In this document: positions 1 through 64,000 of the stretch, piece after piece
Layout of the letters: the number at the start of each line of letters is the position of its first letter
Numbering within the stretch: the stretch's first letter is position 1
From: Isurus oxyrinchus
Lineage: Eukaryota
Reading direction: 5' to 3'
Assembly: GCA_026770705.1 (NCBI GenBank)
Contig: JANJGN010000150.1
Coordinates: 124,001-188,000 of the forward strand
Length of the DNA stretch: 64,000 nucleotides
The notes under the pieces: generated by a model
What the model was told of the DNA's origin: nothing
Databases searched by the model: none
What the model saw: the letters and a program-made list of their open reading frames with translations, nothing else
Made by a program: the position numbers and the translations under genes

Positions 1-1891
1 GTGTGTGTGCATCACAGTGCTCATTCACATGTGTTCCATGTGCACCTACATCAGCTGTGTAGACATACAAGCCTCAATGCTGCATCCGCGGAATGTACCA
101 TGTCTCACACCTTAGCTGCAGCACGACCCTTCCCTTGGAGCTCTGTGTGCTCGAGACATATTTTGTTCTTTTTTTTCTGCCGTCTCTGTGTCCCCCGACC
201 CGGGAGTGAAAATCCGGCCTTAACTTCCACTTTCTAGTGTCTGAGACAAGAGGCAATGAGTGAGTGGGCTGACGGTCAGGATTAATGCTGTTAATCTGTG
301 TTTGAGGGGCTGTGAATTCTCGGGGGACTAGTTACTCTCTGAGCAGCAGCTTCCAAATCCTTATTTGATGCCGTGCATGTGGGGTTGGAAGATTCTTTTT
401 AAAACCACAGGCAGTTCACAGAAACCCACAGGAAACCCACAGAGAGACAGTCACTGAGAAAGTCACTCACTCCTTGTGGTTTCACCTTCTAACCACATCC
501 TGTCTGTGTGGCTTAAATGTTAAACACAGCGGCCACACTCAGGGAGGTTTCACTCTGTGAAGCGCTTGCTCTCTCTCTCTCACAAAAACACACACAGACA
601 CACACACACAGACACATACACAGACACACCCATACACACATACTCACATACAGAGACACACACACTCACTCACACACACACACAGACACGCACACACACG
701 TACACAAACAGACATACACATGCTCACACACATACACAAACACACATACACACGCTCACACACTTACAGACAGACACANNNNNNNNNNNNNNNNNNNNNN
801 NNNNNNNNNNNNNNNNNNNNNNNNNNNNNNNNNNNNNNNNNNNNNNNNNNNNNNNNNNNNNNNNNNNNNNNNNNNNNNNNNNNNNNNNNNNNNNNNNNNN
901 NNNNNNNNNNNNNNNNNNNNNNNNNNNNNNNAGACAGACACAAACACACTCACATTCTCACACACACACAGACACTCACTTACACACACCCAAACACACA
1001 CCCAAAGACAATATCCTGACAGCAAACTGTGATTTAGAGCTTCCTACAACTTAACTAACTGACCAAAGATGTATTGAACTGTCTAAAAGTGACCTGTTTT
1101 GCAAAGAAATACAAGATTGTACACAGATCAAAAATGGCTGACACAAGTCATCTGATAGCTGATACTGTGAAGTTGATCACTTCTCTGGAAAAGTTCAAAT
1201 GAATTGCACTGCAGACCTGTTGCAGGAAGGTCACGCCTGGGGTGTGTCAGGGTTCACTGCAAACAGGGACACTCTTAAAAGGAAAGCATTAAAATGCAAA
1301 GTGCTGGACTTTGAGCAGCTGTAGTTCTATCAAAACAGTGGGAACTGCTCACCAAGCGGATAATCATCAGCCATTCAAAACCCCCTGTGGAGGATGCAAT
1401 ACCCCCATCTCCTGTTGATTTATATCTTGAAATGCATCAAATGTTTTGGAGATGCAAAGATAAAAAATGTGAATACTTGGCCTTTAACAATGAATGCAAA
1501 ACATGCTGATTGAATTCCCTTTCAGGAATATACAGACAGGAGTTTAACAAATGGTTCTGCCAAGCAGATATAAGAGAAAGGAGGAGGAAAAAGAAATATG
1601 GCAGTCATCTAAAAACCCTGCTAGAAAAGAACAGAAATGATTTCTCCCTCTCTCCCTGTCTCTCTCTCTCTCTCTCTCGCACCTTCTTTCTCTCTCTCTG
1701 TCTGAAGCTAACAGAGTGTCTTCAATCATGTGCAAGTCTGAGCCAGATGAAATACAGGATTCTACAGCAAACCAACTAATTTAAAACAGCTTCAAACTTC
1801 ACAAACTATGCTGCAGTATGATAACTCTTTGATTTTTTTTTTAATTGGGCTCCATAATTATTTTACCTCTGATATCTGTGTGTGTGTTTGT

Positions 1892-1935
<44 letters not shown>

Positions 1936-3650
1936 CTTCCTGTGTGAGCGTGTGTGTGTGTCTGTGCCTGTCTGTGTGTGGGTGTCAGTGTGGTGTGTGT
2001 CTGTGCTTGTCTGTGTTTGTGTGCGTTTGTGTGTGTATGCGTGTGCACCTGTGTGTCTGTGTGTGTGGGCCTGCGTGTGAGTGTGTGTATGTGTGCCTGT
2101 GTGTGAGCGTGTGTATGTGTGCCTGTGTGTGAGCGTGTGTATGTGTGCCTGTGTGTGAGCGTGTGTATGTGTGCCTGTGTGTTAGCGTGTGTATGACTTG
2201 TTGTGGAAATTGCATTTGGGGGAAACTATATTTTAAACCCTTTTTGCAACCAACCATGGGGGTTGAATAGAAAGGGAGCCAGTTCACTGCCCGTCACCCA
2301 GTTGTAACAACATTCACACACACACACACTCTCACACACACACACTCTCACACACACACATTCACACACACCCACATCCCCTTACCCACACACAAACACA
2401 CACAAACAAAGATAATGTCCCACTGACAGGAAACTGCGACTGAGTGACAGCATGTCAGGAATATATAATAATCTCCATAATGTTATTGGAATTTATTGTA
2501 AAATAGAGTCCATGTGTCTGTGTCCACATGTGTCTGTGATGTGTTTGTGTGAGACTTATTGGAATTAGAGGAAGCTGGTCTGGGTGTTTTGATGGAAGAA
2601 GAGAAGTTAGGTTTGAACTGTTTATTAGGTAAACATGGGGAAGTTTTAGAATGTGAAGTGTAAAGGGGGCAATTTGCATTTTAAGTTAAACCAAACGAGA
2701 TTGTTTTCAAAGACGGAGAGAAATGTGTCACCGAGCCAGGTGAAGATAAGAAACAGTGTGTTTATTTTTGCCAAAGATTACAGGTAAAACTTAGGGCTAT
2801 GAGAGATTTGTATTATTACAAAAATAAAGTCCAAAGACATAGTGAAACAATGGGAATTTGCATTCAAAGGGGAAAATATGTATCAAGGAGTGAAGACTGT
2901 GTGTAAGGGTCGGTGTTTTTAAGATCTTACAATGATGAAAAGCCTTCAGCCTGCATGTACCAAGCTGCTGCCTCCAGGGACTGAAGTTAAGAGAATTCAC
3001 TTTGAACTCAACTGTTCAGCGTATCGTTTACTGTTCCTGGGACATTTAAAATCTCTGTGTTTTACTGTTGCCTTAACAGAGATAACAGAGCGTCTTCAAC
3101 AAAATGCAAATCTGAATCAAATAACCACCAGGATGCCACAGGTAACCAATTAACTTTGAACAGCTGCAAACTTCAGCAATCTACGCCTCAAAGACAAGCA
3201 AAGGTATTAATCATATATTCTTTCAAATTTTTGTCGGACTCTAACTTTTTAATTCTGACGTGTGTAAATGGAAGTTAAATTAATTAAGGGATTTAGAAGT
3301 TATTATAGTAGTAATTTATAGACAGATGTGTATGCTTAAAAATCATTTTTTCTTGTTAATCAATGTTTAATTTAGTTTTATAAAATCCTCTTACACTGAA
3401 AAAAGGGTGAACTCTATTGTAAAGTGTTCTGGGACATCCAGAGACCATGCTGTACAGAAGAGATTTGACTGGAGTAGCAAGTGTTTTACTTACAGGAGAA
3501 TGAGTCCCCAGGATTGTAGAGTCAATCCTGTCAGATGAATGTCTAACTGGAGACACTTCAGGGAGCTGATCTAATTCTGGAAATGTTCAGTTTACCAGGA
3601 TCGGAAGAGAGATGATCTCCCTCTCCTGACTGCATCAGACAAGTGGTGAA
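1..3650 (+). repeat. Inverted segmental duplication, left arm
   Basis: Reverse complement matches ~38845-42395 at high identity, including N-masked CA tracts. Confidence 0.95.
400..505. promoter_or_regulatory. RUNX-site cluster with ETS:RUNX composite (copy at ~41890-41995)
   Basis: AACCACA 403-409, TGTGGTT 475-481, AACCACATCCTGT 491-503. Confidence 0.4.
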
Positions 3651-4610
3651 CCTGTTGAGGTGAACAGAATTACCTGTTAAACCTCTTAACCTCATTACTA
3701 CTGAATTCAAAGCCCACATCTCAAAACATACAAGTTGGAAATTAGTTGTGACAGTTATTTCAAGTTTCCCTCCAGGATTTGAACAGCTCAGCATTTACCA
3801 TCTGTTATGTCATAACAGAGCTTCCTTCAACTTAACCAACAAGCCAAAAATGTATTGAACTGTTTAAAGGAGACCTGTTTTTCAAAAGTACCAGATTAGG
3901 CTCTGATCAAAAATGGCTGTCACGAGTCACCTGATTGCTGATACTGCAAACTTGATCACTTCTCTGGAAAGCTTCAAATGAATTGCACTACAGACATGTT
4001 GCATGAAGGTTCTCACTGAGATGTGTCAGGGTCCACTTGAAACTGGGACTCCCTTAAAAATGCAAAGTGCTGGGCTTTGATCACTGTAGGTCTATCAAGA
4101 TAATGGGAACTGCTCACCATGCAGATATTCATCAATCATTCAAAACCCCTTGTGGAGGATGAAATGTCTCCATCTCCTGTTGATTTATATCTTGAAATGC
4201 ACCAAATGTTTCAGAGATGCAAAGATCAAAAAATGGGATTACTTGGTCTGTAACAATGAATGCAAGACATGCTGATCGAATTTCCTTTGGGAATATACAA
4301 ACAGGAGTTTAGCAACAGGTTCTGTCAAGCAGATATAAGAGAAAGTAGGAGGAAAAGGAAAGATGGCAGTCACCCAAAAACACTGCTGGAAAAGAGCAGA
4401 AATTCTCTCTCTCTCTCTCTCTCTTTCTGAAGCTAACAGAGCATCTTCAACAAGTCCAAATCTGAATCAAATCACCACAAGGATGCCACAGGAAACCAAT
4501 CAACTTTGCAAACTTCAACAATCTACACCTCGAAGACAAGCAAAGCTATCAATCATATATTCATTTAAATTTTTATTGGACTCTAACTTTTTATTTCTGA
4601 CATGTGTGTG
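1030..4610 (+). mobile_element. Cluster of LTR-like repeat copies (~1030-1860, ~2400-3400, ~3805-4610)
   Basis: 1030-1750 aligns with 3815-4450; 3080-3260 with 4430-4600; 2700-3040 shares blocks with LTR 56938-57865. Confidence 0.5.
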
Positions 4611-6132
4611 TGTGTGTGGCTGTCTCTCTGCCTGTCTGTGTGAGCATGAGTGTGTCTGCCTGCGCGAGCGTGTGTCAGTGTGAACATATGTGAGTGTGTG
4701 TGTGTGTCTGAGTGAGTCTATNNNNNNNNNNNNNNNNNNNNNNNNNNNNNNNNNNNNNNNNNNNNNNNNNNNNNNNNNNNNNNNNNNNNNNNNNNNNNNN
4801 NNNNNNNNNNNNNNNNNNNNNNNNNNNNNNNNNNNNNNNNNNNNNNNNNNNNNNNNNNNNNNNNNNNNNNNNNNNNNNNNNNNNNNNNTATTGTTGCATC
4901 TTAATTATTAATGTTATTTAAAAATAGTGATCACACAAGCCTGGTTTCTAAGGAAATGAAACTGCCAACAATTTAGAGTAAAGTGAAACGTACAGGAATA
5001 ATCTATTTATTTTGAGCTGATGATATATAATTATACATGAGGCATGTTGTTAATTTCAAACATCATCTGAAATATGGCAGGTCTGACAGAGCAGCTTTCC
5101 CTCAGCGCTCACCCTCCGACAGTGCAGCACTCCCTCAGTACTGACCCTCTGACAGTGCAGCACTCCCTCAGTACTGACCCTCCGACAGTTCAGCACTGCC
5201 TCAGTACTGACCCTTTGATCGAGCAGGGTCTCCCTCAGTACTGACCTCCTGACAGTGCAGCACTCCCTCAGTACTCACCCTCTGACAGTGCAGCACTCCC
5301 TCAATATTGACCTTCCAACAGTGCAGCACTCCCTCAGCACTCCCTCACTGGGGAGAGTCCATCTGGTTTTGAGCTGTAACCTTGAGATTGTTTGAAAACC
5401 CCAACCTGCTGTCTTGGAGAGAGAGAGAGAGAGTGAGTGCGTGTGTGAGAAAGAGAGACAATGTGTGTGTGAGAGTGACAGTGCGTATGTGTGCGAGAGA
5501 GAAGGATAGAGAGAAAGAGAAAATGTGTGAGAGAGCAAAAGAGAGGTAGAGTGTGTACGCATGAGAGAGTGAGGTAGCTGAATTGTGTGAGAGAGAGAGT
5601 GTGTGTGAGAGAAAGGGAATGTCTGTGTTAGAGAGAGAGCTTATGTGTGAGAGAGAAAGATAGAGAGAGAATCTGTGTGTGTTAGATAGTGTGTGTGTGA
5701 AAGAGGGAGTGTGTATGTGAGAGAGCGTGTGCATGAGAGCGTGTGTGTGTGTGTTTGAGAGAGAGGGTGTATGTGTTAGAGAGAGGGAGTGTGCGAGAGA
5801 GGGTGTGCGTGTTTGAGAGGGAGTGTGTGTGTTTAAAAGAATGAACAAGAGAAAATGTGTGTGTGTGTGTGTGTGTGTGTGTGAGTGTGTGTGTGTGTTT
5901 GTGTGTATGTGTGTATGTGTGTGCATTCTGACTGAGTCGAGTTCACAGTTTCACACGTTGCTAGGGACCACTTTTCCACCTCTCTGTCAGACTGTGTGTA
6001 TCTGACAGCAGGTCAGGCAGAAATAGTCCAGAATGCGCTGTGGTTTTGTAGCATTGAAACAACGACAGGAACTAAATGAGTGCTGCACCAAATAAAGACA
6101 TGGAGTTACCACACCAAAAAACCACGTGACTT

Positions 6133-6452
6133 CCCCAGTTTCACATCTCCCTCAAACACAGAAAAACTGGGTTAACACTGACCCTCCTCCCAGAGCCAGT
6201 TCACCTCGTGTCCGATGCAGTCAAGAGAGGAAGATCATCTCTCCTCCGATCCTGGTAAACTGAACATTTCCAGAATTAGATCAGATCCCTGAAGTGTCTC
6301 CAGTTAGTCATTCATCTGACAGGATTGACTCTACAACCCTGGGGACTCATTCTCCTGTAAGTAAAACACTTGCTGCTCCTGTCAAATCTCTTCTGTATAG
6401 CATGGTCTCTGGATGTCCCAGAACACTTTACAGTTGAGTTCACCCTTTTTTC
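6133..6452 (+). repeat. ~320-bp direct copy of ~38778-39097 (inverted relative to ~3400-3650)
   Basis: Near-identical CCCCAGTTTCACATCTCCC...GAGTTCACCCTTTTTT. Confidence 0.9.
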
Positions 6453-6680
6453 GAAGTGTGGTTACTGTTGTAATGTAGGAAACGCAGCAGCCAATTAGCG
6501 CACAGCAAGCTCCCACAAACAGCAATGTGATCATCTGTTTTTGGTGATGTTGGTTGAGGGATAAATATTGGTGCCAGGACACCGGGGAGAATTCCCCCTT
6601 GCTCTTCCTCCAAATAGTGGCTGTGGGATCTTTCACACCCGCCCGAGAGGGCAGACGGGGGACTCGGTTTAGTGTCTAAT
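6452..6680 (-). mobile_element. Deu-domain-like SINE fragment
   Basis: Same sequence family as 36720-37340 (TTGAGGGATAAAT...GAGAGGGCAGA). Confidence 0.55.
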
Positions 6681-7279
6681 ATTGGACTAATCTCCAGGCG
6701 AGGTTGGCTGGATGGATTATTGACAAGGTCCATTCACCCTGTAAAGAGTTTCTCTGGTTTGAAATACCCGATCAAACATCGAGTTCTGTGTCTAAACCTT
6801 GTGTTGAAAAGACACCTTTCCAGCTCTTCACCTGCCATTAGCTTGTTGAGTCTTCACATGCTCCGTCTGTCCGTGACCAACCCCTCTTAGCTCATCCTTT
6901 CCTTGTCGTACATCGAGCTGTTCATCCTGACGGGTTCCATCCTTCCCAGTAACACTCCATCTCCGACATCAAACTAACTCCCAACACGTTGATGAATTGT
7001 ATGGATTCCAGCGTCAGTTGGTTCTGTCTGAGGCTGTTTCTCTGATCGGGGACCGAGCTGTTCTGAATGGACATTGTGTTCAGCAGTTCTTATTGCAGAT
7101 CAGGCTGTTCAACCGATGCTGCTGTTCACTGAGGTGACTCCGATTCTACATTCACACATTAATGATCTCATGTCCAGCAGCAAACATCTGAATGAAGCCA
7201 GGTTCAAGAAAAATCCCAGCTGCTTGATCCGACAGTTATCTGTTCAGGCATGGCCCCTTGTTCCAAATAACAAACATTA

Positions 7280-7445
7280 TTTAAAAATAGTCATCACATG
7301 AGCCTGGTTAACAAGGAAATGAAACCATGAACAATTTGCAGTAAAGTGAAACGTACAGGACAATCTATTTATATAGAGCTGATGATTTATTTTACACGAG
7401 ACATGTTGCTAATTTCAAACATCATCCGAAGTATGGCAGTTCTGA
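7280..7445 (+). promoter_or_regulatory. Duplicated ~165-bp block (other copy ~4918-5088) with EICE-like and IRF-like motifs
   Basis: GGAAATGAAAC (7315, 4952) and AAAGTGAAAC (7343, 4980) identical in two otherwise diverged copies. Confidence 0.35.
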
Positions 7446-7906
7446 CAGTGCAGCACTTCCTCAGTACTGACCCTGTGACAGTGCAGCACTCCCCCAGTAC
7501 TGACCCACTGACAGTGCAGCACTCCCTTGGGACTGAATCCAGAGATACAAGGAAGAGACTGAAGAGCTGACGATTCAGCTGAATTTAAAAACAGAGGCAG
7601 TTACAGAATCACAACAAGTTTACAGAGCAGAAGGAGGCCATTCAGCCCCTCGAGCCTGTTACACAGGAACTGGAGCGGCCATTCAGCCCCCTCGAGCCTG
7701 TTACACAGGAACAGGAGGAGGCCCATTCAGCCCCTCGAGACTGTTACACAGGAACAGGAAGAGGCAATTCAACCACATTCTTGACACCAAAGGGGTTACC
7801 AGTTTGCTTACGGTGGAAGACAAAGAGTTGGTTTCTCAAATTCACACAAACCAACTCACATTTTGACTCACAGTGACACATTCACCCTTTCTAATTAAAT
7901 ACACAG

Positions 7907-7991
7907 AGGGAGGAGCACAGGAAGAGGTCATTCAGCCCAAGCAGAGCGTGTGGGCAGTTCCTCCCCAGGCGAGCAGTCGGACAGGTCCTGG
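7907..7991 (+). other. Gene A 5'UTR exon (85-nt module)
   Basis: Ends at strong donor GG|GTAAGT; same module lies ~400-450 nt upstream of the leader exon in genes B and C. Confidence 0.6.
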
Positions 7992-8424
7992 GTAAGTAAC
8001 GGAACGATTGGAATTCACTTCCACCACCAACACCGTCCTTTGTTGATGTTGTGACTTTATAAAGACAGATTCCAATGATTGATGCCTTTGAAAGATTTCT
8101 ACTGATTATTGAGATCTGGGTGTGAGGCTCAAGTCAGTTGTACAGAACATCTTTCTTGCTCAAGGGATGAGGAAAATGGGATGCCCTGAGCTGGTGAAAG
8201 GTGCTATAGAAATGCAAGCCCTTCATTGTTTTTCATTCTTAAAGCCTTTTAACTCTCTGCAGAACACCTATCATCCCACAGGGAATCAAATTAGTCTTTG
8301 AAGTCATTGTCTAAAAGGAGTTCTGATCTCTCGAGATCTGTTGGTCAAGAGGTGAGGTCTCATTAACTCCTTTCTCTTTCAGAGTTTGAGAGTGAGAAGT
8401 GGATGGAATATCTGGGAGTGGACA

Positions 8425-8464
8425 ATGATCGGGAAATCTTACTTCATCCTGTCACTTCTCCAAG
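8425..8464 (+). CDS. Gene A leader exon (MIGKSYFILSLLQ)
   Basis: ATG 8425, phase-1 donor CAAG|GTAATA; joins V exon to give signal peptide MIGKSYFILSLLQVGLS-QEW. Confidence 0.85.
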
Positions 8465-11400
8465 GTAATATCATCATCAGATTTAATGTTAATAGTCTCT
8501 GTAAAGAATCATTCTTATTGAGCTGTGATTGGGAACTGATTCAGCAGTGAGCCAGTGTACAAACTCAGACCAAGTCCCATTCACCCATCACCCCTGTGCT
8601 CACTGATATACACTGACTCCCTGTCTGACAGCAGAATTGGAAGTGATCAGAGATCTCAGAGAGTTGTAGGGACTGGAGGACGTTACAAAGTTCAGCAGAA
8701 TTGTAGCAGCGAGAGCAGGATCTTAAAATTCAGGTGCTGTCAGACGTTGGTCAGTGAGCGATGGGGAGTGATGGGTTGAGTAGAGAAGCAAAGATAAAAA
8801 CTGGGGGATGAAGTCTATCCTGCTGCGAGGTCTCCGATAGCAATGGCCTGAAATTAGTGTCCTTTGCTGCCTTTATTCAAAATTGCACATGAAGACAACA
8901 CAGCAGCTCCTAGAATAGACAGGCTGTTCAGTGTCACACTTCCTGTCCATTCTCACCATGCTAGATACTTCAATAAGGGAGCAAGATAACTGAAAGAGAG
9001 AAGGAAGGTAAAGCTGTCTGTGTGTAAAGCTTTCAAATATTCTGAGATATCATGAGTGTCTCTGATCTGCTGCAGAGTTTAAATTTCACAGAATCTGAAC
9101 ACTTTGCAGCTCAGAGAGAGACCATTGCCTCACTGCCTGAAAGGCCGGTGGAAGCAGATTCAACAGGAACTTTCAGAAGGGGAACTGGATAAATACTTGA
9201 AGGGAAATTTGCAGGGATGTGCGAAAGGTGCTGGAGAGGAATTGGGAAAGAGCCAGCACATGCACGATGGGTCAAATGAGCTCCTCCTGTGTTGTATCAT
9301 TCAACAATCAGACAATTTAAGACCCTTGTCAGCAAAACTTCAGAATCCTGCTGAATCACAGATGTTTCTGAAGGACAGGGAACAAGAGGTTTCTGGTAGC
9401 AGCGTTTCATGTGGGGCCCAGTTCAGTTTGAACAAATAAACAACACCATCTTTGAAAGTCATGAACCCACCACTGCGGCACCTCCGACACATGCAGAGCT
9501 CAGGCTAGAGGCACTTTGTTAGTGTGTTTCACAGTGTCTGCTGGAGTAGGGTCAGTGCTGAGCTTGGGGACAAGTCAGTCTACAATGCTGCATCGGAATC
9601 AACAATACAAAAATATGGGGTTTGGATCAGAAATAATCCCTTAGACAATGAGGATCCAAAGAGATTCCTCAGACAGTGAGGATCCAAAGAGATTCCTTAG
9701 ACAATGAGGGTCCAAAGTGATTCCTTAGACAATGAAGATACAAAGTGCACCAATCAGATTGAACCAGATTAGCTAATCAGCTGTGTTGAAGAGCAGACAG
9801 GAATGTTAGGCTAATTAGTGATTCATGACGGTGATAATGGGGGGAGTTCTGAGGGCTCCTAATCCATTGTCCTGTCTTGTAAATCAGCACTGAATGGATC
9901 TCAATGGGTGGGTCTCGTAGACACTGTTTTGGGTGGAAGACTGGCTTCACTAAGGGGAAGCGGTAGCAGAGAGGTATTGTCACTGGGCTAGTATTCCAGA
10001 GGCCCAGGGTGATGCTCAGGGGCCCTGGGTATGAATCCCATCAAAGCAGATGAATGGGATTAAAAAGCCTGGTTCACTGATCCCCTTCAGGGAAGGAAAT
10101 CTCCACCCTTACCGAGTCTGGCCTACATGTCACTCCAAACCCACAGCAATACAATTGATTCTTAAATGCCTCTGATGGACATGGGATGGGTAATAAATGC
10201 TGGGCACATCCCATGAACGGATAATTTGAAAAACACATGACTTGGAGACACTGTGTTGGGTGGAAGACTGGCTTCACTAAACAGGGTCCTGAGGACCATG
10301 AGCCAATGTAGAATGAACTTGTCCACTCCTGGGTCCAGGATTCTCTTCCATCCATTGTGAAACCTTGGGGAGATCCCTGTGTGTCCTGTAGATGGTCCAC
10401 ACTGCAGCCACTGTGCCCCAGTGATGGAAGGGGTGGATATCGAGTCTAGTGGATCTACAAACCATCCAGAGTTAAATATTGATATTTCTCTCCCCAGTTG
10501 GACTGTCACAAGAGTGGAAAGGTGACACACCACGAGAGGTGACAGCGCAGGAAGATTCGTGTGTACAGATTCCATGTCATTACAGTTATCCATCACATTT
10601 GGAAAGCCAACCACGAGTCGGAGTCTGGTTTAATAATGAGAATCAGATTCCTGGATCTCCCATTGCCTTTCACTCCAAGGATCACAGTCACGAGTTACCA
10701 CGGTTCCACCATCGGACCCGGCTGTCTGGAGACCTGAAAGATGGCGACTGTTCCCTGATTATAAACAACATCAGACGGGAAGATGCAGGACCTTATTTCT
10801 TCAGGATAGAATTTGACAGCAGTAATAGTTACAACTACTATCCTGTAACCCAGCTTCAGGTTTCTGGTAAGTGCTGTGTTATAATTACTCAACAATTCAC
10901 ATTCAACACTCAATGGGAATTAACACAAACTGTGACGTTTACATATTAACACAAAACACAGCTTATTATAACACACTGTCTGATTCTCAATAACCTGCTG
11001 ATAGCTTCCAGTTCAGTCCTAAAGCAACCTCTAATACTCACTTTAATATCAATGATTAAATGTATTGACTGTGTCCATCAAAGTTATCAGGTTATCCACT
11101 CTCATCGATCTCTCTAATCCTGTTTAAAATAATTTCCTGATCATTGTAACCTCTCAGTTCTGATATCATCCTTGCAAAGGTGCTTTCTCTTGTGGGACTG
11201 TGGTTTCTATTTGAACTGATGCTTCACGTTATATTTCTCTAAAAGGATCCATTCTCCGTCTGTTAGATTTCACAGATAAACCCACGATATTCCCTGCTGA
11301 AATTATTGCAGGAAAGCGTGTGGATGTAAGCTGCACCTTCAACACAACGTGCAATGGAACAGCAGCACCTGTCTTAACCTGGGACACTCCCACTGACGTA

Positions 11401-14400
11401 CCTGGATCAGTCTCAAACACTGTAACTCAGCATGGTGTCACTCTGACCTATACTTCTGTTCTGACCCTGATCCCATCACTCAAACACCACAGACACAATC
11501 TCAGCTGCAGAGTGAGATATCCATCTGTTTCATCGGAGCAGACCCTCGTACTAACTGTACAATGTAAGTATGGACATCCTTCATTATACATTCGCTGGAA
11601 CAGTCTATATTGTGCACAGCAGGATCCCATAGAAAGGTATTCTGATGAGAACCAGATCATCTGTAGTTTAGGGAAAAACACTGACCAGAAAACAGTTAAT
11701 GACAGTTTCTGAACATTAACACTGGAGCTTTTTTTTCCAGCCAAGAAGCTGATAGAGCAGAGCATCATTCACAATATACTAACCCCCTGACAGTGCAGCA
11801 CTCCCTCAGTACTGACCGCCTGACAGTGCAGCACTCCCTCAGTACTGACCGCCTGACAGTGCAGCACTCCCTCAGTACTGATCCTCCAACAGTGCAGCAA
11901 TCCCTCAGTACTGACCCTCCAACAGTACAGAACTCCCTCAGCACTGACCCTCTGACAGTGTAGCACTCCCTCAGTACTGACCCTCTGACAGTGCAGCACT
12001 CCCTCAGTACTGACCTGCTGAAATTGCAGCTCTCCCTCAGTACTGACCCTCTGACATTGCAGCACTCCCTCAGTACTGACCCTCTGACAGTGCAGCACTG
12101 CCTCAGTACTGACCCTCCAATAATGAAACAATCCCTCAGTACTGACTCTCCGACAGTGCAGCACTCCTTCACTGCTAACCCTCCAACTCTGCAGTGCTCC
12201 CTCAGGACTGAAAATCCAACATTTCATATCTCCCTCCTGACTGACCCTCTGAAAATACAACAGATCCTCGGTCGAGTCCTTCAAACAGTGCTGCACTTCC
12301 ACAGTACTGAATCTCCCCCCCACCCACAGTGCAGCACTTCCACAGTACTGAACCTCTGACAGTGCAGCACTCCCTCAGTACTGACCCTCCCACCTGCAGC
12401 ACTCCCTCAGTACTGACCCTCCCACATGCAGCACTCCCTCAGTACTGACCCTCCCACATGCAGCATTCCCTCAGTACTGACCCTCCCACATGCAGCACTC
12501 ACTCAGTACTGACCCTCCCACAGTGCAGCACTCCCTCAGTACTGACCATCCCACATGCAGCACTCACTCAGTACTGACCCTCCCACAGTGCAGCATTCCC
12601 TCAGTACTGACCCTCCCACATGCAGCACTCACTCAGTACTGATCCTCCCACAGTGCAGCACTCCCTCAGTACTGACCCTCCCACATGCAGCACTCACTCA
12701 GTACTGACCCTCCCACAGTGCAGCACTCCCTCAGTACTGACCCTCCCACATGCAGCACTCCCTCAGTACTGACCCTTTGACAGTGCTGCACTACCTCACT
12801 ATTGGCTTTAAACTAAATAGTGTGTGGGGCGAATGTTTCTGGAGAGGGTATATGTACAGTTACAAACCAAAAGGATTTATTAGCATTGCAGGATAGCTGT
12901 TTTGGCAATGATACCCAGTGTGTGACAGGAAGGGACACAGTGTCCAAACATAAAAATACATCAGCAAATAGTGTCAGAGGGGGGGAAATGATAAAAAGAC
13001 AAAATTAATGGCTCTTTACTTAAATGCACAATGTATTTGGAATGCTGACCTTTATTTCAAAGGGAATGGAGTATAAAAATAGGGAAGTCTTGCTAAAACT
13101 TTACAAGGCACTAGTTAGACCACACCTAGAATACTGTGAGCAGTTTTGGTTCCCTTATCTAAGGAAAGATGTACTGGCATTGGAGGCAGTCCAGAGAAGG
13201 TTCACTAGGTTGATCCCAGTAATGGAGGGATTTTCATATGAGGAGAGGTTGAGTAGGATGGGCCTGTACTCATTGGAGTTTAGGAGAATGAGAGCTGACC
13301 TTATTGAAACATATAAGATTCTTAGGGCGCTTGACAGGGTAGATGCTGACAGGTTGTTTCCCCCTGTGGGAGAGTCTAGGACCAGAGGGCATAATTTCAG
13401 AGTAAGGGGTCACCCATTTAAGACAGAGATGAGGAGTTTCTTCTCTCAGAGGGTAGTGAATGTGTGGAATTCTTTACTGCAGAGAGCTGCAGAGGCTGGG
13501 TCATTAATTATATTCAAGGCTGAGAGACACAGTTTTTTAATCAGTCAGGGAATCAAAGGCTATGGGGAAGAGGCAGGAAAGTGAAGTTGAGGATTGTCAG
13601 ATCAGCCATGGTGTCATTGAATGGCGGAGCAGAGTTGATTGGCCGAATGGCCTCCTTCTGCTCTGACGTCTTGTGGTCTTATGGTCTTATCACCCTCCAA
13701 CAGTGCAGAGCTCCCTAATTACTGACCCTCCGACAGTGCAGCACTCCCTCAGTACTGACCCTCTGACAGTGCAGCACTCACTCAGTACTGACCCTCCGAC
13801 AGTGCAGCACTCCCTCAGTACTGACCCTCCAACAGTGCAGAGCTCCCTAATTACTGACCCTCCAACAGTGCAGCACTCCCTCAGTACTGACCCTCCGACA
13901 GTGCAGCATTCCCTAAGTACTGACCCTCCGAGAGTGCAGCACTCCCTAAGTACTGACCCTCCAACAGTGCAGCACTGCCTCAATACTGACCCTCCAACAG
14001 TGCAGCACTGCGTCAATACTGACCCTCCAACAGTGCAGCACTCCCTCAGTGCTGACCCTCCGACAGTGCAGCACTCCCTCACTACTGACCCTCCGTCAGA
14101 GCAGAGCTCCTAATTACTGACCCTCCAACAGTGCAGCACTCCCTCAGTACTGACCCTCCAACAGTGCAGCACTCCCTCACTACTGACCCTCTGACCGTGC
14201 AGCACTCCCTAAATACTGACACTCTGACAGTGCAGCACTCCCTCAGTATTGACCCTCCGACAGTGCAGAGCTCCCTCAGTATTGACCCTCCGACAGTGCA
14301 GAGCTCCCTAATTACTGACCCACCGACAGTGCAGCACTCTTTCAGTTCTGACCCTCCGACAGTGCAACACTACCTCAGTACTGACCATCCAACAGTGCAG

Positions 14401-15798
14401 AGCTCCCTAATTACTGACCCTCCGACAGTGCAGCACTCCCTCAGTACTGACCCTCCGACAGTGCAGCACTCCCTCAGTATTGATCCTCCGACAGAGCAAC
14501 ACTACCTCAGTACTGTCCCACCGACAGTGCAGCACTCCCTCAGTACTGATCCTCCAACAGTGCAACTCTCCCTCAGTACTGTCCCACCGACAGTGCAGCT
14601 CTCCCTCAGTACTGACCCTCTGACAGTGCAGAACTCCCTCAGTACTGATCCTCCGACAGTGCAACACTCCCTCAGTACTGTCCCACTGACAGTGTAGCAC
14701 TCCCTCAGTACTGATCCTCCGACAGTTCAACACTCCCTCAGTACTGTCCCACCGACAGTGCAGCTCTCCCTCAGTACTGACCCTCCGACAGTGCAGCACT
14801 CCCTCAGTACTGATCCTCCGACAGTGCAACACTCCCTCAGTACTGTCCCACTGACAGTGTAGCACTCCCTCAGTACTGATCCTCTGACAGTTCAACACTC
14901 CCTCAGTACTGTCCCACCGACAGTGCAGCTCTCCCTCAATACTGACCCTCCAACAGTGCACCACTCCATCAGTACTGAACCTTCAACAGTGCAGCACTCC
15001 CTCAGTACTGATCCTCCAACAGTGCAGCACTCCATCAGTACTGATTCTCCGACAGTGAAGTCCTCGCTCAGTACTGACTATGCGGCAGTGAAGCTTTCAC
15101 AGTACCCACCCACCATCAGTACAGCAGGTCCTCAGTACTCACCCTCCAACAGGGCAGCACTCCCTCAGTACTGACCCTCCAACAGTGCAGCACTCCCTCA
15201 GTACTGAACTGAAGAGTCTGCCTGAATTATGTGCTTTGTGGTGAAGGATTGATATTACACCTTTAACATTGTCAGGGTCTCTGAAAGTGCTTCACAGTCA
15301 ATGTAAGTAACTGATCTTTATTTGTTTTTAGATGCACCACAGAATCTCTCAATTACTTTTCATGATATGATTAACGCTTCATCGATCAATATAATTGAGG
15401 GGAATTCTGCAGTGATAATCTGCTCTGTCGAGAGCTTCCCAGCTTCTAACCTGACGTGGCGACATCTTAATGTCCCAATGAACAGAACAAGTTCCAACAA
15501 TGAGCTGTGGTTGGTGATTCCTCACGTTACATCCAGAGACACTGGAGACTATCAGTGTGTGGCAGAGAATGAACATGGAGCAGTGGAGGGGTTCATAACC
15601 ATCACTGTAGAACGTGAGTTAACACAAATTGCAATAACACTCCTCTCACATGCAGACGCACACACACACACATAGACATACACATGCACACACACTCACT
15701 CATGAACAGATGTATACAAACAGGCACACGCACACATGCGCAAACACATACACACACACACACGCACAAACAAACACACTCACATGTGCAGAAACACG

Positions 15799-15843
<45 letters not shown>

Positions 15844-18800
15844 ACACACACACACATGTGTGAGGTTCACTCTCCTCTCTCAGGGCTGCACTGGAGTCTC
15901 GGTGTCAGCCCTGAATCTGTGTTGAAGGAAGGTAAACTCCAGATCAACAAGACCCTGAATTGGATGAGCAACCTCCTGAACAGTGAATTGTAGATTTACC
16001 CCTCAGTGCTCCATCAATCAAATACAATTCATTGCCTGTCAAGCCCTTGGCGAATTCCTGAGGATGTGAATGGAACTTTCTTTCATTCTAGATTGACAGC
16101 ACCTCAACTGGTGGGGGAATGCAACTGCAGTGTGACAGTTTACATAGGCAGTGTCCATTATAAATGTGACAGAGGAACTTATTCTGAGGAAAGGTGCCTG
16201 GAAATGCATTCAGACATCAGATACAAAGAGATGATACATGGAGTCTTGCTGTGCACTGTGCTTGCTCACTCTAAAATCTTTATATGTTTATAGGCGCACC
16301 ACAGAATCTCTCATTTACTTCGCTTGAAATGATTAATGCTTCATCGATCAATATAATTGAGGGGAATTCTGCAGTGATAATCTGCTCTGTCGAGAGCTTC
16401 CCAGCTTCTAACCTGACGTGGCGACATCTTAATGTCCCAATGAACAGAACAAGTTCCAACAATGAGCTGTGGTTGGTGATTCCTCACGTTACATCCAGGG
16501 ACACTGGAGACTATCAGTGTGTGGCAGAGAATGAACATGGAGCAGTGGAGGGGTTCATAACCATCACTGTGGAACATTAGTTACACAGAATTCAACATTC
16601 TGTTTTTATTAGCTCATGGGATGTGGGTAGTGTTGACAAGACCAGAAATCATTGCCCATCTGTAACTGCCCCTTGAGAAGGTGGTGGTGAGCTGCCTTCT
16701 TTAACCACTGCAGTCCATGTGGTGTACGCACACCCACAGTGCTGTTAGGGTGGGAGTTCCAGGATTTTGACCCAACGACGGTGAAGGAATGGCCGATATA
16801 GTTCCAAGTCCCAGGGCAGACCACCACCTCATGTTCACCTCCAAGTCACACACCACACTGACTAGGAACTGTCTCGGTGGAAGAGGTTAAGGGTTTGGAA
16901 GGTGCTGTCGAAGGAGCCTTTGTGAGTTGCTGCAGTGCATCTTGTAGATGGTGCACACTGCTGCCACTGTGTGCCAGTGGTGGAGGGTATGAATGTTTAT
17001 GCTGGTGGATGGGCTGTCGATCAAACAAGCTGCTCCTGGATGGTGTCGAGCTTCTTGAGTGTTGTTGGAGCTGCACTCATCCAGCCAAGTGGAGATTATT
17101 CCATCAGACTCCTGACTTGTGCCTTGTCGATGGTGGACAGGCTTTGGGGAGTCAGGAGGTGAGTTATTCACCGCAGAGTTCCCAGCCTCTTACCCGCATT
17201 TGTAGCCACATTATTTCCTGTTGCCGGGCTGTTGCCAGGGCCAATAGCCTTTGCTGTATCCAGTATCATCAGCTGATTCCTGATGTCACGTGGAGTCAAT
17301 CGAATTGTCTGAAAGCTGACATCTGTGATGCTGGGACCCTCTGGAGGAGGCCGAGATGGAGCATCCACTCAGCACTTCTGGCTGAACATGGTTGCCAATG
17401 CTTCAGCCTTGTCGTTTGCACTGATGTGCTGAGCTCCCCCATCATTAAGGATGGGGATATTTGTGGAACATCCTCCTCCTGTTAGATCTTTAATTGTCCA
17501 TCACCATTCATGACTGGATGTGGCAGGACTGCAGAGCTTAGATCTGACCCGTTGGTTGTGGGATCGCTTTGCTCTGTCTATAGCATGTTGTTTCCGCTGT
17601 TTGGTGTGTATGTAGTCCTGTGTGTCACCTCAGCAGCTTGGCACCTCTGTTATATGTGAATCCTCCTTATAGAAACCTGCATGTACATGGATATTATCAA
17701 TAAATATTACATAGATAAATGTTGTTTGTATAGACCTTTCATGCATAGACAATATCACTTCACAAGTTCAGAATTACTACATGTACATAGGGAACCATTC
17801 TCAAACTGTACCGGAGTCATTCATTGGCTGATTTTACAGGGCGAGATTCCAATGAATGGAAAGCAGGATTGCTTGGACCGGGAATCTGTTTGAGTGTTGG
17901 ACTGAGTGGATTCTTCATCTTCAATTGTGTGAGAAAGTAAGTGTGAAGCTTTAATTGGTTGTTTTTGAACATGTTTTCTTCAAACTTCTCTCCTTATAGA
18001 AAGAACTTGCATTTCTATAACACCTTTTAGAATCGAAAACCCTTCACAGCCCCTGAAGAGCTTTGATGTTCACTCATTGTTTAACATCTCATCCAACACT
18101 CAATGTTTCACAATTCAGTCCTGTAACAGGCAGTGTTGACCTGGACCATAAAATACCTTGTGACTTCCTGAGGATGTGAAAGGGGATATATAAATGAAGA
18201 CATTTCTTTTGTTAGTGAATGCAATCTCTTTCCATTTTCAGTGTCTAACTCACTCTCTCTTACCTCCACTAATGCTCTCCTTCTCATTCTCTCTCTCTCT
18301 CATTCACTCTCTCCCCAATCTCCACTAATGCTCTCCTTCTCATTCTCTCTCTCTCTCATTCACTCTCTCCCCAATCTCCACTAATGCTCTCCTTCTCATT
18401 CTCTCTCTCTCTCATTCACTCTCTCTCCAATTTCCACTAATGCTCTACTTCTCATTCTTTCTCTCGTCCTCTTACACAATGTTCAGTATCTCACATTTTT
18501 AAGGAGCGCTGAGCAACATCTGCTCCTTCAGAAGATCCACCTCAACACCTGGAGCAAGCAGTGAATTGAAACTCGCTCACCAACTGCTCAGCTTTACACA
18601 GGAATCACGTCACAGAGTCAGGACACAAAGGGTTAACAGTTTGCTTACAACACAACACTAAGGCCCTACGTTTCAGTGAAAGGGTTTTCACAATTGTTCC
18701 CCAATTCCTCATTTTGTCTCACAGAGACACATCAACCCTTTCTCATTAAATACACAGAGGGAGCAGCACAGGAAGAGGTCATTCAGCCCAGTCAGAGCGT

Positions 18801-20544
18801 GTGGGCAGTTCCTCCCCAGGCGAGCAGTCGGACAGGTACTGGGTAAGTAACGGAACGATTGGAATTCACTTCCACCACCAACACCGTCCTTTGTTGATGT
18901 TGTGACTTTATAAAGACAGATTCCAATGATTGATGCCTTTGAAAGATTTCTATTGATTATTGAGATCTGGGTGTGAGGCTCAGGTCTGTTGTACAGAACA
19001 TCTTTCTGGGTAAATTGTGCAGACAGGTTACACACAGTCTACAATTATATTCCCTCGGGTCTAGAAGATTAAGGAGTGATCTAACTGAGGGGTTCAAAAT
19101 GATTAAACACTCGATAGGGTCGATAGAGAGAAGCTATTCCCATGGGTGGGGGTGGTTGGTGGGGGTCGGGTGGAGTCCAGAACAAGGGGGCTGGAACTTC
19201 AGATTGGAGCCAGGCCGTTCAGGGGTGATGTCAGGAAGCACATCTTCACACAAAGGGGAGTGGAAATCTGGAACTTTCTCCCCAATAATCAAACCCAACA
19301 CCGAATACACATCATGTTGATTGTCACTCTGTCCATTTCCATCTCTATTACAGAAGAGAGGCGAGGGGAAAGCAGGAATCAAAACGAACCACCGTGTTGA
19401 TGAATATCGAGGTCCTGTTTATGAAAACTGTGAGCGTGGTTGGGCTTTGAGGAATCAGGTGAGTCACACACCACAGGATCCCCAGCCTCTCAGCTGCTCC
19501 AGTAGCCTGGTTATTGATATGGCTGCTCCAGTCCTGTATCTGCAATGTTTTATACAGTCACTCCCAAACCCAACCAAACTCACACCCAACACCATTCAGA
19601 ATCAATAATCAAACCCCGTTCAGTATCAATAATCAAACCCCGTTCAGAATCAATAATCAAACCCCGTTCAGTATCAATAATCAAACCCCATTCAGAATCA
19701 ATAATCAAACCCCGATCAGAATCAATAATCAAACCCCGTTCAGAATCAATAATCAAACCCCGTTCAGTATCAATAATCAAACCCCGTTCAGAATCAATAA
19801 TCAAACCCCGTTCAGAATCAATAATCAAACACTGTTCAGAATCAATAATCAAACCCCGTTCAGAATCAATAATCAAACACCGTTCAGAATCAATAATCAA
19901 ACACCGTTCTGTATCAATAATCAAACCCCGTTCAGAATCAATAATCAAAACCCATTCAGTTTCAATAATCAAACCCCGTTCAGTATCAATAATCAAACCC
20001 CGTTCAGAATCAATTATCGAACCCTGTTCAGTTTCAATAATCAAACCCCGTTCAGAATCAATAATCAAACCCCGTTCAGAATCAATTATCAAAACCTGTT
20101 CAGAATCAATAATCAAACTCCGTTCAGAATCAATAATCAAACCCCGTTCAGAATCAATTATCAAAACCTGTTCAGAATCAATAATCAAACTTCGTTCAGA
20201 ATCAATAATCAAACCCCGTTCAGAATCAATAATCAAACCCCGTTCAGAATCAATAATCAAACTCCGTTCACTATCAATAATCAAACCCCGTTCAGTATCA
20301 ATAATCAAACCCTGTTCAGTATCAATAATTAATGTATCTATTGTGGGTGGAATTTTCGATTTGGATCAATAATACTAAACACTGATCACTCTGATTGTCA
20401 CTCTGATCATTTCTGTTTCTATTACAGAAGAAAGATGAGAAGGATCTGGAAATGAAATCTAACCGCGGAGTCAGTCCTGATACAGATGATGATCTTTACG
20501 CAAACTGTGATTTTGCCAAGGATTCTGTTTATGGGAATTTATAA
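8425..20544 (+). CDS. Siglec-like gene A (spliced CDS). Membrane form join(8425-8464,10498-10866,11267-11563,15332-15613,17840-17936,18758-18842,19354-19458,20428-20544), 463 aa; alternative secreted form ends in exon 16294-16580, 424 aa
   Basis: All junctions are AG/GT with compatible phases (1,1,1,1,2,0,0). V domain has Siglec hallmarks (SCVQIPC, DCSL, YFFRIE); C2 domains, TM and a Tyr-motif tail follow. Confidence 0.85.
9954..10245 (+). mobile_element. tRNA-derived SINE with 35-bp flanking duplication
   Basis: tRNA-like head; flanked by AGACACTGTkTTGGGTGGAAGACTGGCTTCACTAA at 9919-9953 and 10246-10280; absent from paralogous introns of B and C. Confidence 0.75.
10498..10866 (+). CDS. Gene A V-set sialic-acid-binding domain exon
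   Basis: 369 nt, ctccccAG|...TCTG|GTAAGT; [28 protein letters not shown] with essential Arg (AGG 10803-10805). Confidence 0.95.
11267..11563 (+). CDS. Gene A C2-set domain 1 exon
   Basis: 297 nt; [10 protein letters not shown]...VSCTFNTTC...LTW...SVLTLIP...LSCRV; extra Cys (TTC) typical of the Siglec V-C2 interdomain bond. Confidence 0.95.
11785..12800 (+). repeat. 33-bp tandem array (CAGTACTGACCCTCCGACAGTGCAGCACTCCCT)n
   Basis: Head-to-tail units without spacers; same family at ~5100-5345, 7440-7530, 23430-23705, 30143-30595, 37105-37335. Confidence 0.95.
13027..13690 (+). mobile_element. CR1-type LINE 3' fragment (RT C-terminus plus 3'UTR)
   Basis: LYKALVRPHLEYC...VQRRFTRLIP...SYEERL...DLIETYKIL...RTRGH...FFSQRVVNVWNSL. 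Confidence 0.92.
13690..15210 (+). repeat. 33-bp tandem array
   Basis: About 45 units of the same repeat. Confidence 0.95.
15332..15613 (+). CDS. Gene A C2/I-set domain 2 exon
   Basis: 282 nt; YAPQNL...ICSVESFPASNLTW...DTGDYQCVAENEHG; tttttAG| acceptor, |GTGAGT donor. Confidence 0.93.
16294..16580 (+). CDS. Gene A duplicated C2 exon, donor lost, ends in in-frame TAG (terminal exon of a putative secreted isoform)
   Basis: Near-identical to 15332-15613; intact acceptor tttatAG|; end reads GAA CAT TAG instead of GAA C|GTGAG. Confidence 0.75.
16600..17650 (-). mobile_element. CR1/L2-group LINE fragment (antisense)
   Basis: Decayed AQVRS.MEYSPLGWMSAAPTTLKKLDTIQ motif and tail, shared with 32090-32410 and 43130-44190. 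Confidence 0.8.
17699..17704 (+). terminator. Candidate intronic poly(A) signal for the secreted isoform
   Basis: First AATAAA I find after the 16580 stop, and it lies before the TM exon. Confidence 0.35.
17840..17936 (+). CDS. Gene A transmembrane exon (RRDSNEWKAGLLGPGICLSVGLSGFFIFNCVRK)
   Basis: 97 nt, ttttacAG|...GAGAAA|GTAAGT; same length, phases and homology as gene C TM exon 47934-48030. Confidence 0.85.
18265..18460 (+). repeat. ~56-bp CT-rich tandem repeat, about 3.5 copies
   Basis: CTCCACTAATGCTCTCCTTCTCATTCTCTC... repeated. Confidence 0.85.
18758..18842 (+). CDS. Gene A cytoplasmic exon 1 (KGSSTGRGHSAQSERVGSSSPGEQSDRYW), a copy of the 5'UTR-exon module
   Basis: 85 nt, open, phase 2 to 0, exactly bridging TM exon and next exon; acacAG| acceptor, |GTAAGT donor. 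Confidence 0.6.
19354..19458 (+). CDS. Gene A cytoplasmic exon 2 (KRGEGKAGIKTNHRVDEYRGPVYENCERGWALRNQ)
   Basis: 105 nt, ctattacAG|...CAG|GTGAGT; VYEN motif. Confidence 0.75.
19590..20330 (+). repeat. 24-bp minisatellite (TTCAGAATCAATAATCAAACCCCG)n, about 30 copies
   Basis: 8-aa periodic ORFs on both strands. Confidence 0.97.
20428..20544 (+). CDS. Gene A last coding exon (KKDEKDLEMKSNRGVSPDTDDDLYANCDFAKDSVYGNL*)
   Basis: ctattacAG| acceptor; LYANC and C-terminal ITIM-consensus SVYGNL; TAA 20542-20544; AATAAA at 21316 and 21484. Confidence 0.78.
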   Translation, partial: KKDEKDLEMKSNRGVSPDTDDDLYANCDFAKDSVYGNL

Positions 20545-21658
20545 ACTGAGCAAGAATGAGACACACACAGTGTGGGGAGAATACAGAACGGGAGAATCAT
20601 TCAAAACTCCAATTTACCTTCCTAATATCCACAGGAACTCACTCCCAGGAAATAGATTTAAACCTCTTGTTACAAACTGATGGAATTTCTTTGGAATGAT
20701 CTATCCAGGATGATTGTCTGTGGGTTTCAATTCGAACATCCTCCTTCAGAATTGTCCCTCACTGTTGGAAACATCCTTCTCTCCATTCTGATTGTAAATG
20801 TCTTTAGATATCGTTCGATGATGTACCAGGACAGAACGGACAAATTCAATCCCGTGTCCGTGATTGAGTTAATTTTCATTCTGTTATTCACCTTCCTGTC
20901 TGTCAGTGTTTACAGAATATTCATCAGCCAGTGTAGACTTCAGGAAATGCAGGATCGGTGGATAATTGGACCAGAGGAGATAGGCAAAATTTGCACACCA
21001 TTTTGTAGTCAAATGTATTTTCAGATATATATTTGGATTTTCCACTTCATCGTTAAACAGCAAAACAAACAAGAATCTGGGAAACAGGGAAACAATTTGT
21101 TTGGAGATTTGAGAAATTCTCTGCAGCTCAGAGGATAACAGATGTGCTACAGTGCCACCACTGGTAGGAGGACATCATTTCAGCGTGACATGTTTACATT
21201 CATGTTGCCAATGAACATTGAAAACTATGATGTGAAAAATTGTTTGCAGGTTTATCTTCTTCAGTATGTCATGGATGGATGAGACAGCTTTGATAACAGA
21301 ATGAGATATAGCTGCAATAAACCACCATTTTAGTCTTTCACACTTGGAGAGTACAATGAGCATCCATCCTGAAGGCTGAGTGGATGGGTGGACTTTGCGA
21401 TGTGTTACAGATTACAGAGACCAACATACTTGATCCTGGTTCCGCTCTGTGTTTGATGAGATACTTGATTCAAAGATTGGGAAAATAAATAATCCTCCTG
21501 CATTGATCTGTAACTGGTCATTTTCTCTGTTAATGAGGTGAGGACAGATTTGGGTTCGAGGTCCAAAATCAGACACATGCTTTGACTGCCCATTGACTCG
21601 GAACAGGAGGAGGCCATTCAGCCCCCTCGAGCCTGCTACACAGGAACAAGAGGGCACC

Positions 21659-21875
21659 TGAAATAAAAACAGAAAATGCTGGAGAAACTGAGTAGGACTG
21701 GCAGCATCTGTGCAGAGATAAACAGAATTAACATTTCGAGTCCGTATGACCCTTCTTCAGAGTCTCAAAGCAAAAACTCTGTTTCTCTCTCCACAGCTGC
21801 TGCCAGACTTGCTGAGTTAATGCAGCATTTTCTGTTTTTAGTTCAGATTTACAGCATCTGCAGTATTTATTTTCA
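21659..21875. mobile_element. Fold-back Penelope-LTR-derived element
   Basis: AAAACAGAAAATGCTG...CAGCATTTTCTGTTTT inverted arms; minus strand carries CTGAAGAAGGGTCATACGGACTCGAAAT. Confidence 0.65.
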
Positions 21876-21879
21876 ATGA

Positions 21880-22270
21880 GAGGAGGACATTCAGCCCCTC
21901 GAGCCTGTTACACAGGAACAGGAGGAGGCCCATTCTGTCCCCTTGAGCCAGTTACACAGGAACAGGAGGAGGCCCATTCTATCCCTTTGAACCTGTTACA
22001 CAGGAACAGGAGGAGGCCCATTCTGTCCCCTCGAGCCTGTTACACAGGAACAGGAGGAGGCCCATTCTGTCCCCTTGAGCCAGTTACACAGGAACAGGAG
22101 GAGGCCCATTCACCCTCCTCGAGCCGGTTACACAGGAACAGGAGGAGGCCCATTCTGTCCCCTTGAGACTGTTACACAGGTACAGGAGACCCATTCAGTC
22201 TCCACCACCTTGTTACACAGGAACATTAGGGGCTCCATTCAGCCACTCAAGCCTGTTCCACATGAACGGG
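21880..22270 (+). repeat. ~43-bp tandem repeat (ACACAGGAACAGGAGGAGGCCCATTC...GAGCCTGTT)n; also ~7620-7775 and 23130-23300
   Basis: Direct tandem units. Confidence 0.9.
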
Positions 22271-22274
22271 AACA

Positions 22275-23110
22275 AAAACAAAAATAGCTGGAAAAACTCA
22301 GCAGGTCTGACAGGATCTGCGGAGAGGAAGACACTTGACGTTTTGGGTCTGTATGACTCTTCATCAGAACTAAGGGAATCGAGAAATGAGGTGACGTTTT
22401 AGCTGGTAGAGGGGGGTGGGACAGGTAGAGCTGGATTGTGGGCCAGTGATAGGTGGAGGCAAAGAAGAGGTTGCCAAAGATGTGATAGACAAAAGGACAA
22501 AGGGGTGTTGACGGTGGTGATATTATCTGAGGAATGTGCTAATGGGGACATTAAGGGTAGAAAGCAGGACGAGCAAGAGACAGATAGTCCTAGTGGGGGT
22601 GGGGTGGGGGAAAGGATTGAAATAGGCTAAAAGGTAGAGATACAACAACAGATGTAAAACATTTAAAAATAATGGAAATAGGTGGGAAAAGAAAAATATA
22701 TAAATAAAATAAATATTAAAAATTATCAATGATTGGAAAAGGGAGATTGGAAAGGGGGTGGGGATGGAGGAGAGAGTTCATGATCTGAAATTGTTGAACT
22801 CAATATTCAGTCGGGAAGGCTGTAAAGTGCCAGGTCGGAAGATGAGGTGCTGTTCCTCCAGTTTGTGTTGGGCTTCACTGGAACAATGCAGCAGGCCAAG
22901 GACAGACATGTGGGCATGAGAGCAGGGTGGGGTGTTAAAATGGCAAGCGACAGGGAGGTCTGGGTCATGCTTGTGGACAGACCGAAGGTGTTCATCAGAG
23001 CGATCACCCAGTCTGTGTTTGGTCTGTCCCATGTAGAGGAGACCACATTGGGAGCAGTGAAGGCAGTAGATTAAATTGAGGGAAGTGCAAGTGAAATGCT
23101 GCTTCCAATG
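22275..23110 (-). mobile_element. Penelope-like retroelement 3' fragment (GIY-YIG endonuclease end plus pseudo-LTR)
   Basis: YMGQTKHRLGDR..EHLRSV...PVACHFN...KLEEQHLIFR.GTLQP..LNIEFNNF; terminal repeat with degenerate hammerhead CTGATGAAGAGTC. Confidence 0.85.
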
Positions 23111-25271
23111 ATGCTCCTAATGTACTCGAGCCTGGTACACAGGAACTGGGGAAGGCCAATTCAGCCCCTTTAGCCTTTTACACAGGAACAGGAGGAGGCC
23201 CATTCAGCCCCTCGAGCCTATAACACAGGAACAGGAGGAGGCCCATTCAGCCCACTCAAGCCTGTTACACAGGAACAGGAGGAGGCCCATTCAGCCCAAG
23301 CAGAGCGTGTGGGCAGTTCCTGTCCAGACGAGCAGTCGGACAGGTCCCGGGTAAGTAATGGATCGATTGGAAATCACGGGGGAAGTTCTGAGGGCTCCTA
23401 ATCCATTGTCCTGTCTTCTAAATCAGCACCTTAATACTGACCCTTCAACAGTGCGGTACTCCCTCAGTACTGATCCTCCAACAGTGCAGCACTCCCTGAT
23501 TAATGTCCCTCTGACAGTGCAGCACTCCCACAGTACTGACCCTCCAACAGTGCAGCACTCCCTGATAAATGTCCCTCTGACAGTGCAGCACTCCCTCAGT
23601 ACTGACCCTCAAACAGTGGAGATCTCCCTCAGTACTGACCTTACAATAGTGCAACACTCGCTCAGTAATGACCATCCGACAGTGCAGCACTCCCTCAGTA
23701 CTGACACTGGGGAGTTTCAGTCTACTCTGTGGGGCAGACGTCCCATGAATGGGGTCTTGAATCCCACAACGTTCTGACCCCCTGAATTTGGCTGTGAAAC
23801 CCACTGACCCACAGGAGAAACTCCTGGTCAATGACTGTCCTGTCCACCTCTGAGCAGAAATATCACCACAGGGTCAGGACACAAACGGTTAACAGTTCAC
23901 CAACATCTCAAAACAAGAGCTGCTCTGTCACTTTGATCCAACTTCCTCATTTTGTCTCACAGAGACACATCAACCCTTTCTCATTAAATACACAGAGGGA
24001 GCAGCACAGGAAGAGGTCATTCAGCTCAAGCAGAGCGTGTGGGCAGTTCCTCCCCAGGCGAGCAGTCGGACAGGTCCTGGGTAAGTAACGGAACGATTGG
24101 AATTCACTTCCACCACCAACACCGTCCTTTGTTGTTGTTGTGACTTTATAAAGACAGATTCCAATGATTGATGCCTTTGAAAGATTTTTACTGATAATTG
24201 AGATCTGGTGTGAGGCTCAAGTCTGTTATACAGAACATCTTTCTAGCTCAAGGGATGAGGGAAGTGCAGAGACATGAGATTTGGGATGCCCTGAGGTAGT
24301 GAAAGGTGCTATGGAAATGCAAATCCTTCATTGTTTGTCTTTCTTACAGCCTTGTAACTCTCTGCAGAGCACCTATCATCCCACAGAGAATCAAATTATT
24401 CTGTGAAGACATTGTCTAAAAGCAGTTCTGATCTCTCGAGAGCTGTCGGACAAGAGGTGAGGTCTCATTAACTCCTTTCTCTTTCACAGCTTGAGAGTGA
24501 GATGTGGATGGAATATCTGGGAGTGGACGATGATCGGGAAATCTACTTCCTCTTGTCACTTTCCCAAGGTAATATCATCATCAGCTCAGACAGATTTATG
24601 TTTAACAGTCTTTGTAAAAGATCATTCTTATCTCTTAATCTCTGTAACCTTCTGCAACTCAACCAAACAACGTCCCAGATCTCTGTGTTACTCCAATTCC
24701 GGCCACTTGACCATCCCCCGATTCCCATCACTCCAATACTGGCGGCCGGGCCTACAGCTGCCTGGGGCCTGAGCTCTGGAATTCACTCCCTAAACCTCGG
24801 GGATGGAGGAGCTCAGAGGGTTTCATTTTACTGAGAATCACCACGACCACATCACAGCTGCAGTCAGAATAGACAGAGAGTCCAGCCCTCACACTTCCTG
24901 CACAGTTTCACCATAGCAACCACAATATGGAAATTTTAAAATACTGAAAGTTAAACTGAAGCTCAAACCAGTCAGTGTAGAGAGATGAGATGTTTACACA
25001 GTTTCCCTGTGTATCTTGTAGACACTGTGTTGGGTGGAAGACTGGCTTCACTAAACAGGGTCCTGAGGACCATGAGCCAATGTAGAATGAACTTGTCCAC
25101 TCCTGTGTCCAGGATTCTCTTCCCTCCGTTGTGAAACCTTGGGGGGTTCTTTGTGTGTCCTGTAGATGGTCCACACTGCAGCCACTGTGCCCCAGTGATG
25201 GAGGGGGTGGATATCAAGTCTAGTGGATCTACAAACCTTCCAGAGTTAAATATTGATATTTCTCTCCCCAG

Positions 25272-25647
25272 TTGGACTGTCACAAGAGTGGAAAGGCGAC
25301 ACTCCACGAGAGGTGACAGCGCAGGAAGGTTCGTGTGTACAGATTCCATGTCATTACAGTTATCCAGCACATTTCATAGGGAGATCACGTGTTGGAATCT
25401 GGTTGAAAGGAATAGATGGGAACCCACAGCCTAAATGGTCTATAGCCTTTCATTCCGAGGGTCACAGTCACAGGGATCAAAGATTCCGCCATCGTACCCG
25501 GCTGTCTGGAGACCTGAAAGATGGCGACTGTTCCCTGATTATAAACAAAATCAGACGGGAAGATGCAGGACCTTATTTTTTTCAGAATATAATTTGACAA
25601 CAGGAATAGATACAACTATTATCCTGTAACCCGGCTTCATGTTTCTG
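25272..25647 (+). pseudogene. Gene B V-set exon, disabled at the essential Arg
   Basis: 376 nt; T7 run at 25576-25582 (T6 in gene C paralogs) shifts frame just before AGA; the corrected frame still hits TAA at 25590-25592 (GAA in paralogs). Confidence 0.9.
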
Positions 25648-26122
25648 GTAAGTGCTGTGTTATAATTACTCAACAATTCACATTCAACACTCAATGGGAA
25701 ATAACACAAACTGTGACGTTTACAAATTAACACAAAACACAGCTTATTATAACACACTGTCTGATTCTCAATAACCTGGTGATAGCTTCCAGTTCAGTCC
25801 GAAAGTAACCTCTAATACTCACTTTAATATCAATGATGAAAAGCATTAACTGTATTATCAGGTTATCCACTCCCATCAATCTCTCCTGTCCTGTTTAAAA
25901 GTCTGACGTATCGATAAAAGAAAGATGTGCATTTCTGCAGCGCAATTTACCACCTCAGGAGGATCCAAATCCCTTCACAGCCAATGAAATTATTCCTGAA
26001 TTGTCGTCACAGATGTTAAACACAGCAGGCAGTTTGTGCACAGCAAGATCCAACAAACCACAAGGTGATAAATCACCCAGATCACTGAGGAAATGAGAAG
26101 CCAGTGAACTCAAACCTCTGGT

Positions 26123-26153
26123 CTGATGAAGAGTCATACGGACTCGAAACGTT
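26123..26153 (+). ncRNA. Minimal hammerhead ribozyme motif in a Penelope-derived insertion (~26127-26254)
   Basis: CTGATGA-A-GAGTC-ATACG-GACTC-GAAAC-GTT: both core boxes, 5-bp helix II, palindromic AACGTT helix III; helix I weak. Confidence 0.55.
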
Positions 26154-26506
26154 AACCCTGTCTTCCTCTCCACTGATACTGTCAGACCTGCTGAGTCTTT
26201 CCAGCAATTTTTGTTTTTGTTTCAGATTTCCAGCATCCGCAGTATTCTGCTTTTAACTCCAATCTCTGGTCTGAGCCTCTTCTCTCATCCAGTGTTCTCA
26301 ATTCACATGTCTCGGAGTGAACGTGTATTAAGCTGAGAGACAGAAACACTACTGCCAAAGAGCAAGAAAATCTTTCCTGATCATTGTAACCTCTCAGTTC
26401 TGATATCATCCTTGTAAAAGTGCTTTCTCTTGTGGGACTGTGATTTCTATTTGAACTGATGCTTCACGTTATATTTCTCTAAAAGGATCCATTCTCTGTC
26501 TGTTAG

Positions 26507-26803
26507 ATTTCACAGATAAACCCACGATATTCCCTGCTGAAATTATTGCAGGAAAGCGTGTGGATGTAAGCTGCACCTTCAACACAACGTGCAATGGAAC
26601 AGCAGCACCTGTCTTAACCTGGGACACTCCCACTGACGTACGTGGATCAGTCTCAAACACTGTAACTCAGCATGGTGTCACTCTGACCTATACTTCTGTT
26701 CTGACCCTGATCCCATCACTCAAACACCACGGACACACTCTCAGCTGCAGAGTGAGATATCCATCTGTTTCATCGGAGCGGACCCTCGTACTGACTGTGC
26801 AAT
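26507..26803 (+). pseudogene. Gene B C2-set exon 1 (open frame)
   Basis: 297 nt, nearly identical to 11267-11563 and 50786-51082. Confidence 0.9.
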
Positions 26804-27129
26804 GTAAGTACCGTCATCCTTCATTCTACATCAGCAATCCCTCAGCGCTGACCCTCTGACAGTGCAGCCCATTCTCAGTATCCACATTCTAAGGCCTCTC
26901 TAAGTGCTTCACAGTCGATAGAAGTTAATTGATATTTATTTGATTATTGCTGAATGAAGAGACAAGCTGTCTAAAGTTTTCATCTCACAGACAGTATTCT
27001 CCATGGCAACACCTCCACCTATCAGAGACCACTTGCCAACCAATCAGCACTCTCTTCCCATTAAGTATAAATTGTTGTTCACTTTCTGTTGGTTATCGTG
27101 CGAACGGGCTTCTTGATTCCTGCCCTGAG

Positions 27130-27277
27130 ATCTTAATGTCCCAAAATTCAGAACAAGTTCCAACAATGAGCTGTGGTTGGTGATTCCTCACGTTACATCC
27201 AGGGACATGGACACTATCAATGTGTTCAGAGAATGAACATGGAGCAGTGGAGGGGTTCATAACCATCACTGTGGAAC
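27130..27277 (+). pseudogene. Gene B C2 exon 2 remnant (3' half only)
   Basis: Homologous to the 3' half of 15332-15613 with indels; 5' half replaced by unrelated sequence ~26948-27129. Confidence 0.85.
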
Positions 27278-28952
27278 GTGAGTGTACACAGACTTCAACA
27301 TCTCTCTCAGATTCGAACACTACACAAACGCCCTCAAACATACAGACCTAAATAGACACGTGTAGACACACATATATGACCACACACAAAGACACACTCA
27401 CAAACAAACACACTAGCACAAGACTCCCTCATGGGTTACCTGACCTCCCTCAGTACTGCACTGGAGAGTGGGCTGCATTCTGGGATTTGTGTTCCCATTC
27501 GTATTTATGGAAGAATATGGAAATTACTCGTACAAACACTCAGATGCATAGAGGCACTCGTAGATACTATCTGCTTCTCCAACTCTCTCTCTCTCCCTTT
27601 AAGGAGCTACCTGAAACCTAACCCTTTGACGAAGAACTAGTCCCAACTCCTCCTTATCTGATTCTGTGATTTCTTTTGTGTATCTGAGAGTAAAAGAGAG
27701 GTGAAGAGGTTTAGTACGAGAATTCTTGCTGGTGAAAAGCTTACATCTTGTTCTCATTATTTCCGTGCACATATTTCCCAGTATGTCCAATGCCCCTGTT
27801 TATAATGATGACTGCCTATGTAAACGTCACGCTGTAGTTACAGCCTCCCACCAGTGGTGGCATTGTAGCACTTAATCCTTGTGTTTCCCAGCTTTTCAAG
27901 CAACTCCACTTCCCAGTTTGCTACACAAGCTGTGAGTTCATCAGAATTAAATTATTTCTCAAACAGTAGATTTGATAACTCATTTTATTGAAAACTTCTT
28001 CAGTGCCTCCCTGAAGGGTTTACACTCTCCGGGAAGCAGGAATAGGCTGGATGTTGGGGAGTTCATCTTTTCCCAGAGAGTAGGGATCCTCAGGAATGTG
28101 CTGTCAGTGGGTGTGGTGGTTGCTGATTCTCTGTCACCTTCAAGAGGGATCTGGAGTGGTTACTGACTGGGGGAGAGATCATGGAAGCGGAGAATGATAC
28201 AGCACAGGAGGAGGCCATTCAGCCCATTGAGCCTGTGCCAGGTCTTTCAATGTTCTATCCAATCAGATCCACTAACCACCACTCCACCTTGCCCCCATCT
28301 TCCTCCTTCAAGTGTTTATCCAATTTCCCTTTTGAAAGTTCCTATTGAATCTGCTTCTACCGCCCTTTCAGGCAGCACCTTCCAGATCACAACAACTCAC
28401 TCTGTCAAAACAAATTCTCCTCATCTCCCCCTCCGGTTCATCAATCTGTTTCCCTCTGGTTACCGACCCTCCTGCCCCTTAAATACATCAATACTGTTCA
28501 CCTCAACCACTCCCAGTGGGAGCGAGTTCCACATTCTCCCCTCTCTCTGGGTAAAGATTGGAACTGTTTATTAAGCGGGGGGTGTAAGTCCATGGGGGAG
28601 TCCATCTCGATCCTGCCCGATTCGCACACGCGTCCGAGATGGATTTCCACCCTGCACTAAACGTTTCCAGAATTTTCTACAGCACAATCCTGTACACAGC
28701 GATGGAGAGAAACACTGGACAGGGAGTCCAACAGCACAATGATCCATTCTCACCAATGTTCCACGCTAAGGGGAAAGTTCCGATTGTCCACTCTTAGAGT
28801 GTTTCCAATGAAAACATTCATTCCACATTGAATCCCAGTGGATGGGTCAATATTACAGCAAATGTTGCAGTGATATGAAGCTTGATTGTTCAGCCAGAGT
28901 GAGAGATTGAAAGCGGAGAGTCAGTGATGATTTCTTTCTGTGTGTTCTCTAG

Positions 28953-29092
28953 ACAGTGGAGGAGAGATTCTGCACGTGATCCTGATCCTGGGAATACGAG
29001 CTGTGATATTCCTTGTGGCTGTGTTTATCACTATCACTGGAGTCTGTGTCTGGGAGAGACAAACAGTGAAAGGAAGTCGACAGACTGTTTGA
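28953..29092 (+). pseudogene. Gene B TM exon with intramembrane Arg and short tail (HSGGEILHVILILGIRAVIFLVAVFITITGVCVWERQTVKGSRQTV*)
   Basis: Strong acceptor gttctctAG|, phase 1, long hydrophobic stretch with CGA Arg at 28997-28999, TGA 29090-29092. Confidence 0.8.
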
Positions 29093-29209
29093 AGCTTTGG
29101 ACAGCAACAATCTGGTCAGTCAGTGCGGACAAATAACGTGTGATGTTGGGTTAAGTTGTAATGAAACTGATCAGTGTCCTGGTTAGAATCACCTTCGTAT
29201 CAGAGAGGC

Positions 29210-29815
29210 ATTCCAGCACAGTGGGAGCCCATTCAGCCCATTGAGTCCATGCTGCCTCTCTGTAGAGCAATCCACTCAGTCCCATTCCCCCGCTCTATCC
29301 CTGTATCTCTTCAAGTTTATTTCCCCTCAAATGTCCGTCCAATTTCCTTTTGAAATTGTTCATCGTCTCCGCTTCCACCATCCTCGTAGGCAGCGAGTTC
29401 CAGCTCATTACCACTCGCTGTGTAAAAAAGTTCCTCCTCACATCCCCCCTCTGTCCAAAACCTTCAATCTGTGTCCCCCAGTCCTTGTACCATCAGCTAA
29501 TGGCAACAGCTTCTCTTTGTCTACCTTATCTAAACCCATCATCATCTTGTACACCTCGATCAGATCCCCCCTCAATCTCCTTTGCTCCAAGGAGAACAAC
29601 CCCAGCTTCTCCAACCCAACCTTGTAGCTAAAATCCCTCATCCCTGGACCCATTCTGCTCAATCTCCTCCCTAACCTCTCAAGGACCCTCACTTCCTTCC
29701 CAAAGTGAGGAGACCAGAACTGGACACAATACTCTAGTTGTGACCTAACCAGAGCTTTATAAATGTTCAGCATAACCTCCCTGTGTTTGTACTCAATCCC
29801 TCGATTTATGAAAAG
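29210..29815 (-). mobile_element. CR1 LINE 3' fragment
   Basis: IYKALVRSQLEYCVQFWSP...GLFSLEQRRLRGDLIEVYK. Confidence 0.9.
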
Positions 29816-32089
29816 CTTATTCTTTCCATCAGCACAAACAGCAATTTCCAAGCGGACTCCCATCAGCAGACAGAGTGCAATGAAACATCGGCATGCCTGC
29901 TTCTTCATGTACAGAGAGAAACCTGCAACGAGAGATTCTCCTTCTTCTCCTCAGCAAGCTGAAACTTTTCCTTATACCTGGTGCTCCCCAGTCCTGCTGT
30001 GTGGACACATCATAACCACGGCATTGTCTGGCTGTGTGCAGCCAACATGGTCGAATAGGAATGAACAGAAATGTGACGTTGCTAAACTCTGTTCTCTGAT
30101 TGGAATGTGCTTTCTGAATGCTGCACCTTTTTCATGCTGCGATACAGTGCAGCACTCCCTCAGTTCAAACCCTCCGACAGTGCAGCTCTCTCTCAGTTCA
30201 TACCCTCCGACAGAGCAGCACTCCCTCAGTTCAAACCCTCCGACAGTGCAGCACTCCCTCATTTCAGAGCCTCCGACAGTGCAGCACTCCCTCATTTCAG
30301 ACCCTCCGACAGTGCAGCACTCCCTCATTTCAGAGCCTCCGACAGTGCAGCTCTCCCTCATTTCAGAGCCTCCGACAGTGCAGCACTCCCTCAGTTCAGA
30401 CCCTCCTACAGTGCAGCACTCCCTCAGTTCAAACCCTCCGACAGTGCAGCTCTCCCTCAGTTCAAACCCTCCGACAGTGCAGCACTCCCTCAATTCAGAG
30501 CCTCCGACAGTGCAACACTCCCTCAGCTCAGACCCTCCGACAGTGCAGCACTCCCTCAGTACTGAACCTCCGACAGTGCTGCACTACCTCAGTACTTCTC
30601 CGCCGATGCTGCCAGACCTGCTGAGTTTTTCCAGGTATTTCTGTTTCTGTTTTTGTTTTGAATTTCCAGCATCTGCAGTTTTTTTGCTTTTAGTGCTGGG
30701 CAGTTGCTCAGCAAGGATTCGGGCCACAAAACATTGCGAGTGCTGTGGGTCTGCGCCCCGATTTAGAGAGCTGTGCTTGGCATGCCTATTCTAGTCCCAG
30801 TCCAGTGTGGTGGGGACAGCCTGGCAGTCCTGGGTTGGTCGTGCCCAGCATGGTATGCAGGACGTGGTCAGTCCCTGACACACGTCCATCCTGGGGGTGG
30901 GTGGCTTGATACTAGGCCGCAGGTGGCACAATCCCAGTCAGGGGAGGCATCTGCAGCCTGTCAGTGGGGAGCAGGTAATATAGAGGGTAGGGGTGGGGGT
31001 GGGAATCGAGGGGGGCCGGTGGTCTCTGTAAGTCACAGTACAATGGGCCTCTAGTTGGAGAGAGGTCAGGTCTACATGGGGCATTGGGATGTCAACATCA
31101 GACAGTCTAGGGAGGAGGACTGGGATGTCAACCCCGAACACAATAAGATCAAGGATTAGAGAGGAAGGGAGGAGACTGATTGGAAGGAGGGGAATGTGCA
31201 CATTATGCTCCTCCAGCACGATGGGAGGGACTGTGATGGTTACGGGGGTGGGGGGGTGAAGTGGGAGGGGATAGAAGCTTACCTGGTGGTATTGCCTCAG
31301 CCTCACCCTTTTTCAAGCTGATCCAATGTCGCAGTTGAAGAATAAGCTACAAAACAAATTGGCAGGGGAGGTCTCCCAGGGCCTGTGGGAGACATCACCC
31401 ACTGCATCTTCGGCCTGTTTGAAGGGGCACCCGAACAATTCCGGCTTTTCCAAATGATGAGGAAGACACAGCTGCACCCCGAGTCCCCTACTGGGGATCC
31501 AGAAGGTTGCAATAGCGCTGCGAGGGACTCATGGGCTCCACAGTGACTCCCTAATTAGCGACTGGAAGGTTTATGTTCATTTATCTTTATTATCCGTTCA
31601 TATTGAGCAATGGAGCTCCTGATTTGTCACCTTTCTGTACCTCGTCCAATGCTTCTGTTATCAGGACTTCCACATCGATGTGAAAGAGCCATGATGATAG
31701 CAGACAGTCGCACAATGGGAATGGCACTAGGCCAGTGATCCAGAGGCCCAGGTGAATGCTTTGAAGGCACGGGTTCAAATCCCACCACAGCAGCTGGAGG
31801 AATTTCAATTCGATTAATCAATAAATTTAATTGATTGATACATTTTTTTCTTCTTCATTTCAGGGATGTTGGTGTCGCTGACTAGGCCAGTATTTGTTGC
31901 CCATCCCCAATTGCCTTTGAGAACATCTGGATATCTGAGTTAGGATCAGGAGTAGGTCACTCAGTCCCTCGAACCTGCTCCGCCATTCAGTAAGATCATG
32001 GCTGATCTGATTGTCACCTCAACCTCACATTCCTGCCTACCCCCAATGACCTTTCACCCCCTTGTTAATCAAGAATCTATCTAGCTCTG

Positions 32090-34030
32090 TGGAAGGGGAG
32101 CCAATCAATCGGGCTGCTTTGTCCTGGATGGTGTCGAGCTTCTTGAGTGTTGTTGGAGCTGCACTCATCCAGGCATGTGGAGAGTATTCCATCACACTCC
32201 TGACTTGTGCGTTGTAGATGGTGGACAGGCTTTGGGGAGTCAGGAGGTGAGTTACTGTCTGCAGGGTTCCCAGCCTCTGACCTGCTCTTGCAGCCACAGT
32301 GTTTATATGGCTGGTCCAGTTCAGTTTCTGCTCAATGGTAACTCCCAGGATGTTGATATTGGGGGATTCATTGATGGTAATGCCATTGAATGTCAAGGGG
32401 CGATGGTTATGAATGGTCTGTGGAATATTCTGGTACAAAATTTCAACACTCGGACTCCAGATGCAATATTCAAGTGGTTCCTTTATTAGGCATGTGGGGA
32501 GCAAACGCTGGGCAGTCCAGGCGCTTCTCCACCGAGGTTCAAATGAGCACAGTTTATATATTTTTACTCTCAGTTACAAGGTAATGGTATTAGTTAGACA
32601 AAGGCCACAGCACAATGATCCTCCGGTGGGCTGATAATTGTGTTCTTGTACAGTAATTACAGGGCAGAGACTGGCTATTGTCCTTTTGAGACAGCAAAGA
32701 ATCTATGTTTGTTCGATACAAAAGGTTTCTGGGGGCTGACTGGATGTGGTTCAAGGCCATCGGACGGTGTGAAATAACCTTCCCCATTTCTTGATTGAGT
32801 CACCCAGTGTCCTTGTGTGTGTGTCTCCCATTTCCTCATTGCAAATTTCCAACTGAGCCCTTAGTACAGGTTTTTAAGTTTTCACGTAAGGATGTGTACG
32901 CTTTGGCGCCCTAGCTGCTGGTCCTGGCTGGCTCTTGAACATAAATCCAAATTTTCTGCACCTTCAATTAGATTCTCTCTTGTTGGAGCTGGTCATTGCC
33001 TGGTACTTGTGTGGCATGAATGTTACTTGTCACCTGTCAGCCCAAGCCTGGATGTTGTCCAGGTCTTGCTGCAAATGGACATAACTTGCTTCAGTATCTG
33101 AGGAGCCGTGAATGATGCTGAACATTGTGCAAACATCTGCAAACATCCCCATTTCTGACCTTATGATGGAAGGAAGGTCATTGATGAAGCAGTTGAAGAT
33201 GTTTGAGCCTAGGACACTACCCTGAGTAACTCCTGCAGTGATGTCCTGGAACTGAGATGATTGACCCCCAATAATCACAACCATCGTCCTTTGTGCTGGG
33301 TATGACTCCAAGCAGGGAAGAGTTTTCCCCCGATTCCCATTGACTCCAGTTTTGCTCGGGCTCCTTGATTTGCCACACTCAGTCAAATGCTGCCTTGATG
33401 TCAAGGGCAGTCCCTCTCACCTCTGGAGTTCAGCTCATTTGTGCATGTTTGAACCAAGGCTGTAATGAGGCCAGGAGCTGAATGATCCTGGTGGAACACA
33501 AACTGAGCGTCAGTGAGCAGGTTCTTGCTAAGCAGGTGCTGCTTGCAAGCGCTGTTGATGACCCCTTCCATTACTTTAGTAATGATCAAGAATAGACTGC
33601 TGGGCATTTGGCTGGGTTGGATTTGTCCTGCTTTTTGTGTACAGGACGTACCCCATAGCCGGGTAGTTGCCAGTGTTGCAGCTGTACTAGAAAATTCCAG
33701 AAAAGCTTGGCTAGGGGCGCAGCAAGTTCTGGAGCACAAGTCTTCAGTACTATTGCCAGAATATTTTCAGGGCCTGGAGCCTTTGCAATATCCAGTGCCT
33801 TCAGCCCTTTCTTGATGTCACATGGAATTAATCGAATTGGCTAAAGATTGGCATCTGTGATGCTGGGGACCTCCGGAGGAGGCCGAGATGGATCACCCAC
33901 TCAGCACTTCTGGCTGAAGATTGTTGCGCATGCTTCAGTCTTGTCTTTTGCACCGATGTGCTGGGCTCCTCCATCATTGAGGATGGGGATATTTGTGGAG
34001 CCTCCTCCTCCAGTGAGTTGTTTAATTGTC
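32090..34030 (-). mobile_element. Fragmented CR1/L2-group LINE RT
   Basis: AGVTQGSVLG...FINDLP...MFADVC; ILGVTIEQKLNW...VMEYSP; interrupted by unrelated sequence ~32410-32980. Confidence 0.8.
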
Positions 34031-36719
34031 CACGACTGGATGTGACATCTGGAATGCGAAGCTAGTCTCAGTAATGGTGACCATGAAACTAAGGCCAATT
34101 GTTGCAAAAACCCATCTGGGTCACTAATGCCCTTTGGGGAAGGAAACCTGCCGTCCTTACCCATTCTGGCCTACGTGTGACTCCTGACCCACAGCAATGT
34201 GGTTGACTCTTAACTGGCCCCTGAAATGGCCGAGCAAGCCACTGAGTTATATCAAAACCCGCCACAGACCAGTCAAACCAGGTGAACTGCAGCACTTCGA
34301 AAAGGCAGCTCAGCACCCCCTTCTCCAGGGCTCAGTCTGGAACAGGTAACAAACGCTGTCCACATCCCGTGAAAGAATTTTGGTAAAAAGGTAGCCGTGT
34401 ATCACCACCCACGGCCAGCGCCAACCCCCCCACCCCTACCTGATTGCACCAGTTTCAGATTACACCAGGTCAATGAACGGATAGAAACCCAAACCAATGA
34501 GATGAGCACAGAGAAGGATCAAGCCAGAGAGAGTTGGTGGGAAGAATTGGGAAAGCAACAAAAAAGGCAGAGCGGACACTAACACTATAACAAAGTAAAG
34601 ACCAGAGGAGGAAGGAAGCAAGTGTGAAGAGGAATTGAGAGCAGAGCTGGTCGGCTGCTTGTCGAAGCCAAGGACCCTCCATAGGGCACATCCACAGTGC
34701 TGTTGGGGAGGGTGATACATGATTTTGACCCAGGATCATCAAGTGTTGCACTGGCAGAGCCTTTAAAGTAAAGGAACCTTTACTACCCGTGTCCCCCGCC
34801 CTACAAAGCTGTTGACCTGCTGAGTCCACCTGTACAGGCAACCTCCAGACAGTTGGCTACAGAGGCCATTGCAGCTGCTGAATATGACTTCCAGTTTCAA
34901 ACCCTTCATGAATGCAAGGATGGAGAATTCAGCAGGAATATTCCTGCACATCCTGTGGCAGATCCTGTAAATAAAAGGGACCTTCACTCACTCCCCAAAG
35001 CTGCTGACTTGCTGATTCACATCTACAGGCAACCTCCAAATAGTCAACTAGAGAAGACAACGCAGCTGCTGAATGTGACTCCTAGTTTTAAACCCTTCAC
35101 TCTGGAAAGAAGGAATCCAGAGCAATGGCCTCAGTATGATTCTTCACAGAAACTGATTTTAAATCTCATGTCTAAGTATTATTTTTCCTTTGCTTACATT
35201 TTAATCCCTGCACCTGATGGCGTTATCGCTTCAACTTAAATAACTTTCAGCAGGAGCCAGGTTCAAATTGAATGGACAAGCTGGCTTGGGAGGCCAAAAG
35301 GCCTACTCCTGCTTCTGTTTATTTATGTTGGTGTTGTTATGTAGTGGAACTAGAGAGGTTATAGCAGTTATGAGAACATTAAGCAAACAGCAGCAAGAAT
35401 TGAACACCTACGTTGTGGTTTATGAAAAGGTTTTCAACCTGGTCAACTGGTAAAATCTGTTGAAAGTGGGCTATCATGGCGTGTGCCCTTTGTGAGATAT
35501 TTGTAACAACGTTCTCGATGTCGGAACAGCTTGCATTGAACAAAGCTGATCTTTACCCAGAACTTCAGAGGAAGGGGGGACAATTGTTCCCTGGTGTGGG
35601 GGGCATGGTGGGGGGGGAGGGTGAGGGAGAGACAAGTAGCCTGAAATACCAAGCCAGACACTTTGTGAAGACACAAGTTGTTTATTCATTTTTTTTCACA
35701 AATCATAATCTTTACAATTAAAGTCCCGACAAGATGATGGTGAATCATGAACACATTGTCGAGGTCAATCTGTGCCCGGGAGCATAAAGCAGCAAAATCA
35801 GGAGCCCGCTTTACATCTCTCTGAATTTTAACTATCATTAACCCCAGTAACATCCATTCAAATGACTTAGTCATAAGATTCCTCACACATTCACTTGCAC
35901 ACTCACACACCCACACCCACACAGACACACTGACACACTCACTCATTCACATTGACACACACTGACACAGTCACACACACCCACACAGACACACTGACAC
36001 ACTCACTCATTCACATTGACACACACTGACACAGTCACACACACACACACACACACACGCTGACACAATCACACACATTCACATTGACACGCACTGACAG
36101 TCACACATACACACACACACGCTGACACAATCACACACATTCACATTGACACACACATATTGACAGTCACACACACACACACACACACACGCTCATAAAG
36201 ACAGACACAAACACAGTCACGTGAGGTGAATAGTGTCGATGTATTTAAGGGGAAGCTGGATAAACACATGAGGGAGAAATGAATAGAAGGATATGGTGAT
36301 GGGGTGAGATGGAGAAGGGATGGGCGGAGACTCGTGTGGAGCAGAAACTCCAGCATGGAACAGATGGGCCGAATGGCTCCTTTCCCTGCTGTAAAACGCA
36401 GGTAAACTTTCAGTTGGAATTAATGAACAGGGCCTGTGTGAAATAGATTGCTAAGCAGTAGATAAGGAGGGGAGAGGCTGTGGCATGGTGCAGGATGACC
36501 TTGCGTGAATGAGGCCAGGGTCTAATATCTACAGCAGAGACCACAAGTCTCATTTGGTTCTCTCCAATTACAGCAGTTACAGCAGAATCTGCAGCGCTGC
36601 TGTCTGCCCATTCTCTTCTGGCGCTGCAGCAAGGAGCCCTGGAAAAGCAGGAGGACAATAGGTGAGAACATTCCGGAAAGAAAGAAGGCATCATTTCAAT
36701 CAGGCGCGTCATTGGAAGG

Positions 36720-37340
36720 AGGATGGCGCATTTCTATAGCGCCTTTCCCCTCCTCAGGATGGCCCAAAGTGTTCCACAGCTGAAGGAAGGACTTTTTCTG
36801 AAGTGAGCTCACCGCTGTAATGTAGGAAACGCAGCAGGCAATTCACGCACAGCAAGATCCCACAAACAGAAATGTGATAATGGCCCCGATTTTCAGTTTT
36901 TTACCAATGTCAGTTGAGGGATAAATGTTTGCCCCAGGAAAGCAGACATAACTGCATCCCATCCACCCCCCACCACCCCCTCCACACATACACCCAACTC
37001 CTGAAACACTTCATTTAAATTGTGGCCATGGAATCCTCTACATCCATCTGAGAGGGCAGATGTTGTCTCAGTTTAACATCTCATCTGAAAGACAGCGCCT
37101 TCAACAGTGCAGCACCCCCTCAGTACTGACCCTCCGACTGTGCAGCACTCCCTCAGTACTGACCGTCTGACAATGCAGCACCCCCTCAGTACTGACCCTC
37201 CGACTGTGCAGTCCCCCGCCGGTACTGACCCTCTGACAATGCAGCACTCCAAGACTGACTGTCTGACAATGCAGCACCCCCTCAGTACTGACCCTCCGAC
37301 TGTCCTGCCCCCCCGCTGGTACTGACCCTCCGACAGCTCG
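36720..37340 (-). mobile_element. Deu-like SINE running directly into the 33-bp array
   Basis: ...TCTGAAAGACAGCGCCTTCAACAGTGCAGCACCCCCTCAGTACTG continues into tandem units. Confidence 0.6.
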
Positions 37341-37612
37341 GTAATTTCTCAATTATGCCTGGTGGTCCTTTTAACTCAGAGCTGAGAGTTGCAGAGAATC
37401 GAGCAGACACCCTGAACTGACATTGCAGTGCAAGTACTGGGAGTGCGCTGGTCATTATCATGCTGCTGTCTGTGGGATCTTACTGTGCGCCAATGGCTGA
37501 TTCTTTTCCCACAGTACATCAGTGACCTCACATGAAAGAAAAAAAGCACTTGATTGTCTGCGAAACAGTTTGGGACGTCCTGATGTGTTGGAAGGCGCTA
37601 GAGAAATGCAAG

Positions 37613-37761
37613 AGTTGACGTTTCGAGTCCTCATGACCCTTCTGAGGACTCGAAACGTCAACTCTTTTCTTCTCCGCCGATGCTGCCAGACCTGCTGAGT
37701 TTTTTCAGGTAATTCTGTTTTTGTTTTGGATTTCCAGCATCCGCAGTTTTCTTTGTTTTTA
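37613..37761 (+). mobile_element. Penelope-LTR-derived insertion with 24-bp perfect hairpin and 14-bp TSD
   Basis: TAGAGAAATGCAAG at 37599-37612 and 37762-37775. Confidence 0.75.
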
Positions 37762-38339
37762 TAGAGAAATGCAAGTCCTCTTTGTCTTTCACTTGATCCT
37801 CTAAGGTGTCTGTTGATTAACCAGCCTCTCGGTGTATGATGTAGGCCTGGTTATAAACAGTTAGAAGGATCAAATATCAAAAGTGCTTTGGCTGACAGTC
37901 AAACCGATTGTGCATTCGGAGAGATTAGATATGGTCTGCACACAATGACTCCAGTCTCTGGCACTGACTGCCGCCTGGGGTCTCCCTTCCACATAACACT
38001 CACAACTTGCATTTACACAGCGCCTCTGACATTGCAAAATGTCCCAGCCCACATTACCGGAGCGTAAATCAGAGAGAAGTCTAACACTGAGTCACATATG
38101 GAGATATTAGGGTTAGGTGACCAAAAGCTTGGTCAAAGATGTCAGTTTTTAAGGAGCGTCTTAAAGGAGAGAGAGAGAGAGAGGCAGAGAGGTTAAGGGA
38201 GGGTATTCCGGAGCTCAGGGCCCCAGGCAGCTGAAGGCACGGCCACCAATGGTGGAGCGATGGGAATCAGGGGGACCCGGGAGATGCAGTAATGTCAGAG
38301 ATTTTGGAGGAACATCGGGACCGGAGTAGGTGTTCTCCT

Positions 38340-38770
38340 GCTCCATATCTCTCTCTCTCTTCCTCTCATCCACTCCTCCTCTCCCTGTCTCTCTCTCTCC
38401 TACTCTTCCTCTCAATTGCCCTCTCTCCCAATCTTTCTCTCCTCTCTCCCTTTTCCTGTCTCTCTCCCTCTCTCTCCCCTGTCTCATTCTCCCACTCTGT
38501 ATCTCTCCCTCTCTCTCACACTATTTTTGTAACTTTCGCTCACTCTGTAACTCTCCCTTTCCTGTTAATTTCTCTCTCTTGGACAATCTCTCTTCCCTTT
38601 TCACTTTCCCTCACTCTGCATCTCTTCTTTAATTTCTCCCTCTGTCACTCTCTCCCACCTATGTTCTTTCCCTTTCACCCCTCCCCGTCCCACTCTCTGT
38701 CTCTCCCTTCCAATCCCTCCCTCTCCCATTCCATCCCTCTCTCCGACTCTCGACTCCCAGCCTCTCTTTA
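38340..38770 (+). repeat. CT-rich low-complexity tract
   Basis: Polypyrimidine simple repeats. Confidence 0.9.
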
Positions 38771-38844
38771 ACCCACTCCCCAGTTTCACATCTCCCTCAA
38801 ACACAGAAAAACTGGGTTAACACTGACCCTCCTCCCAGAGCCAG

Positions 38845-40484
38845 TTCACCTCGTGTCCGATGCAGTCAAGAGAGGAAGATCATCTCTCCTCCGATCCTGG
38901 TAAACTGAACATTTCCAGAATTAGATCAGCTCCCTGAAGTGTCTCCAGTTAGTCATTCATCTGACAGGATTGACTCTACAACCCTGGGGACTCATTCTCC
39001 TGTAAGTAAAACACTTGCTGCTCCTGTCAAATCTCTTCTGTACAGTATGGTCTCTGGATGTCCCAGAACACTTTACAATAGAGTTCACCCTTTTTTCGGT
39101 GTAAGAGGATTTTATAAAACTAGATTAAACATTGATTAACAAGAAAAAATGATTTTTAAGCATACACATCTGTCTATAAATTACTACTATAATAACTTCT
39201 AAATCCCTTAAGTAATTTAACTTCCATTTACACACGTCAGAATTAAAAATTAGTGTCCGACAAAAATTTGAAAGAATATATGATTAATACCTTTGCTTGT
39301 CTTTGAGGCGTAGATTGCTGAAGTTTGCAGCTGTTCAAAGTTAATTGGTTACCTGTGGCATCCTGGTGGTTATTTGATTCAGATTTGTTGAAGACGCTCT
39401 GTTATCTCTGTTAAGGCAACAGTAAAACACAGAGATTTTAAATGTCCCAGGAACAGTAAACGATACGCTGAACAGTTGAGTTCAAAGTGAATTCTCTTAA
39501 CTTCAGTCCCTGGAGGCAGCAGCTTGGTACATGCAGGCTGAAGGCTTTTCATCATTGTAAGATCTTAAAAACACCGACCCTTACACACAGCCTTCACTCC
39601 TTGATACATATTTTCCCCTTTGAATGCAAATTCCCATTGTTTCACTATGTCTTTGGACTTTATCTTTGTAATAATACAAATCTCTCATAGCCCTAAGTTT
39701 TACCAGTAATCTTTGGCAAAAATAAACACACTGTTTCTTATCTTCACCTGGCTGGGTGACACATTTCTCTCCTTCTTTGAAAACAATCTCGTTTGGTTTA
39801 ATTTAAAATGCAAATTGCCCCCTTTACACTTCACATTCTAAAACTTCCCCATGTTTACCTAATAAACAGTTCAAACCTAACTTCTCTTCTTCCATCAAAA
39901 CACCCAGACCGGCTTCCTCTAATTCCAATAAGTCTCACACAAACACATCACAGACACATGTGGACACAGACACATGGACTCTATTTTACAATAAATTCCA
40001 ATAACATTATGGAGATTATTATATATTCCTGACATGTTGTCACTCAGTCGCAGTTTCCTGACATTGGGACATTATCTTTGTTTGTGTGTGTTTGTGTGTG
40101 GGTATGTGGGTATGTGTGAGTGTGTGTGTGTGAGAGTGTGTGTGTGAGAGTGTGTGTGTGTGAGAGTGTGTGTGTGTGTGAATGTTGTTACAACTGGTTG
40201 ACGGGGAGTGAACTGGCTCCCTTTCTATTCAACCCCCATGCTTGGTTGCAAAAAGGGTTTAAAATATAGTTTCCCCCAAATGCAATTTCCTTAACAAGTC
40301 ATACACACGCTCACACACAAGCACACATACACACACTCACACGCAGGCCCACACACACAGACACACAGGTGCACACGCATACACACACAAACGCACACAA
40401 ACACAGACAAGCACAGACACACACCACACTGACACCCACACACAGACAGGCACAGACACACACACACGCTCACACAGGAAGGTA

Positions 40485-40520
<36 letters not shown>

Positions 40521-42395
40521 ACAGATATCAGAGGTAAAATAATTATGGAGCCCAATTAAAAAAAATTCAAAGAGTTATTATACTGCAGCATAGTTTGTGA
40601 AGTTTGAAGCTGTTTTAAATTAGTTGGTTTGCTGTAGAATCCTGTATTTCATCTGGCTCAGACTTGCACATTATTGAAGACACTCTGTTAGCTTCAGACA
40701 GACAGAGAGAAAGAAGGTGCGAGAGAGAGAGAGAGAGAGACAGGGATAGAGGGAGAAATCATTTCTGTTCTTTTCTAGCAGGGTTTTTAGATGACTGCCA
40801 TATTTCTTTTTCCTCCTCCTTTCTCTTATATCTGCTTGGCAGAACCATTTGTTAAACTCCTGTCTGTATATTCCTGAAGGGAATTCAATCAGCATGTTTT
40901 GCATTCATTGTTAAAGGCCAAGTATTCACGTTTTTTATCTTTGCATCTCCAAAACATTTGATGCATTTCAAGATATAAATCAACAGGAGATGCGGGTATT
41001 GCATCCTCCACAGGGGGTTTTGAATGGCTGATGATTATCCGCTTGGTGAGCAGTTCCCACTGTTTTGATAGAACTACAGCTGTTCAAAGTCCAGCACTTT
41101 GCATTTTAATGCCTTCCTTTTAAGAGTGTCCCTGTTTGCAGTGAACCCTGACACACCCCAGGCGTGACCTTCCATGCAACAGGTCTGCAGTGCAATTCAT
41201 TTGAACCTTTCCAGAGAAGTGATCAACTTCACAGTATCAGCAATCAGGTGACTTGTGTCAGCCATTTTTGATCTGTGTACAATCTTGTATTTCTTTGCAA
41301 AACAGGTCACTTTTAGACAGTTCAATACATCTTTGGTCAGTTAGTTAAGTTGTAGGAAGCTCTAAATCACAGTTTGCTGTCAGGATATTGTCTTTGGGTG
41401 TGTGTTTGTGTGTGTGTAAGTGAGTGGCTGTGTGTGTGTGAGAATGTGAGTGTGTTTGTGTCTGTCTNNNNNNNNNNNNNNNNNNNNNNNNNNNNNNNNN
41501 NNNNNNNNNNNNNNNNNNNNNNNNNNNNNNNNNNNNNNNNNNNNNNNNNNNNNNNNNNNNNNNNNNNNNNNNNNNNNNNNNNNNNNNNNNNNNNNNNNNN
41601 NNNNNNNNNNNNNNNNNNNNNNNNTGTGTCTGTCTGTAAGTGTGTGAGCGTGTGTATGTGTGTTTGTGTATGTGTGTGAGCGTGTGTATGTGTGTTTGTG
41701 TATGTGTGTGCGTGTCTGTGTGTGTGTGAGTGAGTGTGTGTGTCTGTGTATGTGAGTATGTGGGTATGGGTGTGTCTGTGTATGTGTCTGTGAGTGTGTG
41801 TCTGTGTGTGTGTTTCTGAGAGAGAGAGCAAGTGATTCACAGAGTGAAACCTCCTTGAGTCTGGCCACTGTGTTTAACATTTAAGCCACACAGACAGGAT
41901 GTGGTTAAAAGGTGAAACCACAAGGAGTGAGTGACTTTCTCAGTGACTGTCTCTCTGTGGGTTTCCTGTGGGTTTCTGTGAACTGCCTGTGGTTTTAAAA
42001 AGAATCTTCCAACCCCACATGCACGGCATCAAATAAGGAATTGGAAGCTGCAGCTCAGAGAGTAACTAGTCCCCCGAGAATTCACAGCCCCTCAAACACA
42101 GATTAACAGCATTAATCCTGACCGTCAGCCCACTCACTCATTGCCTCTTGTCTCAGACACTAGAAAGTGGAAGTTAAGGCCGGATTTTCACTCCCGGGTC
42201 GGGGGACACAGAGACGGCAGGAAAAAATAACAAAATAGGTCTCGAGCACACAGAGCTCCAAGGGAAGGGTCGTGCTGCAGCTAAGGTGTGAGACATGGTA
42301 CACTCCCCGGATGCAGCATTGAGGCTTGTATGTCTACACAGCTGATGTAGGTGCACATGGAACACATGTGAATGAGCACTGTGATGCACACACAC
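38845..42395 (-). repeat. Inverted segmental duplication, right arm
   Basis: Position 1 pairs with 42395; mirrored ORF translations in the track (e.g. 2455..2679- vs 39808..40032+). Confidence 0.95.
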
Positions 42396-43129
42396 CCTGG
42401 AGAGTAATATCCCTCCATGCACTACATATCAGGCTAACATCAACTCATGTTGTCATTGCTGACTCACAGGGTTGAAGCAGGTCACAGAGACGACTCATCT
42501 TAAACCCCTCGATTAGATCACCCCTTAATCTTCGAGACTCGAGGGAACACAAGCCTGGTCTGTGCAACCTGTCCTCGGGATTTAACCCTTTCAGCCCCGG
42601 GATCGTTCTGGGGACTCTGCACAGCACCCCCTCCGAGGACAATATATCCTCCCTGAGGTGCCGGACTCAGAACTGAACCCAGTGACACCAGATTGGATGT
42701 GAGCGGACCTTAATAAAACTGTGCCAGACACTTCAAAAATCTCTTCAATTCAACGTTGTAAAGACAGTAGGAAAAATCTCACGGGGCCATTGTATCTTAG
42801 CAATATCGTAAACTTGGCCAAAAGAATCCCCCTGGTCACCCCTGAGTGTTACTCATATTGCAAACACAAAGTATACAGCTCCTCCAGTCTCTGAGAAGCA
42901 AAGGTAGGACACTAAAGCACCACCACTGGCAGGAGGCTGTAATTACAGTGTGACATGTTTACATGGGAATGTTCCATTACCAATGACACAGGAATTTAAA
43001 TAATCAGAAGGACATGTGACAACAGGAAGTGGTGCCTTGGAGAATGGAATTATTCACTAGAGTACGTATTTAATTTGATAAAAATGTACAGAAATGTCAG
43101 GACATTTTAATTGCTTCTTTTTTGTATTC

Positions 43130-45190
43130 ATTCACTGACACTGGCTAGGCCAGAATTTATTGCCCATCCCTAATTGTCCTTGAGAATATGGGGGTGAGCT
43201 GCCTTCCTGAGCTGCTGCAGTCCCTGTGGTGTATGTACACCCACAGAACTGTTTGGGAGGGAGTTGCAGGATTCTGACCCAGCGACAGTGAAGGAACGGT
43301 GATATATTTCCAAGTCAGGATGGTGAGTGACTTCGAGGGGAACTTCCAGGTGGTGGTGTTCCCATGTGTCTGCTGCCCTTGTCCTTCGAGATGGTAGTGA
43401 TCATGTGTTTGGAAGGTGCTGTCTAAGGAGGCTTGGTGACGCCCTGCATTGCATCTTGTAGATGGTACACACCCTGCTGCCACTGTGCGTCAGTTGTAGA
43501 GGGAGAGAATGTTTGTGGACGGGGCGCAAATCAAGCGGGGCTGCTTTGTCCTGGACGGTGTCGAGCTTCTTGAGTGTTGTTGGAGCTGCACTCATCTAGG
43601 AAAGTGGAGAGTATTCCATCACTTCTGACCTGTGCCTTGAGGTTGGTGGACAGGCTTTGGGGAGTCAGGAGGTGAGTTACTCACCACAGGATTCCCAGCC
43701 TCTGGCCTGCTCTTATAGTCACAGTGTTTATATGGCTAGTACAGTTCAGTTTCTAGTCATTGGTAACCCCCAGAGTGTTGATAGTGTGGGATTCAGCAAT
43801 GGTGATGCTATTGGACATTAAGGGGAGATGGATATATTCTCTCTGGTTGGAGATAGTCATTGCCTGGCACTTGTGTGGCATGAATGTTACTTGCCACTTG
43901 TCAGGCCAAGCCTGGATATTGTCCAGGTCTTGCTGCATTTGGACATGGACTGCTTCAGCATCTGATGAGTCATGAATGATGTTGAACATTGTGCAATCAT
44001 CAGTGACCATCCATTATTCTGACCATCTGATAGAATGAATGTCATTGATGAAGCAGCTGAAGATGGTTGGGCCTAGGACACTACACTGAGCAACTCCTGC
44101 AGTGATGTCCTGGAACCGAGATGACTGACCTCCAACAACCACAACCACCTTCCTTTGTACTTGGTATGAATCCAACGAGTGGAGAGTTTTCCCTGTGACA
44201 TGACATGGCAGATGATGTGTGCTTGGTGCTCCAAATCCACAAGGGAAAATTGGTCACGCTATCACAATAGTTTTGCAATTTGTATTTATTACAAGAAGCG
44301 TGCACTGAATTCAGGAGTAATGAGATGACCACAACCTTTAGAGATTTTAAAAATTCAATTAAGATATTTATTAACAAAATAAAAGATTTCAAGCACAGAC
44401 ATAATACCACGGTTAGTTACAGCTAAAATATATTCTCAAATTCCTAATTAACCTGACTCCCAGTTACAGAGCCTGTTTAAGGCAACAGTCCAAAATAAGA
44501 TTTTAGATTAAAAACAAACCCAGCGAGTTAACACAGCACACACTTGACACTGGAATTCTAAATGGATTTCTCCAACTTTATTTACTGAACATAACAGACT
44601 TATGCACAAATGCCTGGAGGCTTCTTCAAGCCTGTTTCACACACTCCTGTTAGATCTTACATGGCCCCCAACATAGCCTTTCATTCTCCTTTATACATGT
44701 TTCTCTCTCTTTGATGTGTAAATTCTTTGGAACTGTACCTTTCCCATAATATAAACTTTCATGTTGCCAATATTGTCAATGAAGTTTGGGTAAAATTAAA
44801 AAAAAACTCCTTAGCTTTGCTTATTGGGCTTGTCCTAAACAGACCGACATCCCTTTGAAATCTAAACAACCCCTTCACACCTTACATGCTAAGGCAGCCT
44901 CCATGTGTTCTCATTAGCATTTCAAGTACATTTCTACACCTAGCTTCTTTTGATAATCTCAAACTTGCAGTCTACCTGTCTCCAGATGTAATTAAACTAC
45001 ACAGACAGACCCATCTACACTCACACCCATAAACCTAGTTTACAACAAACCAGGAAAATATTAAGCAAATTATTATACTTTCGTACCACCCCTGATTCCC
45101 ATTGACTCCAGTTTTGCTCGGGCTCCTAGATGCCACACTCGGTCAAATGCAGACTTGATGTCAAAGGCAGTCACTCTCACCTCACCTTGT
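43130..45190 (-). mobile_element. CR1/L2-group LINE fragment split by a solo LTR
   Basis: DDCTMF...MQQDLDNIQAW..KWQVTF...MSAAPTTLKKLDT; sequence resumes at ~45090 as in the uninterrupted copy at ~33320. Confidence 0.8.
44194..45089 (-). mobile_element. Solo LTR (same family as 56938-57865)
   Basis: Both ends align (GAAAGTATAATAATTT... and AATAAATACAAATTGCAAAA...ACA). Confidence 0.75.
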
Positions 45191-45379
45191 ATTAACAGAT
45201 GTAAAATTATACATAATTCATAAGCTTCTCACAATCTTTTACAGCATGGAAAAAGGTACAGCATTCAGAAAGCTCACTCAGAACCAATAAAAAAAAGTTG
45301 AGCAACATCATATTTGTGTTCATTACTATTTGGCCATGTTGGCTGCACACACCCCACAGCCCCGCTCCCTGTTTCACAC

Positions 45380-45628
45380 TCAGTTTTTCTGGAACCTGAT
45401 CTGTGCGTATTCTGTGTCCTCGCTCCTGTGCACAGTCCTGTCACCGCCGGGCAGCTTTGAAAAGTTGATGTTGGCGTAGAGAAGCTCGTCGGTATTGTCG
45501 GAGTTCCCATGTCCAACATCGCCTCCCACTGGACCTTCAGAGAGACCCCGGGGAGCTGGGGTCTCCCCCTCACTAGTTGTGTCTCTGGTTGTGTTCCGGG
45601 GCTCAGTAATCAGCACGTTCTGTTCATC
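45380..45628 (-). CDS. Gene C last exon with ITIM (ELLYANINF) and ITSM (DTEYAQIRF)
   Basis: Long polypyrimidine acceptor ctttttctctgtAG|GAT; motif pair and spacing resemble CD33-related Siglec tails. Confidence 0.92.
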   Translation of the reverse strand, partial: DEQNVLITEPRNTTRDTTSEGETPAPRGLSEGPVGGDVGHGNSDNTDELLYANINFSKLPGGDRTVHRSEDTEYAQIRFQKN

Positions 45629-57600: not shown

Positions 57601-60600
57601 AACTGGGAGTCAGGTTAATTTGGAATTTTAAGAATTATTATAGTGGTAATTGTAGAGTTATGTATGTGCTTGAAATCTTTTATTTTGAGAGCAAGTATTT
57701 TAATTTAATTTTCAAATCTCTAAAGGTCTTGGTGTAATTATTGCTTCTGAATTCAGTGCACATATCTCATAATAAATACAAATTGCAAAATCATTATGAT
57801 CGTGTGACCACCTTTCTCTCATGGACTTGGTCTGCCTGGCACACATCACCTGCCAAGTGATAACACTGTTGTAATATGCCTTTCAGGGACAGCAGCATGA
57901 CATCACTGTGATTTTTAGGAACAGGGGATAGCTTACGTAAGTTAGGTGTGTTTTTGTGTGCGTTAGGCATAAGGTATATCTTTAAGTTCAAGTTTAGTTT
58001 GATTACTGTATTTGTGTGTTAAGAAAGGGGGAAACTTGAGTTTTGGCTTCATTTTTATAGAAGCCAGCAATCTAATGGGGTTGGGTGACTCTTGAAGGAA
58101 AGTCAAAAGAAACGCAAGATAGAAGCTATTGTAACTTGTGTTATCCTTATGAATCTGTATATATCTGTAAAGGTATAGGTCTGGGTGAAGCAGTATTGTC
58201 CTATAGATCATCCTTTCTTGTTTAATAAATATTTTATTCTTTTGTTAGAAGTTCATCAGATGACTCCTGTGACTCTGTTCAGTAGCCGCACTCCACATTC
58301 CTAAATAAACAATAAAAGTTAGGACCTATCAAGCTGAGTTCCGCCCTAGGATCTGACTTGCCCAGTAGTAACATCAGCTGGGATGATAACACCATCCAGT
58401 CCAAGTTTCACTTTGGCCTGTGAGCAGAACACAGCTCACACAGTTTGGCTGCAGGTGTCTCCCAGCTTTCTATCCTTGTATATCTGTTCTCATGTCAAGG
58501 AAGGTCAAAGGAATATTGTCAGAATGTCAACGAAATTCCCCAGTTTTAACTGGGATGTCGCTGACCGACTATCTGAATTCAGAATTTTTAAACAGCGTAC
58601 AGAGCTCTGGTTTCCTGATTCAGGTGTGACTGAACCAGACGAACAAGCCATAAAAATTCACCTCGCGGTTGGGAATGAAGGTCTACACAGGCTGCACACG
58701 TCAGGATTAACAGCAGAAGAGTGAAAGGATCCCCAATAGATATGGACGACATTGGAAGACAGGTTCAGAATCAGGTGAAACTCCATATTCATCAACTAGA
58801 GTTTATGTCATTTCATCAGCCTACACAATCCATAGACCACTTCATCAGCCGATGTAGAGAAAAGGGTACGCACTGTGATTTCAGACATAGAGCCTGCAGA
58901 CACAGTTGTTGAGTTGGTGATCACATCCACTCCCATGGAAGTCTTCCAGAAAGATCTGCTAGATAAGACCAAAACCTATAGCATTGAAGAGCTACTCAAG
59001 GATGGACATAAATACGAAGTGATCCTCGCAGGTCAACGAAGCTTACAGGTCCTCAGTACAACATCAATTGTTGGCACACTCACTAGAACATCCAAACCTA
59101 GTGAGATGTGTGGAAGGTGTGGCCTTCTGCAGGCACCAAGGAAATGCCCAGCTTTCCACCAATCCTGCAAGGCTTGTGGCAGAAAGGGCCATTGACAGCG
59201 GCAGGGCACTAGAGCAAAGGCTGATGCAGCTACAGAGAGCCGTGCGCTGATCCAAACAGACCCTGCACAACGGGGAACCTTCAAGCAATAAGAATGACCA
59301 TCCGCTATCCCATCAGGAACATAGACATGTGGTGACTGACAAACCAGGAAATGGCGATGATGTGCACGATGAGACGAGGAGCGGTGATTGATATTCCACC
59401 TCTCACACATATCCTGACGTGGCTTGCCAATAAATTGTGGATTGTTGTCCTTAATGATCTCTCTGGCATCATCAAATAAACTGAAAATGTCCCATAGGGG
59501 TGGGATGTTCTGGCCCCACCCACTGCTAGGATTGTCCGGTCCGGCCGAAAGCCAATGGATTTATGTCTCAGAAACTACCCCATTACCTCAGCTCATGACA
59601 TAACATTAAAATATGCAGAAAGTTTCAACAATATTGGCAGTTTCAAGGGAGCTGCAACATTACACCTGCAGGAGAATGCATTTCTGTCAGACTCCTTGCA
59701 TTAAAATAAATACAATCCAACTTTGCCACGCTATATTGTGCCTTAACTGGCCAATAATTTCTCTGCCTGCTAAGGTTCACTTGCTCTCTCTTCTAATTTT
59801 GGCTGTGCATCTCCCTCTGCTGAACCTACTCTCAGGATCCCATCCCCTGGCATGTTAGTTTAAAGCCTCCCCAATTGCATCAAGGGCAAAATGCCAATTG
59901 AAATCAGGGACAACATCAAAGAATGACAATCCCACAGATCACTGTGAGCATTTAAAGACACCTCCAGACAAGGTTACCACCACAAGATCTGGGCCTATCA
60001 GCAGATTACTTCTACACTTTAGAGACTCAAATATTCAACAGATCTATACACTTATGTAATTGTCAAGAAATATGAATATGATACCAGAAACCTTTGTTCC
60101 CTGCCTTCTCAAAGATCCATCCCTGCAGCAGGAGCCTGAAGAGTTACTGATGTGGGGCTCAATTTATCAGATTGTAGAATGATCCGGAACAGAAGGAAGA
60201 CATTTGGCCCATCGAGCCTGTGCTGGGCCTTTGAAAGATCTGTCCAATTATTCCCACTCTCACCTCTGCTCTCTCCCCCACAGCCCTGCAAAATGTCCCC
60301 TTCAAGTATTTATCCAGTTCCCCTTCTGAAAGTTCCTGTTGAATCTGCTTCCACCGCCCTTTCAGGCAGTGAGTCAATGGTCTCTCTCTGAGCTGCAAAG
60401 TGCTAATGTTCTGAGAACTTTAAACTCTGCAGCAGATCAGAGACAATCATGATAACTCAGAATATTTGACAGTTTTACACACAGACAGCTTTACCTTCCT
60501 TCTCTCTTTCAGTTATCTTGCTCCCTTATTGAAGTATCTAGCAAGGTGAGAATGGACAGGAAGTGTGACACTGAACAGCCTGTCTATTCTAGGAGCTGCT

Positions 60601-61119
60601 GTGTTGTCTTCATGGGAAATTCTGACTAAAATCAGCAAAAGACACAAAATTTCAGGGCATTTTTATCCGAGTCCTAACATCAGGATAGACTTCATCCCCC
60701 AGTTGTATTCCTGATTCTCTATTCAGCCGATCGCTCCCCTGTCAATGGCTGACCTACACTGACTCTCAGTCCAGTAATGACTCAAATTTCAAATTCTCAT
60801 CATTGATTTATTACCCCAACATCCACCCCACTCTATAATCTGAATCTCTGTAACCTCCTCCAACCCTAAAACCCTCTGAGATCTCTGCACTCCTCAAATT
60901 CTGCTGTCAGACAGGGAGTCAGTGTATATCAGTGAGCACAGGGGTGATGGGTGAATGGGACTTGGTGTGAGTTTGTACACTGCCTCACTGCTGAATCAGT
61001 TCCCAATCACAGCTCAATAAGAATGATCTTTTACAAAGACTATTCACCATAAATCTGTCCAAGCTGACAATGATATTACCTTGGAGAAGTGACAGGAGGA
61101 AGTAAGATTTCCCGATCAT
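45380..61119 (-). CDS. Siglec-like gene C, CD33-like inhibitory receptor: complement join(61119-61080,[56533-56159],52179-51811,51082-50786,48030-47934,47056-46975,45628-45380); 377 aa with V2 only, 502 aa with both V exons
   Basis: All exons open, AG/GT bounded and phase-compatible; ITIM LLYANI and ITSM TEYAQI. Confidence 0.9.
46080..46760 (+). repeat. 33-bp tandem array in the last intron of gene C
   Basis: Same unit. Confidence 0.95.
46975..47056 (-). CDS. Gene C cytoplasmic exon 1 ([28 protein letters not shown])
   Basis: 82 nt, phase 2 to 0, ttattgcAG|...CAG|GTACAG. Confidence 0.8.
47934..48030 (-). CDS. Gene C TM exon ([33 protein letters not shown])
   Basis: 97 nt, tttttacAG|...AA|GTAAGT; uncharged hydrophobic helix. 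Confidence 0.9.
49087..50632. repeat. (TG)n-rich microsatellite region with N-masked blocks
   Basis: Degenerate TG repeats flank every N run. Confidence 0.85.
50786..51082 (-). CDS. Gene C C2-set exon
   Basis: 297 nt, near-identical to genes A and B C2-1. Confidence 0.95.
51811..52179 (-). CDS. Gene C V-set exon 2, Arg-containing (YFFRIE)
   Basis: 369 nt open exon; closest to the gene A V exon. Confidence 0.95.
52232..53065 (+). mobile_element. CR1 LINE 3' fragment between the two V exons of gene C
   Basis: [12 protein letters not shown]...GDLIETY...[26 protein letters not shown]. Confidence 0.88.
53130..53530 (+). mobile_element. Non-LTR retrotransposon 3' end (RTE-X-like), decayed
   Basis: [12 protein letters not shown] / LRTGQ.PC...[10 protein letters not shown] (frameshifted Cys motif) followed by AATAAA. 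Confidence 0.5.
53920..54920 (+). repeat. Degenerate ~37-bp G-rich tandem repeat (GTTACAGAGATAGGGAGGGTTGTAGGGGCTGGAGGAG)
   Basis: Repeated units. Confidence 0.85.
54950..55900 (-). mobile_element. L2 LINE RT fragment
   Basis: [19 protein letters not shown]...QLYL...[21 protein letters not shown]. Confidence 0.88.
56159..56533 (-). CDS. Gene C V-set exon 1, Arg-less (YFFGIE)
   Basis: 375 nt open exon with intact splice sites; GGA at 56222-56220 where V2 has AGA. Confidence 0.85.
56938..58390 (+). mobile_element. Two adjacent LTR-like elements (~56938-57865 and ~57870-58390)
   Basis: TGT...ACA termini, internal AATAAA; the first matches 44194-45089. Confidence 0.65.
58520..59210 (+). mobile_element. 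Ty3/Gypsy gag remnant
   Basis: FPSFNW...[13 protein letters not shown]...AVGNEGL; zinc-knuckle CGRCG...KCPA...CKACGRKGH; stops and frameshifts. Confidence 0.75.
61080..61119 (-). CDS. Gene C leader exon ([13 protein letters not shown])
   Basis: Homolog of 8425-8464, intact phase-1 donor. Confidence 0.85.
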
Positions 61120-61569
61120 TGTCCACTCCCAGTTTTTCCATCCACTTCTCACTATCAAGCTGTGAAAGAGAAAGGAGATAATGAGACCTCACCTCTTGTC
61201 CGACAGCTCTCGAGAGATCAGAACTGCATTTAGACACTGTCTTCACAGACTAATTTGATTCTCTGTGGGATGATAGGTGCTCTGCAGAGAACTACTAGGC
61301 TTTAAGAAAGTAAAACAATGAAGGATTTGCATTTCTATAGCACCTTTCAGCACCTCAGGGCATCCCAAAACTCATGTTTCTGCACTTACCTCATCCCTTG
61401 AGCTAGAAAGATGTTCTGTACAACAGACTTGAGTCTCACACCCAGATCTCAATAATCAGTAGAAATCTTTCAAAGGCATCAATCATTGGAATCTGTCTTT
61501 ATAAAGTCACAACATCAACAAAGGACGGTGTTGGTGGTGGAAGTGAATTCCAATCGTTCCGTTACTTAC

Positions 61570-61653
61570 CCAGGACCTGTCCGACTGCTCGCCTGGGGAG
61601 GAACTGCCCACACGCTCTGCTTGGGCTGAATGACCTCTTCCTTGCTGCTCGCT
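61570..61653 (-). other. Gene C 5'UTR exon module
   Basis: 84-nt copy of 7907-7991 with GTAAGT donor. Confidence 0.6.
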
Positions 61654-61696
61654 CTGTGTATTTAATTAGAAAGGGTTGATGTGTCACTGTGAGACA

Positions 61697-61709
61697 AAAT
61701 GAGGAAGTG
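61697..61709 (+). promoter_or_regulatory. PU.1/Ets-like box AAAATGAGGAAGT upstream of gene C exon 1 (paralog ACTTCCTCATTTT at 23941-23953 in gene B)
   Basis: GAGGAAGT with A-rich 5' flank ~45 nt upstream of the UTR exon in two paralogs. Confidence 0.4.
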
Positions 61710-61944
61710 GGTAATCAGTGAGAAGATTGAGGATGTTTTGTGCTCTCAGCAAAACGTTTACCATGTGATGATCTGTCAACTCATATTTGGGCATCTGTAG
61801 TCATCAAGCTTCTCCATTGGCTCTGTGGGATTAGACTCCTCCTCCTCACCTCAGAGGCTTAAACTCAGGCGACAGAGTTCCCAATACATGGCGCTGGCCA
61901 AATGATCCAGGTTGACAATCCCTGGTAGCATTACTGAAGGAATA

Positions 61945-64000
61945 TTGCACTGTCAGAGGGTCAGTACCAAGGGAGAGCTGCACTGTCAGAGGGTCAGTAC
62001 TGAGGGAATGCTGCACTGTCAGGGCGTCAGTAATAAGGGAGTGCTGCACTGTCAGAGTGTCAGTACTGAGGCATTGCTGCATTGTTAAAGAGTCAGTACT
62101 GAGGGAGCGCTGTACTGTCTGTGGTCAGTATTGAGAAAGTGCTGAATTGTCGGAGAGTCAGTACTGAGGGAGTGCCGCACTGTCGGAGCGTATGAATTGT
62201 GGGAGTGCTGCACTGTCTTAATGTCAGTAATGAGGGAGTGCCGCACTGTCAGAAGGTAAGTAATGTGGGAGTGCTGCACTGTCAGAGGGTCATTAATGAG
62301 GGAGTGCTTAACTGTCAGAGTGTCAGTACTGAGGGACTGCTGCACTGTCAGAGGGTCTGTACTGAGGGAGTGTTGCACTGTCAGAGGGTCAGTACTGAGG
62401 GAGTACTTCACTGTCGGCGGGTCTGTACTGAGTGAGTTCCGCACAGTCGGAGGGTCAGTATTGAGGGGGTGCCGGACTGTGGGAGTGTTAGTACTGAGGT
62501 AGTGCACAGTGTGAGGAGATATCCTTTCATGGCAAAGTTTAACTGGAATTTATTAAAACAGAATTCTTGTACTGTGTGTTATTGCAAAAGAAAGGATTTG
62601 AGGAACTAAGTCTTGCTTCCATCAGCCTAAAAATAATTTTCATCGATTTCAATGATTTAGCATTGAAACCTCCCTCTTTGGGCACCAGTCTTGATTGAAA
62701 CAACTCACACAGCACTGTGGGAGGGTGAGTACTGAGGGAGTGCTGCGCTGTGGGAGGGTGAGTACTGAGGGATTGCTACACTGTGGGAGGGTGAGTACTG
62801 AGGGAGTACTGCACTGTGGGAGGGTGTGTACTGAGGGAGTGCTGCGCTGTGGGAGGGTGAGTACTGAGGGATTGCTACACTGTGGGAGGGTGAGTACTGA
62901 GGGAGTACTGCACTGTGGGAGGGTGAGCACTGAGGGAGTGCTGCACTGTAGGAGTGTCAGTACTGTGGGAGTGCTGCACTGTAGGAGTGTGAGTACTGAG
63001 GGAGTGCTGCACTGTGGGAGGGTGAGCACTGAGGGTGTGCTGCAATGTGGGAGGGTGAGTACTGTGGGAGTGCTGAACTGTCATAGGATCATTACTGAGG
63101 GAGTGCTGCACTGTCAGAGGGTCATTACTGAGGGAGTGCTGCACTGTCAGAGGGTCAGTACTGAGGGAGTGCTGCACTGTGGGAGGGCCAGTACTGTGGG
63201 AGTGCTGCACTGTTGGAAGGTCAGTAATGAGGGAGTGCTGCACTGTTGGAAGGTCAGTACTGAGGGAGTGCTGCACTGTGGTAGGGTGAGTGCTGAGGCA
63301 CTGCTGCACTGCCAGAGGGTCAGTACTGAGGGAGTGCTGCACTGTGGGAGGGTGAGTACTGAGGGAGTGCTGCACTGTGGGCAGGTGAGTGATGAGGGAG
63401 CGCTGCACTTTGGGAGGGTGAGTCCTGATGGAGTGTTGCACTATGGGAGGGTGAGTACTGAGGGAGTGCTGCACTGTCTAAATGTCAGTACTGAGGGAGT
63501 GCTGCACTGTCTAAATGTCAGTACTGAGGGAGTGCTGCACTGTGGGAGGGTGAGTACTGAGGGAGTGCTGCACTGTTGGAGGGTCAGAACTGAGGTAGTG
63601 CTGCACTGTGGGAGGGAGAGTACTGAGGGAGTGCTGCACTATGGGAGGGTGAGTACTGAGGGAGTGCTGCACAGTGGGAGGGTCAGTGCTGAGGTAGTGC
63701 TGCACTGTGGGAGGGAGAGTACTGAGGGAGTGCTGCACTGTGGGAGGGTCAGTGCTGAGGTAGTGTTGCACTGTCAGAGGGTCAGTACTGAGGGAGTGCT
63801 GCACTGTGGGAGGGTCAGTACTGAGGGAATGCTGCACTGTGGGAGGGTCAGTAATGAGGGAGTGCTGCACTGTCAGAGGGTCAGTAATGTGGGAGGGCTG
63901 CACTGTCAGAGGGTCAGTAATGAGGGAGTGCTGCACTGTCGGAGGGTCTGTACTGAGTGAGTTCCGCACAGTTGGAGGGACAGTATTGAGGGGGTGCCGG
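61945..64000 (-). repeat. 33-bp tandem arrays (61945-62505, 62710-64000)
   Basis: Same unit, reverse orientation. Confidence 0.95.

Follow-up and report, generated by a model that had tools for sequence, protein, structure and literature searches.

The question raised by this locus is whether three Siglec-type loci in one 64-kb window of Isurus oxyrinchus DNA (the whole stretch analysed), with related V exons and unlike 3' ends, form a paired receptor system of the Siglec-5/14 kind, as the initial annotation proposed. The best explanation, considered probable, was that they are elasmobranch Siglec paralogues: gene C an intact inhibitory gene, gene A an intact gene with a YxN tail, and gene B a decayed activating one. 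Exon anatomy, lesions, family relations and two splice joints were observed directly.

Siglec identity and architecture of the locus

The V exon matched both the Pfam V-set and Ig_CD22 profiles, and it matched the solved structures of Siglec-5, -8, -10, MAG, CD33, Siglec-7 and sialoadhesin with E values of 3.5e-15 to 1.2e-12. In these alignments YFFRIE lay opposite YFFRVE, with the essential arginine aligned. Judged by sequence, the genes are Siglec-type, as had been claimed.

The signal-peptide exon was near-identical in the three genes (ATG at 8425 in A, 24530 in B and 61119, minus strand, in C), as were the C2-1 exons (98-99% identity); the V domains were related (79-87% protein identity in the tree alignment, 81-91% for DNA) and were the most diverged part. 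The C2-1 exon and introns were homogenised between loci (94-99%). Gene C, on the minus strand, faced the plus-strand genes A and B 3' end to 3' end, the tail-to-tail arrangement originally described. Exon phases were consistent throughout, and the splice sites of A and C were canonical. An inverted-repeat arm at 38844..42395 (no strand assigned), 94-97% identical to 1-3651, flanked genes A and B together with that opposite arm; it contained an intergenic gap (41468-41624) with a mirror gap (779-931) in the other arm. The locus shows inverted duplication and patchy homogenisation.

The exons at the outer coordinates first given, 7907 and 61653, are not signal-peptide exons but orphan copies of the A-type cytoplasmic exon 1, of which the window has three. 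The first (7907..7991, plus strand), located by tblastn with the great white P0018 and Chiloscyllium P0007 tails, reads GRSTGRGHSAQAERVGSSSPGEQSDRSW, lies about 430 nt 5' of the gene A leader and keeps an AG acceptor and a GTAAGT donor; its region was 96% identical to 18710-19007, and it is possibly a 5' non-coding exon. The others were found upstream of the B leader (23996..24080, plus strand) and of the C leader (61570..61653, minus strand, with a 1-nt deletion). In the probable explanation given above, the unit duplicated to give the three paralogues would have comprised this cytoplasmic-exon-1-like exon, the leader, the V exon and C2-1, and the window would be one part of an extensive family of elasmobranch Siglec genes.

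Seven assembly gaps at 49088..50632 (no strand), six at 49088-50372 and an adjoining one at 50424-50632, coincided with imperfect (TG)n arrays in the C2-1-to-TM intron of gene C. The gaps touched no exons and crossed no reading frames, and additional exons could be hidden within those of the gene C intron.

The intact genes C and A

Gene C was intact on the minus strand: a signal-peptide exon (61080..61119, 13 residues), two tandem V exons, one C2 exon, an uncharged TM and a tail with an ITIM and a TEY motif. The presence of two V exons behind a single leader departs from the initial description. V1 (56159..56533) reads YFFGIE, an arginine-to-glycine replacement produced by a single-base change in the assembly, and paired with its orthologue, the basking shark V1, in the V tree (100/98). 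The arginine loss was considered recent because the basking shark V1 keeps the residue. V2 (51811..52179) retains the arginine (YFFRIE), carries an extra cysteine (YPSC) and fell within the starred clade of second-position V domains; none of 19 first-position V domains had this extra cysteine, against 20 of 24 at later positions. The C2-1 exon (50786..51082) ends ..CAAG, giving glycine on joining the TM exon, as in the great white model P0012. The TM exon (47934..48030) encodes 31 residues and is uncharged; it is followed by cytoplasmic exon 1 (46975..47056, 27 residues) and by the last coding exon (45380..45628), with the ITIM (LLYANI), the distal TEYAQI and the end ..RFQKN before the stop. 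The predicted order was thus leader, V1, V2, C2-1, uncharged TM and a tail with LLYANI and a C-terminal TEYAQI, the uncharged TM and ITIM/ITSM tail being as first annotated. Ligand, signalling partners and cell type were drawn from mammalian Siglecs: by analogy with the CD33-related members, V2 would recognise sialylated ligands by way of the arginine on its F strand, and SHP-type phosphatases would be recruited to the tail once it is phosphorylated.

Gene A was also intact, on the plus strand, with a predicted order of leader, V, C2-1, one or two C2-2 domains, TM and tail. Its signal-peptide exon (8425..8464, MIGKSYFILSLLQ) ends in phase 1 and is followed by a V-set exon of 369 nt (10498..10866, phase 1-1, YFFRIE arginine present), C2-1 (11267..11563) and C2-2a (15332..15613), which has canonical splice sites. 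The TM exon (17840..17936, RDSNEWKAGLLGPGICLSVGLSGFFIFNCVR, ending in phase 2) is homologous to that of gene C (74% DNA identity). The triple-YxN tail proposed at the outset was found with its motifs (YEN, YAN, YGN) distributed across three exons: cytoplasmic exon 1 (18758..18842, GSSTGRGHSAQSERVGSSSPGEQSDRYW), cytoplasmic exon 2 (19354..19458, ..DEYRGPVYENCERGWALRNQ), a diverged copy of the first part of the last exon, with a counterpart in basking shark models (..GWALRNQKKDEK..), and the last coding exon (20428..20544, KKDEKD..DLYANCDFAKDSVYGNL then stop). The three motifs fit the Grb2 SH2 consensus, and the last, SVYGNL, also fits that of an ITIM.

A possible soluble form of gene A had also been suggested. 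Exon C2-2b (16294..16580), a tandem duplicate of C2-2a, has AT in place of the donor GT, and its frame runs ..TVEH to a stop, that is, one extra codon (His) past the exon end. It is either a dead, skipped exon or the terminal exon of a secreted form. A switch of gene A between a membrane receptor and a soluble one, the latter ending in C2-2b, was considered unlikely: the donor loss and the stop are real, the acceptor and open frame are kept with 93% protein identity to C2-2a, and the nearest AATAAA lies at 17699, 1.1 kb downstream of C2-2b and 5' of the TM exon, but skipping is the usual outcome for an exon without a donor, and orthologous A-type gene models retain the TM and tail.

Decay of gene B and transcript-like evidence

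The Arg-bearing TM and short tail originally reported for gene B were confirmed, though most of the exons before them were broken. The leader exon (24530..24568, plus strand) has a 1-nt deletion that puts the usual ATG out of frame. The V exon (25272..25647) is 376 nt long through an additional T in a T-run; a TAA directly follows the arginine codon even when the frame is restored. C2-1 (26507..26803) is intact, C2-2 is a remnant (27132..27306) without its 5' half and with an internal frameshift, and the activating-type TM exon (28953..29092) is intact (SGGEILHVILILGIRAVIFLVAVFITITGVCVWERQTVKGSRQTV then stop), with an arginine within the membrane segment and a 13-residue tail. Gene B is a pseudogene in this assembly, an activating-format copy that has decayed; because of this decay, the window holds no intact activating partner. 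That format would comprise leader, V, C2-1, Arg-bearing TM and 13-residue tail, and in its intact members the membrane arginine would, by analogy with mammalian Siglecs, pair with an ITAM adaptor chain.

RNA-like contigs were compared against the gene B region, on which contigs of paralogues also land. Those from two organisms contained the joints 25646>26506 (GT..AG) and 26801>28951, and DNA runs lacked them, supporting the predicted V-to-C2-1 and C2-1-to-Arg-TM splices. At the second joint, the contigs read ..CAAG|ACAG and gene B reads ..CAAT, a one-base difference, and therefore the contig sequence may represent an allele or a paralogue at another locus.

It was judged improbable that gene B is a functional activating receptor whose defects arose in assembly or consensus calling, or belong to a single null allele. 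The V-exon lesions were read from the assembly, one of them lying in a T homopolymer; the best DNA run may itself have served to build that assembly. In favour of a functional gene, C2-1 and the Arg-TM exon are intact, RNA-like runs had exon-like depth across the Arg-TM exon region, an A/G dimorphism at 29036 in the DNA run X1 indicated that two versions exist, one of the V lesions is a change in T-run length and the leader stays in frame from an upstream ATG (24502). Against this stand three separate lesions in two exons, one a substitution to TAA, which is no homopolymer error, and the exact reproduction of the leader deletion by an X1 contig (24515-24618). The B-specific middle of V was represented by a sole reported RNA-like contig of depth about 43 (intron bins 4 to 176, conserved exon parts in the thousands), and RNA contigs entering the V exon ran on as V_A-like or V_C2-like, not V_B. 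The pseudogene reading was retained.

Relatives, origin and comparison with known systems

Models from other species had the same formats. Basking shark XP_078389734 (V1-V2-TM-ITIM/TEY) shares the odd V1 loop of gene C, and the great white CD33-like P0012 is V-C2-1-TM-ITIM/TEY. A-type tails were found in basking shark P0198/P0199 and Chiloscyllium P0007, and an Arg-TM cassette like that of gene B ends catshark and great white models. Inhibitory, Arg-TM and YxN-tail formats thus recur on a common scaffold in models of several shark species, and inhibitory and YxN tails also in rays. The prediction that automated annotation would say only MAG-like or CD22-like did not hold: the family is already machine-annotated by NCBI in many sharks and rays, as Siglec-5, -6, -7, -8, -10, -11, -12, -13, -14, -15 and CD33-like in about 20 elasmobranch species, besides MAG-like. 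No paper on an elasmobranch Siglec family was found in the literature.

A lineage-specific expansion from a MAG/CD22-like ancestor, with formats convergent with mammalian CD33-related Siglecs rather than orthologous, was given slightly less than an even chance. In the V-domain tree the elasmobranch family formed its own clade (94/95); elephant CD33-related V domains grouped with frog (99/94) elsewhere, nearer the elasmobranch MAG-like sequences, a placement with weak support. Multi-domain proteins aside, the nearest nameable non-elasmobranch matches were MAG-like, CD22-like and sialoadhesin-like proteins of bony fish; the score of a single human Siglec-5 V domain was lower, and BLASTP gave no tail similarity to elephant CD33-like. 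However, the deep branching order was left open by the tree, and a clade of the shark family plus the CD33-related V domains of tetrapods was not rejected by an AU test (p = 0.377). Tail profile comparison, with motif-picked and hence biased sets, also aligned the ITIM and C-terminal TEY with mammalian-type CD33-related tails (90.8%, E 1e-6).

The shark genes resemble mammalian CD33-related Siglecs (CD33, Siglec-5, -7, -9) in the V-set F-strand arginine in YFFR[IVLM]E, the CxxxPC...DCSL cysteine pattern, C2-set domains from phase 1-1 exons, a membrane-proximal ITIM (L-x-Y-A-x-[ILV]-x-F) with TEY-x-x-I a few residues from the C-terminus, and clustered, fast-duplicating genes including pseudogenes and arginine-less members. 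They differ in the details of the TM and tail exons, in the tandem V-V heads common in the shark family and in their shark host, published surveys describing (bony) fish as without CD33-related Siglecs (PMC7226832); the similarity may reflect orthology or convergence. The YEN, YAN and YGN motifs of gene A are of the Grb2-SH2 type of CD22/Siglec-10 tails, and a softshell turtle "CD22-like/Siglec-10" model ends similarly (..VYENM..IVYSNV); this likeness is at the motif level only, BLASTP giving no significant alignment.

In human Siglec-12 (Siglec-XII), the first of two V-set domains has lost the essential arginine. Gene C likewise has two tandem V-set domains with the first arginine-less, and this likeness accounts for the NCBI "Siglec-12" label on many shark models. 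Unlike Siglec-12, shark second-position V domains carry the extra cysteine (YPSC), and the resemblance is not evidence of orthology.

With Siglec-5/Siglec-14 and Siglec-11/Siglec-16 the window shares inhibitory and Arg-TM short-tail formats on one extracellular scaffold in one cluster, signs of homogenisation between neighbours, and an activating member of the kind frequently found as a pseudogene or null allele. Mammalian partners have near-identical V domains (and first C2 domains), maintained by gene conversion; in the shark window the pattern is reversed, with V exons most diverged and C2-1 and introns homogenised, and therefore the three loci do not contain a matched pair.

Exon anatomy of genes A and C

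The window contained a real and well-formed Siglec cluster, not a matched pair. Six-frame ORFs and self-comparison gave four V exons resembling those of Siglecs, three C2-1 exons and two and a half exons of the C2-2 type, and no non-Siglec genes were found in the 64 kb. The V exons of genes A (V_A, 10498-10866) and B (V_B, 25272-25647) were on the plus strand, and the tandem V2 (52179-51811) and V1 (56533-56159) of gene C on the minus strand; all four had the acceptor ..CCCCAG/TT and the donor ..TCTG/GTAAGT (exon boundary at the slash), phase 1-1. The signal peptide, MIGKSYF[I/L]LSLLQ, was encoded by a 40-nt phase 1 exon with its ATG at 8425 (A, plus), 24530 (B, plus) and 61119 (C, minus). Frame continuity of the gene models was assessed by exon length and phase only, with the exons searched singly, never as joined sequence.

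Gene A comprised leader, V, C2-1 (11267-11563), C2-2a (15332-15613), C2-2b (16294-16575), TM (17840-17936), cyt1 (18758-18842), cyt2 (19354-19458) and last exon (20428-20544), all on the plus strand. Its splice sites were canonical except for the C2-2b donor, which was AT, with one more codon and then a stop in frame. Three YxN motifs were read in its tail exons (VYENC, LYANC and SVYGNL-stop), in agreement with the TM plus triple-YxN tail given by the initial annotation, and gene A is predicted to be an intact YxN-tail gene. The intron just before its last exon carried a 24-bp tandem repeat (19588-20329, about 30 copies, about 91% alike), whose 240-275-aa ORFs were artefacts.

Gene C, on the minus strand, comprised leader, V1, V2, C2-1 (51082-50786), TM (48030-47934), cyt1 (47056-46975) and last exon (45628-45380). 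Its TM exon was uncharged and its last exon carried a membrane-proximal ITIM and a distal ITIM-like/ITSM motif, the latter running to the stop; the uncharged TM plus ITIM/ITSM tail proposed earlier was recovered, and gene C is read from its exons as a putatively intact inhibitory gene. Basking shark XP_078389734 matched it in the V1 loop, V2, TM, cyt1 and tail and was evidently its orthologue, and the great white model P0012 passed directly from C2-1 to the TM type of gene C. The 3.9 kb between the two V exons (52240-56100) were mostly retroelement debris: the plus strand held an ORF resembling a LINE 3' end (about 52300-52930), and the minus strand one resembling reverse transcriptase (55240-55940). 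Homology to the other loci ended some 40-60 nt beyond the borders of each V exon.

No cytoplasmic exon common to A and C was found between the TM and last exons by blastn or tblastx. Splicing the TM exon straight to the last exon broke the frame in both genes, so that intermediate exons were needed; these were located afterwards with the proteins of relatives. The exon at 7907-7991, with its counterpart at 61653-61570, was rejected as a leader, having no ATG, and was a copy of the A-type cyt1. Orphan copies of this 85-nt exon, with their splice sites kept, preceded each leader by about 430 nt (7907-7991, 23996-24080 and 61653-61570), the working copy being the coding cyt1 of gene A; the first orphan and the coding copy were 96% identical over 298 bp (7859-8156 vs. 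18710-19007). Either a 5' exon module was recruited into coding sequence, or the reverse.

Nine N runs interrupted the 64 kb. Six of them (49088-50372) and an adjacent one (50424-50632) fell in imperfect (TG)n arrays of the gene C intron between C2-1 and TM. Another, at 41468-41624, lay in an inverted repeat (right arm, 38844-42395, vs. 1-3651, 94-97% identical), whose other arm had a mirror-image gap at 779-931. No gap was filled and none touched an exon, and exons may be hidden inside them. The 3.6-kb inverted repeat flanked genes A and B, each arm being gapped at the same (TG/CA)n array, and could serve to invert the A-B segment with respect to C. A 33-bp satellite, arrayed at 11770-12800, 13690-15210, 30140-30600, 46030-46800 and 61930-64000 and also at 5080-5340 and 23430-23710, filled several Siglec introns and the end of the window, and the long ORFs in every frame of this satellite were repeat artefacts, not genes. 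LINE-type ORF fragments (13024-13584; 29438-29908 and 32037-33740, both minus), comprising ..LVRPHLEYC.. 3' ends and RT-like pieces, lay within introns and in the B-C interval.

Gene B and the activating membrane exon

In the assembly, gene B had lost one T from its leader, and a T-run of its 376-nt V exon contained one surplus T. With the frame restored, the Arg and Ile codons were followed by a TAA, the Arg codon being kept in a broken exon. The 5' half of its C2-2 exon was gone. C2-1 (26507-26803) and the TM exon (28953-29092) were intact, the latter reading SGGEILHVILILGIRAVIFLVAVFITITGVCVWERQTVKGSRQTV-stop. The Arg-bearing TM plus short tail assigned earlier to this gene was present and intact as an exon, but belonged to a gene with broken leader and V exon, which appears from its lesions to be a dead activating copy in this assembly. 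At 24502-24568, the 1-nt deletion in B brought the hydrophobic core into the frame of an upstream ATG (MWMEYLGVDDDREIYFLLSLSQ). Great white model P0012 began with the same upstream-ATG peptide in the other reading frame, suggesting that some RefSeq models of the shark Siglec family begin at the wrong ATG.

Logan contigs (4,801 letters, covering gene B only, and of a kind that cannot separate paralogues with certainty) came from two RNA-like runs, whose exon bins exceeded their intron bins 50-100 times, and two DNA-like runs. Two joints were found in the RNA-like runs only, and in two organisms: 25646 to 26506 (V to C2-1, with GT..AG ends) and 26801 to 28951 (C2-1 to the Arg-bearing TM exon). 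The second read ..CAAG/ACAGTGG, translated as VQ-D-SGGEIL, and was identical to the junction in the great white models P0182, P0184 and P0208. Gene B itself has ..CAAT at this point. The RNA-like contigs showed the Arg-TM format to be expressed somewhere in the sharks concerned.

The DNA-like run X1 had both A and G at 29036, implying at least two versions of the Arg-TM exon. One of its contigs reproduced the gene B leader deletion exactly, and X1 may be the source of the assembly. Contigs entering the conserved start of V_B went on as V_A-like or V_C2-like sequence (V_C2 being the V2 of gene C); a single RNA-like contig was reported for the V_B-specific middle, and its depth, about 43, fell inside the intron-bin range (4 to 176). 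Over the lesions of the V exon the Logan contigs derived from paralogues.

Siglec identity and relatives in sharks and rays

The V exon matched the Pfam V-set (E 1e-12) and Ig_CD22 (E 3e-9) families, and all 17 of its matches above 50 bits among solved structures were Siglecs (E 3.5e-15 to 2.5e-12). Siglec-5, -8 and -10, MAG, CD33, Siglec-7 and sialoadhesin were matched at E 3.5e-15 to 1.2e-12 with the arginine aligned. Bit scores were 59 for Siglec-5, 54 for MAG and 51 for sialoadhesin, and far weaker for Siglec-15 (32) and CD22 (22). In Siglecs, an F-strand arginine contacts the sialic-acid carboxylate, an intra-sheet B-E disulfide is formed and an extra Cys bonds to the first C2 domain. The YFFRIE of V_A and V2 aligned to the YFFRVE of Siglec-5, and V1 read YFFGIE, apparently a fresh loss of the binding arginine. 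The V exons carried the Siglec-type cysteine pattern SCVQIPC ... DCSLII, and C2-1 three fitting Cys (CTFNTTC ... LSC), both judged as sequence patterns. The V domains of V_A and V2 were Siglec-type by sequence, as first proposed. Subfamily assignment from C2-1 or C2-2 was rejected, their solved-structure matches being weak (MAG, CD33, nectins) or generic Ig.

A HMMER search returned 1237 relatives, the closest being RefSeq models of sharks and rays named Siglec-8, -10, -12, -13 or -14, CD33-like or MAG-like; automated labels went beyond the “MAG-like/CD22-like” that had been expected. The Arg-TM cassette was also present in models of both catsharks and the great white, the ITIM/TEY tail in many shark models, with a variant in ray, and the YxN tail in shark and ray models and one turtle model. 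RefSeq already lists elasmobranch Siglec genes under names taken from mammals, and the cluster extends a known type of system, already machine-annotated, to a new lineage. No paper describing this elasmobranch family was found in the literature search. A survey of fish Siglecs, covering bony fish only, reported CD33-related Siglecs as absent from fish genomes (PMC7226832), and the whale shark genome paper merely lists Siglecs among families traced to the jawed-vertebrate ancestor (PMC8455134).

In the V tree the shark clade was starred (97/98) and the elasmobranch clade near-starred (94/95). V1 paired with the basking shark V1 (100/98), and V2 fell within a starred clade of V domains sitting behind another V domain. 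An extra cysteine (YPSC) was carried by 20 of 24 later-position V domains, none of the 19 in first position and 5 of 70 single ones. This distribution and the tree placement argue that the tandem V1-V2 head is an old, real architecture, not a prediction artefact.

The free V tree, in which the deep nodes stayed open, did not join the shark family to the CD33-related V domains: those of elephant, the single protein serving as mammalian reference, grouped with frog ones (99/94). A joint clade of the shark family and CD33-related V domains was not rejected by the AU test (p = 0.377). The layout of the gene C tail, an ITIM plus a distal motif, was the same in elephant CD33-like tails, and in a tail profile comparison both motifs could be aligned to tails of mammalian type (90.8%, E 1e-6, 33 columns, the sets being chosen by motif); pairwise BLASTP of the tails gave no match. 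On a tentative and rather doubtful reading, the shark family would be a true CD33-related counterpart with a homologous ITIM-plus-TEY tail; this rapidly evolving immune-checkpoint family and its inhibitory/activating duality would come from the jawed-vertebrate ancestor and have been lost in bony fish, and ligand specificity would have diversified by an unusual route, through ancient CC'/G-strand patches (synonymous difference about 0.5) kept or shuffled in a scaffold held at 94-99% identity by gene conversion.

Mosaic identity and comparison with known pairs

The near-identical leader and C2-1 exons and related V exons initially described for the three loci were confirmed. Identity between loci was 98-99% for C2-1, 94-97.5% for the introns around the V exon (84-92% over 61 bp for pairs with the V2 of gene C) and 81-91% for the V exon. 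Differences in the V exon were concentrated in the CC' region and the stretch preceding the G strand, where synonymous difference was about 0.5 vs. 0.08-0.17 elsewhere in the exon. Positive selection was rejected, pN/pS being below 1 overall and in the variable patches (picked after seeing the data). The excess divergence affected synonymous sites too, suggesting old variation, not simple diversifying selection; the variable stretches look like old specificity-determining patches within a scaffold that conversion or recent duplication has made uniform.

In this family, large in sharks and rays, Siglec V domains occur together with ITIM/TEY tails of the CD33 type, activating forms anchored through an Arg, and V heads in tandem. 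This composition suggests that opposing-signal glycan-sensing checkpoint receptors either arose much earlier than had been supposed or evolved on two occasions. The window is a clear example of birth-and-death turnover, with a predicted intact inhibitory gene beside an apparently dead activating copy, to which it adds the apparently recent loss of the V1 arginine and a mosaic of homogenised scaffold and old hypervariable patches.

In pairs of the Siglec-5/14 type an ITAM adaptor, either DAP12 or FcR gamma, associates with the activating partner. The ITIM and Arg-TM exon types were both intact in the window, the latter in the gene with broken leader and V exon. A matched pair of this type, as first envisaged, did not hold: the V domains were 79-87% identical at the protein level, V_B was broken, and only the leader and C2-1 were near-identical. 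Siglec-5/14 keep their V domains identical, whereas in the shark loci the arrangement is reversed, the scaffold being homogenised and the V domain diverged.

Follow-up and report, generated by a model that had tools for sequence, protein, structure and literature searches.

A repeated C2 exon with a lost splice donor in a Siglec-like gene of a lamniform shark: probable skipping and a doubtful soluble product

Can one Siglec-like gene of a shark encode both a membrane receptor and a soluble product, when one of its immunoglobulin exons has a stop codon in place of its splice donor? This question is raised by gene A of the window analysed here (one stretch of 64,000 nucleotides), for which the original prediction proposed a receptor and a soluble lectin or decoy by a logic analogous to secreted and membrane Ig heavy chain.

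Gene A and the cluster in which it lies

Several Siglec-like genes lie clustered in the window, which belongs to a lamniform shark; the closest named proteins in a protein search came from Carcharodon carcharias and Cetorhinus maximus. Gene A, on the + strand, begins with a leader (signal peptide) exon (8425-8464) with an ATG and a GT donor, the peptide of which is identical to the N-termini of P0010 and P0069. It continues with a Siglec-type V-set exon (10498-10866; Pfam V-set and Ig_CD22), a first C2-set exon, C2a (11267-11563, by domain match), and two repeat-type C2 exons, namely C2b (15332-15613, by sequence and domain match), with an intact GT donor, and C2c (16294-16575), which is of the membrane-proximal type and has a dead donor. 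The transmembrane (TM) exon (17840-17936) is intact; its position follows from homologues and from RNA run X15, in which joints enter and leave it. Then follow a first cytoplasmic exon of 85 nt (18758-18842, phase 2-0), with the same peptide found after the TM in P0025, P0028 and P0122, a second cytoplasmic exon with a Tyr motif (19354-19458, by homologues), and a terminal exon read from the sequence (20428-21340, end approximate), with two Tyr motifs, the stop at 20542-20544, the 3' UTR and an AATAAA at 21316. Two other assignments, 18758-18842 as a copied 5' UTR exon and 18532-18616 as an alternative 85-nt cytoplasmic exon, were ruled out because homologues translate 18758-18842 after the TM.

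Siglecs carry extra cysteines in the V-set and first C2 domains, and gene A has Cys 35/40/98 in the V-set and Cys 159/165/217 in the first C2 domain, its CVQIPC being aligned with CVLVPC of Siglec-5 in the PDB match. The F-strand Arg of the V domain is kept (YFFR aligned to YFFR of Siglec-5, the best PDB match, E 3.5e-15), and the 17 best PDB matches are all Siglecs. The 463-aa model has the Siglec architecture, with a C2-set stalk, a type I TM and three cytoplasmic Tyr motifs, the last of which presumably fits the ITIM consensus. By these tests gene A is a Siglec-like receptor gene, for which sialic-acid binding would at most be predicted. As regards its annotation, no protein with 100% identity to C2c was present among the 119 matches (best 98%), and no window-encoded protein among the 43 cluster members listed, in 10 clusters.

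The other members of the cluster are diverse. Gene B (24530-27300) looks like a pseudogene: its leader has a one-base deletion, its V exon is frameshifted near 25580, and its C2 exon is a relic, truncated at the 5' side and short of one base at two sites, although the GT donor is kept. Gene C (48028-45380, - strand) has a TM unlike that of gene A and the tail motifs LLYANI and TEYAQI, also unlike those of gene A, and between C2a and TM we saw no C2 exon of the repeat type, in a stretch that includes six N-masked runs (49088-50632). Also on the - strand, one leader (61119), two V exons (56531-56160 and 52177-51812) and a single C2a (51080-50787) form either a V-V-C2 gene or a gene with alternative V exons; in the V exon at 56531, Gly replaces the essential Arg. 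Protein models with 2-7 tandem V domains are P0026 (20 cluster members), P0080 and P0091. The segment 18697-19007, which holds the first cytoplasmic exon, has 96%-identical copies at 7859-8156, 23938-24244 and 61714-61405, just upstream of three leader exons. These copies are likely duplication breakpoints and a likely cause of fused models (e.g., P0071, P0029, P0122).

The lost donor of C2c and the intron behind it

C2c is an exon of 282 nt (phase 1-1) with an AG acceptor and an open frame, which differs from C2b at 10 of 282 nt (96% identity), with 89 of 93 amino acids identical. While C2b ends at 15613 in GAAC/GTGAG, C2c ends at 16575 in GAAC/ATTAG, so the former donor (16576-16580) now reads CAT TAG, with an in-frame TAG at 16578-16580 and with the +1 change at a CpG. 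The relic C2 exon of gene B still has the donor GAAC/GTGAG. The sequence features of the original prediction were thus reproduced, i.e., a duplicate C2 exon that keeps its acceptor and frame but has turned GAA C/GTGAG into GAA CAT TAG, and an AATAAA at 17699 ahead of the intact TM exon. Its two products were recovered as well: skipping of C2c (15613 to 17840) is in frame and gives a 463-aa V-C2-C2-TM receptor that includes the 85-nt exon, while the leader-V-C2a-C2b-C2c reading gives an anchorless V-C2-C2-C2 protein of 424 aa, which ends in ITITVEH and has no hydrophobic segment. If both C2b and C2c were used, gene A would encode 557 aa. The 424-aa form has a one-residue tail after the exon end, no tailpiece, and 10 Cys, which we take to fit the domain disulfides. 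Within C2c, we found no convincing in-frame cryptic donor that could rescue the C2c-TM join (no phase-compatible GT above 5/9).

The differences between C2b and C2c are clustered, with 8 of 10 in the first 44 nt and only 2, both silent, in the last 238 (Fisher p = 7e-6), and therefore the exon core has likely been homogenised or constrained across copies. Because this core is near-identical across copies, the intact frame of C2c is no argument for selection on a soluble product. Such similarity also raises the suspicion that ATTAG is an assembly or haplotype-collapse error within multi-copy, 96%-identical exons, and that the real gene is the 557-aa receptor. We consider this extremely unlikely, as the change consists of two separate substitutions followed by locus-unique intron sequence, and locus-specific DNA contigs from organism A, a close relative, stay close to the downstream intron (17230-17383, with 0 letters differing from the window).

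Most of the C2c-TM intron is made up of antisense fragments of a high-copy repeat (16640-17650, - strand, edges approximate; 75-86% matches elsewhere in the window), which we take to be LINE-like, and DNA depth is very high over 16670-17629. The repeat holds a consensus-like cryptic donor, GAG/GTGAGT (17156-17164), whose GT is at 17159 and which comes closer to the consensus than any other site of the intron (8/9). Its use would create a stop-bearing internal exon of 865 nt with the stop 578 nt ahead of the junction. It can be proposed that the C2c acceptor is often used and that this donor, or intron retention, then sends the transcripts to NMD, leaving a hypomorphic allele. An internal exon of 865 nt is, however, poorly defined, and no 17158-to-17840 joint is present among the 15 of 498 joints listed for the relative's RNA. 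Although the use of an alternative 5' site is the second commonest outcome of donor loss in the available part of a human survey (PMC6071634), we regard this fate of C2c as unlikely.

Beyond the repeat lies a candidate intronic poly(A) signal (17682-17729), read from the letters as TGTA at 17682-17685, AATAAA at 17699-17704 and a GT-rich run at 17720-17729. The hexamer is the sole A(A/T)TAAA of the 1264-nt intron and lies 1.1 kb beyond the C2c stop, past about 1 kb of antisense repeat. By count it is not above chance: AATAAA occurs 28 times on the + strand of the window (62,400 non-N bases), which gives P(>=1 in 1.26 kb) = 0.43, and the other introns of gene A contain six further A(A/T)TAAA. 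Were it used at an appreciable and approximately constant rate, C2c would serve as an alternative terminal exon of 1.4 kb with polyadenylation at 17699, and a 424-aa soluble Siglec would be secreted beside the 463-aa receptor. A terminal exon would escape NMD, and the acceptor, frame and Ig domain of C2c are intact, although the intactness of a core so alike in all copies is uninformative. The anatomy of the signal agrees with such use, as does the hexamer, which is unchanged in organism A DNA, but an unchanged 6-mer is expected between close relatives. In the portion available of one study of human intronic polyadenylation, the TM is removed in 220 isoforms of 175 genes (PMC5928244). On the other hand, apart from the chance-level hexamer, the 1.15-kb 3' UTR would consist mostly of antisense repeat with a strong competing cryptic donor at 17159, and the C2b-to-C2c junction of gene A (expected to appear as 16575 back to 16294) is absent among the 15 of 498 X15 joints listed.

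Relatives, read contigs and the fate of C2c

The protein search with C2c gave 119 proteins from 151 candidates, and all named ones are from sharks or rays. Since 118 of these 119 homologues have from 1 to 10 copies of the C2 domain, gaining and losing C2 exons in tandem is characteristic of the family. The exon can be described as a tandem cassette of near-identical copies that forms a stalk of variable length across sharks and rays (P0001-P0118; in the window 15332-15613 and 16294-16575). In 38 lamniform proteins with 38 distinct C2 junctions, 37 junctions lead to an Ig domain or the TM, one leads to an intron and 0 end at the exon boundary, and in the NLSF subtype, to which C2c belongs, 7/7 splice onward (5 to TM and 2 to C2). 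The last, TM-joined C2 of the white-shark protein P0122 is identical to C2c at 90 of 93 amino acids. The basking shark has an isoform X1 (P0028) of 557 aa and an isoform X3 (P0069) of 463 aa without the second C2, the latter being identical to the skipped product of the window at 413 of 463 positions without gaps; the white-shark and basking-shark isoforms are automated gene models. Because the matching exon is spliced onward to the TM in relatives, the stop of C2c looks like a recent donor loss in an exon array of variable copy number, and C2c is likely an old membrane-proximal exon whose donor was lost in this lineage or allele.

Ten TM-less models among the 119 (P0004, P0030, P0038, P0054, P0061, P0090, P0103, P0114, P0115 and P0116) end 2-18 residues past C2. 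None of them is lamniform (they come from other sharks, skates and rays), and six end in VECE. Either such Siglec-like proteins are really secreted or the models are truncated; in one Amblyraja gene, both listed isoforms (P0054, P0124) are TM-less after C2. As gene models, TM-less Siglec-like proteins recur in elasmobranchs by what would be plain read-through of a donor. These models count in favour of a polyadenylated terminal C2c exon, a reading which, with all of its points considered, we find possible but doubtful.

A more ambitious proposal is that the stop was selected and that skipping versus terminal use of C2c is a regulated receptor/decoy switch like that of secreted and membrane Ig. 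Two changes within three bases give donor loss together with an immediate stop, and the geometry is that of teleost IgM, the membrane form of which goes from Cmu3 to TM (PMC3141427, as far as its available part states). However, the stop is not common to the white-shark and basking-shark proteins (0/38 junctions), and since the intron heads of the paralogues also differ at several positions near the donor, two hits there are unremarkable. The 424-aa form also lacks a tailpiece, and its 10 Cys presumably all belong to domain disulfides. We find a selected switch very unlikely.

Read data from relatives were taken from 4 of 24 listed runs, in the form of contigs throughout, for the region 15870-18250 only, and at most 0.53 of the sampled window words were found per run. 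As this region omits C2b, reads of C2b and C2c overlap in it. At 17878 and 17880, all three organism-A runs have letters other than those of the window, so they are not of the window's haplotype. In the RNA run X15 of organism A, a contig joins the C2 exon end to the TM exon (16575 to 17840), which fits C2b or C2c alike, and three C2-to-C2 joins each have letters that differ from the window. X15 contigs also lie within the C2c-TM intron (17151-17360, 17362-17467 and 17518-17727), but both neighbouring introns are covered too, so pre-mRNA or DNA explains them equally, and contigs do not reveal where a transcript ends. The intron, with its repeat insertion and hexamer, is present in organism A as well, whose X4 DNA contig 17552-17877 keeps the hexamer unchanged and has a single differing letter, at 17724. 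The donor site lies within the X5 contig 16560-16692, which has 8 differences from the window, of which 5 are listed (16623-16650); for organisms A and B together, 40 of 110 differences from the window are listed, and the donor letters fall outside those listed.

RNA run X15 has a coverage gap where a 3' end is predicted, as the depth-532 contig 17518-17727 stops 23 nt past the AATAAA and nothing else covers 17710-17789 (bin mean 119.7 = 532 x 18/80), while coverage by the DNA runs X4 and X5 is continuous there. We did not count this as evidence, because it comes from one study, where two are required for even a weak hint, with filtered records and another haplotype, and DNA run X6 also leaves the bin uncovered. 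In a separate X15 contig, the TM end at 17936 is joined directly to 19354, so the 85-nt exon is skipped. In the window, this skip would shift the frame and give a 393-aa receptor without any of the three Tyr motifs, whose stop lies 8 nt ahead of the last junction, with NMD escape likely; it is possibly a non-signalling membrane isoform.

For gene A itself, the explanation that we favour, with confidence only somewhat above even, is that the C2c donor was lost recently (in the lineage or the allele) and that C2c is probably skipped in most transcripts, so that the V-C2-C2-TM receptor of 463 aa would lack one domain relative to the 557-aa form of relatives. A CpG transition at +1 would have killed the donor and a second change, at +3, would have created the stop, and the donorless C2c, no longer defined as an exon, would be skipped. 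As the skip is in frame and the receptor becomes one repeat shorter, inside the normal range of the family, the loss would be tolerated; a stalk length that already varies from 1 to 10 repeats may have made this easy. Secretion of the 424-aa product through polyadenylation at 17699 would then be a minor leak at most. This explanation draws support from the copy number in the family, the junctions of relatives, the 557/463-aa isoform pair, the donor of gene B, the chance-level hexamer and the C2-TM joint of X15. Human donor disruption points in the same direction, with exon skipping as the most frequent outcome and the alternative 5' site as the second, in a survey whose available part leaves intronic polyadenylation unscored (PMC6071634). 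Against skipping it has to be counted that the C2c acceptor looks usable and that C2c is free of coding damage.

Known systems and what the lost donor may mean

Siglec-like receptors of elasmobranchs (annotated as MAG-like or SIGLEC10-, 13-like; e.g., Cetorhinus P0028 and P0069 and Carcharodon P0122 and P0025) agree with gene A in their leader, V, C2, TM and cytoplasmic exons, and the 463-aa skipped form is annotated there too. Unlike in gene A, where the donor is dead, the last of their C2 exons continues into the TM (557 aa). Soluble human Siglec-14 arises by retention of intron 5 and has a hexapeptide tail (PMC8787094, available part), so there, too, a Siglec becomes soluble when the transcript continues into an intron and soon meets a stop. 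That soluble form is demonstrated, functional and produced by alternative retention, whereas gene A has a mutated donor and a one-residue tail and is known from its DNA letters. In soluble PD-L1 (CD274-L2A), the donor after an Ig exon is left unused and the transcript ends in a LINE-bearing intron without the TM (PMC6877088). There, the poly(A) signal comes from the L2A element, and both forms include the exon. By contrast, the repeat of gene A is antisense, the hexamer lies just past it, and skipping of the exon is required for the membrane form.

The secreted form of teleost IgM keeps Cmu4. The membrane form consists of Cmu1-3 and TM with no Cmu4, while in IgM of mammals and cartilaginous fish a cryptic site inside Cmu4 is joined to TM1 (PMC3141427, available part). 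The Ig heavy-chain analogy of the original prediction therefore keeps its teleost geometry but fails for the mammalian and cartilaginous-fish type, in which a working donor competes with a poly(A) site; in gene A this donor is destroyed. An in-frame stop and a poly(A) signal do lie upstream of the TM exon (TAG 16578, AATAAA 17699, the latter at chance level). The teleost pattern is lineage-wide with a secretory tail, while gene A has one residue for a tail, and 0/38 lamniform junctions end at the exon boundary. As for the wider claim of a receptor and a soluble product from one gene, the coding capacity for both is there, but nothing indicates that the soluble form is made, regulated or selected. 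It seems to us very unlikely that the final repeat of the stalk became a dedicated secretory exon through a recent donor-to-stop change specific to this lineage, with an inhibitory receptor and a longer soluble sialic-acid decoy as the two outcomes of a teleost-IgM-like switch that arose independently.

By analogy, a soluble form of gene A, if it exists, would be of a known kind, namely an intronic-polyadenylation isoform that loses the TM (as in Siglec-14, CD274-L2A and the teleost IgM geometry), and as a mechanism it has precedents in Siglec-14, PD-L1 and teleost IgM. In the literature searched, which covered few subscription journals and included the available part of PMC8455134, we found no description of soluble Siglecs or of the C2 exon array in cartilaginous fish. 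A real soluble transcript would accordingly be a soluble Siglec in cartilaginous fish and a dated example of how a decoy originates from a receptor, and if the switch were true, it would be a teleost-IgM-like switch in an innate receptor, caught at birth. The likely reading is ordinary turnover in a fast-evolving immune gene cluster, in which the loss of a donor silences one repeat exon and shortens the receptor by a domain.

Follow-up and report, generated by a model that had tools for sequence, protein, structure and literature searches.

How does one short exon come to stand, in nearly identical form, both ahead of the start codon and behind the membrane span of the same gene? The question is raised by a 64,000-nt stretch of Isurus oxyrinchus DNA (contig JANJGN010000150.1, positions 124,001 to 188,000; hereafter the window), a 64-kb shark Siglec-like cluster holding genes A (+), B (+) and C (-). 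The V and C2 regions of the three genes are 88-97% alike, and the nearest annotated proteins belong to Cetorhinus and Carcharodon (110/122 for the V exon against Cetorhinus). The gene A V exon matches the Pfam families PF07686 (V-set, E 1e-12) and PF24518 (Ig_CD22, E 3e-9), and the exon chain follows the CD22/Siglec order of an N-terminal V-set, C2 domains and a single transmembrane (TM) segment; judged on its sequence, gene A is a Siglec-like receptor. We take its YFFRIEF, CVQIPC and CTFNTTC motifs to represent the F-strand arginine and the paired cysteines of the V and first C2 domains. The exons concerned are as follows.

8384 to 8464 (+): gene A leader exon, ATG at 8425
10498 to 10866 (+): gene A V-set exon, Siglec/CD22-like
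11267 to 11563 (+): gene A C2 exon 1
15332 to 15613 (+): gene A C2 exon 2
16294 to 16575 (+): gene A third C2 exon, a 95% duplicate of C2 exon 2, with donor AT instead of GT
17840 to 17936 (+): gene A TM exon, phase 1 to 2, 70/97 nt identical to the gene C TM exon
19354 to 19458 (+): gene A tail exon 2, phase 0 to 0, YEN motif, absent from some homolog models
20428 to 20544 (+): gene A last coding exon, with YAN, the ITIM-like SVYGNL and the stop
24490 to 24570 (+): gene B leader exon
46975 to 47056 (-): 82-nt exon that opens the cytoplasmic part of gene C; no relation to the exon under study

Several of these exons show signs of decay or change. Read-through of the third C2 exon of gene A (16294-16575) meets a stop after one codon, with an AATAAA at 17699, and this exon is likely either skipped or terminal, giving a secreted form. 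The gene A TM has a proline in the region of 17870-17872 (GLLGPGICL) where homologs have alanine or serine. Gene B (24490-29090, +) is of activating type, with an arginine in its TM from 28953 on; its leader and V exons are frameshifted, a C2 fragment is broken, and it is likely a pseudogene. Gene C has two V exons, the first of which (56159-56533, -) reads YFFGIEF where YFFRIEF is found elsewhere and so lacks the essential arginine; its tail is, by our naming of the motifs, of the canonical ITIM type.

Between the TM exon and tail exon 2 of gene A lies the exon in question, here called the module together with its flanks. Its copies and extent are these.

18758 to 18842 (+): module exon in the coding position, predicted first cytoplasmic exon of gene A, 28 aa; 85 nt, AG..GT, phase 2 to 0
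18697 to 19007 (+): high-identity core of the module (60 nt upstream, the exon and 165 nt of intron), with a sharp 3' breakpoint
18584 to 18696 (+): patchy homology of greater age to the sequence upstream of the three 5' copies (score reached by 0, 0 and 1 of 500 shuffles)
7907 to 7991 (+): 5' copy before the gene A leader exon, long acceptor at 7874
23996 to 24080 (+): 5' copy before the gene B leader exon
61570 to 61653 (-): 5' copy before the gene C leader exon, 84 nt through a 1-nt deletion
23275 to 23377 (+): partial copy, adjoined upstream by a 43-nt minisatellite and downstream by pre-V intron sequence

The earlier note had reported that the module recurs before all three leader exons as well as between the TM and tail of gene A, and blastn bears this out at about 96%: 18697-19007 matches 61714-61405 (-) at 96.1% and 18710-19007 matches 7859-8156 at 96.0%, while the longer alignment of 18604-19007 with 23862-24244 gives 87.6%. 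The partial copy upstream of gene B was likewise found, at 87.4% to the module, and is likely the remnant of a deleted gene. The exon itself is 95% identical between coding and 5' positions; over 277-278 aligned nt the coding copy shows 9-11 differences from each 5' copy and the 5' copies 6-11 from one another. Downstream, the intron sharing put at about 160 nt in fact runs to +165, where similarity to the 5' copies ends sharply; upstream, weaker but significant homology reaches some 110 nt beyond the core, identity dropping from 96-97% in the core to about 50-55% in the flank. A length of 85 nt holds for the coding copy but not for all, the gene C copy having 84. As had been claimed, the module is unrelated to the 82-nt exon of gene C: homology to 46975-47056 (-) was considered and ruled out by shuffling, since 699/1000 shuffles equal the local score and 85/1000 the global one.

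All five module copies in the window stand at Siglec positions. A dispersed, never-spliced repeat, the case that would have undone the proposal, can be rejected: the module is spliced in related sharks (below), and in X1 a true repeat at 19242 has 43 contigs where position 18791 of the module has only three. Searches of the module for other identities gave no match among 4227 Rfam families of structured RNA, no tRNA, no Pfam family for its open reading frame and no locus in a metagenome scan with a degenerate pattern for the module end; nor did it fold more stably than its shuffles (z +1.25; 178/200 as good).

Evidence from transcripts comes from runs presumed to be RNA of two related organisms, A and B, and none from this species (best word share 0.49), the implied difference between window and runs being about 2.3-2.8%. 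The junction 18842-19354 proposed in the earlier note was found in RNA-type contigs, in one of four runs from a relative: a contig of X1 joins 18842 to 19354, GT..AG, at depth 13.5. With the gene B 5' region as reference, X5 joins the module donor to the gene B leader exon (24080 to 24490, GT..AG, depth 23.4) and X1 has the equivalent joint at depth 40.2, so that this joint appears in two of four runs, from two studies. The 5' copy thus behaves as a 5' UTR exon, spliced to a leader exon that bears the ATG and, like all four full copies, having none itself. Cover of the module drops after its donor in four of four runs, with depth 0 from 18850 to 18925, and cover of tail exon 2 extends to 19458. 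Neither X9, in which module and tail exon are both uncovered, nor X4, which has no joint, was counted as evidence. A middle UTR exon at about 24351-24458, between module and leader, was considered and dropped, being skipped by both joints. X1 also joins leader to module, 24544 to 23994 (depth 15), which may represent a back-spliced circle, a skip to the cytoplasmic copy or read-through.

One further exon was revealed by X6.

6323 to 6356 (+): upstream non-coding exon, 34 nt, AG and GT ends, spliced in X6 to a 5' copy at its long acceptor

The X6 contig matching this exon bears an allele of the A and C 5' copies. The module, which had been supposed to be a first exon, is therefore not always one, and its use as an internal UTR exon in X6 accounts for the working acceptors of the 5' module. 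The other 5' copies may nonetheless be first exons, record 1 of X1 being contiguous upstream and X6 a single transcript. A donor after 6254, close to 6323-6356, suggests from its sequence a still earlier exon.

These data also bear on whether the intronic copy is kept chiefly as an internal promoter or enhancer, its coding use being incidental, a reading to which we give very little weight. Intron positions +1 to +80 are identical at 79-80/80 among the copies, above the identity of the exon, as such a role would lead one to expect, and on the minus strand, upstream, the B and C copies carry GAGGAAGT, presumably an Ets/PU.1-like site. Against this, the coding copy has GAGGAATT at the Ets-like site and the gene A 5' copy lacks the core, the module has no ATG, and one 5' copy is an internal exon.

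Coding use was sought among annotated proteins. A search with the last exon returned two proteins from nine candidates, both Carcharodon RefSeq models running from TM through the module peptide to the tail. A search with TM and tail together gave 13 matches from 87 candidates, 12 of which have the peptide directly behind the TM; the remaining one, P0017, has a short tail lacking the module. A representative search added Stegostoma and Chiloscyllium proteins, with the peptide after the TM in P0018 and P0019; P0020, one of its five matches, proved a repetitive chance match and was dropped. The peptide thus follows the TM in seven species, of Carcharodon, Cetorhinus, Mustelus, Scyliorhinus, Rhincodon, Stegostoma and Chiloscyllium, which fall in the orders Lamniformes, Carcharhiniformes and Orectolobiformes (order checked for three of the species). 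Bullhead sharks, squalomorphs, rays and chimaera gave no match in the TM and tail search or the representative search, which is weak evidence of absence. Eleven peptides from the seven species (leaving out the isoform duplicates P0001, P0002, P0006, P0008, P0013 and P0022 and the module-less P0017) are identical at 11-25 of 28 positions, are 14-28 aa long and lead into the tail in frame. Against Rhincodon, the module (14/28) has diverged at a rate similar to that of the other tail exons (18/35 and 17/38). The Mustelus protein P0011 has a module peptide of just 14 aa, in frame with the tail, as if an internal donor were used.

The TM-to-module junction and the 28-aa peptide of gene A are predicted from these homolog gene models; if it includes the module and skips the broken C2 exon, gene A comes to 463 codons, the length of Cetorhinus XP_078390091.1. 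On the same models, coding use is old, shared by three shark orders rather than lineage-specific. With the joints from relatives and the models from seven species taken together, we are highly confident that the exon serves as UTR and as coding exon alike. What had been suggested, that a non-coding exon was exapted into protein or the reverse, is therefore upheld as regards dual use; the event is old, and may have run in either direction.

The 28 residues are polar and free of motifs, and precede PVYENC, DLYANC and SVYGNL. Going by composition, they likely form an unstructured spacer holding the three YxN motifs (one of them ITIM-like) off the membrane; we take YxN to be a Grb2-type site and SVYGNL to be ITIM-like. 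The acceptor flanks of the two YxN tail exons (19314-19360 and 20388-20434) are alike at 38/47 nt, which suggests, as far as sequence goes, that the pair was born by exon duplication. A minisatellite of 24 nt x 31 lies between them.

How well the coding copy fits its position was assessed with splice scores from a rough matrix. Of the 106 AG..GT candidates in the intron 17937-19353 that are stop-free and run from phase 2 to 0, the exon at 18758-18842 scores highest. It had been held to be the only phase-compatible one; best it is, but a route from the TM straight to 19354-19429 and on to the last exon also fits, with a donor score of 0.5 versus 8.1 for 19458. Similarly, the stop-free phase 2 to 0 bridge is confirmed, but as an argument it is weak, the exon being open in all three frames: neither a stop codon nor an ATG occurs in any frame of the four copies (coding and three 5'), and since 59% of dinucleotide shuffles leave the coding frame open (10% leave all three open), an open frame alone is little evidence. 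Its phases, 2 to 0, also differ from the equal intron phases of classical symmetric-exon shuffling. The acceptor at 18758 is weak, ranking 15th of 83 AGs with a score of -0.4, and a stronger one (6.3) lies upstream at 18725, in frame and adding a TAA at 18747-18749.

18725 to 18757 (+): acceptor extension of 33 nt with the in-frame TAA; the corresponding long acceptor is used in 5'-type copies

That long acceptor is used by the 5'-type copy in X6 and in the Cetorhinus model P0035. It might be argued from these scores that the 18758 copy is skipped or mis-spliced in this species, the TM running to 19354-19429 or to 18725 with its stop, so that gene A lacks the module peptide. Both routes are phase-compatible, 6.3 well exceeds -0.4, and decay is common here, gene A having a broken donor and gene B frameshifts. 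We nevertheless consider this most improbable: the frame of the 19354-19429 alternative occurs in 0/13 homologs, RNA cover takes tail exon 2 to 19458, and the short acceptor is present in all A-type homolog models. There is also an indirect sign of the TM-to-module junction: contigs from two organisms (X1 record 2 and X6 record 25) have an end precisely at the short acceptor, as is expected where differing upstream exons converge.

In which direction, then, did the exon move? We lean, with modest confidence, to a history in which a rearrangement older than the split of the three orders made an ancient 5' UTR exon the first exon of the tail, conversion acting on it afterwards; for the direction from 5' to coding position as such our leaning is equally modest. 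Several observations argue for a 5' origin. The TM exons of genes A and C are homologous (70/97 nt) but the first tail exon of gene C is unrelated; gene A has a non-canonical YxN tail and gene C a canonical ITIM-type one; at the coding copy a stronger, stop-bearing acceptor, the one that the 5' copies use, overshadows the weak coding one; a homolog of the last YxN exon closes P0021 (Scyliorhinus torazame), in which TM and juxtamembrane part are different; and Cetorhinus models that read through into 5' modules offer a route. Repeat-derived exons, moreover, arise mostly in UTRs according to one survey (PMC2911107), and the exon is in part repeat-like.

18764 to 18803 (+): first half of the exon, similar to the unit of a 43/44-nt minisatellite and, in antisense, to the 3' end of a CR1-like repeat

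This segment matches a repeat end at 28200-28237 at 85% over 40 nt (E 1e-6 within the window), and its motif also terminates fragments of a repeat ORF, which we take to be CR1 ORF2. The 43/44-nt minisatellite built of the same motif precedes the A and B 5' copies. In the Atlas, the ORF fragment linked to the repeat fell in unnamed eukaryotic clusters only.

On the favoured history, the first half of the exon would have derived from the antisense end of a CR1-like repeat. In a tandem array, the TM exon of one gene could then read through into the 5' module of the next, and breakage of the intron behind it, at 165 nt, would have brought the YxN tail exons up to the module; an 85-nt exon with no stop or ATG in any frame would have made an instant phase 2 to 0 bridge. 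Gene conversion would since have homogenised the core of about 310 nt. Conversion is favoured because the core is 3-4% diverged where the flank homology is far older, and because the A allele at 18838, confined here to the coding copy, is present in the Cetorhinus pre-leader copy, as deduced from peptide P0023 at this single site. Sharks evolve slowly, however (PMC8455134), and a core divergence of 3-4% may for that reason need no conversion; constraint may likewise account for it.

The opposite direction, from coding to 5' position, we regard as possible but doubtful, and the same holds for its fuller version, that the coding exon came first and that an array deletion in the mackerel-shark lineage brought a copy to the front of one leader exon, and this copy then seeded all the gene heads. 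Coding use is indeed found in three orders, and 5' use is known only from the window, Cetorhinus and organisms A and B, but protein searches are blind to UTR exons, and its absence elsewhere is a matter of ascertainment. The 5' copies lie within the range of lamniform coding peptides (26/28 positions, versus 20/28 for a coding paralog), as a recent coding-to-UTR copy would, and the upstream flank of the coding copy is central, as that of a source would be, being nearer each 5' copy in most pairs (scores of 50, 67 and 32 for coding versus 5' copies; 31, 19 and 34 among the 5' copies). Conversion is, however, pervasive in the cluster, as the V and C2 figures given above attest, and would have erased such nesting. 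Slow shark rates would let one duplication suffice; a weak, stop-shadowed acceptor would be odd in a native coding exon.

The read-through step of the preferred 5'-to-coding history has its models in Cetorhinus. A search with the other two reading frames of the module gave three matches from 200 candidates, all of them Cetorhinus. These and their cluster members include the chains TM-module-module-leader, C-type tail exon-module-module-leader and, through either acceptor, leader-module-leader, all three frames being in use. Read-through from TM or tail exon into 5' modules is modelled in P0012, P0013, P0023 and P0031, and the leader-to-module joint in P0032 and P0035. Such models may stem from genuine read-through, from circles formed by back-splicing or from sequences mapped to the wrong one of several nearly identical copies. 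A bolder reading, which we offer as speculative and rather unlikely, is that the module is a universal splice adaptor joining tandem Siglec genes in RNA, with swap or loss of tails and multi-gene fusion, a single sequence having been kept by conversion for both UTR and protein since the galeomorph orders split. In practical terms, near-identical modules yield multi-gene fusion models in shark Siglec clusters, whether by read-through or as a mapping artefact, and annotation should be read with that in mind.

In read-through or conjoined transcripts, exons of an upstream gene splice to the 5' exons of the next gene in tandem; in the shark case, by contrast, the exon that is entered has three open frames and recurs as a tail exon of the upstream gene itself. 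Such read-through, followed by a single break, would give paired immune receptors a way of acquiring new signalling tails. Clustered Siglec paralogs with differing tails that are kept alike by conversion are familiar from SIGLEC11/SIGLEC16 of primates, where conversion includes upstream non-coding sequence and first exons (PMC5701461); there 5' sequence converts 5' sequence, whereas the shark tract is common to 5' UTR and post-TM coding positions, even within one gene. Chimeric or partial duplicates are known to recruit non-coding sequence, as in the AFPIII first exon, fog-2 and Sdic (PMC3449122), and there too rearrangement in a tandem context makes flanking or non-coding sequence coding. In the cases described there, the recruited piece is not reported to be kept as a spliced, near-identical UTR exon of the same genes; the shark module has both roles, its coding role in three orders. 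Exonisation of CR1 LINE and HE1 SINE sequence in non-mammalian vertebrates, mostly in UTRs and terminal exons (PMC2911107), similarly yields an exon from a repeat end; here only about 40 nt are repeat-like, the family is putative and the exon is internal and coding. The module thus appears to combine chimeric-duplicate exonisation with Siglec conversion, source and product both persisting, spliced, in one gene, and selection on translated and untranslated copies of one exon can be compared directly. A literature search covering few subscription papers and no supplements returned no description of this element.

Like CD33-related Siglecs, CD22 and MAG, gene A has a leader, V-set, C2 domains, TM and a tail with tyrosine motifs; unlike them, its tail carries three YxN motifs, one a terminal ITIM-like sequence, gene C having an ITIM pair. 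A further difference is that in Carcharodon and Stegostoma (P0005, P0018) the C2-TM-module-YxN cassette also sits behind V-domain heads of another, distant family, which by their sequences is head/tail swapping across receptor families.

The upstream non-coding exons of gene A (6132-6453) have a direct copy, 98% identical, at 38777-39098 and an inverted one at 3393-3651; no leader exon was seen after either. The window also contains an inverted duplication of 3.6 kb, in which 1-3651 and 38844-42395 are 95-98% identical.

What the first reader, a model, noticed from the sequence alone, without database searches (positions are those of the whole stretch)
28953..29092. Activating-type TM exon (intramembrane Arg) in gene B
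Seen: the exon reads ILHVILILGI-R-AVIFLVAVFITITGVCVW followed by 12 residues and a stop, with no Tyr. It shows no visible similarity to the A/C TM exon and does not appear in the ORF track in this frame. Established: a basic TM residue recruits ITAM adaptors (DAP12 for Siglec-14/15/16; FcR-gamma for LILRA/FcalphaR). Inference: B was the activating counterpart, perhaps built by recruiting a different TM exon.
Basis: partly seen in the sequence, partly recalled or inferred. Interest (0 to 1): 0.8.

Follow-up and report, generated by a model that had tools for sequence, protein, structure and literature searches.

The report
Shark activating-type arginine membrane exon
This is a real, spliced shark exon that gives Siglec-like immune receptors a membrane anchor with a buried arginine and a tiny tyrosine-free tail, the usual build of an activating receptor. 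The gene copy it belongs to here is broken, and both public annotation and this scan already hold the same exon type.

Summary
An AG acceptor at 28951-52 opens a phase-1 exon reading SGGEILHVILILGIRAVIFLVAVFITITGVCVWERQTVKGSRQTV*.

- **It is not chance.** Searched against 1.84 billion proteins, the 45 residues match only the extreme C-termini of shark Ig-domain receptors (best E 1.2e-12). With a word search, that makes 11 proteins from 6 species.
- **Conservation.** All 11 keep ILGIRA, with the Arg invariant. None has a tyrosine after it, and each ends 3-12 residues past the helix.
- **Shared cassette.** The exon follows at least three different ectodomain builds: Siglec-like V+C2 (±Ig), CD22-like C2 arrays, and SLAM-like. 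It has no demonstrable similarity to the A/C membrane exon.
- **Exon limits.** RNA-like contigs of two organisms join a C2 exon to exactly 28953. One joins 29114 to 29833. The exon is therefore internal (28953-29114, 162 nt, phase 1-1), with the stop 22 nt before its donor.
- **Gene B is a pseudogene.** It has a leader frameshift, a V-exon frameshift plus a nonsense codon, and only a remnant of Ig3.
- **Still inferred.** Adaptor pairing (DAP12, FcR-gamma or CD3-zeta type) is untested.

This scan found the same exon type at least nine times before on other DNA of this genome. It is ordinary: a new member of a known kind.

The parts
24530..24568 (+). Gene B leader exon (ATG at 24530, donor GT at 24569-70). 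It has a 1-nt deletion after 24543 relative to the leaders of genes A and D, so the frame is lost after MIGKS.
   Evidence: Alignment A2. Read laying lists 'T put in behind 24543' for paralog contigs.
25272..25647 (+). Gene B V-set exon, 376 nt, so not a multiple of 3. It has an extra T in a T run at about 25576. In the frame used by the paralogs, GAA is replaced by TAA at 25590-92. As read, the frame gives YFFQNII and stops at 25595-97.
   Evidence: Alignment A1 of the A, B, C and D V exons, translations, and a V-to-C2 GT..AG joint 25646->26506 in X1 and X6.
26507..26803 (+). Gene B C2-set exon, 297 nt, open, phase 1-1, with donor CAAT|gtaagt. It is 97% identical to gene A's C2 exon and 95% to gene C's.
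27128..27283 (+). Remnant of a third Ig exon. Only the 3' half is left, with two 1-nt deletions and no acceptor. It lies inside the C2-to-TM intron.
   Evidence: Alignment A4 against gene A's two Ig3 exons and blastn.
28931..28952 (+). Polypyrimidine tract and AG acceptor: tttctttctgtgtgttctctag.
   Evidence: The splice joint lands at 28953 (reported as 26801->28951, see report) in X1 and X6.
28953..29114 (+). The Arg-TM cassette exon, 162 nt, phase 1-1. It encodes a short stalk (SGGE), a 28-residue hydrophobic segment with Arg at its 10th position (CGA 28997-99), and the 12-residue tail ERQTVKGSRQTV. The stop TGA is at 29090-92, followed by 22 nt of untranslated sequence up to the donor CTG|gtcagt.
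   Evidence: Homologs. Joints, and a 165-nt contig lying exactly on 28951-29114.
29833..30139 (+). Start of the next exon, which is untranslated because the stop precedes it. Acceptor ttccatcag|CAC. Positions 30030-30139 are 81% identical to the 3'UTR just after gene C's ITIM exon (45354-45242, minus strand). The 3' end of this exon was not determined.
   Evidence: Joint 29113->29832, GT..AG, in X2, and an X6 contig that starts at about 29828. blastn.

Best explanation
Positions 28953-29114 are a genuine copy of a conserved shark exon cassette. It supplies an Ig-type surface receptor with a short stalk, a single membrane helix carrying an invariant arginine about one third of the way in from the outer face (motif ILGIRA), a very short tyrosine-free tail, and its own stop codon.

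The exon is phase 1-1, like the Ig exons, and ends translation itself. Placed behind any set of Ig exons, it therefore yields a tail-less receptor. By analogy with mammalian KIR-S, LILRA and Siglec-14/16, such a receptor can only signal by pairing its buried Arg with the membrane Asp of an ITAM adaptor dimer (DAP12, FcR-gamma or CD3-zeta type).

In this window the cassette is the last coding exon of gene B, a Siglec-like V-C2 gene. Its ectodomain exons closely match the neighbouring genes A and C, and C bears ITIM motifs. B is therefore the activating-type partner of a paired set. This copy of B is a pseudogene, with lesions in the leader, V and Ig3 exons, although the cassette exon itself is still intact.

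Shown: the exon's sequence, its splice boundaries, its conservation, its sharing between families, and B's lesions. Inferred: adaptor pairing and an activating function.
For: - Homology: the 45-residue translation, scored against 1.84 billion proteins, gives eight real matches, all ending at or within two residues of the C-terminus of a shark Ig-domain protein. The best are E 1.2e-12 and 7.7e-11, at 68-80% identity.
- More relatives: word searches add two complete 272/273-aa V-C2-TM proteins of Scyliorhinus canicula and a 987-aa S. torazame protein.
- Source names: CD33-like, Siglec-12/13/14, CD22-like, sialoadhesin-like and SLAM family 9-like, from Scyliorhinus, Chiloscyllium, Hemiscyllium, Rhincodon and Mustelus.
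- Conservation: a gapless alignment of 12 cassettes has invariant L, ILGIRA, IF, V, G and CV. No sequence has Tyr after the Arg. Tails are 3, 5, 8 or 12 residues.
- Architectures: Pfam shows at least three different ectodomain builds in front of the same cassette.
- Splicing: contigs of X1 (organism A) and X6 (organism B) join a C2 exon to 28953. An X2 contig joins 29114 to 29833 with GT..AG ends. An X6 contig lies exactly on 28951-29114. No such joint is listed for the large DNA-like run X17.
- Paired context: V and C2 exons are shared with A, C and D at 82-97%. Gene C's last exon encodes LLYANI and TEYAQI. The A/C membrane exon has no charge.
- Pseudogene status.
Against: - No experiment links this Arg to any adaptor. 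No shark adaptor gene was examined here, because a query sequence would have had to come from memory.
- The spliced contigs read G where the window has T at the last base of the C2 exon. They may therefore come from an allele or a near-identical paralog rather than from this copy of B.
- The runs are held as contigs and their RNA nature is a guess by the tool.
- B's V-exon lesions could not be checked in independent data. At 25549 every contig carried the paralogs' letter. One of the lesions lies in a T homopolymer.
- The related proteins are automatic gene models, not cloned cDNAs.
Confidence: 0.8

Rival explanations
1. The locus still makes a working activating receptor. Either the lesions in B are haplotype-specific or assembly errors, or the cassette exon is used by transcripts that start elsewhere, at another promoter or as read-through from gene A upstream on the same strand.
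For: The cassette exon is fully open and keeps every position that is invariant in the family. Contigs near-identical to the window cover B's introns and the acceptor region in X1 and X2 (table 8), so the locus is represented in RNA-like data. One V-exon lesion is a T7-versus-T6 homopolymer, a typical assembly error.
Against: There are five separate lesions in three exons, including a base substitution to TAA that no homopolymer error explains. The observed C2-to-TM joint carries G where both B and A have T, so it comes from neither gene as assembled here. No contig with B's own V-exon letter at 25549 was found in any run.
Confidence: 0.15
2. The buried Arg does not recruit an ITAM adaptor. 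It might serve another role, such as ER retention or degradation unless masked by a different partner, pairing with a DAP10-like YxxM adaptor, or simply anchoring decoy receptors that do not signal.
For: Nothing in the sequence names the partner. [quoted passage not shown] The Arg's depth, position 10 of a 28-residue hydrophobic stretch, fits neither the DAP12 nor the FcR-gamma pattern cleanly (my own knowledge of those complexes, not tested).
Against: The Arg and its neighbours (ILGIRA) are strictly conserved across six species and at least three receptor families, while the tail is free to vary in length. That is the pattern expected of a specific intramembrane contact. In every well-studied vertebrate family, this build together with an ITIM-bearing twin means ITAM-adaptor coupling (PMC6288428; PMC2213150).
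Confidence: 0.12
3. The stretch is a chance hydrophobic open frame behind a chance AG, not an exon.
For: About eight other non-repetitive hydrophobic 19-mers with Kyte-Doolittle score of 2.3 or more occur in the six frames of the window. The exon is flanked by transposon debris.
Against: There are specific matches at E down to 1.2e-12, all ending at or within two residues of the C-terminus of shark Ig receptors. Splice joints fall at both predicted boundaries.
Confidence: 0.01

Closest known systems
Automatically annotated shark proteins with the same cassette, e.g. Scyliorhinus canicula 'sialic acid-binding Ig-like lectin 14 isoform X2' (P0013, 273 aa), 'Siglec 13' (P0012, 272 aa) and S. torazame 'CD33-like' XP_072325011.1 (P0001)
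   Same: They have the same V + C2 + Arg-TM build. The cassette is 78-80% identical, with ILGIRA, the tail KGSRQTV (P0001, P0002) and the C2 exon joined directly to the cassette.
   Different: Those models are open reading frames, whereas gene B here is broken upstream of the cassette. The S. canicula tails stop after ERRTV.
Human paired Siglecs: Siglec-14 (partner of Siglec-5) and Siglec-16 (partner of Siglec-11), which are DAP12-coupled
   Same: A Siglec-type ectodomain nearly identical to that of an ITIM-bearing neighbour, a basic residue in the membrane helix, and a short tail. Siglec-16 also has non-functional alleles (PMC6288428).
   Different: There is no sequence relationship between the membrane segments. 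The shark cassette is a separate exon shared with non-Siglec families. Adaptor use is unknown. Sialic-acid binding by the shark proteins is untested.
Activating KIR and Ly49 (short-tailed KIR, Ly49D/H)
   Same: [quoted passage not shown] Gene B fits that life cycle.
   Different: Activating KIR arose by a few point changes within the inhibitory gene's own TM and tail exons (PMC2213150). Here the membrane exon is a different, unrelated cassette.
Arg-in-membrane, FcR-gamma-coupled Ig receptors (Fc-alpha-RI, LILRA, CHIR-AB1)
   Same: An arginine rather than lysine in the helix, and a minimal tail (PMC4016189).
   Different: In those receptors the Arg lies close to the outer end of the helix (my own knowledge). 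Here it is at position 10 of 28. No sequence similarity was found: the full-library search returned no convincing non-shark match.

Membership tests
Shark Arg-TM cassette (ILGIRA exon) family | Sequence similarity over the whole cassette, with the invariant ILGIRA...IF...V...G.CV positions | tested here: met
   E 1.2e-12 to 1e-4 against eight shark proteins. In the gapless 12-sequence alignment, the window copy keeps every invariant position.
Shark Arg-TM cassette (ILGIRA exon) family | Lies at the extreme C-terminus of an Ig-domain receptor and carries the stop codon | tested here: met
   All matches end at or within two residues of the protein's last residue. In the window, the stop is at 29090-92, inside the exon.
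Shark Arg-TM cassette (ILGIRA exon) family | Spliced in phase 1 directly behind an Ig exon | tested here: met
   The C2-to-cassette joint appears in contigs of X1 and X6 at the predicted acceptor. The exon lengths fit phase 1-1.
Activating partner of a paired Ig receptor set (KIR-S / LILRA / Siglec-14/16 type) | Basic residue inside the single membrane helix | tested here: met
   Arg (CGA 28997-99) at position 10 of a 28-residue hydrophobic stretch.
Activating partner of a paired Ig receptor set (KIR-S / LILRA / Siglec-14/16 type) | Short cytoplasmic tail without ITIM, ITSM or any tyrosine | tested here: met
   The tail is 12 residues, ERQTVKGSRQTV. None of the 12 family members has Tyr after the Arg.
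Activating partner of a paired Ig receptor set (KIR-S / LILRA / Siglec-14/16 type) | Ectodomain closely similar to a linked inhibitory receptor with ITIM | tested here: met
   B's V exon is 82-89% identical, and its C2 exon 95-97% identical, to those of A, C and D. Gene C's last exon encodes LLYANI and TEYAQI.
Activating partner of a paired Ig receptor set (KIR-S / LILRA / Siglec-14/16 type) | Physical, charge-dependent association with an ITAM adaptor, and activating signalling | not testable with these tools
   This needs co-expression and mutagenesis. No adaptor gene was examined.
Activating partner of a paired Ig receptor set (KIR-S / LILRA / Siglec-14/16 type) | Open reading frame able to give a protein | tested here: not met
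   Gene B has a leader frameshift, a V-exon frameshift plus TAA, and a broken Ig3. The exon is of the activating type, but this gene copy is a pseudogene.
Siglec (sialic acid-binding Ig-like lectin) | N-terminal V-set domain of the Siglec/CD22 type | tested here: met
   The relatives P0013, P0003 and P0007 hit Pfam V-set and Ig_CD22 above the cut-off. B's V exon aligns with them and with A, C and D.
Siglec (sialic acid-binding Ig-like lectin) | Conserved ligand-binding Arg in the YFFR motif of the V domain | tested here: inconclusive
   A and C read YFFRIEFD, and D reads YFFG. As assembled, B reads YFFQNII and then stops; the Arg codon appears only in the paralogs' frame and is followed by TAA. 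P0001 has YHFS at this place.
Siglec (sialic acid-binding Ig-like lectin) | Binding of sialylated glycans | not testable with these tools
   This needs a binding assay with a recombinant ectodomain.

The most novel reading that the evidence does not exclude
The 162-nt, phase 1-1 exon is a portable 'activation cassette'. By exon shuffling it has been dropped behind the Ig exons of at least three unrelated receptor families in galeomorph sharks (Siglec-like, CD22-like, SLAM/CD2-like). Because it carries its own stop, it turns an inhibitory gene into an adaptor-dependent activating one in a single step, and the old downstream exons are demoted to 3'UTR. In gene B, the exon after the cassette still shares 113 nt with the 3'UTR of the ITIM gene C. 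That would be a different route to paired receptors from the point-mutation route documented for KIR and Ly49. It would also imply a single shark adaptor serving many receptor families.
Probability: 0.4. Interest if true: 0.55.

Novelty: new member of a known kind. Interest (0 to 1): 0.3.

Why it matters
Paired activating and inhibitory receptors are a recurrent answer to pathogens that exploit inhibitory receptors. They are well described in mammals and teleosts but hardly at all in cartilaginous fish, and I found no paper on shark paired Siglec-like receptors in the library searched.

As a family, the ILGIRA cassette shows that sharks build activating partners by reusing one conserved arginine-bearing membrane exon across several receptor families. 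That gives a concrete handle for finding the shark adaptor.

This particular copy adds three things:
- the exact exon limits;
- the fact that the exon is internal, with a stop that should escape nonsense-mediated decay;
- an example of an activating partner that has since decayed, as seen for Ly49 and SIGLEC16.

On its own it is ordinary. The same design is already in automatic annotation and has been met repeatedly in this scan.

Tried and rejected
1. Relic of an ITIM exon. I tested whether the exon after the cassette (29833-30029) is a decayed copy of gene C's ITIM/ITSM coding sequence. A MAFFT alignment looked suggestive. However, a local alignment scored 17 against shuffles averaging 16.6 (p=0.44), so I rejected it. 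Only the 3'UTR part, 30030-30139, is homologous.

2. Descent from the A/C membrane exon by mutation (Met to Arg at G-I-M versus G-I-R). The protein score is marginal against C (p=0.015) and null against A (p=0.46). DNA with flanks is null. Homology is not demonstrable.

3. A second copy of the cassette in the window. None was found by blastn or tblastn.

5. Literature on shark DAP12, FcR-gamma or paired Siglecs. Six searches gave nothing specific.

6. Earlier notes of this scan on adaptor genes in this genome. None were found.

7. A canonical poly(A) signal after the stop. There is none on the + strand before 31820, which fits a further spliced 3'UTR exon.

N runs were left untouched.

Full report
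**What is at the coordinates**

The window is a cluster of Siglec-like Ig-receptor genes embedded in transposon debris and a 33-bp satellite.

- On the + strand, gene A has a V exon at 10476-, a C2 exon at 11215-, two Ig3 exons at about 15307 and 16275, and an uncharged membrane exon at 17842-17937.
- Gene B follows at 24.5-30 kb.
- On the minus strand, gene C has a V exon at 51731-52201, a C2 exon at 50730-51134, an uncharged membrane exon at 47929-48030, and a last exon at 45383-45628. That last exon encodes LLYANI (ITIM) and TEYAQI (ITSM-like).
- A further V exon (D) lies at 56070-56555.

At the finding, a polypyrimidine tract and AG (28951-52) open a phase-1 exon. From 28955 it reads SGGEILHVILILGIRAVIFLVAVFITITGVCVWERQTVKGSRQTV, then TGA at 29090-92. 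The Arg is CGA at 28997-99, at position 10 of a 28-residue hydrophobic run. No Tyr follows it. The frame does appear in the mechanical ORF list at a 20-aa threshold.

**Is it more than chance?**

Hydropathy alone is not decisive. About eight other non-repetitive 19-mers reach a Kyte-Doolittle score of 2.3 somewhere in the six frames, although this one, at 2.87, is the best.

Homology is decisive. I scored the 45 residues with phmmer against 1.84 billion representative proteins. That gave ten hits at E<=0.001. Two are low-complexity, multi-stretch matches. The other eight all end at or within two residues of the last residue of an Ig-domain protein. The top E-values are 1.2e-12, 7.7e-11 and 2.7e-08, and identity over the eight is 68-80%.

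Their sources are NCBI models from Scyliorhinus torazame, Chiloscyllium punctatum, Hemiscyllium ocellatum, Rhincodon typus and Mustelus asterias. They are named CD33-like, Siglec-12, Siglec-13, CD22-like, sialoadhesin-like and SLAM family 9-like. Two word searches restricted to the cassette added two complete S. canicula proteins of 272 and 273 aa (leader, V, C2, cassette) and a 987-aa S. torazame protein.

**Conservation**

The 12 cassettes align without a gap. Invariant positions are one Leu before the helix, ILGIRA, IF, V, G and CV. The Arg is present in 12 of 12. No sequence has a tyrosine after it. Every protein ends 3, 5, 8 or 12 residues after the helix.

The tail can be cut at different points while the helix face around the Arg is fixed. 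That is what a specific intramembrane contact predicts.

**One cassette, several receptor families**

Pfam scans show the cassette behind these builds:
- a Siglec/CD22-type V domain plus a C2-set domain (P0001, P0013);
- the same plus four more Ig domains (P0003);
- arrays of four to eight C2-type Ig domains with no Siglec-type N-terminal V domain (P0004, P0005);
- a single V domain (P0007);
- a SLAM/CD2-like pair (P0008, P0009).

Within S. torazame alone, the cassette occurs in CD33-like, multi-V and SLAM-like contexts.

The cassette has no demonstrable relationship to the uncharged membrane exon of genes A and C. Protein local alignment against shuffles gives p=0.015 versus C and 0.46 versus A. 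DNA with 150-nt flanks gives p=0.3-0.4. A versus C is unmistakably homologous.

**Splicing and the true exon limits**

I laid contigs of four public runs on 24400-30000. The runs were X1 and X2 (organism A), X6 (organism B, RNA by the tool's guess) and X17 (a large, DNA-like run of organism B).

- The listed pieces of organism A are mostly 98-99.7% identical to the window, though some are only 94-96.5%. Those of organism B range from about 92% to over 99%.
- Contigs in X1 and X6 join 25646/7 to 26506/7 with GT..AG ends (V to C2).
- Contigs in X1 and X6 join the end of the C2 exon to the cassette. The tool reports this as 26801->28951, because the contig reads ...GTGCAAG|ACAGTGG and the G fits the intronic AG. 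The real junction is 26803|28953.
- An X2 contig joins 29113/4 to 29832/3 with GT..AG ends.
- An X6 contig of 165 nt lies exactly on 28951-29114.
- Another X6 contig starts at about 29828, with 25 unplaced letters before it.
- No such joint is listed for X17.

So the exon is 28953-29114: 162 nt, phase 1-1, with donor CTG|gtcagt. It is internal, not terminal. The stop lies 22 nt before the exon junction. By the usual 50-55 nt rule (established knowledge), that is too close to trigger nonsense-mediated decay. The following exon, from 29833, is untranslated.

Caveats:
- The runs are held as contigs, so they show presence rather than abundance. The tool itself warns against reading depth.
- The spliced contigs carry G where the window, in both B and A, has T at the last C2 base. 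They may come from an allele or a close paralog rather than from this very copy.

**Gene B is a pseudogene**

- The leader exon (ATG at 24530) lacks one T after 24543 compared with A and D, so the frame is lost after MIGKS.
- The V exon (25272-25647) is 376 nt. It has an extra T in a T run at about 25576. Independently, it has GAA replaced by TAA at 25590-92 in the paralogs' frame. As assembled it reads YFFQNII and then stops.
- The C2 exon (26507-26803) is intact.
- In the intron before the cassette lies the 3' half of a third Ig exon (27128-27283), with two 1-nt deletions and no acceptor.

The homopolymer change could be an assembly slip, but the others are not of that kind. I could not confirm the V-exon lesions in independent data. 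At B's private letter, 25549, every contig of every run carried the paralogs' letter.

The cassette exon keeps every invariant family position, so the decay is probably recent. A decayed activating partner beside intact inhibitory ones is the pattern described for Ly49 pseudogenes (PMC2213150) and for non-functional SIGLEC16 alleles (title of reference 82 in PMC6288428).

**How it most likely works**

Shown: a membrane helix with a conserved buried Arg, no signalling motif of its own, and linked ITIM-bearing twins.

Inferred from established knowledge of KIR-S, LILRA, Fc-alpha-RI and Siglec-14/16 (PMC6288428; PMC4016189; PMC2213150): the Arg pairs with the membrane Asp of a disulphide-linked ITAM adaptor dimer. 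That pairing is needed both for surface expression and for Syk-type signalling.

The sequence does not tell which adaptor. The Arg's depth is intermediate between the DAP12 and FcR-gamma/zeta patterns (my own knowledge). [quoted passage not shown] I could not search for the shark adaptors, because that needs query sequences I may not type from memory.

**A possible trace of origin**

The exon after the cassette shares 113 nt (81% identity, E 1.5e-25) with gene C's 3'UTR, starting 26 nt after C's stop codon. This hints that B's last exon descends from an ITIM-type last exon, demoted to 3'UTR when the stop-bearing cassette was put in front of it. However, its 5' 197 nt show no significant similarity to C's ITIM coding sequence (p=0.44). 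This remains a lead only.

**Relation to what is known and to this scan**

The design is the classical activating partner of a paired receptor set. The proteins already sit in automatic annotation of at least six shark species under mammalian-style names. I found no paper describing them in the library searched.

This scan had already reported the same 140-letter exon at least nine times on other DNA of this genome. One copy lies 640 kb beyond this window, also in a broken gene. I re-tested the claims of those notes that matter here: conservation in other sharks, presence in public annotation, reuse by several families, and splicing.

**Limits**

**Verdict**

The exon is real and of the activating type, but it is a further, pseudogene-linked member of an exon family already seen.

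Noticed in passing
window 30030-30139 (+) versus 45354-45242 (-): The untranslated exon after B's cassette shares 113 nt (81% identity) with the 3'UTR that begins 26 nt after the stop of gene C's ITIM exon. The part nearer the acceptor (29833-30029) shows no significant similarity to C's ITIM coding sequence.
   Followed up: partly
window 45383-45628 (-): Gene C's last exon encodes a classical inhibitory tail, with ITIM LLYANI and an ITSM-like TEYAQI 22 residues later. This is the arrangement seen in mammalian CD33-related Siglecs.
   Followed up: partly
window 16560-16600 (+): The second of gene A's two tandem Ig3 exons has ATTAGT where the first, and B's remnant, have GTGAGT at the donor. 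This exon copy may therefore not be spliced normally. The same reader noted it separately (s1-868801).
   Followed up: no
window 56070-56555 (-) and protein P0001: The V exon of gene D reads YYFFG, and the S. torazame activating-type protein P0001 reads YHFS, where Siglecs have the ligand-binding Arg (YFFR in A and C). Some members of the cluster may not bind sialic acid.
   Followed up: no
proteins P0014 and P0009 versus P0012/P0013, P0003-P0005 and P0001/P0002: Cassette tails end at four different points (WETNS/WEQNS, ERRTV, ..KGS, ..KGSRQTV). In the window, the codon after KGS is CGA, which is one CpG transition away from TGA. The stop seems to move freely along the exon.
   Followed up: partly
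window 11700-15200, 23350-23800, 30144-30600, 46058-46760, 61850-64000: A 33-bp satellite, which translates as [11 protein letters not shown] in one frame, fills the introns and intergenic DNA of the whole cluster on both strands. It produces long spurious ORFs.
   Followed up: no
window 26820-27058: In all four runs, including organism A whose other listed contigs are mostly 98-99.7% identical to the window, the listed contigs over this intronic stretch differ from the window by 6-8%. B's own sequence here was not seen in the listed pieces of any run.
   Followed up: no
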